A stretch of DNA of 64,000 bases from Lytechinus pictus (lineage: Eukaryota): positions 23,066,001-23,130,000 of the forward strand of contig NC_087251.1 of assembly GCF_037042905.1 (NCBI RefSeq), written 5' to 3'. The notes below the pieces were generated by a model. It was not told the DNA's origin and did not search any database. It saw only the letters and a list, made by a program, of their open reading frames with translations. A program made the translations under genes and the position numbers. Below, piece after piece: positions 1 to 64,000 of this stretch. The first letter of the stretch is position 1, and every line of letters starts with the position of its first letter.

Positions 1-103
1 AATAACTGCGAATGTTCGAAAAAAGAGTAACAGCGGTCAAGTGAAAACAGTAAAAATAGTCCAACAATTCTTGCGGCGTAGAATGCAATGTGACCGGCTG
101 CTG

Positions 104-2749
104 CTAACTAAAAACACTGATGCAGGGGACAGGCTGGGGGTGTGGAGGGGCCGGGGGAGGTGGGGTAATATCCGGCGCATAGCTAGCAAAGCGACCTATG
201 TCTGGGCCTATGTCTGGACCTATGTCTGGACAACAGGTGTTGTTCCGAAGCAGACCAAGTAGCGATGAGGGGTTACCTCGAGGATCATATAGAGCAGCGG
301 CCATGGGGACCCAAGGTCGCGAAAGTCCATAGGCGAGTCGTAGTGAGGCCATCAAAATTCCTGTAGTAGGGCCCATCTTGAGGGTGGTGTGATGACAATC
401 TCGGGCAGTTCCACTGGTACATGAAGTGGAGACATCGCGAACACGTTGGACGTCGGGGGGTCGACCCATGGGAACCGAGATGTTGGTACTCATAAGAACT
501 GTACCCAGGCTGGGGATCACATCAGAGGCGGTATCCCTCACAGGCTGGTAGGTGGAGTCATCATGGTATCGGTCTAGAGGACATTGGAATTCCTCATCCT
601 GGACAGTGGTGGCTATGGCATCAACCACAAAAGAGCTGGAGTGAACAACACCATGTTGGTAAATATGGACATCTGGGGGGTGTCCTTGGGGGACCAGGGC
701 ATCCTCAAGCTGAAGAGAATGTGGTGGATCCTGACGTAGATCAGGGATGGTACTTTGCTCAAAGCAGTCCATGGTGAACTTCCGATCAGCACCTGGATCA
801 ATGGCTCTAGTTGGGTTAACTGGAGATAACTGAATGTGAGACGATGGCTCGAGCATATACAGGCGCAGTTGATGTGTTGTCATGTCAACGGAGGTACTGC
901 TCGCTTGGCTGATAGCGAGACCGGCTATTCTATCATTCGTACATGCGAACCGAACGGAGGTATTGTTAGTTTGGCCGATAGCGAGATCGAGAACGGCTAT
1001 TCTATCATTCGAACATGCGAACCGAACGGAGGTATTGTTAGTTTGGCCGAGAGCGAGATCGAGAACGGCTATTCTATCATTCGAACATGCGAACCGAACA
1101 GAGGTATTGTTAGTTTGGCCGATAGCGAGATCGAGAACGGCTAGCCTATCGTTCGAATGTGTGAATCGAAAACGAGTGCCTGTATGTGAATGGTGCATGC
1201 ACTGTTCGGGCGTGTGATGAGTGAACAGTGTATCAGAGCGCAAGAGCCTATCAGCCCCGTCAATGCAGGTAGAAGTTGGCACAATCTGGAAACCAGGAGT
1301 ACTGCCAGGGATAACTGACAAGTCTTTGCACGTTTCATCTCTCTCTGATGAACCAACATAGCGAACATTGCTATCAACAACATCACAGAAATTCAACTGA
1401 TCTTTACTCGCACCAAGTGTGCAAGTGCCTGATAACATATCAAGTGAAGGGGGATCACATCCCAGTCCAACAGTGAGTTCATGACCTTGGAAACGATCAG
1501 GCTCCGATAAACAATCATCATCGGTAGGAATACCCGGATTACATACCACATCATTGTGAGAACCATGATCATCATTAGCTACATGCATTGCCGACAACTC
1601 AGCAGCGCAACCATCAAGATTAACAGAATGTGTTACAAGGTCGGTTAAATCTAAATCTCCGGACGATATAGCTCTAGACCCATCTAACTCAACGCTAAAC
1701 CTCGAAGAATCGCTAGTGTGAACAGGCCTACTCCAATCACCTGTCACTCCAATGTTACAACCATAATGAAACACGTCATGACTACTTCTTCCATCTTCTC
1801 GCAAAGCAATGTCATCAACATCACGACTGGGGATACCACCTTCGTCTGCATGTACAAAGCTAAACTCCTTGGCATTGTCTTTACGTTTATTTTCATCACT
1901 TCCATCATCAGATCTCAACTCATCATTAACATTGTCTTCATGTTTATTTTCATCACTTCCTACATCACATCTCAACTCATTATCATTGACATTGTCTTCA
2001 TGTTTATTTACATCACTTCCTTCATCACATCTCAACTCAATATCATTGTCTTCGTGTTTATTTTCATCACATCCTTCAACGAATCTCAACTCATTATCAT
2101 TGACATTGTCTTCAAGTTTATTTTCATCACATCTGAACACATTGACTTCATGTTTATTTTGATCACTTCTAATTCTATCATTACATCTGAACTCATTATC
2201 ATTGACGTTGTCTTCGTGTTTATTTTCATCACTTCCTTCATCACATCTCAACTCACTGACATTATTTTTCTCACGTCCTGCATCATGTCTCAATTCATTG
2301 TCATTCAACTCATCTTCACAACAATCAAGATTTTGAGTTTGACTGACATGATATTGATAATTGTCATTGGCTAGCATTTGTCTGTCGAAACCAAAATGTA
2401 TGCAAACAAGATCCCATATGTCTGCAAGTGAAGTGGACTTATTTACAATAGAACCTCTGGCGATAATCGGGCAAGAAGCTGAAATTTGCCCCAGCATGAG
2501 TTCCAAAACCACAACTTTCTGAGCGGCTGTCTTACCGCCAGCAACGTCAAAGGAATCGTCAACAAAACCCCGTACGGTATTTGCCTTCGACTTCCTTTGC
2601 CATGAAATACTCTCCGATAGAAAAGGCAAAAAATCAGTATATGAACACAAATTCATCATTAAACTACGCTTCCACTCTAGGAAGGATTCGGGAGTCTCGT
2701 ACCGACTCAACCTGCGCAACTGTGCGGGCGCTTCCGCTGACTGCGTCAT
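104..2749 (-). CDS. 881-aa ORF of a non-autonomous LTR-retrotransposon-like element: gag-like N-terminus followed by tandem repeats
   Basis: Uninterrupted ORF. The first ~120 aa (AQLRRLSRYETPESFLEWKRSL...FLPFL...RGFVDD...TAAQKVVVLELMLGQI...CPII.R..I...STSL..IW..VCIHFGF) resemble, from memory, the N-terminal gag-like region of LTR retroelements of marine invertebrates. No protease, RT, RNase H or integrase motifs are visible. A PBS-like TGG motif and an LTR-like segment lie directly upstream. Confidence 0.6.
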   Translation of the reverse strand: MTQSAEAPAQLRRLSRYETPESFLEWKRSLMMNLCSYTDFLPFLSESISWQRKSKANTVRGFVDDSFDVAGGKTAAQKVVVLELMLGQISASCPIIARGSIVNKSTSLADIWDLVCIHFGFDRQMLANDNYQYHVSQTQNLDCCEDELNDNELRHDAGREKNNVSELRCDEGSDENKHEDNVNDNEFRCNDRIRSDQNKHEVNVFRCDENKLEDNVNDNELRFVEGCDENKHEDNDIELRCDEGSDVNKHEDNVNDNELRCDVGSDENKHEDNVNDELRSDDGSDENKRKDNAKEFSFVHADEGGIPSRDVDDIALREDGRSSHDVFHYGCNIGVTGDWSRPVHTSDSSRFSVELDGSRAISSGDLDLTDLVTHSVNLDGCAAELSAMHVANDDHGSHNDVVCNPGIPTDDDCLSEPDRFQGHELTVGLGCDPPSLDMLSGTCTLGASKDQLNFCDVVDSNVRYVGSSERDETCKDLSVIPGSTPGFQIVPTSTCIDGADRLLRSDTLFTHHTPEQCMHHSHTGTRFRFTHSNDRLAVLDLAIGQTNNTSVRFACSNDRIAVLDLALGQTNNTSVRFACSNDRIAVLDLAIGQTNNTSVRFACTNDRIAGLAISQASSTSVDMTTHQLRLYMLEPSSHIQLSPVNPTRAIDPGADRKFTMDCFEQSTIPDLRQDPPHSLQLEDALVPQGHPPDVHIYQHGVVHSSSFVVDAIATTVQDEEFQCPLDRYHDDSTYQPVRDTASDVIPSLGTVLMSTNISVPMGRPPDVQRVRDVSTSCTSGTARDCHHTTLKMGPTTGILMASLRLAYGLSRPWVPMAAALYDPRGNPSSLLGLLRNNTCCPDIGPDIGPDIGRFASYAPDITPPPPAPPHPQPVPCISVFS
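905..1175 (-). repeat. 72-bp coding tandem repeat (~3.5 copies; TSVRFACSNDRIAVLDLAIGQTNN)
   Basis: Units begin at ~977, 1049 and 1121 (GA[T/G]AGCGAGATCGAGAACGGCTA...), with a shortened unit at 911. Confidence 0.9.
1885..2320 (-). repeat. ~57-bp acidic coding tandem repeat (ELRCDEGSDENKHEDNVND-like)
   Basis: Recurrent ATCTCAACTCATTATCATTGACATTGTCTTCATGTTTATTTTCATCAC units; the peptide repeat is visible in the ORF track. Confidence 0.9.
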
Positions 2750-2921
2750 CGTATCGTACTATACGTGAGGCTATCATTATCAAAGCGTTACCTGTGTGTC
2801 GCTAACGCTGATGGAGGGATGAATCAGCCAGTTCAAATTGCAAAAATCACTACAGCTATAGTCCTAAACTGTCGATGCGTGACCCAGTTTTGGCCTAAAA
2901 ATTCCTATGTGGCAGGGAACG

Positions 2922-3076
2922 AACCTAGCGCTGACACCACGACAATAAAAAGGGAGAAATTACCACATCAGATTGGGATGCAAAATGAACACCTTTATTC
3001 AACAAGGCCTAGGCTGAACATGCCGGCTAATATTTATACAATCATATGGTAGCTTCAAACAAACCAAACACAAACA
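2922..3076 (-). mobile_element. Putative 5' LTR (~2941-3076) and primer-binding site (2922-2939) of the element carrying the 881-aa ORF
   Basis: On the minus strand the segment starts TGTTTGTG, contains TATAAATA and AATAAA, and is followed by TGGTGTCAGCGCTAGG (PBS-like). The terminal CA is imperfect and no second LTR is in the window. Confidence 0.45.
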
Positions 3077-3240
3077 TTGGCGCCCGTTTTTTGTCTCGCC
3101 CGCGGCACATACCCACTACGTTTTTGGTCGAGTGCCCCCCCCCCCCCGGAAAATCGGCCCCTGATATTTACTCTCCAGGAGGCTCCAGACTACCCCCCCC
3201 CCCACCCCCCTTCATCGTTCCATTATCCATACCGCCTTAC

Positions 3241-3379
3241 CGGTACCTTCTTCGAATTCGTCGACCTTAAGTTTGGATTCACACACTCTTCTCTTCTTAA
3301 TTATTGGATGATGATGATCATGATGTGCAATCGTTGCTGATGATCGAATCGATCCAGGGCCTCCATTGTTGGCCTCCAT
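3241..3379 (-). CDS. Probable first coding exon of a minus-strand gene continuing beyond the window start (MEANNGGPGSIRSSATIAHHDHHHPIIKKRRVCESKLKVDEFEEGT)
   Basis: ATG at 3379, 46 open codons + 1 nt, then GTAAGG donor at 3240. CpG-rich promoter-like stretch at ~3450-3545 just upstream. KKRR is NLS-like. Product not recognised. Confidence 0.5.
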
Positions 3380-6029
3380 ACCATTGACTAGTAATTAGTA
3401 TAACAAGCAGCAGCTAGCTACTCGTAGGGTATCTTTGCGAGGAGTAATCGCACGGATACTACGCCGCGGCCAGCGGGGCGCCGGCGCGGCCGGGCCGGAC
3501 GCGTCGCGTCATCGGGTAGGCCAAGGTGCGCTGGGCTCGCATTCAGGTAGAGATCTTCGAGCTTTACGTGCAAGCAGCAATATGGGGTTGACGCGCGTGC
3601 ATAAAACTGAACATGACGAACAAAAAGACTACGATGTAAGATATGGGTGGATTCATGACACAAAATATTTGGGGGTGTTTTGTTTCGGTAGCTAGTGGGA
3701 CATAGCATACCGTCATTCGTTTTCCCCTTTCATTTTCAATATAATTATGAAAACAAATAAAACTGTCCACGTCATTATTCGTGCACTCCCATTTTGACAA
3801 TTGTGTTTTTTAATTGGATAGAATGCTTCATAACCAGGCGCCGATCCGGGGGGGGGGGGGCTGAAGGCGCGATATACCCCGTATGATTTTTTAAAAGAAA
3901 TAAAAAGAGAGACAAATTGACAAATATAGGTGAAAACCTTTTTTTTTTGCTTGTAAAATTTCCAAAGGGTAGAATGTGCCACCCCTTAAAAATCCTGGAT
4001 CCTGTAGCACCCTAGTTGTAAAATTTCTCGATTCGCGCCTGATTGAACTGGTAGAAGACAAAATCGAGAAGTCCTTAATTGGACATAAAAATGGAGGATG
4101 GTGACGAGTGGCGTGCCCCAGGGGTCAATCTTCGGTCCCAGCCTCGGGCGTCAATATTTAGTCATATTTGTATATCCTGTTCATGATTACAAAAAGTGCT
4201 GTGTCAATTTTTAAGGTCGGAATGTCAAAAAAATTTAGCTCGCGCTTCGTGCGCTAGCATTATTTATTTTTTTTAATCAGGACTTTGACGTAAACAGCAA
4301 GGTAGCTGATCTGTTACCCTGTATAAATATTTTTGCTAAATAAATAAAATGAATAAATTTCATAGTTGAAATATTTCTCGTCTTTATGGCTAACTGCAAA
4401 CAGTCCGTAACAGGTCCCTTCTCGATCAGGCCAGAACGTATTTTAAAAAATTCTGCTCGCGTTTCGCGTTCGCAATATTTAAATAGGACTAAAATATATT
4501 TATGTAGTTTTAAATTAATAAAGCTATAAAGTGACTGTTAGGACTATACCCCTTCAAATAAACACACAAAATCTTACAAGATTTTGGCGATGACAAATCC
4601 CTACGTTTAGTACATTGCAAATGTTATATCCCCTGCATAGCATGAGAGTATGCATACGTCCATTTATGAATTGTATGATACAAATTATTTTTTTAATATG
4701 GTTATAGCTGATCATGACCCAATCAAAAATCCTTTGAATACACTGGCGTGAATGTTGGGGGAAGTTTTACTATCCTAGCATCTTTTTGGAAGCGGGGGAT
4801 TTTGGACAAAAATATAGGCTAAATCAATGTCACACAGAGGCAAGTTAGGACACCGATATTTAAAAAATATTTACAATTTCATCCGTTTATTGGAGACCTA
4901 AAATCACATTAATTCCATAACAATCTAATAAATATTTCAAATATTAATTTTATTCAAATTTTTCAATGTTGCATCATCTCCAAATATAATCTTAAAAACT
5001 ATTCAAAACCTTTTTTTTCTGCAATATGTTTCTTTTGATTTGCACGATTGTGGTATTTCCACCTTTTTGGAAGTTTATATTGTTGCCTGTAATACCTATA
5101 ATCATAAAGTACCCTTATTCCCGATTCATGATCCATTCTCATCTCATCTTTAACCAGTGAGCAAGTGAGTTTTCATTGAACAAAATATGGACAGTTACTA
5201 CTTACTACCTACCATTTACTTCTATGCTCACTCGTTGCATCTCTCCCACTATATCGCACACCCCTTGACAGACGATTTTGTTCATCATTCTGCCTTCCAA
5301 CTATCATAAAAAATTCTCCCTCGCTTCGCTCGCTCTCATATTGATATTTACTGTAATTCATTATATATTCCAACAAATCCATTACAATAAATCCATTGGA
5401 AAAAATCATGATAGGCCTTTAACTGAAATATGATAATATGAATTTACAGTATATACGTATACATTGCCCGTGATGTGATAATTACACACCACTTGAAAAG
5501 AGGTTTTGGACACCCTTTTGTCTCCCTTATACTACGGAAAATTTGCTGGCTCCCTTCGCTCGGTCGCATATTGGTATTAATTGCAATTCATTTAATTGCA
5601 ATTCATTACTTTATAGCCCAAAAATCGTTTTAGGCCTTAAACTGAAATATGGTAGTATTATGAACATGCATGGTTATAATACCCCCGTATACATCCCCCC
5701 TTGGTGTGGGGGTGTCCCAAATTTTTTGAATTTTCAGGTCAATATATTGCAATCATCCCCCCATGCACTGCTCGGACCGGATATGTGACTCTTCACGTTT
5801 ACAGAGCTAGTGCAAAAGCTTCACGTTCGCGTATTCTGGGGGTGCTTTCGGGGCCCGGGCCTCCCGGGTTGGCAAAAAAGGGGGCTCCAAAAAGAAGAAG
5901 AAAAGAGAAGAAAACAAAAGGGGTGAAAAAAGGAGGGAAAGAAGAAAAGAAAGAGAAAGAAAGGGAAAGAAAGAGAGATGGGGAAAAGAGGGAAAGGGGT
6001 GCCGGATTGATATTCGAATGGATGGGGGG

Positions 6030-6800
6030 GGCCTCAAATTGATGTTCGACTTAGTGGCGTAGATTTGATGTTATAGGGGGCGCCGAATTTATATTCGACA
6101 TAAGGGGCGCCGAATTTATGTTTGACATAGCGGGCGCCGATTTGATGTTCTACCAAGGGGCGCTGATTTGATGTGTTACCTAGGGGGGGGGGGGGCGCCG
6201 AATTTATGTTTTACTAAGGGGCGCCGAATTGATGTTCTGTTCGACATAGGCTGGCGCGGAATTGAAGTTTGGCATAGGGGCGCCAAATTGATCTTCAACC
6301 TATATAGGGGGGTGCCGAATTGATGTTCGACCTAGGAGCGCCGAATTGATGTTTATTGGAGTTCGACATAGGGGGCGCCGAATTGATGTTCTGTTCGACA
6401 TAGGCTTGCGCCGAATTGAAGTTTGGCATATGGGCGCCAAATTGATCTTCAACCTAGGGGGGTGCCGAATTGATGTTCGACCTAGGGGCGCGTCGAATTG
6501 ATGTTTTACTTCGATGCGCCGCATTGATGTTCGACATAGGGGGCGCCAAATTGATGTTCGACCTAGGGGCGCCTATATAAGAGCACCAATTTGATGTTTG
6601 TCCCGAGGCGCCAAATTCATGTTCAACCTATATAGGAAGGGAAGCCGAATTCATATTCGACCTTTGGGGCGTCAATTTGATGTTTGTCCTGAGGCGCCAA
6701 ATTCATGTTCAACCTATATAGGGTGGGGCACCAAATTCATATTCGACCATTCAGGCGCCAATCTCATGTTTGACCGGGGGCGCCAAAATCATGTTTCACG
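6030..6800. repeat. ~27-bp minisatellite (GGGGCGCCGAATTGATGTTCGACATAG-like)
   Basis: More than 20 diverged tandem units with a GGCGCC core. Confidence 0.9.
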
Positions 6801-7668
6801 TGAGTTTGGTGCTCGCGCTCGTATCAAATGCAAAGTTCGATGTCCATCCTGTTTATGATTACCAAAAGTGCATAGAAAGTCAATTTTAGGTCAGAATATC
6901 AATATTTTTCAGCTCGAGCTTCACACTCGCATCAATTATTTTATAAAGATGCATCCATTCCTGTTCATGGTTACAAAAAGTGCTTAGAATGTCCAGGTTT
7001 GGGTCGGAAATTCAAAAATTTTCAGCTCTTGACATAAATATCATCCCCTTCCTGATTAACAAAAGTGCTTACAGACTTTCCAAATTTGAGGTCAGAATAT
7101 CAAAAATTTTCAGCTCGAGTTTCGCACTCGCATCAATAAAAAATTGTTTAGATACCCATCATGTTCACGGTTACTAAAAGTGCTTAGAATATCCGATCTG
7201 GAAACATATAGATGAAATATCTTCCACTCCCCCCCCCCTCCTATAAACGAAAGCTGGATCCGCCCCTGGTAAATAAATGTCAGATCCCGCTCACATAATC
7301 TCCGTAGGGAATGCTCTGATGAGAAGCAGAAACCCCAAAGTGCTTAAAATTCTATGCTTTCAGGGGGCCGTTTCATAAAGCTAATCGTAAGTTAAGATCG
7401 AGCGACTTTAATAACTACTGGTGATCCTTTCTTTTTAGAGCGTAAGAAAGGTTCACCAGTCGTTCTTAAAGTCGCTTTTAACTTACGAACAGCTTTATGA
7501 AACACCCACCTGGTCAATTTTTTTTTCAAAAAGTGGTATGACAACATATTCATGGATGTTTTTTTTTCATGCACACATTAAAAAAGAGTTCTTTAATTGC
7601 CTTTTTTCAAGTGATTATGACATAAGATCATTTAACATGCGTTTAAGATACCTTTATTTGCCTGGCGG

Positions 7669-8635
7669 CAGTGGCGTAACTATGGGGGGCAAGTCCCACC
7701 CCCATCGACTGGCAAAAAAAAAAACGGGGGGAAAGAAGAAAAAGAGGAACTAAGAAATAGAAACGTGGTAGGGAGTAGAAATTATTGTTTATTATATTAT
7801 AGTATTACATAAGTATTTTTTTTTTCATAACTTTCTGAAAATGTTATATTTTAGGACCTATTTGTTCATCATTGCTGGTGTTCGCATTGTCTGTTTAATG
7901 AGGTAATCCTATTTTACAAAAAACATCCCGTTTTCAAGTCCATATACACCAAATATATTTCCTCGCACTTCGAGTTGTGTTATGTAGTGACATATCCTTC
8001 TTTTTTTTATGACTAATTTAAGTAATTGCCCCCTTTTAAGGTCTGTATATAAATCATTTCCAGTCCTTATGCACGTTCTTATTAGTGGATTAGTGAGATA
8101 TGTCTGCTCTTCATGAATTCCTATAAATATCAAAATATCAAACATTTTCAGTTTGCGCTTCGCGCTCGCATCATTTGGTTAGTTAATTACGTATGGCTTT
8201 AGTGAATTCCTAAGGACAAGCCTTAATTAGAAGCCTCTTCAGGTCTGAATTTAAAAATTTTCAGCTAGCGCTTGCATCATTTGGTTAGTGAATTGCGTAC
8301 GTATCATGTTCATGATTACAATGACTATAAAAAGTTCTTCATGTGTTGAGGTGTAATTTTAACAAAATCGACAAGTGTTTGGGGTCATATATACAAAAAT
8401 TTCAGCTCGATCTTCGCGCTCGCATTGTATGTTTAGTGGGACAGATAAGTCTGAATATCAAAATTTTCAGCTCGCGCTTCGCGCTCGCATTATGATCAGT
8501 AAGATACAAATTCATTTGATGGCACTGTCGCTATTAGGTCGGTATACCTGGCACTCGAGCGCGCTTCGCGCTCCCACTAGGTGACTCAAAAATTTTGCTG
8601 TTGCCCCCTATGCAGTGACCCACGGTACGCCACTG
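7669..8635. mobile_element. Non-autonomous DNA transposon (hAT-like MITE)
   Basis: TIRs CAGTGGCGTA...TACGCCACTG; flanks CCTGGCGG / CCTGACCG resemble a decayed 8-bp TSD; internal CGCGCTTCGCGCTCGCA repeats. Confidence 0.6.
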
Positions 8636-9594
8636 CCTGACCGGAGGAGGGGCGCCATTTTCCCAAAGTTCAAAGGGGCGCCAAAATTAGGTCGGGCCCC
8701 CCGGGTTGCAAAATCCTGGATGCGCGCCTGCATTCTATGGACATATTATTATGAAAAAAGACAGAAATTATATGGTTATTCCTTTGCTGAATTCTGAAAT
8801 ATTATTTATTGGAAAATGGTAGCAGGGTCATGGTGTTGAAGCAACAAAATAGTGTGATGTCTATGTAACGGTGGTATCAGCTTTTTCATTTCACAGAGTG
8901 TATCAGTCAAATGTGAGTAAGTTTTGATGTGTCAATTTAAAGATGATGTCCAATGATAGTAATTCAGTTTGAAATTGGGGATGTTTAATGGTTGCTGCTA
9001 AACAAATACAAAGTTTTACCACCGTTACATGGACATCACATTTAGGCAATAAATTCTCAGGTGTGAATATGTCATACATCATGATGCTTGAGAAGTAAAA
9101 CTTGGTGAGACCCCATTTATTTTTGCTGGTAATTTTATGCATACATTTGCCTTCTTTTCATCAGACACGGTTTTCAGTTCTGGTATGTCACAAAATGGCA
9201 ATCCCGTGGAATGACCCAGCATCAAAAGTTGAGTACTGTGTTATATAGGCAGGTTTTTAGATCAGGATTACAATTTGCGCCGTGCAGATATAGTGACGTG
9301 TCTTCAATGTTCGCCCCAATAAATAATTTGTTGTAAAAAAATACCAGAAAACCGATGCGTGAGGTTCGGAGGAAAATCAATCCGCAAAGATTAGTAAAAG
9401 TATTGGAATTTCAAGTTAATGATCTGTGACGTCATATAGCTGCACATTATGTTTTGTTGTAAAAAAAAAACAATTTCTGTTCTTTTTAATTACAATATAA
9501 TTAACTATTTTTTCGGAGTGAACTTCCCTATTCATAAGAAGTGCATTATAGGATGACATCCATGCCTCCTCTGCATCTGTCAAGTTGTTATTTA

Positions 9595-11448
9595 AACAAG
9601 TGGAACGCCTCTGGCAGTCTCGCCTGCATTACGCGATTTAATATAGCAGCAGTGCTAACTTTGAAAACTACTATAAAATAATCATTCACAAAAACACCAT
9701 TCATATAATGACATAATACCACGTTCATTGACCATAAATGACATTTGAACGGTGACTTAAGACTTGTCAACTACACCCATGTCCACATTTCATTCACTCT
9801 ATCTATAAACTTTCAAAGTTATGATGGCAATTCAACAATTACCCCAACATTGCCTAAGTTTATTGACCTTTGACCTTGGTTTTGTGACCTGAAACTCACA
9901 GGGGATGTTCAGTGATACTTGATTACTCTTATATCCCAAGTTTTATGAACTAGATCCATAAACTTTCAGAGTTAGGATGGTAATTCACCAAATACCCCCA
10001 ACACGGCCAAAGTTCATTGACCTTTAATGACCTTTGACCATGGTCATGTGACCTGAAACTCGTACATGTTCAGTGATACTTGATTACTCTTTTGTCCAAG
10101 TTTTATGAACTAGATCCGTAAACTTTCAGAGTTAGGATGGTAATTTAACAAATACCCCCAACACGGCCAAAGTTCATTGACCTTAAATGACCATTGACCA
10201 TGGTCATGTGACCTGAAACTCGCACAGGATATTCAGTGGTACTTAATTAACCTAATGTCCAAGTTTCATGAACTAGATCCATAAATTTTCAAAGTTATGA
10301 TGGTAATTCAACAAATACCCCCAACTTGACCAAAGTTCATTGACCCTAAATGACCTTTGACCTTCGTCACGTGACCTGAAACTCAAGCAGGATGTTCACT
10401 ATTACTTGATTAACCTTATGCCCAAGTTTCATGAACTAGGTCCATATACTTTCTAAGTTATGATGTCATTTCAAAAACTTAACCTTTGGTTAAGATTTTG
10501 AAAATAATTCTCCCAACATGGTCAAAGTTCATTGACCCTAAATGACCTTTGACCTTGGTCATGTGACCTGAAACTCAGGCAGGATGTTCAGTAATACTTG
10601 ATTACTCTTATATCCCAAGTTTTATGAACTAGATCCATAAACTTTCAGAGTTAGGATGGTAATTCACCAAATACCCCCAACACGGCCAAAGTTCATTGAC
10701 CTTTAATGACCTTTGACCATGGTCATGTGACCTGAAACTCGTACATGTTCAGTGATACTTGATTACTCTTTTGTCCAAGTTTTATGAACTAGATCCGTAA
10801 ACTTTCAGAGTTAGGATGGTAATTTAACAAATACCCCCAACACGGCCAAAGTTCATTGACCTTAAATGACCATTGACCATGGTCATGTGACCTGAAACTC
10901 GCACAGGATATTCAGTGGTACTTAATTAACCTAATGTCCAAGTTTCATGAACTAGATCCATAAATTTTCAAAGTTATGATGGTAATTCAACAAATACCCC
11001 CAACTTGACCAAAGTTCATTGACCCTAAATGACCTTTGACCTTCGTCACGTGACCTGAAACTCAAGCAGGATGTTCACTATTACTTGATTAACCTTATGC
11101 CCAAGTTTCATGAACTAGGTCCATATACTTTCTAAGTTATGATGTCATTTCAAAAACTTAACCTTTGGTTAAGATTTTGAAAATAATTCTCCCAACATGG
11201 TCAAAGTTCATTGACCCTAAATGACCTTTGACCTTGGTCATGTGACCTGAAACTCAGGCAGGATGTTCAGTAATACTTGATTAACCTTATGTCCAAGTTT
11301 CATGAACTAGGTCCATAGACTTTCTAAGTTATGATGTCATTTCAAAAACTTAACCTTAGGTTAAGATTTGATGTTGACGCCGCCGCCGCCGTCGCCGTCG
11401 GAAAAGCGGCGCCTATAGTCTCGCTCTGCTATGCAGGCGAGACAAAAA
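9595..11448. mobile_element. Helentron-associated (HINE/pearl/Tsp-like) element with central ~130-140-bp tandem repeats
   Basis: AACAAGTGG...GCAGTCTCGCCTGC end, array of TGACCTTTGACC-containing monomers, (GCC)n microsatellite, terminal hairpin GTCTCGC...GCGAGAC plus A-run. Homologous copies at 39875-40757 and 14406-14698. Confidence 0.75.
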
Positions 11449-11889
11449 CTGCGTTCACAGAACACCAGTATTTTCTACCTATACGGTATACTATTCTGAG
11501 AATGTCACTGTCATGGGTTAAAATCTATGAATTTTTTTTATTGATATTTTGTGTACCATCCCCGCGGTGCTTGATCACATTTTCAACGGAGAAAGAATAG
11601 GGAGTACTCATGCGCTTTTGTTGCTACCATTTTTCCCCACAAATTTATCATATCTTAGAATTCAGCATACATGTAAAACTTGTTTTAATACAGAATAAAG
11701 GAGCACGGTCAGACGGGTCAGTGGAGAGGGCCAGAAAATTAATCAACTTTTTGGCCTGATAACTTGTCCACAAATTCAGTTCACTCCGATCCGCGCGCCC
11801 TGCTCTAGCGCGTAATGTATGCAGCTGTATACGGCCGGCGGACAGAGTACGGCCTGACAAATGACTGATTTTCTTAAAATTTGTCAAAA

Positions 11890-11932
11890 ATGAGGACAAT
11901 AATTCAACGAGTCACCAAAGCTAGTGTCACTG
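11890..11932 (+). CDS. DTD1: DTD1 exon 1 (MRTIIQRVTKASVT)
   Basis: Canonical DTD N-terminus M-R-x-I-I-Q-R-V-x-x-A-S-V; GTAAGT donor, phase 1; CpG-rich region just upstream (~11785-11855). Confidence 0.95.
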
Positions 11933-14900
11933 GTAAGTTCATTTGTTTTCAAATAAATAATATAATCATGCCCTAAATCCTCTAAGTGTCACGTTACTGA
12001 TGTCGAACAGTTAGTCTTCATGTTGTAATGTACCGGTACCGAATCTGGAACTAAATAAAGGAAGTGCTGTGTGTGTTTGTGTAGACTGCCTTACGGAATA
12101 CGGTACGCGCCGCCGGGGCCTGTTGTTTAGTTACTGAATACTGTTGCATGAAACTGTCTTTTGTAATCATCGTACATGTATATCGGTGCTAGAGAGTAAA
12201 AATCATTCACTAATGTGTGCTTACTCTAGCTCCCACGGAGCCAGGGATTGCGTCCCATTCATGTGCGTGTATGATGGGGTGTCCAAACTTCGCGCACTTT
12301 TCAAAAATATTCATCAGGCTTAATTTTGTTCACAAAATATTCATAATTTATACAAAACCAATTCAAGAAATAGTTACTACATTGACGGCAAGATCGTAAA
12401 CTATAAAATCATGGACGAAAATGTAAAGTAGGTCAAGGGGTTTCGCCGGTATCGCGATCTCAAAATTCTATTCCGATCGGCGAATGCGGGCTGTGCTGAA
12501 AAACCGTTCAGAAAAGTGTGACCTAACTTCGCGCACCAAAGCTTTTGTGGAGATTTAAACAAAAACTCAAGTTCAAAAAGTGAAAAATTGAATCAGATTG
12601 ATGGCAAAATGCTATGGAATCGGTTAGTACCACATTTAACTCACATTTTTGATGATTTCTGCTTGCAAAATGGTGATATCGTGATGCTTGTGATTTCTTC
12701 AAAACGGGCGCTAGCGGTGACAAATTTGCCGATCTTTTGCCAATATTTTCATGAATACTGAACTCATCCTAAAGAAATTTTCATTATATGGTAATTTTAG
12801 GTCGCTTTTCACGTTGATGATGTCAGATTTTAAGGATATTGGCTAGTTTTTGAGATAAGGACCGTCCGCGAAGTATGGACACGCGCGAAGTTTGGACACA
12901 CTGCCATACTGCAAAAAAAACTGAAATTTTCGCCCCCAAGATTTCTAAATTCTACTCTAACTCTAAGTCTAAGTTAAAAAAAAAAAGATCTAGGCCTAGA
13001 CTCTACCTGAGAGTGGAGGTACCTCAGCCTCAGGCGATGTTCGTGCAGGCTCCACTTCACTACCGCTACACTACGCTCCACCTACCCGAACATCCGGACA
13101 GTGAACTAGATCGGATATTCCGAGTCATAAAAGGTGGGATGGCAATCATGGTTATCGTAAAAATTAAAGAAAAAAATATAACGACGGATATGAATGACTT
13201 AATATCTTACTCTATACCCGTATTTCACTCCGTGTCCATCCTCCGGTTATCCTCAAAATTTGTGATTTTGGGCCAGTATCTTTTTCCTCACACGTATTAT
13301 TCACGGCCGATTTCAAAACATCGCATGCGATCGCAATCGATCAGCGACCCGATGTTCGGGTAGGTGGAGGGTAGTGTAGCGGTAGTGAAGTGGAGTGGAG
13401 CCTGCACGAACATCGCCTGAGGTACCGGGAAGGGGGGGATGTGGGGGGCACTCAGTAATGCGTGGTGGGTATATTATAACTATGCCATGGAGGGGACCCC
13501 CATTTTTACACTCAATTTTCCGTTCCAAGGCATAACATTTTAATCTTATTGAGAAAAGAATCAAAGAAAGCTGCTCCAAAGCAAAGCATTTTCTTATCTA
13601 GAATTAGAAAAAAGAATAAATCCGTTCCAAACCTTTGCATATTTTTCGTTATGCAGTTCCGGCCACATTGACCCACTACAATGAGCTGCAATTTCGGTAA
13701 AAAATGGCCGCAGAGCGCTGTCCGACCATCGCCTCTGCGCGGGCGCACCCACCACCCATGCCGCTGTGCTAGCTGCATGCACGTGCCCGTTCCACAGGGA
13801 TGCATGTACGCACTCACACGCAGGCGACTCGTCCCAAGGAATCCCGTTTTCACAAAACTAAGTTCCGGAGCCTGTCCCAAAGACCCTCCTTTTACAATAT
13901 ACCCGCTCCAAAGCCCCTATTTTTGTCTCGCCCACGACACACCTACCACTTTTTTGGTCGAGTACCCCCCTCCCCTTGGAGATTCTAGCGGCGGATACAA
14001 CTTCATTTCTGACATTTCTACAATATTGATTTCATTTTTAAACGAACTCATTGAAAAAACAAGAAAAATATTATGTTTAGACTGGGAAAACTTGCCGCAA
14101 TCTTTACGTCGCCATCTTGTTTTCTATGTTTTTTCGCCAAGATACAAGACGTACATGTATATCCCGATATGAAGATAATGAAAATTGTTGATATTAAGGT
14201 GATTGCTTCTCGCTTTCAATTTTTTTTTTTTTTTTCGTAGATTAACGTAAGAAAAATATTGATTATTCATATTTTTGCTAACTTTTGAGGTGTTTACAAC
14301 ATACATGTATAGCAAATATTTGTATTCTTGCAATGGTGTGACACTTTGCATTCGGTGAAAGGAAGAGACACTATTCAACTCCACTATGCCTAGTTGAAAA
14401 GAGCATTAAGGTCAATAAACTTTGGCCATGTTGGAAGTAATTATTAAATTGCTGTCATAACTTTCAAAGTTTATGGATATAGTTTATGAATTGTGGACAT
14501 AGGGGTAATCAAGTATCACTGACAAGTCTTTGGTCACATGATCAAGGTCAAATGTAATTTAGGGTCAATGCACGTAGTATTCATTATATGAATGGTGTTT
14601 TTTGTGAATAATTATTTCATAGTAGTTTTCAAAGTCAGTGCTGCTGCTATATTGAATCGCGTAATGCAGGTGAGACTGCCAGTGGCGCTCCACTTGTTAA
14701 TGCTTTTCTTCTTATTCTTCGGGCCACCAAACTTGTGGAGCCTTGACTTAAAATGCGAAATCTCGCACTCATGCCTACCGGTATTCACTATATATATACA
14801 TGTAATATCTCGACTCATGAAAAGTTTAACATATTTTTTAATATATTCTTGAAGCTTATATAAACTTCTGTAACAGAATAAAATAAAGCTATCTCTAGTC

Positions 14901-17900
14901 TCCTGTGCACTCCTGTTCCAATAAAGTCAAATCACTAAATCTCTCCTATTAGTATTAAACATATAATAAAAACCTAACTGAAGAAGGTGAACACATAACA
15001 ACTCAGATGTAAACAAGATGAATCCCAGGTCGGCACTCACTTTACTTTCTTTTCTAAAAATCACATGTACCAATGCACTCCATTAAATCATTAATCAACT
15101 CAACCAGTCAAATAAAAGAAAAGTGGTATAGCCCATTTAAAAAATGAACTAACCTTATTCAAAAATAAGAACCTATAAAGCAAAGAGGGGTGATCATGAG
15201 GTGGAACTGAATGGGAACTAAACAATAAGGCCATGTGGAGTAGAAAAGCAATGTAAAACTAGGAAGCATGACTGAGGGCAAATGATTGAGAGAATGAGAT
15301 GCAATGAACCTGGTGAATTGCCGTTGCTATGACAGACGAACAATGTTTAGTGGAGATGGAATGAAGGATGAGATTAGAACACAGTAATGTATGTCAAATT
15401 TGAAGATAGAATGAAGGATGAACTCTTGACTTGGGATGTAAATAAACAAATTTATGATTTTATGAAAATTTTTCATTCTGTAATAAGAGATCCAATTGAT
15501 GAAGAAGACTAAATATTTTGCTGATACTATCGATATCAAACAATGTCGCGGACTTGGGGAAAAAAATTGCCTCGATATGTGGTCTACATAATTATGTAGT
15601 TAAATTATTTTGCACGCTGGTTCAACTCTGATGACACTCTGTTTTGTAACTTTCTTTATATTCTTCTTTCACTGCATCACTTTCTACAGTTGGTGATGAA
15701 TTGATAAGTAGCATCGGGAGAGGGCTCTGTATTCTTGTTGGAATATCAAAAGATGACACTCCTAAAGAAAGAGAATACATGTAAGTATAGTTACAATGTA
15801 GGTTCTTCTTTTAAGCCAAACCTACAGTACATCGCCAGGGGTATCACCACAGGTTAAAAATGTCTGGATCCTGGAAAATACACCTACATGTATACAATCA
15901 TCTTTTGCAGATTTTTTTTTAAAGGAAACTCTCATTGAATTATGATATACATGTACATGTTGGTTTAAAAATTTGTAATGCAACATGCAGGGAGCCTTGA
16001 AGAATAATTTTTTGTTTCATATGTATGTTAAAGTCAAAGTTAAAATAAAAGTATTTTGAATATTTTATCTTTCATATATCATCAGCATACAACTAGTATG
16101 TGTTTGTAACTTATTTTAGTTTTTGATAGCAAAATTTCAGAATATAAATCTTTTATTTTGCATCTAATTTCAGGAAATTTCAGTTTTATGCTTGTTTGGT
16201 TATTTATTTATTTTTTTTCATTAAAATAAACTTTATCTGTATTCTGACTCAAGTACATTTCAGAAAAATTGTATCTTCTTCCTCCTCCGATGATCAGTGA
16301 CGGTGATCAACAGCTCTCAGCTGTAAGGAAAATCAAATCTAAGTACAGGTCATACATTGTAGGTGCATGGATATTGTTTTTTGTTTAAAAAAAGTTCAGT
16401 TCTGGGGTATAGCAGCATAGAAATAGGGTTTGGAGAACCCTATAACAGTTTTAAGTTGGAAGGACAGGGTTTGGGAGAAGGATGAAGCGTTAGAAGGCAA
16501 GTGGGTAGGCTTTCCTTTTAAAGGCAGACTGTTGAGATAGAAGAAGAGGAAGCTAAGTGATGGGCATATCATTTGTCACACTGACGTATGTATATTAAAA
16601 ACAAGTTATTAAGATTAAGATACACATATAAAAACGACAGCCAGTTGTTAATTCTTTTGAAATTATTTGTATTTTTCCCCTCAGAGTCAGGAAGATTTTA
16701 AACCTGAGATTGTTTGATGATGAAAATGACAAAAGATGGGCAAAGAGTGTCAGAGACAAACAACTGGAAATCCTGTGTGTGAGTCAGGTATGTTGGATTC
16801 ATTTTTAATTCTATCGTCATTAGGGCTATATAAACATTTAAATTTGTATTGTGCTTTGCGCCCTTTTTGCAGTCTGTTTTCATATTGCATTGTCTGAGTT
16901 TTTGGAGATGAACAAAGCCTGTTTACCTTTGCCATGCATCGCAATTTTGACCATGATTTGTGTAAAGCTGTTTAAGGCAAATTAATCACTTCAGGCATTT
17001 TTACTCTGATCAATGTATACATTTGTAGGTGAAGATCACAGATTAATCTCGTATTTTTGAAATGGAAGTTGAATTTCAGAAAAATAAAATCTTCAAAGAA
17101 TTCTTTGTTAGTTTCAAGGAACTAGATTTCTAAAATGCCCCTTGGCTTTATTTAGACGGTGAAAAGATATTCATTTGTAGGCCATTATTACTTTGAATGA
17201 AGGATAATTATGATGCATAATTTCCTTCTTAATCTTTTCTATGATTAATATTTGCCATTTAAACGTCATGCTGTTAGAGATAGAAAAAATAATATATTCC
17301 AATTGTTTTGTTATCAACGCTATAATAATAATATACGATGTGTGTAGGCAAGCATATATGGCAGTTCAATGCCCCCTTTTACAGTGTAGATTTAAAAAAA
17401 TGATCCTTCTAATTTTCGGAGATTCATGTTTCATAGCTGTATTGCATTTATTTATTTTTTGTTTTATATTTCAGTTTACACTATACTCTATACTGAAGGG
17501 TAATAAACCAGATTTTCATCAGGCAATGCCAGGTGATCAGTCACAAATATACTACAATGAATTTCTTGATATGTTGAGAGAGGATTATCACCCTGATAAG
17601 ATTAAAGGTAAGCTTGTATATTTGCATTATCAGCTGAACAGCAATTCTAAGTAGGCCTACCGTAATTTTATAATTATAATGGGGGTAATGTATATTGACA
17701 TGTCATCACTAGACATATGTATGCTGATGAAATGATGGCTGAGTCATTGGAAATATAACTTTCTGGATTTCAATGCCATCTTTACTTGTCGGAATTTAGT
17801 ATTTTGTTGAATAAAATTTTAGATGGAATTTGAACGCTTTGAACGCCGGTAGAAAAATAATTAAAGAAATAATAGATTTCCATGTTCCTCACAGCCATTA

Positions 17901-20900
17901 TGTTGTATCTGTTATGATTATCGAATGAAATTGATTAAGTGAAATCGGGCCCGTTTTATAAAGACTCACAAGTGTTGTAACTTTGCTACTATGGCAACTA
18001 CCATGGCAACAGGGCTCAGCAGCCAATCAAAATCAAGGTTACCATGGTAGTTGCCATAATGGCAAATTTACAACAGTTGCAACTCTTTATGAAACTGGCC
18101 CCTGAAGTGCTCTGGAGACAAGTATTTGTGTAATCTACAATTGATGTACACATGCATGTATAAATTTTGGATGTCATGACTCATGACCTTATGTTAACAC
18201 ATTCTATTTGAAAATAATCATGGACTTTCCTAATCTTTAGATCTTAAATTCTTATATTACAGTATTGAACAATGTAGATTTCTGAACCATAACTATTGAA
18301 ATCACAAGCAGGTTGTTAATTAAAGCATGTCACACCTTCTCATTTTCCTGTTATAAATTACATTTTAATGTTTATGATGTCTCCTTGAGGAGGCAATGCC
18401 TTGATACATCTTGCACCATTTGTCAAATTAAATTTTCATTTTTTTAATAAATTTTTTATTCATTAAAATCGGTTGTGAAATAAGCAAGTTATGGACGTTT
18501 AAAGAGTCCTGTTGCACTCTCTATGGGAATCCCCAAATTGGCAAACATGCCTCAAAACGGCGGACCCCGCGACAACCCTCCATCCGCTTTGCACACAAAA
18601 TTTCAGATCCTCCCCATTATCTTTAAAATTGCATATTGCCTCATTCTGAGCATAACATTAAGTCATAGGAAAATATATTTCACACCACATATATCAAGGT
18701 TAGGAGATGATGTGAAATATGTAAAACAAATTGATGACATGCAGTACAGTAGAGATATGATTCATATGAATGTATATGTTCGCCCCACTGTGATGGAAAA
18801 AGTGCAAGGGATGTTGAAGGCAGTGATGCACAAGACAGTGATGCACCTGGACAAGAAAATGGAGACATACGATATTGCCAATCCTACTTCTATAATTTAA
18901 TTTTCACAGATTTTAAGGTTTTAATTTGAATGTGAATATCGTGTTTTACATTCAGGCAGAATTAAATAGCACAAATTAGGCTGCCATCACTTGTTACCTC
19001 AGAACACCATAATTTGACAGGAGCCATGGTGGCTCAAAGTATTGGTATGATGGGCCCATTGGCCTTGTTCATAAGAGTTTGGAACTCACTTGAGATTATT
19101 GTCATTTAGTCTGATGCCCACATGGTCTTATCCTAGCTCATCTTCAACCAGTTTGTCTTTAAAAAAAATAGCCAGATTACAATTTTCCCAATTTCCAGTC
19201 AAGCTAATGTTGTATACTACCTACAGTAATGTACCGGTATGCAAATTTTGCGAAATATCCAGTCGATCTAACACCGCATAGTAAGTTGACACTACAGAGT
19301 GGACATTACATACATATTGACAGTTAGCTCAAGTACATGTATGTGGTGATGGTTGGACTAATTGGCAAAGACCAAGTGGGTTTAGCCATGATGGTGTTAG
19401 ACGATTTTCTGCCACATATACGTAGTTGACCAAGTGATTACGAAACTTGTCATGAAGGCATGCATGTTCACATCCATGCTTACTGTGTAGAGTGACATTC
19501 TCATACTTAAATTGGCAGATGGTCGATTTGGAGCACACATGCAAGTTCATATACAAAACGATGGACCTGTCACCATACAGCTAGACTCACCACCAGACTC
19601 TGGCATGAGCACGGGTCAGGAGTCTGCAGGCAATGCCGACCTGTTGAGGCACTCCAGACAGGTGAGTTTGAAGTTTGCAGTGAAGGGTGTTTCTATCTCA
19701 TGTAAAATGGCAATTGTATTTGTGTGATGTGAATAGAGCAGGCCTTAAAATTTTGATATGATATTGTGAGGGCGAGGTCGTGTTGCTATAGGGCATATCT
19801 CTATATTGCAGTACAAATTAGGCACAACAAATATCCGAGGCCGATCAGAGGGGCATTGAGGCCAATCAATAGACCATCAGAGGTTTGTGGCCTTGGTGGC
19901 CTTGGATTAATTCATGCCCTGATAGAGTGTATGGATATGTGGATACCTTAGTGCCTAATTATGATTTCTAGAGGATAGAGGGGGGGAAGTAGAGAGACAG
20001 ACAGAGAGAAAGAAGGAGAGAGAGAGAGAGGGCATGATTCAGAGTGCTAGGGGGAAGAGAGCAGTGAAAATTGAAGAGTACACTACACCTTACATATATG
20101 TTTACAATAGGTGCATTTTTTAAGATTATCAAAGGGAGGCGAGAATCAGAGAATGCATCGTGTTTGATATTTTTAAGCATTTACATGCATCTCTATTGAC
20201 ATTCATTAAAAAAATTATTTGTTAGTGATGATGGACTATTGTACCATAAATCAATATGCCAGTCTTTCTTAGTTAAAATGTGTAAACAGTCATTTTGAGT
20301 GCACTTGTTGCAATCGCAAGAATCAATATTTCCTGGGTTATGTTATGTGATGTTGTCTGTAATAATGCAAAGTGGATACAGCATGTAATGGTTGGTGTTC
20401 TTTACAGCTTGTCCAATTTTGAAATTATTCTTCACAGATTTGCATGTGTCCAGCAGTTTTCAGTGCTTGAGATTTGAATACAAATGATGTACTTTATTGT
20501 AATGTTGAAGTTAAAAATCTTAACATTTTGCTACAAAAGAAGTGGAACCTATTTTGACAGTTACTACCTGTATAACCGGTTAGATTTCAAACTCCATTGT
20601 TCTTAATTCTTACATGTAGATGTATCTGTACTGTATGTCCTCATTGTCTTAATAAGAAAACCAAAATGCATGAGATCATGTTAGTACAGTACCTCTAAAT
20701 ATAAAGATATTTACCTTTGAGAATTATTGCTTTTTATTATGGTATTAATGATGTGTCTTAGACTCTGTATGCATTACTGTTTGTGTTACAATGGCCAGAC
20801 CAAAAAAAAAAAAGATATTATTAATTATTATCCTTATTCTACCCATGTTCTCCAAGAGAATTTTCCAGTGAAGTTTGTACCGATAGTACATACATGTAGA

Positions 20901-23900
20901 ATTCATCAGGCTTGAGTCATGTTTATTTGGAAAAACATTTTATTGCCATTAATAAATTGGTGGTTGGGGTTAACTGGGGGGGGGGGGGGTGAATTTCTCC
21001 AAAAGTTAGAGAAGTTTCACAATAACTGAATAAAAATAATTTCAAGGAAATATGAGAAATGGATGATATTTCATGGATGTAAAGATGTGAAATGTGAAAT
21101 TTCAGCAACTTTTTGGGCAGTTTTTTTTTCGGGGGGGGGGGGGGGTCAAACTGTTACATTAAAGTAGGAATATTTTTACACTTCTATTTAGTTGATTGAA
21201 CAATGTATAAATGACTCAGCCATAGAATGCACAGGTCTAGTGTTATCTCCCAACATAATGAAGCAATTATCACGGATACATGTATGTGTACAAGTTGTGT
21301 TCATATACTTGTGTGCTTTTCAGAGGACAAAATTCTTTTTAAAAAATGTACAATGAAAAAACCTAGCTTGTGTTTTGTTGTTTCTGAAATGAACCATATA
21401 AAGCAGACATATTATTGAGTGATTCATATGATCAAACCAGATGCAATTTAAACTTGTTTTATTGGGAAGAAAAGGAAAGCGATAAAATCTGAATTCATTT
21501 GCCACAAGCATTTAAAATGCAACGAGCAACTCTACCCTAAGCTTGCATGTTACCTGCACGAGCTGCCACCCGACAACGATTTACCATTTATTAATAAGGT
21601 TAGTGTATTGTAATTATAATTTACCTTTGTATTAATGTTTCAAATTGTTTGTCATAATACATGTAGGCCTATTACATACTTTGTACGTATGTAGATAAGT
21701 CCCACATGATAGAAAATTTGAAATGTACTTCATTTTCATTTTTTGTGTAGCTACATGTAACATGTTAAATAGTACATACTACATGTAGTAGTCCTTTATT
21801 AAAACCTAATGCAATAACAAATACATGTTTTATTTTTAGTAATTTAATCTGAGTTTGTCAATTTTACATAGTTGTAACCTAAAGTTGTTATTTTTTTAAT
21901 AAGAAACTGTCAAAATGGTTGTCCCTTCTTGTAGCAATATGATTTTTTTTCAAGTTGTGTACACGTTTTAATAATACATACATACGAAAACATACAGTAT
22001 TTACTAATAAAGATACCGAAAAACATTTACAATCTAGGCTAGATAGTGCAGAGTAAAGAGCTAGAACTAGTCTATAGTTAGCTGCTTGCTGTAGGTTCTT
22101 GTGAATTGTGTTTTTGATTATTTCTCCACATCGAAAGTGTATAGTTTTATGAATAAATTACTATTGTGATGTTTTTTATGAAAGCAAGCAAGCATGTGAT
22201 CTTCAAACACGATTCTCCCATGATTGCTCTGACACAGGATTTGGTTAACCTCAAGCGAAAGTATACGGAATTGCCAGCCAACACTGCAGAGTTTGCACCA
22301 TCACACTCTAAAAATGTTCAGTTGGAGAATTCAGATGGATATCTTGCCTGTTGTGTATGCAGCAGTGGCCTCTCTCACGTGGATGGACGACATTTGACAG
22401 GTACCCTGTGCAGGGGCTGTGGCCGTGGGCTTCATCAAAAATGTGCTATGCTTCATCAGTGTGAGCTCAGTGCTGATACACATGGAATCACTAACAACAC
22501 CAAGGTGATTGATCCCTTTGATGGCCTCAAGGCCAATTTATGCTTTCATTGTACAAGTTGTGCTAAAATAATGTAGCAAAGATTCATTCCTACAGTGTGT
22601 ACAGTAAATACTATAGGCCTACATGTACATGTATATGCCCAAATATCATACTACAAGGGAATGGATACATGATGTGGACATGTACATGTAAATTATATGA
22701 AATTATTATATCTATGTACCATGAACAAAATAAATAAAATTGAACACACCAAGGTTTTGATATATACTGTACTACATTATATTATAAAATGAAGAGATTC
22801 ATAGGCGTCAAAACTACGAGGTAGAGGTACCCTACATTTAAACAGAAATAGCATTGAACAAATACCGCTATATTAATTTACAAGGCAATTCATTACGCAT
22901 TTGTTATTTTTCAGCCATTCTGTGTGTACCCATTCCCCTTTCATTTGTGTTCCAAATTTTGTACATATTAGGGTTCCCTTGCTAATTATCAGGTCTGACA
23001 TGACTTCCTGTTATTACCCTGAGGCCCTGCAATGGGGCCCCTGTACTTAGCCTGTGGGTGCCAGGAAATTGAATATGAAAAAAATTCTGCCTGCGCTGTA
23101 GAGTCGGTGAGCACTTTATGTAGGAAAGGCCCATAAAACACGAACCATACGTTCCCTTGTGCACTGTACAAATGATAATTTATAGTGCCGGTTGCAGTTT
23201 AAAGACATATCTGATTTTCTTTTTCTTTTGGATTATGCTTTGAAAAATCTACTTGAGGTCTGTGTTTAGGGTATTTTGATGATACTGCATCCAAAGAATT
23301 CAATCACTGTAACATTTCCATTTACAATACATGAACATGTACTAGTACATGAAATATACAGGTAGTATTAAAAGAAAATGTGAAAGAATATCTATCGGCA
23401 TCGTTCGTATATGTGCAAGGAGCGTATCAAGTGGTCTATTCCTAACATATCTTCTTTTGTTCTGAGTGTATGTACATTATAATCTCTTGTGAAGACAAAT
23501 AATATTTTGACTCACTGCAACAATGAAAAAATAAATCCAGAAACTACACATATGCATATATGTGAAGCAATCCCCCATTATTATAACTTCTTAACTGGAT
23601 GGTTCTGAGCCAAATAATTTGATGGGACTCGGAATAATTATCCTGGTATCGCATCACAATTCTCTCCAAATATTTTTTTATATATTGTTACACAAAAACT
23701 TAAAACACATAGGAATGTCCAGAGCTGAGTTAAGACCATTTCTTTTATGACTCAAAATGCTAATTAAGTTTGGTAATCAAAATTATTCCTTTGAACTATT
23801 CTGATGCTCATCAATTTCTGTGTAATAATAATTGGTCCATGAAGTCAGGAATGAGCCCATGTATGTACTGAATGCAAAAATGTCTTGTTTCACAAGTCAA

Positions 23901-26900
23901 AAGAGTCATTGATATGATATATGATAGGCCTATAGACACCCTTGCAGTAAATACAGGTACATGTACCTCCTGAGTCCTGACAATTACATGTGTCATATTT
24001 ACAGTTCAATTGCTCAATATAATTCATTTTTCCCCCTTTCTCCGTTTTATTGACAAATCAAAATCCAATTTTCATGAGCAAAATAAATGTATTTGTGTGC
24101 TGTACAAACTAACAATACATACATGTATACATGCAGTCATGTCATGGTGCAAACTTTTACAGGTAAAGCAAGAAATTGTATTATTTACTGTTATTTTGGC
24201 ATTAAAAATGAATCCTGTCACTTTTGAAAATTAAAATTCTGCACTTAATGCATACTCACTGTAGATAATGATTATGCTGTACGAACTATTCCTGCCAAAT
24301 TATTTTGATAGAACTATGGTTTTCAATTGGTTCAAAGATTACTTAAGTAATCGACGCCATTATGTTTCTTTCAAATCAAAAACATCCAATATTTGTACCA
24401 TGAAATGTGGAGTACCACAAGGATCGATTTTAGGTCCCTTGCTATTTTTGATTTATATGAATGATATTGTAAATGCATCTCGAGAATTAACATACGTTTT
24501 ATTTGCAGACGATACAAATGTCTTCTATTCCCACAAAGACTTAAATATACTCGTCCCGACACTTAAATTAGAATTAAAGAAATTATCAAAATGGTTTAAA
24601 GCTAATAAACTCTCCCTAAATCTAAGCAAAACAAATTTTATGTACTTTAAACACATTCAAACTAAACATATGTTCCTTAATATATACATAGATGACATAC
24701 CTATCATTGAAAAACAAGAAACCAAATTTTTAGGTGTATGGATTGACTCAAATTTAACCTGGAACAGTCACATTCACAATATTTCCATGATGGCATCCAG
24801 AGGAATAGGAATTTTGTTTAGATTAAAATATTATCTCTCCAAAAAATCATTATTTATGCTTTATAATTCGTTCGTTTTATCCCACTTATCTTACTGCAAC
24901 TTAGTATGGGGGTATAGTAGTAAGGTAAAAATAGAAACGATTTTCCGTCTCCAAAAGAAAGCACTCCGCATATGTACTCATTCACATTTCATTGCACATA
25001 CTGATCCAATATTTCACAACTTAAAGACATTGAAAATTGAAGATATTAACATTTATCAAACCGTCATATTTATGTTTAAATTTTCATCCAATATTATCCC
25101 GATTCCATTTCGCAATTTTTTTGTTTACAACAAAGACATTCACAAATATCCAACACGACATTCAACAGATCTTCACTTAACCAACCCAAGAATATTACTC
25201 GCTCATAAGACGATACGCCACCATGGCCCAGATATTTGGAATGCATTGCCACATGATCTTAAACAATGTACATCTCTCTATTCGTTTAAAGCTTCGTTGA
25301 AAAAATTTCTTATATCTAAATATACCTAATTTGATTCACCTGCACTCACCCACATGCACACACTTGCAATTCTTTTTACCATTTTTTCTACCAATATATA
25401 TATATTTTTAAATCTTATATTTCGTGACGATCAATTTATCAAATATGATTTATGATGGTTTTCATGTAGCCCCCTCTCCTGGCTGCTATTGCTTCAAGCA
25501 CCTTTGTGCTTATAATAGCTGGCCCCTGTATTTTACCGAACTATATCACATGCTTAGGTATGATTTAATTATCAGTCTTTTCTGTATTATTTACAATGTA
25601 TCTCTTTAATTGTCACATTTAAATTGTATTCATTCAATTATGTGAACTTGTTAATTTATTATTGATTTATGAATAAAATGCAGAAACTCCTGCAAAAAAA
25701 AAAAGGGAGAGTTAATTTTTTAATTATTGAATGCTTCCCTGAATGATGTTTGAAATTAAAAAAATTTAATTTTAATTATGGATAAATGATTTATTCATAA
25801 AAATATCAACTGACTGTTATCTATTATATACATTGATCAGTCATGCATAAAGCAAAGAAAAGAAGAGATTTTTTAAAGGGTCAGTCTTTTTTTTTTTTTG
25901 GGGGGGGGCATTGTTTTTAGCCTGGCATGCACTACAACTCAGCACCTTTTGTTTTATACGGTAGGCCTTTAACGCAGATTATATGTAAAAAGAAATAAAA
26001 ATTAAGTAAAAACTAAGAAAATTAAAAGGATGCCAAAGACTATCTAAGCTAATAAGATGGGCATTGCGGCCTGTCTACAGGGAATGATAAACCATGGCTT
26101 TTTTTTGTCTTTGCTTTAATACTGTTATAAATATAAAGAAAGGAAAATGATTGATAATATTTCAATGTCACAATTCAACATTGCTACAATAAATGCATGC
26201 GAGACTGCCAGGGGCATTCTACTTGTTTTGTGATGTCATTGCTTAAATAGTACTCTATTACATTACTTAAAATTGTCTGAATGTCACTAGTCTAATTGAA
26301 ACCAAAAAAAACTCTGAATGGACAAGGCATGATGGGCTTGATTGCTCAAAGAAAGGTATAGAAATGACATAAATGTGCCCAGTTTACCATATTCTTGTTT
26401 TCGTGATGATTTTGGTTTGTAATGTCGATCAAATGAAAGATTAAAAAAGAATAGTATTATGGACAAAATACATGTATGTGATAATTTTTAATGGTACACT
26501 TTAATATAATTCACCCTTTCCTTTCTGAATATAGTTGTGTGTATCGTTGAAATTATACTTGGCTTACATATTAGAGTTCCATCATGTGTATTCTATTATA
26601 CTGAGAGTATTAGTATTTTCCCATACATGTAGTTTTAAATGCATGGGTGATGTTGAACTATTCCATTATTTTTCAGAAAAGAAATTTTGTTAAGTTACAA
26701 TACACTGTAAATAGACTACAAAGCATATGACTTCTGAAATGGTTTTTAAGCCCAGCTTTTATAGTGTAAATATCATCTTTCTTGGAAGTGTACATGTATT
26801 TCTGAATTAAATGCATTTATTTTGGTACGTGCAACTTGCAATTAGAATGATGGTGGGAGGAGACTTGTTCCCCCTGTACATAATGCATTCTTGCTTTTTC

Positions 26901-29900
26901 ATTTCTTCGTATTCTAGAATAATGATGTAAACAACATCATGATACATTCTCCCGCTAGAGTATGCATTGAATGTCATCAAGGTGGCGGTCAGATGTCTTT
27001 GTGTGTTGGGTGTGACCATAATCTCCATGAGATGTGTCGGGCCGACCATGACTGCGCTGCCCTTACTCAAACCAAACACCCCACACTCAGTCAGCTTTTA
27101 CACAAGAAGTATTCCAAATATGGACACCGTCCAAAGCCGCCACAGGTACGGATACTGATAATGATGATGAGAATTTCTTTAACCCAGGGTATTCACTTTA
27201 TAAAGCTGTTCTCCAAGTGGGCCCCTTCTCCAAACTAAATACATATAAAGCTGAGTATGTACAATGTACCTGGAAGCCAGGAGGTCACATTTTAACTCTG
27301 TTGTGTCAGTAGGATGGGATTTGAACCCATGACTCTCCATTCAGGAGGAGAGTGCTCATACCACTAAGTCAACAAGCCCAGTCAAGGAAGGGTTTTCATT
27401 TAGAATTGTATAAAATTAAAAGAGTATTACAACCATTGCACTCAATAGTTTGATACTATTTGATGTTGAAATAAAATTACACTACTAATTGAGTGTTTGT
27501 GCTTGCTAATCACAAATCATATGGGCTATTCCACGGTTACTCACGTTACATTTGGAGACATTTTGACTCATACTTGGAGCTGTAACTCCATTATTATTGA
27601 TAGGAACTAAACATCTCTTTATCACAACAAAGTACACAGTCTGACTATCCTTTGTATAAAAACAAAACTTGGGAAATTTTATTATGCTCCTGGCAAATCT
27701 TTGGAATGTGTCGGTTACTCACGTTACATGATTTGGACATGCATAAAATGAAAAGTCGACATAAGTGAAAAGTCTCCTCATACAAGGCTTTTATGAAAGT
27801 TGATTATATCTATTTCAAAAAAGTATATTAGGGAGACAAACTTTGTACATAATTAAAAAAATAAAGAACACATGGTTTTTACTTGGGGTGCAGATAATAT
27901 GGTTACTCACGTTACGGTTACTCACATTACATTTTGTCCATGTATGGTTAACAACACAAACGTCATTAAGAATTCAATAATGTGTGTAAAATTCATTTGC
28001 TAGGAACATCAAAAAGAGATTTTATACAAAAAATTGGAACAATTGGAGCTTTATTAGGGAGTAAGAGGGAAAAGTATGATTTTGCTTACTAATTATGCAT
28101 AAATTAGCATAATTGCTTAATACCAATTTGCATGAAATAAATTACTGATAGTATTGTAGATTATGTCCAAGACAACCTGCGTGCAAATTTTCAACGTGAT
28201 CGTGCGGCCAAAGGCCGAGATCTCAAAGGGGGCCTAGGAGGCCCCCCACCCCCCCCCCCCCCCCCGGGCCATATTAACTCCCAAAATACCCCAGCCTAGA
28301 TAGGGTTACAGGTAAGGACATTCAATGTGTTGTTCAAACACTCTTTAAAGTTTGGTTAATTGAAACCAAGTCTTACTAATGCACTCTCGCATTGTGAATA
28401 CTTCTACTAATATTCAATTTTTTGTGTGATTGTATGACCACTGATATTTTGATGAACAAAGAGTCACATCAAAGAGGTGTACCCTCATTTTGCTTTTAAT
28501 TAATCAAAAATAACTTCACAACTCACCATGAGACTTAAAACTTGACATCCCACAGAAAATGTTACCTAACTGCATAATTTCTACTGGTTACTCACATTAC
28601 ATGATGGTTACTCACGTTACAAAGTTACTCACGTTACAGTTTTTCTTCATCATTTTTATAAAAAATTGTACTTTTTAATGATTTTGTTAGTCATCACTGT
28701 GTCAAAGATTGTTTGAAGGAAGAGAATTTAAAATCCCACCAATTAACTGTGAACAATTTTTCTCTCAGAAAACAAAGTCAGCTTTTTCGGTTACTCACGT
28801 TACATCACCTGAGCAGGTTGCAATATTCATTTTTGAATGAGTACTACAAATTTACTTGAAAAGCTGTTGTGTATTTTAGGTAATTTGACTCTTCTAAACT
28901 TCAGAAATATATAAAGTGGTACGTTGTTGCAATAACAAAATGGTAATAAGGCATATTTCATTTTTCACTATTTTTCTTGTATTTTGGTACAGAATGGAAG
29001 ACACAACCTTTGACCATTTTTTTCCAAAGTATACATATGAAAATAAACTTTTTATTTCTTGTTCCTGAAACTATCAAGCATGAAGGACTTAAAGTATTAA
29101 AAAATTCAAGAAAATATTGAATTTGAATTTTTAAGCTCATGTCCATCAACCTGTGGAATTGCCCATATACAGGTGAATCCCCTAATTATAATTAGAAATG
29201 TCTTATGTGAGAGTGCAAGTTAAACCCATCTTTATCCTTTATGCTACTCAAGCCAGACAAGTTGTAGAATATTATCCATGTAGTAGCTAACCAAGCTTCA
29301 GATATTTGTTAAAATTGAAGAGACACGTTGCATAGCTTTGTTGGTTAATTAGAGCTACATTATGTCTAGGCTAACTTAAAGACCACAGTTTTATTGTGTG
29401 CTAACCCATTCACTTTACAAGTACAGATTATCCTAATCCTAGTGAAATGAGTCAAAAAATAATTTTGCAATGTAATGATAATGAAGAGAATTGGGTGTAA
29501 ATGAAAATTTAAATGAATTATTTGTAGTATTGCCTTTTTCCACGAATATTGAAAAGAAGATGAAACATGGCATTCCTGTTTAGTCTAGGGTTTACTAATA
29601 AGAATACCACCAATGTTTGCTATCATTACCAACCAGTCTATTTTCTACCATTTCATTTTATATTTCTCTAGGCACTGCTGCCCAAGAAATCATTCCGATT
29701 GGAGAGGTACAAATTGCAGAAGGATTGCTGTGTGTGTTCCAATAGAGGTGCTGGCGGTGATCGTGTCAGGCGTAGATCACAAACAGTGTGTTACTACTGT
29801 AAAAGAGGGTTGCATTGGCAGTGCAGATTTAATCACAATTGCGAGCTCATGTCGATAGAGCCAGTTCAGGTAAATTTTTATAAATGCTTGATAAAAGATG

Positions 29901-32900
29901 ATTTATTGGCTAATTACGATTTTCATTGACTTTATCAGTCAATTTGATTTAATTCATTTATTCTTAGCTAACTTTGAATGCCCACCTAGATCTTCTCGCA
30001 GAAAGAAAAAGAAATTGAACACAAAAGGAAAGAAATTCAAGACCCAAATGAGCTGTTCCGACATACTGTACTTAAAGATAAATACCAGTAGGGGTAACGA
30101 TCTCAAAATGACTTCGAACAGAATCCAATGAAATTACCATCTAAGTGTTTGTATGTATAAATAAGAAATATGTGCCAAATAGCTCTGGAAGAAAGTGCGT
30201 AATTGCTGAGAAATTAGCAAAATAATCAAAGAATCCGCTCAAATGTCGGGTATTTTTTCAAAGCAATATTAATACACTTTCCCACATATGCTTTTCTGTG
30301 TTAGTGATCATCAGAATTAGCGATCTTGAGCTAAGATTTCATGATTTTACAAAGATAAGTTTACATTAATGTACCAGGTCTATATGTATGGTAATATTTT
30401 GACAATTAACCTTGATTTAAAAGACTTTCTTAAGAAATAATTGTTTGCTATAACAACTGTCTTTTACCTTTAAGTTCCAAGTAGAGAGGGTTAGATCATC
30501 AACCCATTCCATTATTTAATAACTTACCACAAGTTTGTACCTTTTTTAATTAATTGTACAGTGGGGTATTGTAGCCTTTAAAAAAAAGGAATTTTGGTAG
30601 TTGGCATTCATTCTGGATTTTTATTTATGCCTCTCATCATACCTGTTAATTTTATTTTCTTTTAGTATGTGGTATGTTTTTGTTCATAATAAGAAATCTT
30701 ATTTTTTGACAAATCAATGGATGCCCATGTGCACAAAATATTTATAAAGCAGGTTAAATGCATTCTTGATGTCAAATGTTTGAATTGTGTTAGAATTATG
30801 TTATAATATATATCAAAGTCACTGACACTTAACCCTAAATAGACTGGGCTATTTCGATGCCTAAGAAGACTGGGGGGGGGGGGGCTGATTCAGCCCCCCC
30901 CTATGATCTCGGCCGTCGACCGCGCAATCGCGACAAAAATTTGCACGTGCATTACCAATGGCATAATCTCCAAGACTGTAGGATCAAATTTTTCCGAAAA
31001 ATCTCATAATTCATTAATAATGCTAATTTATGCGTAAAATCAAAGATTTGCTCTAGTTAACTAAATAAGGCCTCTAAACTGCTAATTTTTTATTCACAGA
31101 CTCTTTGAAGGATTCTGATCAAATGTACTTTAAAAAAAATTCAATATCACAATTGTTTACTTATGCATTTTATTGTTTTTTAAATTTCTTATGTATTTCT
31201 TTGTTTTTCGACTTTTTGTTTTTTATTGTTTTTTCAATGGAAATCGTCCGCTACTTTATTTTGACCATAAACAAGATGAAATTAATTGAGTTTGATTAGT
31301 AAAATTGAAAATAATGATACATTTATGAATTTTGGCTAAAAACACAATTTGCATTGGATTTGTACACAAATTTGCGTTTTTGAGCAATTTCGGGTCAACA
31401 TGCACTTACAAAATGTTGCGCAATTTCGGAACCACGTACCCGGGCGTCGCAGATTTGGTCTCAATAGTTGCGCAAGACTTGAAAGAAAAAAGTTATGGAA
31501 CGGCGCGGCGCCAGCTTTTTGCATTACAGATTTATCGCGAAAAATGTCGAGGGGAGGGCTGAATCAGCCCCCCCCCCCAGTCTTTTTAGGGTTAAATGTG
31601 ATATTGTTTTCTTGTATCTTACAGTCCACTGCTGGGGGTAGTAATGTGGTGCTTTTGACAGGGGGTAGCAGAAAAAGAAGAGATTGTGTTGTCTGCTCAG
31701 TACGAAGATTGGGTCAGCGACACAGGTCCAGGACTATATGCAAGTTTTGCAAAAAAGGCCTTCATCGAAAATGTGAGCATAGACACTTGTGTCCCTGGAT
31801 CAAAACAGGAGAAGAAGTACCTGAAAAGGTAAGGACTTAATGGCCCGAATTCACAATGGTTGTTTTTAAAACCATTGGTTGAACCCATGGTTTATGCATT
31901 TTTCCTCTATAAATTACGCTTATTTACTGCGTATATTAAAAATTGTCCAATGCTCATGCGCGCTTTTGTCACAGTGCACCAAATTGATGCCTGTTGCCAT
32001 GGTTTCGTACACTATTTTATTAATGAGTCTACTGTTTGAAGAGTGGACTCATGAATAAAATAGCGTGGATGACCATGGCAACAGGCGTCGAATTGGCGCA
32101 CTGTGACAAAAGCGCACATCAGCATTGGACATTTTTTTAATTGATGCGGTAATAAGCGTAATTCATACAAGAAATCTGCATAAACTATGGGTTCAATCGA
32201 TGGTTTTAAAAACCACCTTTGTGAATTCGGGCCATAAAGTACATAATGGCAGTCCTGAGGGCTTTCATACTTTTGGCTGGTAAATGTTGCTAGATCAGGT
32301 TCTCAATCATTTTAATTCCCCTCAATTAAAGCTTGAAATCCAGTCTTTGTAGATAAAAAAAATATATATCTAAATAGAAAGTTTACAGTATTATGCAAAA
32401 AATTTCAGGGTTGTAGAAAATTCACTTCCACTTCTTTGAAAAGCAAAGGAATATTTTGGGCATTTAATTTAAGAATAGAGCATTTAACCAGGAATCAAAA
32501 TAGCCCAGTCTTTTTAGGATGAATACTTGCTTCGAGGCAGTAACCTGTGCCTGCATGCTGAGGAAGTGAAAGTTTTTGTCATCCACTAAATCAAAATGGT
32601 GGCTATTTGCTTTACAATCCATATTGGAAACAATTGAATTGTAAAAAGAAAAGTAAGCATACTTCACTAAGAAAATTACTGGTACACCTTAACTGATATG
32701 GTCCATTTTGGTAAGCCAAGAATTTTAATCTTTATCTTCCTTTTATTCTTATTCTCTTTTTGCTCTAGAATTGAACTTGAATTTCAAGTGTTCATTTGCT
32801 TGTTTTTTATGAATTTTCTTGTGAATTGTTGAAAAATTAAAAACTGTATTTTTCATGTTCTGTAGGAACCCCGCACCTTTGAAGGCAGCCACCAAAAGAG

Positions 32901-35900
32901 GAGAAAGACAGATTCTGATTCTGAAAACACATTAGATCACAGAAGTAGTCAAGTGCTTATATCAAATGATACACCTATGTATAGTCGGAACAAGACCACC
33001 TCCAATGCAACTCATCAACTCAATGCTCCCACACAGCTCAACTCTCACATGCAACTCAACTTTCATATTCAACTCAATCCTCACACACAACTCAATCCTC
33101 ACACACAACTCAATCCTCACACACAAGTCAATCCTCACACACAGCTCAATTCTCCTACGCAACTCAACTCTCATACACTACTCAACTCTCATTCACAACT
33201 CAGTTCTCGAGCACATCTCAGTTCTCATACTCAACTTGGCTCTCATACACAGCTCAACTCTCACACACAACTTAACTCTCACACACAACTCAATTCGCAC
33301 ATACATCTCCAAACTCAAGAAGGTTTACTGTCACGACTACAGCTGAGGCCACACGAGACTAAAAAACAGACTCACCAGAAAGTCCAGAATATTCCTCCTG
33401 AGACATCTATCACCAGAGTGAAAGTAGAAAACATTGAATCTGATTTCGATGAAACCAACATTCCTGATTTAGACCCAACTCAAGGACATATCTCACAAGT
33501 GAGTTTGATTAAAGATCCCGTCATTAGCTCATAGATAGATATTAGCTGAAATTAGAAATGCTACCAAAAGCCCTGTCATTTAAAGTTGCTTGTTTTTGCT
33601 ATTAGGCAAAACAACATAAATGAAGCCTTTCTCGAGCTTTGATGAATGGTCAAGAATGTGAATTATTCTTAAGTGTCATGATTTTTGGAAATTGAACTGG
33701 CATTTGAATAGTTTTCATCTATTGGTTCTTTGTAAAATTCTGATTTTTTTCCTGAGGATATCTGTTTGTATTTTTGTTTTGTTTGAAAGCTGTGGGGCCA
33801 TTTTAACACTTATCTTAACAAATATAAGTATTGCATATCAGATAGCCACAAAGATGATACCCTGAGATTTGAAGAAAAATCCACCAAACTACAATATTGT
33901 TAGCTAGTTACTGAATAAAACTATTATGTACTTGATGAATAAGACAACATGTGAATGAACTTCATTACCTTTCATTGAATTAAAAGGAGGAAGATGTGGA
34001 AAGAAAGGAGGAAATTGATGAAAGAGAGGTATTGCCCTCTCTTGTGAAGATTCCAGGAAATGGCATTAGAGATGGACGTAAGGACTGCATTGTGTGCTCT
34101 AGTCGTGCCAGTTTTGGAAGACGCAAAAGGGCTTACACTATGTGTAATCTGTGTAAAAGAGGTTTACATCAGAGATGTCAACAGTACCATACCTGTGGTC
34201 TTGGCAAACGACATCAAAAGGTACTCACTTGTATTCGCAGATATTGCATGTAATTCTCTTTTGATATTTGGTGATTCATATAAAGAATGTTCATTCCTAA
34301 ACAGTTGCTAATTTTCTTTTAATCATATATGGAATGCAAATTGTTATACATGATATGAAATAGTGTTTTATCAGTAAATTATTGGGTATTGTTTTTGTGT
34401 GGCATTTCTTTCAGACCTTCAGAGTCCCTTTAATAATGTCTCCTTGCTCATCCAAGTGTGTAAAAACAAAAATAGTCCTTATCATTTGGGATGAAATACA
34501 CATTCATATGACATAAAAAAATTTGGTTTTCATAAATTATTTATGAAATAATTAGCAATTGTTTTAATGTCCATTTTCTTACTCACCCTGCAAATGTATA
34601 GTATATATGTACAAAGAGACTCCATATATGAGCTCCTATAGAAACATAATTCAGAAGTAGAACTTTTTGAGAAATAAACGACTTATGTGACCATTTTTTA
34701 AATGCAAGATGATCATTTTCTTTAAATGCCAACAGGATTATGAGTGTTTTAGTCTTTGTCATTTTACTCTTTAAAAAAAATCATTTGTCTATATTAGCAT
34801 GATGTTCCGACCAAGAGATCTCCTGTGAAGAAGACACCGGTGTATACATGGATTAACAAGGTAAGGTACCAACTTGAGACACAAAAGAGAAATATAGTTT
34901 TCTTCATTTTTTATGTGTTTTACTTTGGTTATTTCCAAATTGTTTTTATATTGATCACTTTTAGACTTTTATACCGGTTATCTTGGCCATTTTTGGAGAT
35001 AAGTCCTATAAAAATCTGAAAAAAATTGTCATCTCTATACACCAAGGCAGCCAACCAAACAGTTGATTCAAATACTTTTAGGACATCAAAAAGCATAGCA
35101 CTAAAAATGTTATCAAAACCAGATGTGAATAAAGAAAAAGTTATAGCATGTCCAGATAAACTTAGCTTTCAGAAAAAGTGATACATTTATATATAACATG
35201 GATGATATGCATTTATGATATATTTCTTATGGCTTTCAGTATGTGAACTTGAAATATTTAATTACAGTCCAACCTCTCTTATCCTGACACGTTGGGACCT
35301 GCACCAATCAGGATAAGGGATTTATCCGGATTTGGGAGACCCATTAGGCAATACGCAATACATGCAGCTGCCTTTTCAATGTTAGCTACACGTAATCTAT
35401 TGTAGTGGGCGTACAGACAGTATTCACTGCTGTTTCAGTGCAAAGTATAGGCATTTTTAGGGAAATGAAATCGATTGGTAGCCATAACTGTTGGATATTT
35501 TACCTGCTGAAATGATTGAGGTATACATCGAGCATACCTCTAAAGAAAGAGAATGACTAGATGAAAATAAGTTTTAAAATTGGATCGTCCTGGCGGGCAT
35601 CGCAGCTTTGCAAAGTCAGCCATTGTTATACTACTGTTGGCTCAAACATGATAGATGGCGCTGTCCGTATCGAGGCCTGGCGCTTGCGAGACATATTGTT
35701 TTTTCCCCAGAAAACAAAAGAGAATGTGATAAAATGGTTGCGCTGTGCCCTGATTTACTAGAAAATTATCCTGTCCAAGTTCTTCCAGTGATTTGGGTAA
35801 GATATTTTCATAAAAAAATAATGTGGATGTACATGTAGGTAGGCTATATTGAAAAATGTATAATCAATGTGAGTTTGGGTAGGAATTTTTAGTTCAGATT

Positions 35901-38900
35901 GAAATTTCATTTCCTCACGTACTAGATTGAAGAAAAAAAATCTCGGCAAGTGTCCATGCGGTTAAGAGAAAGATCTGGATAAGGGGAGGTCGGATAAGAG
36001 AGGTCGGACTGTATTCTTCTTCAGTGATGTAAAACCTGGCTTGAAAACTCCATGTAAATGTGAAATTATCAACATCATGTATCTTGTTGTGAATCAGTGG
36101 AAAGCTAAAGTGATATTGAATGTGCGTCATGAACAAACCCTCATTTGTAGATCACCAACGATGTACGTATCATGGTGGTGTGAAATGGTTCAAATGAAAC
36201 ATCAAAATTCCATGACCATGTTTTTCATCCAATTTTGATCAAATATTTAGCTTTTTTTTTCTTTATTTGTGCAATCAACTTATGTTGATATGGTTTTGGC
36301 CTGTGATAAAATAAATCTCTATGACATATTTGCTATCAGCCAATCAAAAGCCTAGCATTTCCTTATATTTTTCACAGCCATGTTAATTTTGATGTTAAAA
36401 CATACATATGAAAAGAGACCGAGATTCATGCAAATAAAGTATTACAATGCCGTTTCTTTTGATTATCTGGTCTTCCAGCCTGATGGCGTGGCAGAAGAAG
36501 CCAGCCTACCGAATGAAAGCTATTCACAAGAACCTAATCAAGAAGGAACACCAATACTGGTGAAGTGTGTACCACAAACATTGATAGACTGCAAGGAGTG
36601 TGCCTACCATGACGGAAACAAGAAGTTTACCCATCTCATGTGCAACATCTGTAAAGAAGGTGTCCACAAGAAGTGCTTATATCGCCACAAGTGCCACAGA
36701 GATAAGGAGAACACAGACTCCCACGATTCTAGCATGGTAATTTTGTTACAGGGGTTCCCTAGATATAACCTAGTAATTCATAGAGATCATTCAGAATTAC
36801 AATACTGTATTACTTCTTTTGCAGTTTTATCAGTTATTTCCTTATGATTAAAGATAGGGAATTTGATACTGAGAACAGTTCCTTTTTATTGACCAATTCA
36901 CAACTCGCCCATATGTGCATTCTATAACTATGTAATCACTCTAAAATATTGAGTAAGACCCTGTGAATTTGCATGCTCTTGCAAATGCAGTATGCTGTGT
37001 AGTTATATTGAGGTTCTTTCCAGTCTCAACTGCAGTTACACACTCATCATTCTGGATTTGAGTGGGGATTTTGTTTTTTATGCTTGCCTTACAAATTAAA
37101 CCTGCATTCTCCCTGTAATTGGGTTGTGCAGAGCTGCCAACCATTACAATACAATTCCAGAAACCTAGACAAAGTTCAAAGGTCATTGGGGTCAATACTG
37201 GCAGGTCAGGTGTCAACTCTAAGATTGGGAGGAGGGACATCATGACTCTCCCCCCCCCCCCTTTTCAGGGAAACACAAAGACAGCACCACAGATTTCCTT
37301 TGAAGTCTCTTGGCAGTTCTGAGGTTTGTCACCCTGTACGATGCCACTGAACTTTATTTCAGTGTCTGCATCTGCAGGAACATAGAGAACTCACAGAATA
37401 ATCTTGATAAGTGATTTCTTATGACTAATGACAAGAATGGAGTTAAGGAGAACCCACTGTACTGAGCTATGGATTATTCTTGAAAAGGTGAATTTGTTTT
37501 TCTGCTTGAAAAAGAGGAATTAAGAGGTCCAATTCATACCTTTTTTTAAGTTGGCATGTGTGAAGTCGCATCATGAGCAGTGTGACTTGTATCAAAGCTG
37601 ATGAGTGTACATTTTGTTTTAAAAACTACACAGAACACGGGAACATTTGTTGGAGAGAGACCATTGGTGATTAGGATAGAGAGTCACGAGGTCAAAGATG
37701 GGAGGAAATCTTGCGATGTATGTTCCGGAAAGATTCGGGACGGGAAGAGACACAGATCAAGAACTCAGTGTGCAGTTTGCAGAAGAGGTTTACACTTTCG
37801 ATGCCTTTCCCAACACATCTGTCCTGGAATGAGCATTGTACCTGTGAGTTTCCCATTACGATCATTTATTTAGGTCTTTTTAAGATTGTTATTATGACAA
37901 AACATCATTGAACTCATCAATGTAATTGCAAGGAAGATCCAGTTAAGAACGTGTATGACACATTATCATATGTTTTATCTGTGTCATATTATTTGTTGTC
38001 CCTTTAGAATACTTTCATTAGTTTCATATCACTGTAAATCACCCTTCCTAATCTTTTGAAAGTCAATTTATTTGAAATCAAATCCCATTCCGAGGTATAA
38101 GAGATTGCAAATATATGTTTGATTGTATTATTTTCATTTCATGCAGGATGCAATATATGGTAATTTACCCAACGGCCCTATGTCAATGAGTGTTCCAAAT
38201 GACAGTGAGGTAGATGATGTGATAGAGACAGGATTCCATGAACCTCATCACCAGCATCTTTTGACACCTTCTACATCGAATTTAAACTTTACTGATGTAA
38301 GTTGAAATGAGATGGGGACATATTTCTACATGAAAACTCGGCTCTTAACCCACAATAAATCAGTAAAAGCCACATACAAATATTTTATTTTAAGTCAGTG
38401 AAAGCTATTTATAGTTTTGAAAACAATTTGATGAAGCAGATCCAGACTATTGTAATGCAGTGGATAAGTCTCCAGACTTTGAATTTAAACAACGGAACAG
38501 GGAACCTGGATAATTTATAATAATAGTACTAAAGTAATTATTTTTGTTGTTATTGTTGCCATCGTCATCGGTACTGTTGTTATTGTTATGATTATTATCT
38601 TTAGTAGTGCTAGTAGTAGTAGCAGCTGCAGTAGTACTATTTTCAACCACTAATAATGAGCTTTGTAAATGGATGTGAATGAATATACTGCTGCAAACTG
38701 ATATCCCTGATTTTTTTAGTGTATGTATCGAGGTAAATGTAAATTAATTATACCTCTAATGCTAAGCCACCATTGTTCGTGGTGATTTTTTTTTCTTGGG
38801 GGAGGACGATTTAATTGGTAAATATGTTTGTTCACATCAATGCTAAATCATGATCTTGTACCTGCATCAATATTTTTTGTTTTTCTTGCAATAGGCTAAT

Positions 38901-41900
38901 TCTCCAATTGGGAAAGAAGAGAGGAATAAGGATTCTAAACTCCTTAAAACAGGCCAAGACAAATTCTGTTCGGTATGCCCTTCTGGCCAGAAAACAAGGA
39001 TGGCTTGCCGTGTATGTAAAGAAAGTGTTCATCCTAGGTGTGAATGGCGCCATTTCTGCAAGGTCAAGGAGGCTTCCAAAAGCAGCACACTGGTAAGAAT
39101 TAATTCAATGAATTATGTGATTCCTATCTGGTATCCAAAAAAATTGTTTTATGAATATCCAGGGTTCCCACAGTCATGGAAAATCCTGGAAAAATTTGTG
39201 GTCATGGAAAGTCAGGGAAAAGTCAGGGAATTTGGAAAATTTGTGAAAAGTCATGGAATTGCATTTACCTTTCCGATATGGCAGCTTTCCAGTTTGACGT
39301 GTCTCGCAACTCTCATACTCTGCTATTATAATTGGTGTTCATAATGTCCATTTTTCCCAGTTTTGTGACATCCCAAATTCTACATAACTCCCGGGACGTC
39401 ACAGGAAGTTATGAAAAGCAGCAATTTAGTCATGGAAAAGTCATAGAATTCTGTTTTCAAATTTTTGTAGGAACACTGATATCTGTTCCAGTGGCAGAGT
39501 AACAGAGTGCATTAAAGATCAGACAGGCGAGTTGTTGTGAATTTACCCTTAAAAAGATTGATATTTTCATTCCTAAATAATTGGGGCATTTTTATTCCTG
39601 AAAATAACTTGGATACTTTTTCCTCAAAAGACTGAGTTGGATGATTCATCCCTTCTACCTTTAAGATCTCAGTCAAATTTAGTATGCATGTATTGTTTAC
39701 TTCAAGAATTTGATATCTTATCTGATTTTAATTTAATTCAAAGTAATCATAATAATATGCATTTTAAAAAATCATTTTTGCATCTTCATTTCCCACCTTA
39801 TTTCCAATTCTTCTTTTTCTTTTAATGTAGGTATCTTACATCATGATTTATAAATTGAATATTCTAATTTTTTATTGTCTCACCTGCATAGCAGAGTGAG
39901 ACTATAGGCTCCGCTTTTCTGACGGCTGCGGCGGCGTCAACGACAAATCTTAACCGAAGGTTAAGTTTTTGAAATGACAGCATAACTTAGAAAGTACATG
40001 GACCTAGTTCTTGAAACTTGGCCATAAGGTTAATCGAGTATGACTGAACATCCTGCCCGAGTTTCAGGTCAAATGACCTAGGTCAAAGGTCATTTAGGGT
40101 CAATGAACTTAGACCATGTTGGGGGAATCAACATCAAAATCTTAACCTAAGGTTAAGTTTTTGAAATGTCATAACTTAGAAAATATATAGTCCTAGTTCA
40201 TGAAACTTGGACATAAGGTTAATCAAGTATTACTGAAAATCCTACCTGAGTTTCGAGTCACATGATCAAGGTTAAAGGTCATTTAGGGTCAATGAACTTT
40301 GGCCAAATTGAGGGTATCTGTTGAATTACCATCATAACTTTAGAAGTTTATAGACCTGATTCATGAAACTTGGACACAAGAGTAATCAAGTATCACTGAA
40401 CATCCTGTGCCAGTTTCAGTTCACATGACCAAGGTCAAAGGTCATTTAAGGTCAATGAACTTTGGCCATGTTGGGAGTATTTGTTGAATTACCATCATAA
40501 CTCTGTAAGTGTATTGGTCTAGTTCATAAAACTTGGACATACGAGTAATCAAGTATCATTGAACATCTCTTGCGAGTTTCAGGTCACATGACCAAAGTCA
40601 AAGGTCCAATGTCATTTATTGTCAATGTACGTAGTATTGTATCATTATATGAATGGTGTTTTTTGTGAATAATTATTTTATAGTAGTTTTCAAAGTCAGC
40701 ACTGCTGCTATTTTGAATCGTGTGATGCAGGTGAGACTGCCAGAGGCACTCCACTTTTTTTTGTTATAAAATCTGTGCAGATTTTAGCCCAATATATGAA
40801 TTTTCTTCTTTTTCTTTTTTTGGAGGGGGGGGGGAGTGGTTTTCCTAGATGTATGTATGTACATGAGATGTCTTTGTTTTGTTATTTATTAGGAGTTCTC
40901 TTTTGCAATTGTTTGACGCATATACAAGTGTTTTCAATATAATAACTAACTCTTTGATCAGATGGGAGAAAATGGTTTCAAAACAATATTCCTTTACTAC
41001 AATCACATGATGTAAGTACAAAGCAATGGGGGAAATAAAGCCTTTTCTCTGTGATGGGCATCACAAAATAACTCTGAAACAGTATCCCTGATCACAAATT
41101 TGTTGTTTCATGTCAACAAAATGATGACTTCAACTATTCATTACATTGTACCATCAATTATTCTCATTCTCAAGGTAACAAGAGGTGGACGTTTCACTGG
41201 AGAGGTGGTTAAAATCCTGAAGAGTGATGTGAAGACAAAAAAGAAAGACTGTGCAGTGTGTTCCAATCGGAAAGCTGGGAGGCGCAGTCGATCCAGTACA
41301 ATGTGTCCTCATTGTAAGAGAGGGTTGCATAGGATCTGTGCTCCTTCACACATGTGTCCAATGCTCCCTCCTTCTCAAGAGCTTCCTGAGATGGTATGTC
41401 CTAGGTGCTTGAATGCTGCCTTATTGTTTCTGCAATGTGAATGAAAAACAAAAAAAGAGTATGAATTAGATGAAGGACTGTATATTTTGTTTTAACGCGA
41501 TAAAATACTATGATGGTACAATATATTTTGCTATTTTTGGTTCATAAATCAAGTATAGTCATAAGTGAATGGAAGGGTTGTTTGGCTCATATTTTCTGTT
41601 TTGTAGTGATATTCTTAAATATCTTGTTTTTATTTTCTATTCCAGGACACTTCAAGTGATCAAGGCCCATTCGAAAAAAATGAAGAAGAAATAGAAGAAG
41701 AGGTTGATGATGATGATGATGACATGGGATATGTAGAGATCAATGATGGTATAACCCGTTACTGTTGCGTCTGTTCTACATCAAGAAAGTCACGGATCAC
41801 CCGTACAGCATGTTCATCATGTGATCGAGGCCTCCATCCACAGTGTGTTCTGCTACACAATTGTCACAGTATGGTCCCAAGGAGAATGCAAGCTGTAGCA

Positions 41901-42722
41901 TTCCAGAAACCTGTGTGTGAGGACAATGTCATGCAAGATGTAGATATAGTGCGCTCCACCACTTCTCTCATGGAAGAAGTCGAGGCTTCTGATCATCCAA
42001 AAGATGAATATGTAGATCAAACAAGTGAAGTTCCTCAAACATCTGGAGGATTTGACACAGGGATAACATCTGTAAAGATACTTGATGAAAGAAGGGACAT
42101 GTCTGGTGAGATAAAAAAATACCTGCTAATTACAGAGGACAGTTCAGACGAAATCTCTGAGGATGGAGAGGCGACATCGGTTGAGAATCCTGATGTAGGG
42201 GATGCAGAGGAGGTGGTGCATGAAGTGACTGAGAGCAAAGACCAGATAGATGGTTTAAACAAAGAGTCTGCTGCAGAAGGTGAAAATTCTCAGCAGCAGC
42301 AGCAACATTCTGAGGCATCGAACAACATGGAACCACCTTCAGAATGTTCAGATTCACCATACCCTGATATCCAGAGTGGCAGTTCTGATACACATCCCAT
42401 TGACAGGGTAGATGAGCCAATGGATAGGAATCAAGATCTCCATGATGGCGATACACCACACTCAGGAGATGTTGTGCATCCAGCCCTTGCACATACAGGA
42501 CTGATTTTAGAATGTAGTGATAGTCAAGATGATATTGAGATTGGGTGTTTCAGCACCTTACAAGGCAATCATTTGCACACTGATCAATCTAATCAAGAAT
42601 TGGATGATATTGTAGCCCAAATCAGGGAAGAGCTACACCAGGTGGTAGGAGTTCAAGATCAAATGCTTGACCTTAACCAGTTAGAGGGGGAAGTTCTTGC
42701 CATTCAGCCAGATTGCATGTAG
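11890..42722 (+). CDS. DTD1: 18-exon gene model: D-aminoacyl-tRNA deacylase 1 fused to ten Cys/His zinc-finger repeats, a QLNSHT repeat and an acidic tail (~1483 aa)
   Basis: Exons 11890-11932, 15690-15780, 16685-16787, 17475-17607, 19519-19661, 22238-22504, 26918-27145, 29672-29869, 31625-31828, 32866-33498, 33987-34220, 34798-34860, 36479-36736, 37634-37843, 38147-38296, 38895-39092, 41175-41393, 41646-42722. All introns are GT-AG and the frame stays open throughout. The exon 5 to exon 6 join is inferred. Confidence 0.75.
12272..12911. mobile_element. MITE-like element in DTD1 intron 1
   Basis: Inverted ends GTGTCCAAACTTCGCG ... CGCGAAGTTTGGACAC. Confidence 0.55.
13029..13421. mobile_element. 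MITE with ~65-bp terminal inverted repeats
   Basis: CTCAGGCGATGTTCGTGCAGGCTCCACTTCACTACCGCTACACTAC... is mirrored at ~13351-13421; GTAC lies next to both ends. Confidence 0.8.
13443..13975. mobile_element. Inverted copy of the 61488-62019 MITE family
   Basis: GGGGGCACTC...TTTTTGGTCGAGTACCCCCC termini and internal similarity to 61488-62019; a terminal fragment also occurs at ~3083-3149. Confidence 0.75.
14406..14698. mobile_element. Truncated copy of the HINE-like element
   Basis: Reverse-complement match to ~9595-9870 (GCAGGTGAGACTGCCAGTGGCGCTCCACTTGTT end). Confidence 0.75.
15690..15780 (+). CDS. DTD1: DTD1 exon 2 (VGDELISSIGRGLCILVGISKDDTPKEREY)
   Basis: IGRGLCILVGI motif; TTTCTACAG acceptor and GTAAGT donor; phase 1 to 2. 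Confidence 0.95.
16685..16787 (+). CDS. DTD1: DTD1 exon 3 (IVRKILNLRLFDDENDKRWAKSVRDKQLEILCVSQ)
   Basis: KILNLRLF and W..SV..EILCVSQ motifs; CCCTCAG acceptor, GTATGT donor. Confidence 0.95.
17475..17607 (+). CDS. DTD1: DTD1 exon 4 (FTLYSILKGNKPDFHQAMPG...HPDKIK)
   Basis: Completes the SQFTL signature; KGNKPDFH motif; TTTCAG acceptor, GTAAGC donor. Confidence 0.95.
17947..18103. mobile_element. Short palindromic MITE (PIF/Harbinger-like)
   Basis: GGGCCCGTTTTATAAAGA ... TCTTTATGAAACTGGCCC with internal inverted ATGGCAACTACCATGG / CCATGGTAGTTGCCAT. Confidence 0.65.
19519..19661 (+). CDS. DTD1: DTD1 exon 5 (DGRFGAHMQVHIQNDGPVTIQLDSPP...RHSRQ)
   Basis: FGA.MQV.IQNDGPVT motif containing the Gly-cisPro; ends CAG|GTGAGT in phase 0 without a stop. 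Confidence 0.95.
22238..22504 (+). CDS. Exon 6, Cys/His finger 1 (CCVC...CRGCGRGLHQKCAMLHQC)
   Basis: ACACAG acceptor, AAG|GTGATT donor, 267 nt, phase 0-0. Confidence 0.8.
24317..25704 (+). mobile_element. 5'-truncated non-LTR retrotransposon (CR1/L2-type reverse transcriptase C-terminal half, 3' UTR, A-tail)
   Basis: GVPQGSILGPLLFLIYMND, LFADDT, WFKANKLSLN, KFLGV and YCNLVWG motifs in the ORF ending at 25329; AATAAA at 25672 and an A-run at 25694-25704. Confidence 0.92.
26918..27145 (+). CDS. Exon 7, Cys/His finger 2 (CIEC...CVGCDHNLHEMCRADHDC)
   Basis: Polypyrimidine tract + TAG, CAG|GTACGG, 228 nt, phase 0-0. Confidence 0.85.
27303..27380 (-). mobile_element. tRNA-derived SINE head or tRNA pseudogene
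   Basis: Minus strand has an A-box-like TTAGTGGT and B-box GGTTCAAATCCC; stems degenerate. Confidence 0.5.
27522..29165. mobile_element. Non-autonomous DNA transposon with eight internal 16-bp direct repeats
   Basis: TIRs TGGGCTATTCCACGG / CCTGTGGAATTGCCCA flanked by TA (or ATAT); GGTTACTCAC[G/A]TTAC repeated at 27535, 27713, 27901, 27916, 28586, 28606, 28624 and 28789. Confidence 0.75.
29672..29869 (+). CDS. Exon 8, Cys/His finger 3 (CCVCSNR...RRRSQTVCYYCKRGLHWQCRFNHNC)
   Basis: TTTCTCTAG acceptor, CAG|GTAAAT, 198 nt, phase 0-0. Confidence 0.88.
30076..30469. mobile_element. TTAA-flanked MITE (Kolobok-like)
   Basis: TTAA|AGATAAATACCAGT ... ACTGTCTTTTACCT|TTAA. Confidence 0.55.
30833..31591. 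mobile_element. piggyBac-type MITE
   Basis: TTAA TSD, CCCTAAATAGACTGGG ... CCCAGTCTTTTTAGGG termini, subterminal GGGGCTGA[T/A]TCAGCCCC palindromes at both ends. Confidence 0.8.
31625..31828 (+). CDS. Exon 9, Cys/His finger 4 (CVVC...RHRSRTICKFCKKGLHRKCEHRHLC)
   Basis: TCTTACAG acceptor, AAG|GTAAGG, 204 nt, phase 0-0. Confidence 0.88.
31841..32234. mobile_element. Near-fully palindromic PIF/Harbinger-like MITE
   Basis: TAA TSD; TGGCCCGAATTCACAA ... TTGTGAATTCGGGCCA; the arms pair along most of the length. Confidence 0.85.
32866..33498 (+). CDS. Exon 10, low-complexity linker with (QLNSHT/QLNPHT)n 18-bp repeat
   Basis: TTCTGTAG acceptor, CAA|GTGAGT, 633 nt open in phase 0-0; contains QKRRK and VKVE. 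Confidence 0.8.
33987..34220 (+). CDS. Exon 11, Cys/His finger 5 (CIVC...RRKRAYTMCNLCKRGLHQRCQQYHTC)
   Basis: AAG acceptor (weaker), AAG|GTACTC, 234 nt, phase 0-0. Confidence 0.82.
34798..34860 (+). CDS. Exon 12, 63-nt linker (HDVPTKRSPVKKTPVYTWINK)
   Basis: TATTAG acceptor, AAG|GTAAGG strong donor, phase 0-0, open frame. Confidence 0.6.
35265..36011. mobile_element. Tc1/mariner (pogo/Tigger-like) MITE
   Basis: TA|CAGTCCAACCTCTCTTATCC ... GGATAAGAGAGGTCGGACTG|TA. Confidence 0.8.
36479..36736 (+). CDS. Exon 13, Cys/His finger 6 (CKEC...CNICKEGVHKKCLYRHKC)
   Basis: TCTTCCAG acceptor, ATG|GTAATT, 258 nt, phase 0-0. Confidence 0.85.
37634..37843 (+). CDS. Exon 14, Cys/His finger 7 (CDVC...RHRSRTQCAVCRRGLHFRCLSQHIC)
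   Basis: ACACAG acceptor, CCT|GTGAGT, 210 nt, phase 0-0. Confidence 0.85.
38147..38296 (+). CDS. Exon 15, linker (DAIYGNLPNGP...SNLNFTD)
   Basis: TTTCATGCAG acceptor, GAT|GTAAGT, 150 nt, phase 0-0. Confidence 0.75.
38895..39092 (+). CDS. Exon 16, Cys/His finger 8 (CSVCPSGQKTRMACRVCKESVHPRCEWRHFC)
   Basis: T-rich tract + ATAG, CTG|GTAAGA, 198 nt, phase 0-0. Confidence 0.85.
39875..40757. mobile_element. HINE-like element, inverted relative to 9595-11448, with fewer monomers
   Basis: TTGTCTCACCTGCATAGCAGAGTGAGAC hairpin, GGTCAAAGGTCA monomers, GAGACTGCCAGAGGCACTCCAC end. Confidence 0.8.
41175..41393 (+). CDS. Exon 17, Cys/His finger 9 (CAVCSNRKAGRRSRSSTMCPHCKRGLHRICAPSHMC)
   Basis: TTCTCAAG acceptor, ATG|GTATGT, 219 nt, phase 0-0. 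Confidence 0.85.
41646..42722 (+). CDS. Terminal exon 18: acidic run, Cys/His finger 10 (CCVC...CSSCDRGLHPQCVLLHNC) and long acidic tail
   Basis: TATTCCAG acceptor, phase 0, 358 codons to the TAG at 42720-42722; followed by kilobases of AT-rich UTR-like sequence. Confidence 0.85.
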   Translation, partial: DTSSDQGPFEKNEEEIEEEVDDDDDDMGYVEINDGITRYCCVCSTSRKSRITRTACSSCDRGLHPQCVLLHNCHSMVPRRMQAVAFQKPVCEDNVMQDVDIVRSTTSLMEEVEASDHPKDEYVDQTSEVPQTSGGFDTGITSVKILDERRDMSGEIKKYLLITEDSSDEISEDGEATSVENPDVGDAEEVVHEVTESKDQIDGLNKESAAEGENSQQQQQHSEASNNMEPPSECSDSPYPDIQSGSSDTHPIDRVDEPMDRNQDLHDGDTPHSGDVVHPALAHTGLILECSDSQDDIEIGCFSTLQGNHLHTDQSNQELDDIVAQIREELHQVVGVQDQMLDLNQLEGEVLAIQPDCM

Positions 42723-44938
42723 AGCACTCAACAGTAGCATACACAGTTACCTATTGTACCCTTCTTTTTTAACTCAAAAGTGCATGGTTGACAAGTGAAA
42801 ACTAATTCGTGTAACTCATGTAGACAATTTTGAAAATACAGTTGTGTGCTATTTATTATTGATAAAGAGGTGTGTACCTCAGACTTGCACCATGTTTGTC
42901 AGAATCAATGGAAATATCAAGATCACAGTAGTATGAGAGCAGAGCAGGGGCCCCTAACACAAAGCTTAGCAATGATCGTAGAACATTTTTCTACGATTGA
43001 TTCCATTTACTACAATGTACAATCAAGCGTACCATTAATTGCTAACTTTTGTGTTACGGGGCCCAGATGTCATTATATTCATTACATGTATATCCTTATT
43101 ATGATAGGTCACAGTGTTATGTGCCATAATTGTCAAAATGTGCAATTATTGACCAATATGTGAACTTGATCATGCATCAATTTCTAATAAACATATAAGC
43201 CAGCTCATGGGAAAGGTATGGTGTAAGATTTATAGAAAATGATATTGAGATCGGGCTTTGATGTTTATGTGCCATTGCCCTTGCCATTCCATATTAGGAA
43301 CTTCTGTAATTTCTTGTTTTTTTTCTGGCACTAAGGCTCTACATTTAGGGATTAATAGAGGTTCAAAATTTTGCAACAACTATTTTACTGCTAGTGTCAT
43401 ACATTTGAAATTATGTTTGGCACGGTTGCTAATGTAGCCAAATAATAATTAAATTAGGGTATTTGACTCGTGCAACATAAGTTGTGCAAGTTAGACTAAG
43501 CAAAGATGCACATATATCAATCGCTAAAATTCATAGTGCTTGCACTTTAAATACTAGTATGACATTATTCATGTGTTTTGGACCTTACAGTGTAAAATAG
43601 TATTGTTTTAATTTTATCTTTCTCCTTTTTTTTTTACTTTGATATTTATAAAGTGTACATGTAAATTTTGCACTAAAGGATGTTTATACAATTTCAGTGA
43701 TAGATGCTTGGTAGCCTTTGAGTGTATTGTCTTGACAGTATGTCACTGATATTATTATACTTTGTCACCTATAACATATACGTTATTTTAATGGTGCTAT
43801 ATAATTATTCACAGATTTTATGGTTCAGTTTTGCCTTTCAATGTATTTCTTGTCTTATATGTTTAGTTCTTGTTATGCTATTACTTGGAAATATATAGTA
43901 TACATGAATGGATGTTGATACCCCTGAAATAGATATTTTTTCATATTCAGAATACATAATATAGTACCTCCTGTGTATTAGTCTGTGATACTTGATTGCA
44001 AAGTAATTTAATCCCTAACCTTAGTATAATGTATTTTTAATTATATCTTGGCCCCCCACAATCACAACTCTATTTTTTCATACAGTTTATGTGCAATAAC
44101 ATGATAAAGAATCATGTTGATGATGCTGACCTTGACTAGGTCATCCTTAAAGATACATGTAAGTACTCTTGTGTGATGTGATAAAAACTTGGGGAAATAT
44201 TCTGAAATCCATTAAAAAATATCTTTAAAAGACATTTGTATTCTGAGATCAATTTTTATCTTTAAAATATGAAATTTTATCTGAGATAAGTTTTTATATT
44301 GTGTGTCTAATCATGATACGCAGCAGAGCAGTCCTGTGTAAACATATCCGTGGCGTATCAGATGCATCATACAGATGACGTGCTTGCGCCCATGTATATA
44401 AAAAGAAAAAAGAAGTTTAGATAGGGATGGGGTAGTTTACATCTCTGAACAAGATGAGAGTGTTATTAAACAGCATTTCTCATTAGACATTGCTATTCAG
44501 ACATTAAATGTAGATAAAATTGTTCTCAGAATACCAATTCAGAGAGATTTTAAGCCGAAATAGTATTTTATCTCACTGATATTAACAGAGATATATTATT
44601 ATCTGAGATAAAATGGATCTCAGAATACCACCCATGAAGAACCTGTAAAGTATTTCATAAATGTTATTGATAGAGAAACCTGCTTGATTCATAAACAGGC
44701 TTAGGGCCTCATTTCTGTTCACTCGTAGTTCATCTACAGAAATTGTCTTCTGTTTTGATTTGACCAACTCATTATATCATCAAAAGTTGTCAGTTTCCAA
44801 TCAATCTCATAAATTGTGTTTGTTGGTATTGTTGATAATTCACATTGATGAGAATCAATTAAAATTAAATCTTGAAACTCATTAGAAAGAAATTTTATTT
44901 ATTAATCAAAGTACAGAATGCAATGAAAATGATACAAA

Positions 44939-45275
44939 CAGTGGCAGATCCAGTGGGAGGGGGGGGCATGGGAATGCCCCCCCCCCCTTTTAGAGCTATA
45001 TATGCCTTTCTTACGCAAGTGTGCCCCCCCCCCTATTTGAAAGTCACAGCATATATTTTTAATGGGAACATGTCGTTCATACACAAGTGAGGACCTTTTG
45101 TTTTCTTTTGCTTGTCAAATTTTAATGGGATAAAATGACCTTTAATTTTAGGTGAAATTTTTTTTAATTTTATTTGTATTTTTTGCTTGTCAACATTTAC
45201 ATGGACAAAATGACCTTCAATTTTAGGTGAAAATGTGCCCCCCCCCCCCTTTGGAAGATCCTGGATCTGCCCCTG
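44939..45275. mobile_element. hAT-like MITE with perfect 8-bp TSD
   Basis: GATACAAA|CAGTGGCAGATCCAG ... CTGGATCTGCCCCTG|GATACAAA. Confidence 0.85.
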
Positions 45276-46857
45276 GATACAAATTATTTATCAGAAATAA
45301 CTTGCCAATATTCAAATGTTTTAAGATACGGTGCCTGAATAAATGAGCAGACGCAAGTTTAGTTCCAATGCACAGTTGAGGTAGATATGATCAAATTGCT
45401 TAACTCTTACAAATGAATTATCTCTAGCTATGGCTCAAATGTTTGAAAATTCTAACCTTGAATTTGATGGGCTGTTAAGAAAAGTTATCTCTGCTGATCC
45501 CTGTATGCAAAGAAATGTAAGAGTACTGAAATTTATATGCCAGTTTGCTATGTGATATCAATAAGGGAGTTTATAATGTGTATATACCAGGGTGTCCCTA
45601 AGTATATTGAGACTCTTTAATTAGCAACCTTTCTTTCAGATATCTGCATGAAATATTAGATTAAGATCAAGTAATTCCACAGAATATACAAATTCCTCTG
45701 ACTTGCCAAGCTTATGTAATGGCCCACTGATCAGTTTCTTACATTCTTCATCTAAATCTGTCTTGCGATTGATACAATAAATTTGCCACTCTGAGTTTGC
45801 CAGTTCCTTCTTGCCTTAGCCAATGCCTATCTTTGTTAGAAACGTTTCGATACTGTACGGTTATGCCACACATGTAAACCTATTTATATAAAAAGATGTG
45901 CTTGTTTGATGGAGTATTTACAGCGTGTACTTGTCATAACTGTGAGCATAAAGAAAAATACATGTATATGTTCAGGTGCATATTTGATCGTACTCAAGTC
46001 GGTCAAACTGAGAGAAAGAGAGTGCCACTTATCAGGGAAGATATGGCTGTATTAGCTATATTTAAAAGCTTATGAGGTAATTTGACTAATTTTCAGTCTT
46101 TGCATTCCTTTTATCTCCCCCTCCTTGAGCCCTAACTTGCATTTGTGTCATCTTTGATGAAAACTGCTCTCCCAGAACTGATTTTTTTTTTCTTGGGGGG
46201 GTTGTTATTCTTATCCAGTTACAATTCATTTAAAAACAAATGTTTTCTCCTGAAATATGATAAAGTACATATCACTTTAATAAGCCTTTTCCTTGAAAAA
46301 AAAATCATCATTATGATGTTATGTTTATTGTGTATCTTGTGACTATGTCTGTTGTGGCGTTTGTATATTGTATGTGATTTTATTTTTACAGACTGAACTG
46401 ATAATGGTATTACAATATAGGATGCAGCATTTTAGATAATTCAAAATGTAATAGATAAGTGAGCTATATTTTGAGCAGAGTATGTTATTAAGTTATTTCT
46501 TAGGTACGGGTGTTAAATGGGCAAATCATAAACTGGAATGTATTTATCAATCAATCATGGATGGTACTCTCCTAGCAATGGTTTAGTTTGCCCATGGTTA
46601 AGTTGATCACACTTCTAACGAGTGCAAGTGCCATCTTGTTTACCAAGTACAAATTATTATAATCCTGCAGTGAAATGTTAAACAAAATGATTTTGTTATG
46701 AGATTTGAAGAATAGGATGATAGGAGTATAGTATACATTGAATTTCAATGAGTTTCATGAATTTGGTATGTTATTTTTGTCATGAATATCTGTGAATTAG
46801 ATGAAATCTAGTAGTACACAGTAGTGTGAATTAAAATTCATGCTTAGTATTGAGTTT

Positions 46858-47040
46858 GGGGCGTCATGGTGTCGAGGTTACAACTCTTGTCTTCAAATCA
46901 GAGGGACAAAGGTTCGAATCCCAGCCATGGCGTGTTTTCCTTGAGCAAGAAAGTTACCCTCGTTCTGCTGCACTCAACCCAGGTGAGGTGAATGGGTACC
47001 CAGTAGGATTATTTGTATTATTATTTGTATTATTATTATT
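46858..47040 (+). mobile_element. tRNA-derived SINE
   Basis: tRNA-like head with B-box GGTTCGAATCCC, body CCTTGAGCAAG...CACTCAACCCAGGTG..AATGGGTACC, (TTA)n tail. Confidence 0.75.
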
Positions 47041-48421
47041 ACAATAAACCAGAGTTAAATTATCATACCAGAAAGATTGTTTCTGAATGTTCTTATTTTA
47101 GGTGTGAACTGGGTTCATTACATTGCAATGTACAGTATTCACTCTTACTTTTTAATAGATGAAGAAGAATTGAAAATTTGTATAAATTGATCTGTAATTT
47201 AGTCAGTTACCATGACAATAGTTATCAATCATTTTATTATCCATTGTAGTTATTTTCAAGGATGAAGAGACATATTTATGTAGTCTGTGTATTATGAGAA
47301 TGTGAAACAGAAATTATTGATATGAAGGAATCATGTGTATAAATTTGAAATAAAGCATCACATGTATGTGATATTTTCTACATCAAAACTCAAAAGAATC
47401 ATTCCTTTTTTTTTCCTTTTTTTTTTTATAGCTTAGTTTACCTAATAATATGCATGTTTTGATTATTATTTGAAAATTCTCTAAATGTGCAAGAGAGTAA
47501 AACTAATGACGAGTGGTATATTTTGTAATGATAGAGGGGGTTGGGAAGGTTGTAAAGAGGCTGAGAGAGATTGAGGGAGCGCGGAGATGGGGGAGAAAGA
47601 ATAGGCAGAGTAAACCTTTTTTCTTTCATGGAAAATTTTGATTGTTAAAGTAGATAATGTAAACAGCTAGAATCCTATTGTTTCTCACATGACATATTTT
47701 GGTTGGCCGTTGATGTATTCATAATATTCTTTCATTTTTCAAATCTGCATATTTAATAATCAAAGCACTACCTTTTTATTTATGTTTAAAGAAATGTTTT
47801 GAATTTCCACTCTTTTAATCAATCAAATGTATAGTCTACTCTAGTGGCCATTGATTCAATCTTGTATCTTCTACAATTTGATGCATTAAGACTTTCACTT
47901 TACATCACTTACGGATAAAATATTAACTGATCACATAACATGAATTTGCAGCATAATTTACTACATGACAAACTATACCAATATTATTTAAAGGCTGGTA
48001 AGTCCATGTCGACTTTAAATGGAAGGAAAATTCATAACATTAAACATCAATTAAAAACCTGGTTAAATAAGAATTTGTGGTATTCCGAAAGTTTGCAGTT
48101 AATATTTCGCAAAGCAGCGATATGCACAATGTGTTATGACAATCAGGGAGCCGATATTGAATATGAAATGAGCCTTATAATCTCTTTTCTTGTTAAAAAT
48201 GTTTTGACTGCTCAATAAAAATTGCCTTCATCGTAACTTGTGATTCTAGCAAGACGTTTTTATTATCAAGTATACAAAAAATGAAATATATCGTATTAAA
48301 AAATAAATTATCACCCTTGCTGCGCAACTATTCCTTATGAAATTATGCAAAACTCTTCATTATTCAAACCTTCTTATTTTACAACGATTTAGATGAATGT
48401 TTCAGTGTTATGATTGCTTAA

Positions 48422-49011
48422 AGGGATGGTCCAGGCTGGAAATATTTGTATATCAATAAATAGAGTAAAATTCACAGAGCAAAATGCTGAAAATGTGATC
48501 AAAATCGGGTAACAAATAACAAAGTTATTGAATTGTAAAGATTTGCATTATTCCGGTGAAACAGTTCTATGCATGTCTTTATGAATATTCATTATGTGGG
48601 TCGATGATTATATATCCCCACTTGTTCTCTTGTATTTTATTATATAAAATTAGGTTTATTCAAAAAATTTCTACCAAAAACTAAAACAATTGGATTTACA
48701 AGTGCCTTAGTTATTTATTGCCGCGACTTATTTCATCATGATGGAGACACATCATTTACACATGTATGAAAAAATGAAAGATTTATGATTTCATGTAATA
48801 ACATTAAGAAAAAGGAAAGTGGGGATGTGACATCATCAGCCCACCTAATGAATATTCATGACGATGTGCATATAACTTTTTCACAAAATATTGATATAAC
48901 TTTGTTATTTGTTATCCGATTTTTATGAAATTTTCAGCATTTTGCTCTGTGAATTTTATTCTACATGTATTTATTTAGATATTTTAAATATTTTCAGCCC
49001 GGACCATCCCT
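48422..49011. mobile_element. Kolobok-like MITE
   Basis: TTAA|AGGGATGGTCCAGGCTG ... CAGCCCGGACCATCCCT|TTAA with long imperfect TIRs. Confidence 0.8.
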
Positions 49012-49127
49012 TTAATTTCACTTTGAAATTCTAATCCACGTATATGGGCGAAGCTTTCACCTTTCAGAGATTTGCCTGATCATCAGTTTACGATCACTAA
49101 CTGTATTGTCCTCTTCTTGTTTATCAG

Positions 49128-51569
49128 TCTGGATCCAAGACACCCGTTGCTGTTGTTAAGGCGCAACCAAAAGACAAGAATGTCGAGAAAGCAACTAAAT
49201 ATGTGTCGAACTTTCACGAGGCCTTTCAAGATCAACCGGATGTTCGGATACAGTTTGTTGATTCGATTAGTAAAGGGAGACATGGCAGGTAAGATAGTAT
49301 AGGATTACGACAATCAGAGTTACTTTTATTATCAATGAATTATTGGTACCAATTAATTAGAATTTCATACACTTGTATTGTATGACTAAGGTGACTATAT
49401 AGGTCCCTCTCCTGGACCCTCCCCGCTCGCCCCACCCCCATAAAAATAATTATAATAAGGGGAGGTGAAAATAGAGATGGACAGTAAAGCCATTATCAAA
49501 ATGATAAAAATGGAGTGGAAGACGATGAAATGAAGTAGAATAACGAGATAATTGAATAAAGGAGGAGAAGAAGAAAGAAAAGGAGGAGAAGCAGAAGAGG
49601 AAAAGGAAGCGGTTAAACGTATCTGGGGGTGAAGCGGTCGTGCCCCCCCCCCCCCCCACGGACAAGTTTGCGGCGCAAAAAGAATACAAGAAGTAAAGGG
49701 AAGGAAGGATAAAGAAAAGAGGAGGGAATATATACCCATCCCCTCCATTGTTACAAAAAGTACAGAATGTCCCGTTTATAGGTCTAATTATAATCAAAAT
49801 TGTAATCTTGCAATTCATGCTTGCATCAAATTGTTTAGTTGATACCTGTCTTCATGGTTACAAAAAGTGATAAGAATGTCAAGTTCTAAGGAATGTGAAA
49901 AAAAATCACACTCACATTACTTGAATGGCGAGCTTAATATGTACCCTCTTCATGAGTCTATGCAAACAGTCCATAACGGGTCTATGTAATTCAGTTAAAA
50001 AAATTAACTCACGCTTCCCGCTCGCATTAATTGTTTGGTTATATAGGCCTATACGTATCTTATTCACGATTACAATAACTCCTCAGAATGTTCCATTTTC
50101 AGTTCTGAATCCGTGAAATATATAACAAAAAATCGAAAAAATACTGGAAAAAAATATTAAAGAGAAAGCTTTCTCATCTATTCATACTTTGTGAGATACC
50201 TTTTCTTGTCTGTAATAAAGATGGACTTAAAACTTCATTTTTTAGTTAGAACTGCCCCCTTACTCAGCTTTAATATGCCGATAATGTGTATAAAAATATA
50301 TTTTCGCCCCACCTACCCCTATTGGCGAAAACTAGAGGGCCTAGCCGCCCCTGAAACGTATTTATAAAATTCGGTTTATATGATTAGTGTAAAATGGTGT
50401 ATATTTAGTCACCTCACGTCACATATAATATAAAGTTAACATTATTTCTTCGTTAGGCATACTGACCGATTAAAATAATTGTCATATTAAATCAGTATAT
50501 CTTTGTGGTCATGTTACATTATTATTTTGGAAGGCCATTGTTGTACTACATTAAGGTCATAACCTGAAGCCATCGATTGACCGAGTAAATCGAAACGAAA
50601 CGAAACTGGCGACTAGTAACCTAACAATAATTTTTCAGAATACTTTCAAAATATCTTGCATTCTCTTGCTTCCTCTGAGGGTGTGGTTAAATATCTATGA
50701 TGAGAAGAAAAAGACTGGTGTCTGACCCTTGTTTCATCACCTCTCCCTCCTAGCATCAGTGTACCGGAGATGATGCTATCAGTCACCGGTCTTCTATTGG
50801 GTCAAAGAGAGCTGTTGTGTAGTCTCACTGGATTTCTTCCTCCCGGTCATACGATCGGCATCATGAGCAATGACCCTACACAGGTCATCGTACGCATACC
50901 AGGTCAAAGGTCAGCTTTAAACAGAGACGAGTTGACGCAGTTTGTGGACTCGATCAGGGTAAGTCTGAAAAATATTCTTGTGCTTTCTCATTTAGATAAA
51001 GAATGTGTTAATATTGAATATTGATTTTGACTCATTAAGCGGAAATAACCTACAAAGTTTCCAATTCTCAACATCTCTGGGTTCTTGTTCTTTTCAAAAG
51101 CCAAAGCTAAGGCATTTGTATGATTATCTTCAAAGTTGACACTTTTAAAATGGATAGAACCTATATGTAATTGTTCCAAAATGGATTATTTTATCTTAGA
51201 GAAATTATATCATTGTTGTTACTGGGTTTTAAAAATATCTTATAATTTAACTTTGTAAAAGTATATTGCTAGCTCTTGTTAATACTATAACAGGAAGTGT
51301 TCTTCTTTTGATAGTAATTGTGAAACAAATATGCGCATTTTGCCACAAATATTACTGTTTCTTAAGAACTATGTCCAGATAACACTTTTAATCAATTCAT
51401 TGTCACATATTTATTCAACCCATTTTAAACAACTCAACACAATCTCATCATTTTTCAGAGTAACTCAGCATCTGCTGTTCCAGACGATCAGAGGGCGCCC
51501 CCAGACATTACGTCAGGGTTGAGTGAACTTATAGCCCAGTTTGACAAACTCTCAACGACACAGTCATAG
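49128..51569 (+). CDS. Three exons (49128-49288, 50754-50958, 51459-51569) encoding a Sin3-PAH1-like paired amphipathic helix domain; 5' end not found
   Basis: Phases 0-2, 2-0, 0-stop with canonical splice sites and a CACTAAC branch point. The spliced peptide NVEKATKYVSNFHEAFQDQPDVRIQFVDSISKGRHGSISVPEMMLSVTGLLLGQRELLCSLTGFLPPGHTIGIMSND aligns by eye to Sin3 PAH1 as recalled (VEDALSYL...F..QP.VY..F......SI..P.V...V..LF.G...L...F..FLPPGY.I). Confidence 0.72.
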
Positions 51570-54500
51570 GTGTTTGCTTCTAGGGGCAATGCAGTCTTTT
51601 CAATTTGATAGTTGTAGTAGTGAGCATTGTGTAAATAATGTTACAACGTTCGAAAGATAATGTGCTTGTAATTGAAAACATTTTGATATCAGTAAATGCT
51701 ATCTGATGTCAAGTGAGAGTCAGTAAAGCAGATCCAGTGCTGGTTGTATTCTCAAATATGGTGTTCATGTGCTTTTAATATTTACTTTGATTAATAGTGA
51801 ATGTCCAAGAGTGATGTCATATGCCTCTCGCGTGATTCCATAAATGCGTTAACTTAAGTTTAACACAAATTGTCTCATCTGAGATAGTGTGATAACCTGA
51901 TTAGTTGCACCAAGATAGATGACATTTTGTTGTCTCTCTTGTCTCTAATTTTGTTCATGATGTATGAACATTAAAAGGTAGATTGTGCACTTATTTTATC
52001 CAATATCCGGAAAATACTCATTGCATACGTAGACCAAGATGAACTTTAGCAATATATAATGATCATAATTAACTTCACAATTGTATGTGATAGGTTGTGA
52101 CGATATTGAACCACTCCGAACTTTTTATGACCTTCGCCAAGTTAATTCGGGCCCGATCTTGGCACCTTCATACTTTCTATAAAAGTATGACGTAAATGAG
52201 GAACTAGGCCTTAGTCATTATTGAAAGTACTTAGAATACCATGTCATTTTCCGTAGTAAGTTTCTTTTTACTTCTTGTATATTGTTTTTCATGTCCTTAA
52301 TGATAAAGTCATTTTCGTACGATTTGGGGAATATCGCAGATGGCGATAACCAGGCGTGGTGATAGCGACAGTTTACGACGTATGTGATTACGTTATTTTC
52401 GAACTTTAAGCGATATCTTTTTTAAACCCGAGGGGTTTGTCGTAAAGAGGCTGTTAAGAGGTCGTACGGAAACCGATCAATATTTCCATTCGGCCCCACG
52501 GCCTCCCTGCATAAATCGTACAGCAACGTACAGAGATCGTATTAAGTATAAGTGGCCGTAAAGAAATCGTACAACGAGTTATAGCGATACCCATACGATT
52601 TGTGTAACCAGCATGCCCAATTTTCTGTTTACTCACTACTCCCTTATTCTATTATTGCGTATTTGATAGGCCTTTGTGATTAATATAGTACAAACTCCTG
52701 GAGTTTTCACTGTAAAACAATTACTATAACATTTCCATTCATCCCTTTCCGTTGGCTGATATTTATTTCACTATTTGCTTATGGTAGCTGGCCCTTGTAT
52801 TTATATTAGCTTTACAATACATATCAATCATTATTGTTTTAAATTTGTTTTCTGAATCATCAGTAAAAGCAGACAGTCCTGCACAAATGTCTAACCAAAG
52901 TCTGCGATCAATGTACGATATGGTACGATTAACGCGTAGAAGCTGAGGAGACCGCAAGGCAATTGCGAAAGGCCCATACGATGTCCAAAGGTCCCCGTAC
53001 GACCAACCCCTTACGGTTCGGAAAAGAAACAGCACGATGCATTTCGATATTATAAATACATGCGTCGCAAACTGTAGCAATTAATGAGAATTCGTAGATA
53101 AAGTTATCATAATTATAGCGTCCTTGAGTAAGTGTAGCTGTGGATTGCGGTCTTAGTATTCAATGGGGAAAGATCATGAAAACGTAGGGTAAATACCCCC
53201 TACGAATCATTTTCTATCAAGATGTTAATCGACCTTTCATAAAGGGTGAGTTAATCTTCAAACATCTGCAAAAGAGGTGCTATGTATTTAATTACTTAAT
53301 TTGTCCATCAAATTGAAGAAAAAAATAATAATTCAACCAACAGATGTGTAATTATGAAATAATATTAATTATTCCCGTCCCTCCCCGACTGACCAATCAA
53401 TTACTGTAGAAATGCCAATAATACTCAAATCCCTTGTTTCATTTCTCGTTCTGTTCTTTTAAACATATTATTCACACTGTACAACATACTTTTCGAAGTA
53501 ACTTCATTCAAAGTGTATAAATACCAATGTCTCTATTAATATCCAGGCTGATGAGGCGTGAGCACATTGAAGCATGTTCCCTTTATCAAAATGTTCAATA
53601 TTTTATTTATTATTGTTTGTCTTCATTAAAAAAAAGAAAATTAAAGGCACTTCAGATGTATTTTGCGATTTTTGTATACATTACATGCAGATCAATCAAG
53701 ATCATTGTATTCGCTTCACCATTCTTGTTTCAAAAATTTCTATGACAAATTTAATATCAGCCAATCTGGATGGTATAGCATCTTCTGGCTTCTAGCTGTA
53801 AACGTAAATTATGTTATTGCTACAATTTGTTATGGTACCTGTCACGGAATACTGGATCAGGAGCAAAACTCAAAAGTATTTGGATAATCTTGCACAGGAA
53901 TGGGGGTGTATAGATTCAGATATACATGGCGTGTATGCAAACAATAAGTTTACACGGTGATTCATGAAAATTGATTAATGTATGGCGAGTTTGGAGAACT
54001 AAACCAAACTAGCTCAGGAAACTAACAACCCGTAACTATTGACTTTAAACCAGATTAATTGTTAGATACACATGTACGTCACACATCACATAAATGAGAC
54101 AGCCGCTATGACTGACATTCTTCAATAGTTTCTGAAAACTTTTTCTTACGGAACAGCATTATAATAATGTTTTACCCTGCATGATAGAGTCTTTCAAAAA
54201 ATAAGACCCCTTTGTTCAGCAGAGCGTGACAAACGTGAAAATCAAATTGCATTAGCCTCGCAGGTGGAAATGATTTTAATCATACCTCCTCCCCACCATC
54301 ATGTTCTTCTTAAACTTTAGAATCAGTGCTGAATAGCTCCCATCTTCCCCGACTCTTTTACCTCATTCCCATAAATGACTATTTCACGATATTTGTCTTT
54401 TTATTCAATAAAGCAATGGTGTCTGATAAATAAATAAAAAAAACTTTAGACAATGGTAATAATACGTGGATGAGCTGTTTGGACCCTTATTTATGTAAAG

Positions 54501-57325
54501 CCTAGTAGCCTCTTCAGCCCCCTTCCAAGCCATGTTGATTATTATTTGCAATTTTACATAAATCACTTCACATTGGAACATTCGCGCGGGAAGCCCGGGG
54601 GAAAGTATCTCCAAGGATATTTTGTAATTAGTGTATTCCGTACTCAAGGATCATACATAATTATTATTTTTTTGCAGTCAGAAGGTACAGGAAATTGGAA
54701 AATGTATGCAATAAAGGGAATACCAGACAAAATGAGATCTCAGAATATTGAATTTATTTGATGGATTTCCAGGTTGTATTGTTTCCACATCAAGCTTGCC
54801 AAGTTTGAAGGCAAGGGACCCTTTTTTCCCTACCCTTCGATTTTTATGATACAAAAAACATACAGGGATGTATACATTTACCCGCATCACCCCAAGCTAT
54901 ATTAAATTGGCTCTTGATGTCACCTTTAGAAACGAATAATGGTTATATTAAATGTCAGAAAGAAAATAATAATACTACCTGCGAGGTAGAATCCGGAATG
55001 CGTTGCATCATCGTTGTTTTCATCTGTTAATGTGCACATCATGTTTGTGCAAGGCCGCCTGTGTTTTCATTAGATATCATATTTGGTTTGATGAGAACGA
55101 GCAAAACGAATGACGAAATCATCTTTCATGTCGATAATATATATATATATATTCCTATAAACCATACTGCATTTTTAGGGAAGGAAAATAGACCCTTTGT
55201 CTTGGAAGCTTTATCATTTGCCTTTGCAAACGAGGCATGCGACCGACTGGGAAAAATAAAGCGTACATCCCTCACCAAATAACAGGATAAACTTTTATGA
55301 CATACACCTGCCCATAAAAACATGAAGGATATTTGAACATGTCGTCAAAATTGTATATTCGGATATCGCACAGCTTTTCAAAATATTTCTTGATTTTATG
55401 AACCGGTGCAGCAATCGATTTAGGATGGTTATTTGGGGACGGATACTAATGCCATCATCCTGTTCATGGGTTTGTCCGGTCTAATATATGGGCGGTGCCA
55501 CGGGGGGGGGGGGCGGGCAGGGGCGACCGCCCCTACCATTTTTCAAGTAGTAAATTGCAAAAAAACGGAAAAAAGGAAGGGTGAAAAGGAAAAAAAAGGT
55601 TATTAATATAAAGAATTTATGGGTTGTATAAATCTATTATACAACTACTGTATCATTCAAATGAGAAAAAAAATGACATCACATTTGCCCCCTATCAAAA
55701 GACCAGTGCGCCGCCCCTATTATGTCTAGGAATATGCCTATGCTAGTGCTAATTAACAGATTCTTGTTTCCTGAAAATCCATCTGCCTAAGTTATCAAAA
55801 TTCGAAGAAAATACTAATATCTTGATCAACAATATAACACAAAAATCATTAGTTTCAAGACTAAAACAATGAATGATGATTGTTTAAGATGAAAATAAAA
55901 CTGAATGTATGAGAGCGAAGTGTGCTAAAGGGCTTTACCTGATTTTTTATTATATTCTCTTCTTCTCCCCCCCCCCCCTCTCTCTCTCTCTATCTCTCTT
56001 ATTACCTCTGTTGCTTTTTCCATTCAATTTGTTTTCAATTCCACTTCTATCAAGCTCTGTTTTCCCCTTTTCTTGACCAATGGCCGTTGCACTCTTACCG
56101 ATAGGAACAGTATGGGTTGGGAAATATTTCGTGAATATTACAACATCAAGTAAATTATAAATATCAAACAATTTTTTGAAAAGTTTTTAATGCAAAAATG
56201 AAATTGTACTTCATAAAAGCATAAGTTATTTCTGAAAGTAAGTGTAGCCTGAGCTTCATCAGGTCTGTCCTCTTGGCATGATTGATATACGGTCTCATTA
56301 GTGAACTTCTGTATATAGATCGCAGATTGCCCTTCATTTAGTAGTAAAAAAACCCAACTCATTCTTGTCACTTGAGTAGAACCAGCATTGTCTACCGAAA
56401 CATAAAATCCGGTAAGCTTGTTTGACGTAATGGTTGCTATGGTTTTCTGAAGTACAAGATACAAAGGGGATATAAAAAAACGAGGGTTAGGTCGCATGCA
56501 GCGCAAAGTGATAAACCAAACATGAACAATGAACTCGGCTCTATTTATATGCAAATTCCAAATTGATCATCATAGATATCGATCTACCATCAAGGTCATA
56601 GTGTCATGGGATTCTTGACAAGTTAACTTTTTTTGCCAACTGCCTTACAACCCTCAAATATATATTGTCATTACCGTGACCTCAATACGCCCATCCATGT
56701 CTCGTGCATTAATCCTTGATCCTCAGTTTGTCAGAAGAGATCCGTTGGTGCAAGCAAAAAGATAGTTTGTGCAAATCCATGAAAAAAAAATATATGTAAT
56801 AATTGTGATAGAATTCCAATACAAAATAGTTAAGATCCGGCCCCCCAAAAAAAAAAAAATAACTAAAAATAAAAATAAAAAATGAATAAATAAATGTGTA
56901 CATTTTGTTTGTTTTTTCGGAGGGTTTATGGAAATTTAAAGAAAATAGGAAAGTATTGAAAATACACAAATGGTTTTTCAAGTTTAACCGGATCTTAGAA
57001 ATTTAACAGTCTAATTCCTTTATAATATGACAATTTTCAGTCTGTATTCAATGTTTATTTGAATGAATTCATACATTGTCCTTTGTTCTCCAATTCCATT
57101 TTATGTTTATTTTTTATCGATAAGCTGCCTTCTTCATTGTTAAACATTGCTGACAGATCCGTTGCTCTTGATTATTTCCCTCTCTTTTTTTATTTTACTT
57201 GTGTTTTTTCCAATATATCTTTCGTCGTTATCAATAATTTCCTTTACGCCATATCTTTCATCACCAATTGCATCATAATTATCTGCATTTTTACCATTAT
57301 TATGTGTGCAGTTATACATACAAAT

Positions 57326-57568
57326 CGGTGGTGTAATGAGCCAAAGTTTTTGAGGAGGCTCGATATGGCGTATTACGTAAAATTAATTTTAAATAAATGT
57401 CAACATTTTTATTACAAAAATCAAAGTTTATGATAAATTGACATGATATTCGTATCATATTTCACCCTCATTCTTTTCATTTTCTCTTTTCTTTCTTGGT
57501 CGTAAAAAATGTTAGGGGGCAAGAGCCCCCCCCCCCCCCCCCCCCCCCCCCCCATATGTACGCCAGTG
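57326..57568. mobile_element. hAT-like MITE with 8-bp TSD
   Basis: ATACAAAT|CGGTGGTGTA ... TACGCCAGTG|ATACAAAT. Confidence 0.7.
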
Positions 57569-60500
57569 ATACAAATGTCATGACCAAAATGCGAAACCCA
57601 TCAGCCATATTTAGATTCTGTACATTGTTACCGGATTGAGGATGATAATCAATTTCGCATGCAGAAAAAAAACCATCTTCTGACCGAGGATATATGGATT
57701 ATGCAAATATTGACGTATTTCCATTCTATACTCGACTTGACCTACTTTAAATGCGATAATTATCATGAAGATTTCATTATAATGTTAATCGCGAATATAT
57801 GAGTAGGCATGAAGGTTTATTAATGGCAAATTAGCGTATGCAATGAATGGAGTTCTATGAAATTTGGTAGCTGAAAAACAGCTGATTTCGTCTTAATGAT
57901 AGTAAGTGATTAAGCATATAATCCGTAAAAATGATGTATTTATCATCCAACTGTTTGAAAATGTTATCATACTTGTATGTCAAGGTTAGTGTGCTCCCTG
58001 TTTCCCCTGTGTATATACTAGTATCATGATTCGCTCAAAGGAGAATAACGGAAGATCAGTTCAATCGACTTTCATACACATTACTTTACAAATGTCTATA
58101 CATGTTTTGTTTTTATTTCTATGAATTTTGATAAATTAATTTGTTACATTCTGCACTAAAATAGTGTAAAAATTATGCCCTTTACTTCTCATTGTATAAA
58201 TGTGACTGTGATGATGGGTTCATGACATATCGATTCAAGCCTCATTATCCATTCATACCAAGTAAGTGAACCATTATTATCTGCATAAAATTTAACTTGG
58301 AAGCATGCATAGTTACATTCGACCAAAATAATGATAATAATAAAACATATTTTGTTGTCTATACTCAAGTCATTCCTGGATGGGTACTTAACATTCATGG
58401 TCGGATTCATCCTATTTACAAGATCATTTTGAATAAAAAGAAAAACAAAACATGAAACAAGTATAACGCTTAAATATCATCAACGTTATGATATTTTAAG
58501 TTTTGTTTAATATCAGAGAGAAGTTATATTTACGTGGGTGGTAAGCTATAGCGTATGAAGAGGTCTGTGATATCACTCACTGTTCTTTCTTTTACTGCTG
58601 GACCACAGGACCATGCAGTGTTAGGAATGCTTCATGAAATATGATATTTCAACTCTTTTGAACTCGTGCAAGAAAAACTGGTTTCATTGACGTAAAATAG
58701 CTATTAGTTTTATAGTAATTTAGTATGATTTAGTATAAAACTTCTTTAATAGCAAACTCAACATAATTTAAACATTTGATATGGCAGAAAAGGGAAACAG
58801 TGTATGCATGGCCCACCCTCTTATTTGCATGCCCTCGGTGCTATGCTTACATCTGTACAACCTGTTTTTTTTTTTTAATTAACCAAAACCTTCAAATGTC
58901 ATATCTTAATGCATTTTACCTCCGATTTTGATGAAATTTTACAGGTTGTGCTCGTTTTAGTTTTTCTTTTTATTCACATTTACATGATGTTGAGTGGAAT
59001 TGACCTTAGGCATGTTATAATTATAGGACAGAAAAAAAAACCCATCTCGATTCGGTTTCAATTCCATATGCGGATATGCCCTCATAATAGTACCAGTGAC
59101 GAAATAGTAATTCGAGAAGAGAGAAGTTAGGGAATATATTCGATTGAAGCATGAAAGGAGAGATAGAGAGTGTGTGTGTGTGTATGTGTGAGAGAGAGAG
59201 GGGGGAGGGAGGGAGGGTAGAGAGCTTGAGGAGGGGGGTGGAGAGTGTAAGAGAGAGAAGGATCACTGTCAACAGTAATGACAATCCGAGACATGAATGA
59301 AGAAAGCATACAGGGATTTGTTGGCCAAGATGGCGTCCTTTAATACGAGTACACGCGAGCCAACTCAGCCTTCTTATTATAGTGGCACTTTGCCAGTACT
59401 GTCTTAAACTTATCTCTCAGTCTCATTCTTCTTCATTCATCTGTAGTTTACTTATCATTCAAACCGGATTAATCAATTACCTCCTTGTTGACAATGAAAG
59501 TAAATACGTACAGTCAGGAAAAAGGAGTAACAAATTACGAGCCTATATAAGCATAAGTGGAAAGGTAATGTTTATGTTGACGATGATCACATTATGAGAA
59601 AATGCATGATGTGAACAGTAAATAATTTCAAAATGTCATTTAAAAATTTTGAATGATATATAGGGAGCATGATATCTATACTAAATGAGAGAGGAGAAAA
59701 TATCGTAAACTAATTTGATGAAAGGGTCTTCATGTTCTTCAGTTTTGGAAAATCCACCATACGTAGTATTAGTCTTTAATCCTTATTCAAGCTAATCATA
59801 TTATTTTCTAATTGTATACAGTATGTCACGAAGTTATTGTGGAGGTGATATGAAATAAAACTCGTTATGTTGAGAGTATTTTCGATCTTACATGGACATT
59901 TATTTTAGTAGTGATCCCGACCAAAATAAAAAAGGAAATAACTGCGCATATTTTTTTTTTCATTTTGGTATTAAACAAATTCTGAAGCATAGAATGGTCT
60001 GAAAATATCGGGACATATTTTTTTTTGTAGCTTTCTGATATGTAATCACAAAATTTATAAGATAATAATTGTTTCAAAGTGTATTTAAAAACACATCACC
60101 GGGAAAGTACGATAATATTCTTTAAGTGTAATTCACGCCCTTTACAAGGAATTAACGATTATGAAAAATATTAAACGGTTTATCAGATCGGAATATAACA
60201 CGTTACTCTACACTCATGAACTTTTTACCTATGCTTTCAGAATGGATTTAATTGGTAAAATTAATACGCATAATATAGCCATTCTGCATAAGATATTACA
60301 ATCAAACGCAGCGAGTGAAGACAGAAAATCGTTTTTAACAGTAGACGTTTTCATTCATCGCTGTTCATCGTTTGAAATATGTTGTGATTATGCATATCGG
60401 TCATTCAAACATCTATAAATCATTTAGAAACATGTTTAATCTGAGACATATAGTTAAAGATTTTTTTACTCTCATAAAACTTGCTGTCTTTACCAACTGC

Positions 60501-61487
60501 ATTGTCATGTTTTGGCGCCTCGCTTATAATTAGATTCTTTATAATCCCCCCCTCTTTCTTTAATCTTGCCTTGCGTTACACACTTGTCAATAATTTTGTT
60601 GAATGTGTTTTTATTGAATTTTAATTACATTTAATTGTATATACCGGAATGTGCAATACTTTCTCAATGTTTTTTTCTGTGAGGGCTCGCATGCCTCTGG
60701 GCAATAGTAATGATTTTTTTTTCTTTTGCGAGCCCTGGCCCATGGAAAAAAACATTTTCTTACTCTCTTCTTCTTTTCTTTCACTTGTACTTATTTATAT
60801 TTAATTATTAAATTCCTTTACATTGTACAATTTTTGTATGTTTTTATGGCCAAATAAATAATAATAATTAAATAATTACAGTAATAATTTGCTGATTTTC
60901 CAAAATAGCATCCATCTCATACGATCGAGCGCAGCGAGCGAGCTGAATAATTTGTGGTAGATTGGTGTAGTGAACCAAAGAAATATAAATACATTTTCGA
61001 CTACATACTAGATTTGCTGAATATCTTGTCGGCAGGACAGCGTTTTATACATGGGTGCAAATAAAAAGTGAATGCAATCGCGGTAGTTATGTTTTTCAAT
61101 TAATGTTTGATTGAGGAAAATCAAATTTTGTGAAAAATAATCACGCATTTTTAAATACGTCAATTAAGTTTCTTTTTCTTTCACTTACATCCCCCCCCCC
61201 CCACTCCCATCATGCCCATCAGCCGATGCAAGTCAATAGTGTTGTTTGAAATCGAATCCCGGGATAAATATCTTTGGTTTAAAAAAAAAAAATCCGTATG
61301 AAGGCTACTGTAACGATTCAACAGGAAACCAAGAAAGTTCACCTAATCGGTATATTCAGAAGTAAAAACATCCCATATCCCAGGGTCGCATCCGGAATGG
61401 ATATGTACCTCGTTATAATCGAGGTCCATTTAGCGTGACAAAAGCACAATCAATTTTTAACGCTACAGAAATTGGCTGTGCTGGTTT

Positions 61488-62019
61488 CCCGGGGGGGGCA
61501 CTCGACCAAAAAAGTGGTAGGGGTGTGCCGCGGGCGAGACGAAAAACGGGGGCCTTGGAGCGGGCTTATTGTAAAAAGGAGGGTCCTCGGAACGGGTTTC
61601 GGAACTACAATTTTGTGAAAACGGGGGTCCTTGGAACGGATCGCCAGCGTGCGAGTACGTGCGTATGTACCCCTATGGAACGGGCATGCGTGCATGATGC
61701 AGCTATACGCGGCCTCCGCTGGGTGCGCTAGCGCAGAGACGATGGTCGGACAGCGCTCGGCGGCCGCTTTTCACCAAAATTGCAGCAGATCAATGCGACC
61801 GGAACGGCGTAACGAAAAATATGCGAAGCTTTGGAGCGGATTTCTTTCTTTTTTTTTCTCGATAAGAACAAAGTGCTATGCCTTGGAGCGGCTTTCTTTG
61901 TTTTTTGTCTCGATAAGACAAAAATGCTATGCCTCGGAACGAAAATTTGAGTGTGAAAATGGGGGTCCCCTCCGCGGCACATACCCACTATGCATTATAT
62001 ACTGAGTGCCCCCCCCGGG
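61488..62019. mobile_element. MITE with perfect 8-bp TSD
   Basis: GCTGGTTT|CCCGGGGGGGGCACTC ... GAGTGCCCCCCCCGGG|GCTGGTTT. Confidence 0.88.
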
Positions 62020-62227
62020 GCTGGTTTCAGCTTTCCTCACAAACCTAGTCTGTGACTGTTCATTCTGAAACATGGCGAATGATCAAAGTATAATTTTTTT
62101 TCTGCAAGCTTTATCATAAATATACCTGGATATCCGACGTTAGTATGTGATACGAACGCGACACCGAAGTGTGTTCTTTGTGGTGTCTGTAACGTCTGCT
62201 CTGACAGTGTCACATGCCTGCCCACAT

Positions 62228-62304
62228 TGACGTCATCTGGGGGTTCTCCGGTAACCCATGGCAACGTAGTCAGCTCACTCATTGGACTGTTGTGCGATTA
62301 TTGG
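62228..62304 (+). promoter_or_regulatory. Promoter motif cluster: CRE, RFX X-box-like site, two inverted CCAAT boxes
   Basis: TGACGTCA 62228-62235; GTAACCCATGGCAAC 62251-62265; ATTGG at 62281 and 62300; CpG-enriched context upstream of a candidate first coding exon. Confidence 0.55.
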
Positions 62305-62912
62305 TGGGGAACGACCGAGAGCGTGACAGCAATGTTTTTCTCCCTCTCTGCCTCTCTTTCTCTTTCTCACTCTCTTACTCAGTGGCTTGTATTGTTATGC
62401 CGCTTCTTCATTTTGTTACGAGTCGCTCGTGTTAACTCTGATTCAGTTTCTGTAAAAATAAAAAGTTGTGCGTTGACTGCAGAAGGCTTGAGCTAGGAGC
62501 AGTGCATAAGAAACACGGCAACATTTGATGCATGTTCATTTGAGATGCTTGCTACCTCTTCAACTACGCGCTTCACATTCTTAGGAGCTACCGTCAAGTA
62601 ACTTGACGATTTGCCGCTGGGGGATCCCTACAACACACAAAAGCAGACGTCATTTTTATTTATTGATCAAAATCTGCGGGTGTTTTGTGGTGTCTTTTCA
62701 ACGTACTATTGGATATTTCCCCTGCATTTCACCACAGACCCACTTTTTTTTGTGATTGCGCTCAGTTTTCGAGTGGTGTTAAACTCAATTAACGAGCTGA
62801 CAGCATTCCACCAGGTCTCATTGAGCGTGCATGTCTGACTGGAACATTGCTGTAAGCCACGGCTGCAGTGTTACTCTTCGTTGCAGCACCTTGACTTCTC
62901 ATTTTCAAAGTG

Positions 62913-63036
62913 ATGGGGATGGCACTACGATATAGGAGGACCAGGAGCCTCTATCTCTGGAGAAAAATCCTTTTTGTAGCCCTCATCTTTGTTCTCTCCA
63001 CTGCATTGACACACGTAGCAAGGCATCATAACTCAG
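62913..63036 (+). CDS. Probable first coding exon of a secretory or membrane protein (MGMALRYRRTRSLYLWRKILFVALIFVLSTALTHVARHHNS)
   Basis: Basic N-region followed by a hydrophobic stretch (signal peptide or signal anchor); CAG|GTAATA donor, phase 1. Confidence 0.55.
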
Positions 63037-64000
63037 GTAATATTGCAGTAGCTGGTCGTGATCACTGACATGTCATACAATTAACCTCAACTCAATTCTA
63101 TTATGTCGCACAGACAAGATAAATTAAGACGGTAATGAAGGATGTTTGATGAAGTATGACCTCAATGAAAAGAAAACCCCTTGATTTGATAGCCCAGCGC
63201 GCGCTCGTACCCGTATTTTCATGGAATCTCTGTATTAAATAACACGACTGTACCAGTTTATGATTTTAGTTGTTTACACAGTTTTCAAATACGTTTATAG
63301 GCCTACTGCTTAATCCAAAGCAGAATACGTATTTGTTTATTGTTAAAGCATGCGATTTAGAGCATCAAAGGAGAATAGCTACGAAGGTTTGCCTATTGAT
63401 TATGATCCGCTATGCCCATGCACATTCTTTATACATCTTAAATATCTATCAACAATCAGAAAGAGGTCATCCATTTAAGTGAGTGATTAAGGCCTAAAGG
63501 TCCCTGGGACATTTTGGTTGAACACCTTGAAAGTAAGATCACTGCGAAGCAATCTATGGAGATGTGTGAATGTCCACTATTATACCTCCGATTTGTACAG
63601 TCAGAAATTGTGCAACCAATGAATTCTTACATTCCATAATACAACCATGGAATGTACATTGAGTTTTTATTGTTATTTCTTCTTTTTGCAGCATAGTTTT
63701 ATAATATGAATTGTGATAGACAATTACGGAACTAACACTATCGTTAATAATTTCCTCTGTTTTTTTCTTCTTCTATACATCGGATCGTTAAACGGGGAAC
63801 ATAATATATACCCCGGAAAGTGACATAAAGTAAATAAAAACCCAGAAAATCAGGCAATGCGTTTGAACTCACAGAAGTAATATCAGTTAAGTGGGAGGAT
63901 AGCTTTGTTGTACTAGATATCGAGGCTCCCGGGAATTAACCCTGGATAGGGGGTGTGTCGTTGAGGTATGGGCCCGTCCATTAATGGGTATGGGCTCAGA

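What the first reader, a model, noticed from the sequence alone, without database searches (positions are those of the whole stretch)
11890..42722. D-aminoacyl-tRNA deacylase (DTD1) apparently fused to a ten-finger Cys/His zinc-binding array
Seen: an intact DTD1 domain (SQFTL, GNKPDF, NDGPVT) ends at a phase-0 donor without a stop. Thirteen downstream same-strand exons all open in phase 0 and splice into one ~1483-aa frame with ten related fingers. I found no separate promoter or start exon for the array. Established: DTD1 is normally a ~150-210-aa homodimeric chiral proofreading enzyme, and vertebrate DTD1 (DUE-B) has a C-terminal tail implicated in DNA and replication-origin binding. Inference: a chimeric nuclear protein in which the DTD dimer would present about 20 nucleic-acid-binding fingers. 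I do not know of a described protein with this architecture.
Basis: partly seen in the sequence, partly recalled or inferred. Interest (0 to 1): 0.92.

Follow-up and report, generated by a model that had tools for sequence, protein, structure and literature searches.

The report
DTD1 gene with intronic piggyBac-finger array
A sea-urchin D-aminoacyl-tRNA deacylase gene carries, inside its fifth intron, twelve in-frame exons encoding ten zinc fingers derived from a piggyBac transposase, and these are most likely spliced onto the enzyme's first five exons as an alternative to its normal conserved tail.

Summary
DTD1 exons 1-5 (11890-19661) end at a phase-0 donor. Exactly ten C-x2-C...C-x2-C-x4-H-x2-C-x3-H-x-C fingers lie downstream on the same strand, in phase-0/phase-0 exons.

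1. The conserved end of echinoderm DTD1 lies beyond the array, at 49128-51569. It is three exons encoding a PAH-like tail. The array therefore sits inside DTD1 intron 5. The canonical product is 329 aa, 295/329 identical to an urchin transcript-derived protein.

2. [quoted passage not shown] 20 of 69 profile hits are PF13843 transposases, and those examined carry the finger at or near the C-terminal end.

The exon 5 to finger-exon joint (19661->22238) appears in two automated NCBI models of Lytechinus pictus. RNA contigs support it indirectly. They carry a 30-letter upstream overhang whose last four letters match the end of exon 5. RNA depth is zero in two of the three bins between the exons (19968-20634, 21302-21968). 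I could not see joint-spanning reads.

Best reading: a host-transposase fusion made by alternative splicing, like human CSB-PGBD3, with an unusual host (a tRNA proofreading enzyme) and a tenfold CRD array. This is a new variant of a known kind, of moderate interest.

The parts
11890..11932 (+). DTD1 exon 1 (ATG; MRTIIQRVTKASVT, ends in phase 1)
   Evidence: tblastn of P0001/P0003; borders. CpG observed/expected is 0.86-1.18 at 11-14 kb, suggesting the promoter lies here.
15690..15780 (+). DTD1 exon 2
16685..16787 (+). DTD1 exon 3 (ends ...CVSQ; the SQFTL motif spans the exon 3/4 joint)
17475..17607 (+). DTD1 exon 4 (FTLYSILKGNKPDF...)
   Evidence: Pfam Tyr_Deacylase E 2.3e-9
19519..19661 (+). 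DTD1 exon 5 (NDGPVT; ends ...HSRQ, CAG|gtgagt, phase 0). This is the shared donor for both 3' alternatives.
   Evidence: Pfam E 7e-7. 13-15 (X19) and 8-9 (X20) stranded RNA reads cover the variant places 19525 and 19616.
22238..22504 (+). Array exon F1 (finger 1), acceptor ...gacacag|GATTTG
   Evidence: Contigs X1 record 1 and X2 record 8 align from 22234 with 26 extra upstream letters. P0001 and P0030 join it to exon 5.
26918..27145 (+). Array exon F2 (finger 2)
   Evidence: The length of contig X2 record 8, 1161 = 30+267+228+198+204+234, fits exactly.
29672..29869 (+). Array exon F3 (finger 3)
31625..31828 (+). Array exon F4 (finger 4)
32866..33498 (+). Array exon without a finger: low-complexity HTQLNS-type repeats (211 codons)
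   Evidence: Contig pieces 32864-33099 and 33114-33498. An in-frame 9-nt deletion at 33375 appears in 4/4 and 8/8 reads. Internal DNA repeats are shown.
33987..34220 (+). Array exon F5 (finger 5)
   Evidence: Contig X1 record 7 has 297 letters between 33498 and 36479, which equals 234+63.
34798..34860 (+). Candidate 63-nt array exon (no finger), donor AAG|gtaagg
   Evidence: Of the open AG...GT candidates listed, the one with a strong donor whose length, together with F5, gives 297 nt. It ends in AG, which explains why the contig piece starts at 36477. Inferred, not seen directly.
36479..36736 (+). Array exon F6 (finger 6)
   Evidence: Contig pieces 36477-36736 (X1 record 7) and 36477-36717 (X2 record 15).
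37634..37843 (+). Array exon F7 (finger 7); borders from splice signals only
38895..39092 (+). Array exon F8 (finger 8); borders from splice signals only
41175..41393 (+). Array exon F9 (finger 9)
   Evidence: The relative P0031, from an unnamed run, is 76% identical.
41646..42722 (+). Last array exon (finger 10 plus an acidic tail, stop at 42720-42722); AATAAA at 43186
   Evidence: Single copy in the genome. The relative P0037, from unnamed runs, is 55% identical over 327 aa.
49128..49288 (+). Canonical DTD1 exon 6 (SGSKTPVAVVK...), acceptor in phase 0
   Evidence: tblastn of P0003, P0009, P0011 and P0013
50754..50958 (+). Canonical DTD1 exon 7 (PAH-like region)
   Evidence: tblastn at 90% identity to P0003. 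PAH PF02671 scores 23.0 bits (cutoff 21.3) in P0003.
51459..51569 (+). Canonical DTD1 exon 8 with stop (...LSTTQS*)

Best explanation
This is one DTD1 locus with two alternative 3' ends. Exons 1-5 encode the complete D-aminoacyl-tRNA deacylase domain and end in phase 0. The conserved route splices exon 5 to exons 6-8 (49.1-51.6 kb), giving the 329-aa DTD-PAH protein typical of echinoderms and hemichordates. Intron 5 (phase 0) also holds a 20-kb block of about 12 symmetric phase-0 exons with their own stop and poly(A) signal. These exons encode ten copies of the piggyBac-transposase cysteine-rich domain: a two-zinc, cross-brace-type finger with a C4-H-C-H-C ligand pattern. Splicing exon 5 to the first of these exons (19661->22238) gives a protein of about 1430 aa, the DTD domain followed by ten CRD fingers.

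Shown: the exon geometry, the open frame, transcription of the array from the + strand, splicing among the array exons, and the homology of the fingers to transposase CRDs.

Inferred: that the upstream partner of the first finger exon is exon 5; that the array arose by capture of a transposase CRD exon in the intron followed by ancient exon duplication; and that the product tethers a DTD dimer to DNA or chromatin. piggyBac-family CRDs are reported to bind DNA sequence-specifically (PB) or histone H3 tails (PiggyMac, Tpb2).
For: 1. Geometry. tblastn places the conserved DTD1 tail exons at 49125-51566, beyond the array. The canonical model is 329 aa with GT-AG borders throughout and is 295/329 identical to P0003. 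The fusion model is 1433 aa with a single terminal stop, and all 12 array exons have lengths divisible by 3.

2. Single-copy locus. DTD1 exons, fingers and the last array exon occur only here in the 812-Mb assembly.

3. Joint. The NCBI L. pictus models P0001 and P0030 read ...LLRHSRQDLVNLKRKY..., and P0030 is 725/761 identical to my model. RNA contigs X1 record 1 (324 nt) and X2 record 8 (1161 nt) align from 22234 and carry 26 further letters upstream. Exon 5 ends ...GACAG and the intron ends ...cacag, so a contig carrying exon 5 would align exactly 4 letters past the acceptor. 26+4 = 30 = k-1 for 31-letter words, which is the signature of an upstream exon with two downstream partners. Of the six ACAG|GT sites upstream of 22238 in the window, only 19661 is a known exon end.

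4. No visible separate first exon. Stranded RNA depth is 0 in 19968-20634 and 21302-21968 in both raw-read runs. Finger exons are covered only by first-mate-on-minus reads, as exon 5 is. There is no CpG-rich stretch at 20-23 kb.

5. Levels. Depth at exon 5 exceeds or equals depth at finger exons in all four runs: 13-15 against about 3-6 in X19, 8-9 against about 4-9 in X20, and contig depths 32.9 against 9.2 (X1) and 46.7 against 27.5 (X2).

6. F1 has no in-frame ATG before its finger. It reads as an internal coding exon.

7. Finger identity. The ten-finger profile finds 69 proteins among 1.84 billion. 20 of the 69 reach the Pfam gathering score for PF13843 (piggyBac transposase core), and 2 more fall just below it. 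In every case where I read the position, the finger sits at or near the C-terminal end. Named examples are PGBD4-like proteins of Mytilus and Nomia. Transposases match the window only with their last 40-60 residues.

8. Precedent. [quoted passage not shown] Transposase capture by alternative splicing is described as recurrent in tetrapods (bioRxiv 10.1101/2020.05.07.082677, passages read).
Against: 1. No read or contig letters spanning 19661->22238 were actually seen. The joint table showed 15 rows, with 217 more not shown, and the 26 overhanging letters were not printed. The joint rests on arithmetic, a 4-letter coincidence and automated gene models whose evidence I cannot inspect.

2. One bin between exon 5 and F1 (20635-21301) has low depth on both strands (0.55-1.23) at a flagged repeat. 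A short private first exon there is not excluded. An ACAG|GT site at 21234 lies in it, although it would predict a 5-letter extension, not 4.

Its use is inferred from conservation and from the k-1 overhang.

4. No remnant of a transposase core or transposon ends lies in the window. 106 of 127 ORFs of at least 75 aa were scanned; the 21 left out overlap the DTD1 and array exons, and eleven of those had been scanned. Only an RVT_1 fragment was found. tblastn agrees. The capture step is therefore historical inference.

5. The sea-cucumber protein P0032 (581 aa, two such fingers) is annotated as stand-alone with its own start, so multi-CRD proteins need not be fused to DTD.

6. No other species shows the DTD+finger architecture. 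0 of 69 profile hits carry PF02580. All 28 DTD hits carry PF02580; two also carry PAH (one of these a third family, PF23116); none has any other family on record.

7. The S. purpuratus model P0029 simply reads through the exon-5 donor.
Confidence: 0.68

Rival explanations
1. Nested independent gene. The finger array is a separate gene lying in DTD1 intron 5 on the same strand, with its own short 5' exon and promoter. The phase match with exon 5 is coincidence (1 in 3), and the NCBI fused models are annotation artefacts.
For: Same-strand nested genes are common (general knowledge). A stand-alone two-finger relative is annotated in Holothuria (P0032). No joint-spanning letters were seen. The bin 20635-21301 has some RNA depth. 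The array has its own stop and an AATAAA at 43186.
Against: F1 has no in-frame ATG ahead of finger 1. Contigs of two runs both stop exactly 30 letters upstream of the acceptor, which is expected for a shared exon and not for a private one, and the 4-letter extension fits exon 5's ACAG. RNA depth is zero in two of the three intervening bins, and there is no CpG-rich stretch. Two NCBI models carry the joint.
Confidence: 0.2
2. Non-functional exonised transposon debris. The joint exists, but the array transcripts are splicing noise or NMD substrates, and no stable DTD-finger protein is made.
For: The array evolves fast. A relative's last exon is only 55% identical, while the canonical DTD1 model is 90% identical to P0003. 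It is not shown that P0003 and P0037 come from one species. No protein-level data exist. No paper on the architecture was found.
Against: The array has 1262 codons in 12 exons without a stop at about 35% G+C, and 80 of 80 zinc ligands are intact. Finger exons share no DNA-level similarity, so the duplications are old and the frames have been kept. Intact related ORFs occur in other runs: the P0037 cluster has 8 members and the P0031 cluster 3. The only indel seen in a coding exon is in-frame, 9 nt. Finger-exon depth is a quarter or more of exon-5 depth, and in X20 similar to it.
Confidence: 0.08
3. Cassette use. Because all array exons are symmetric phase-0 exons, some of them are included between exon 5 and exon 6, giving DTD-finger(s)-PAH proteins rather than, or in addition to, a product that ends in the array.
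For: All 11 internal array exons have lengths divisible by 3, and exon 6 starts in phase 0.
Against: Contig X1 record 7 (3046 nt) runs 2106 letters on beyond 36736, which is long enough to reach the last array exon and its 3' UTR. No evidence for any array-to-exon-6 joint was obtained.
Confidence: 0.04

Closest known systems
CSB-PGBD3 (ERCC6-PGBD3) fusion of primates
   Same: A piggyBac-derived coding sequence lies in intron 5 of a host gene. Alternative splicing joins host exons 1-5 to it, and the full-length host protein is still made from the downstream exons (PMC3459987 and PMC2268245, search listing and start of abstract).
   Different: There the whole PGBD3 transposase ORF is captured as one unit. 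Here only the roughly 40-aa CRD finger is present, multiplied tenfold over about 12 exons, with no transposase core left. The host is a tRNA-editing enzyme, not a chromatin remodeller. The joint is not yet shown by reads.
Host-transposase fusion genes by transposase capture (Cosby et al., bioRxiv 10.1101/2020.05.07.082677)
   Same: [quoted passage not shown]
   Different: That survey covers tetrapods, and KRAB is the host domain it names as favoured. Whether it includes an echinoderm case, a Tyr_Deacylase host or a CRD-only array I did not check; its tables were not read.
piggyBac-family CRDs (PB of Trichoplusia ni; PiggyMac/PGBD type)
   Same: The Cys/His finger with a basic spacer lies at or near the C-terminal end of PF13843 transposases. 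It is described as a binuclear cross-brace zinc finger (PMC8086355, passages read; PMC5861402, abstract). The predicted fold ties, at low Z, with the piggyBat CRD (9c0f, Z 2.9, 29% identity over 42 residues) and the PB CRD (5lme, Z 2.8).
   Different: The ligand order here is CxxC-CxxC-HxxC-HxC. PB has CxxC-CxxC-CxxH-CxxC, and the PiggyMac motif was first read as CxxC-CxxC-CH-CxxxH (PMC8086355). Pfam zf-Tnp_2 (PF13842) does not match any of the ten. This genome's own piggyBac copies carry ...GV[AG][VC]CP.C...H or ...GVGCHEKC... endings instead.
Ambulacrarian DTD1 with a PAH-like tail; vertebrate DTD1/DUE-B
   Same: Exons 1-5 plus 6-8 give a 329-aa protein, 295/329 identical to P0003, which has PF02580 plus PF02671. 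As in DUE-B, a DTD domain carries a C-terminal extension.
   Different: The finger isoform replaces the PAH-like tail. DUE-B's replication role is itself questioned by a 2026 preprint titled 'DUE-B Is Dispensable for Early Development and DNA Replication in Vertebrates' (listing and start of abstract only).

Membership tests
D-aminoacyl-tRNA deacylase (Pfam Tyr_Deacylase PF02580) | Full-length match to the domain profile above the gathering score | tested here: met
   P0030, the L. pictus model that is 725/761 identical to the window's fusion model, matches positions 1-144 of 144 at E 2.2e-54. Window exons 4 and 5 alone score 38.2 and 30.1 bits against a cutoff of 25.
D-aminoacyl-tRNA deacylase (Pfam Tyr_Deacylase PF02580) | Signature motifs SQFTL and the Gly-cisPro motif N-x-G-P-V-T (motif names recalled; Gly-cisPro is named in the abstract of PMC4880308) | tested here: met
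   VSQ|FTL spans the exon 3/4 joint; GNKPDF and NDGPVT are present.
D-aminoacyl-tRNA deacylase (Pfam Tyr_Deacylase PF02580) | Deacylase activity and homodimer formation | not testable with these tools
   Needs an enzyme assay of both isoforms.
piggyBac transposase cysteine-rich domain (CRD) | Match to Pfam zf-Tnp_2 (PF13842) | tested here: not met
   0 of 10 finger exons at E <= 1. The transposases that carry this finger variant (P0045, P0047, P0056) also show no PF13842 hit at E <= 0.001.
piggyBac transposase cysteine-rich domain (CRD) | Homologous finger located at or near the C-terminal end of transposases with the PF13843 core | tested here: met
   20 of 69 profile hits reach the PF13843 gathering score, and 2 more fall just below it. 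Fingers lie at e.g. 495-535 of 538, 633-675 of 676 and 395-438 of 439. The same eight-ligand pattern is seen in P0045, P0047 and P0056.
piggyBac transposase cysteine-rich domain (CRD) | Two-zinc cross-brace fold | tested here: inconclusive
   AF2 model pLDDT 79.8. Foldseek finds no match at E <= 0.001, best are C1 domains at E 1.6. VIA-align gives Z 2.9 to the piggyBat CRD and 2.8 to the PB CRD, tied with zf-HIT, AN1 and C1.
piggyBac transposase cysteine-rich domain (CRD) | Binding to DNA or histone tails | not testable with these tools
   Needs EMSA, SELEX or a peptide array with single fingers and the whole array.
Host-transposase fusion gene born by alternative splicing (CSB-PGBD3 type) | Transposase-derived coding exons inside a host intron, on the same strand and in a compatible phase | tested here: met
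   The array at 22238-42722 lies within intron 5 (19662-49127). Intron 5 is phase 0 and all array exons are 0/0.
Host-transposase fusion gene born by alternative splicing (CSB-PGBD3 type) | Transcripts joining host exons to the transposase-derived exons | tested here: inconclusive
   Two automated NCBI models carry the joint. The contig overhang of 26+4 letters fits exon 5. The joint itself was not displayed.
Host-transposase fusion gene born by alternative splicing (CSB-PGBD3 type) | Co-existing parental transcript | tested here: inconclusive
   Exons 6-8 are intact, and a DTD-PAH protein predicted from a 1731-nt contig of an unnamed run exists (P0003).
Host-transposase fusion gene born by alternative splicing (CSB-PGBD3 type) | Recognisable transposon remains (core ORF, terminal repeats) at the site | tested here: not met
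   No PF13843 hit in 106 of 127 window ORFs of at least 75 aa. Transposases match only by their CRD. Terminal repeats were not searched for.
PHD finger / C1 domain | Pfam match at the gathering score | tested here: not met
   Only sub-threshold hits. The best are zf-HC5HC2H at 20.9 bits (cutoff 29.1), SLX1_C at 20.8 (cutoff 27.2), and C1_1 at 11.6-15.2 (cutoff 26.5) in 4 of the 11 array ORFs scanned.
Ambulacrarian DTD1-PAH | DTD domain followed by the conserved tail with a PAH (PF02671) match | tested here: met
   The window's canonical model is 295/329 identical to P0003, which scores 23.0 bits for PAH against a cutoff of 21.3. P0009 (Asterias) scores 21.4. The margin is small. Single window exons do not hit because the domain spans exons 6 and 7.

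The most novel reading that the evidence does not exclude
Sea urchins make a stable protein of about 160 kDa in which the dimeric chiral-proofreading enzyme DTD is tethered to chromatin or specific DNA by ten transposase-derived CRD fingers per subunit. It is used as an alternative to a PAH (Sin3-type) tail. DTD1 in this lineage would then be a bifunctional gene whose nuclear role is set by a splice choice between two chromatin-directed modules. It would be the first host-transposase fusion with a translation-fidelity enzyme as host, and the first built from an amplified CRD alone.
Probability: 0.3. Interest if true: 0.72.

Novelty: new variant of a known kind. Interest (0 to 1): 0.55.

Why it matters
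If the joint is confirmed, the transposase-capture route to new proteins, documented mainly in tetrapods, would extend to an echinoderm. The partners would be unusual: a housekeeping tRNA-editing enzyme as host, and only the small cysteine-rich domain of piggyBac, expanded into a ten-finger array, as the captured part.

It would also give a natural case in which one enzyme domain receives two alternative chromatin-type tails (PAH-like or CRD array). That bears on the disputed nuclear role of DTD1/DUE-B.

Practically, three annotations need revising. The S. purpuratus 174-aa DTD1 model and the two L. pictus models look incomplete, and the canonical echinoderm DTD1 is a protein of about 330 aa with a PAH-like tail.

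Tried and rejected
- Sequencing runs: no RNA holder was listed on record. Raw RNA runs were found only by species label.
- Read lay: the joint table was filled by repeat-derived joints, with 15 shown and 217 hidden.
- Word-index protein searches. F1 with 'longer' found only the P0001 cluster (1 of 11 candidates). The last exon with 'longer' found nothing (0 of 1735 candidates). So no long annotated orthologue of the array was retrieved. This is weak evidence, because P0030 itself is hidden as a member of a 245-aa representative's cluster.
- Pfam on finger exons: nothing at gathering score.
- Foldseek against PDB: no match at E <= 0.001. VIA wide: all Z <= 2.9. PDB profile search: best E 0.022 (MLL PHD3, ribosomal uS14), piggyBat transposase E 0.053. 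The fold class is only suggestive.
- Search of the own genome by alignment was not accepted. It was redone with a single finger, which found fingers of this type only at this locus, 6 matches from 10 candidates (a lower bound).
- Self-BLASTN of intron 5: no DNA similarity between finger units, so recent tandem duplication is rejected.
- The Holothuria protein P0032 as an orthologue: only its two fingers match the window. It is treated as a family member, not an orthologue.
- Earlier findings of this scan: none, in three look-ups.
- Literature: no paper holds 'D-aminoacyl-tRNA deacylase' together with 'sea urchin', 'piggyBac' or 'paired amphipathic helix' in the library searched.
- Two scripts failed on a wrong exon-4 border. 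This was corrected.

Full report
**What is in the sequence**

The window is sea-urchin DNA. The best protein match to DTD1 exon 5 is a Lytechinus pictus model at 98% identity, and exon contigs from runs of the same species label show 0 differences.

Five + strand exons have GT-AG borders: 11890-11932, 15690-15780, 16685-16787, 17475-17607 and 19519-19661. Together they encode 171 residues of a complete D-aminoacyl-tRNA deacylase domain and end ...HSRQ|gtgagt in phase 0. Exons 4 and 5 pass the Pfam Tyr_Deacylase cutoff on their own.

A six-frame regex scan of all 64 kb finds exactly ten fingers of the form C-x2-C-x(8-16)-C-x2-C-x4-H-x2-C-x3-H-x-C. All are on the + strand between 22349 and 41864, and none is elsewhere. 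The eight ligand columns are invariant.

Echinoderm and hemichordate DTD1 proteins are 297-353 aa: P0003 from a 1731-nt contig of an unnamed run, Asterias P0009, Amphiura P0011 and Ptychodera P0013. After ...SRQ they continue with a conserved tail, SG.K.PVA.VK..., that carries a Pfam PAH match. That match is marginal: 23.0 and 21.4 bits against a cutoff of 21.3 in P0003 and P0009.

tblastn puts this tail in the window at 49125-49286, 50752-50958 and 51456-51566. With GT-AG borders, the eight-exon model gives 329 aa, 295/329 identical to P0003.

DTD1, the fingers and the last array exon are each single-copy in the 812-Mb assembly. The finger array (22238-42722) therefore lies inside phase-0 intron 5 of DTD1, on the same strand. 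Exon 5's donor has a conserved partner at 49128.

**The array as a transcription unit**

I reconstruct 12 array exons, listed under parts. All have lengths divisible by 3. Joined to exon 5 they give one open frame of 1433 aa with a single stop at 42720-42722.

Stranded RNA reads cover the finger exons only with first mates on the minus strand, as for exon 5.

Contig lengths fit the model exactly.
- X2 record 8 is 1161 nt = 30 + 267 + 228 + 198 + 204 + 234. That is 30 upstream letters, F1 to F4, and the repeat exon up to 33099, where an internal repeat breaks the assembly.
- X1 record 7 (3046 nt) has 297 letters between 33498 and 36479. That equals F5 (234) plus a 63-nt exon, for which 34798-34860 is the candidate with a strong donor.
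- The 2-letter shifts of piece ends (32864, 36477, 22502) are each explained by exon ends in AG.

These are arithmetic inferences. Most contig pieces were not displayed.

**Is exon 5 really joined to F1?**

The direct table was not informative: 15 joints were shown, all repeat-derived, and 217 were hidden. The evidence is indirect.

(a) Two NCBI models of L. pictus contain ...LLRHSRQDLVNLKRKY.... XP_054751490 (245 aa) then shifts frame within F1. XP_054759351 (LOC129265376, 761 aa) goes on to F2's first residues, F9 and the last exon. It is 725/761 identical to my model.

(b) Contigs of two runs align from 22234, four letters before the acceptor, and carry 26 more letters. Exon 5 ends GACAG and the intron ends cacag, which predicts exactly a four-letter extension. 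The total overhang of 30 = k-1 for 31-letter words is what a de Bruijn contig shows when the upstream exon has two downstream partners. That Logan contigs use k = 31 is taken from the tool text on 31-letter words and from recall.

(c) Of six ACAG|GT sites upstream of 22238, only 19661 is a known exon end. The site at 21234 would give a five-letter extension and has a poor donor.

(d) RNA depth is 0 in 19968-20634 and 21302-21968 in both raw-read runs. The bin 20635-21301 has 0.55-1.23 on both strands at a flagged repeat.

(e) CpG observed/expected is 0.86-1.18 at 11-14 kb but 0.19-0.44 at 20-23 kb.

(f) F1 has no in-frame ATG ahead of its finger.

(g) Exon-5 depth is at least as high as finger-exon depth in all four runs.

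I put the joint at about 0.8, and the whole best explanation at 0.68.

**What the fingers are**

Pfam gives only sub-threshold PHD, C1 and zf-HC5HC2H hits, and no zf-Tnp_2.

A profile of the ten fingers, searched against 1.84 billion representatives, finds 69 proteins. All 69 were scanned with Pfam.
- 20 reach the gathering score of PF13843, the piggyBac transposase core, and 2 more fall just below it.
- None has Tyr_Deacylase.
- In the long transposase hits the finger is at the C-terminal end: 495-535 of 538, 633-675 of 676, 395-438 of 439.
- It shows the same eight-ligand pattern and the same basic K-x-K-D-C-x-V-C-S...R-x-R-[ST] context.
- Named members are PGBD4-like proteins of Mytilus and Nomia.
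- P0061 carries this variant next to a classical zf-Tnp_2 finger.
- Other hits pair the finger with BTB (P0068) or zf-AD (P0061).

Transposases match the window only by their last 40-60 residues. No core remnant is found in the 106 ORFs scanned, and the only mobile-element domain is an RVT_1 fragment at 24265-25326. This genome's own piggyBac copies have other CRD endings.

The literature describes piggyBac-family CRDs as binuclear cross-brace fingers with varying ligand order. The PB CRD binds DNA sequence-specifically. The PiggyMac and Tpb2 CRDs bind histone H3 tails (PMC8086355, passages read; PMC5861402, abstract). The ligand order here, CxxC-CxxC-HxxC-HxC, is neither of the two orders quoted there.

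The AF2 model (pLDDT 79.8) ties at low Z with the piggyBat and PB CRDs and with other small two-zinc fingers. The fold class is only suggestive.

**Age and constraint**

Finger exons share no DNA-level similarity and only 24-50% protein identity, so the duplications are old. Intact related ORFs of F9 (76% identical) and of the last exon (55% over 327 aa) occur in other runs. The only coding indel seen in reads is in-frame. 80 of 80 ligands and 1262 codons are intact. This argues against decaying debris. It also shows that the array evolves much faster than the DTD part, although it is not shown that the relatives come from one species.

**Mechanism proposed**

A piggyBac CRD-coding segment came to lie in phase-0 intron 5 of DTD1. 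It acquired, or brought, an acceptor and was spliced to exon 5. Exon duplication then built a ten-finger array with its own terminator. Today exon 5 chooses between exon 6 (PAH-like tail) and F1 (CRD array).

This is the pattern of CSB-PGBD3, where host exons 1-5 are spliced to a piggyBac element in intron 5 (PMC3459987, abstract). It is also the pattern of transposase capture in general (bioRxiv 10.1101/2020.05.07.082677, passages read).

Since DTD is a homodimer, the product would present two arrays. Whether these bind DNA or histone tails is not known. The DTD part may act as enzyme, as dimeriser, or merely as donor of promoter and start codon.

**Rivals**
- A nested independent gene (0.2).
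- Non-functional splicing noise (0.08).
- Cassette inclusion ahead of exon 6 (0.04).

**Verdict**

The fusion reading is partly supported but must be recast as an alternative isoform of a DTD1-PAH gene carrying a captured, amplified transposase finger. This is a new variant of a known kind. An automated partial model exists in NCBI nr. No paper on it was found.

Noticed in passing
window 49128-51569 (+); proteins P0003, P0009, P0011, P0013: Echinoderm and hemichordate DTD1 carries a conserved C-terminal extension with a marginal Pfam PAH (Sin3-type) match. No paper in the searched library holds 'D-aminoacyl-tRNA deacylase' together with 'paired amphipathic helix'.
   Followed up: partly
protein P0029 (S. 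purpuratus XP_030854415, 174 aa): This RefSeq DTD1 model ends ...HSRQVGL, so it reads through the exon-5 donor into the intron. The Logan protein P0002 does the same. It is probably a truncated annotation or an intron-retaining transcript.
   Followed up: no
window 24265-25326 (+): A 354-aa open frame with an RVT_1 match (E 5.4e-20) lies in the intron between F1 and F2. It is a retrotransposon fragment. RNA reads there have their first mate on the + strand, opposite to the host gene's pattern.
   Followed up: no
window 32980-33320 (+): The finger-less array exon is built of degenerate 18-nt HTQLNS-type repeats. It shows a 9-nt in-frame deletion in all reads covering 33375 (4/4 and 8/8).
   Followed up: partly
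window 107-2758 (-): An 884-aa open frame has no Pfam family. It contains acidic DENKHEDNVNDNELRCD-type repeats and SNDRIAVLDLA(I/L)GQTNNTSVRFAC repeats. It may be a large exon of an unrelated upstream gene.
   Followed up: no
window 22505-22576 (+): Contig X1 record 1 runs 27 nt past the F1 donor into the intron. Read-through would stop at 22574-22576 and give a short product of DTD plus one finger. The 245-aa NCBI model also ends inside F1, after a frame shift.
   Followed up: no
proteins P0068 (BTB + finger), P0061 (zf-AD + two CRD types), P0032 and P0033 (two fingers each): The same CRD variant occurs outside transposases with other host domains, and as two-finger proteins in a sea cucumber and in an unnamed run. 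This hints at repeated capture of this finger.
   Followed up: partly
window 19369-19405, 25887-25908, 28242-28268, 30184-30225: Highly expressed repeat elements in the introns give depths of tens to thousands, and hundreds of clipped reads. They swamped the joint and loose-end tables of the read lay.
   Followed up: no
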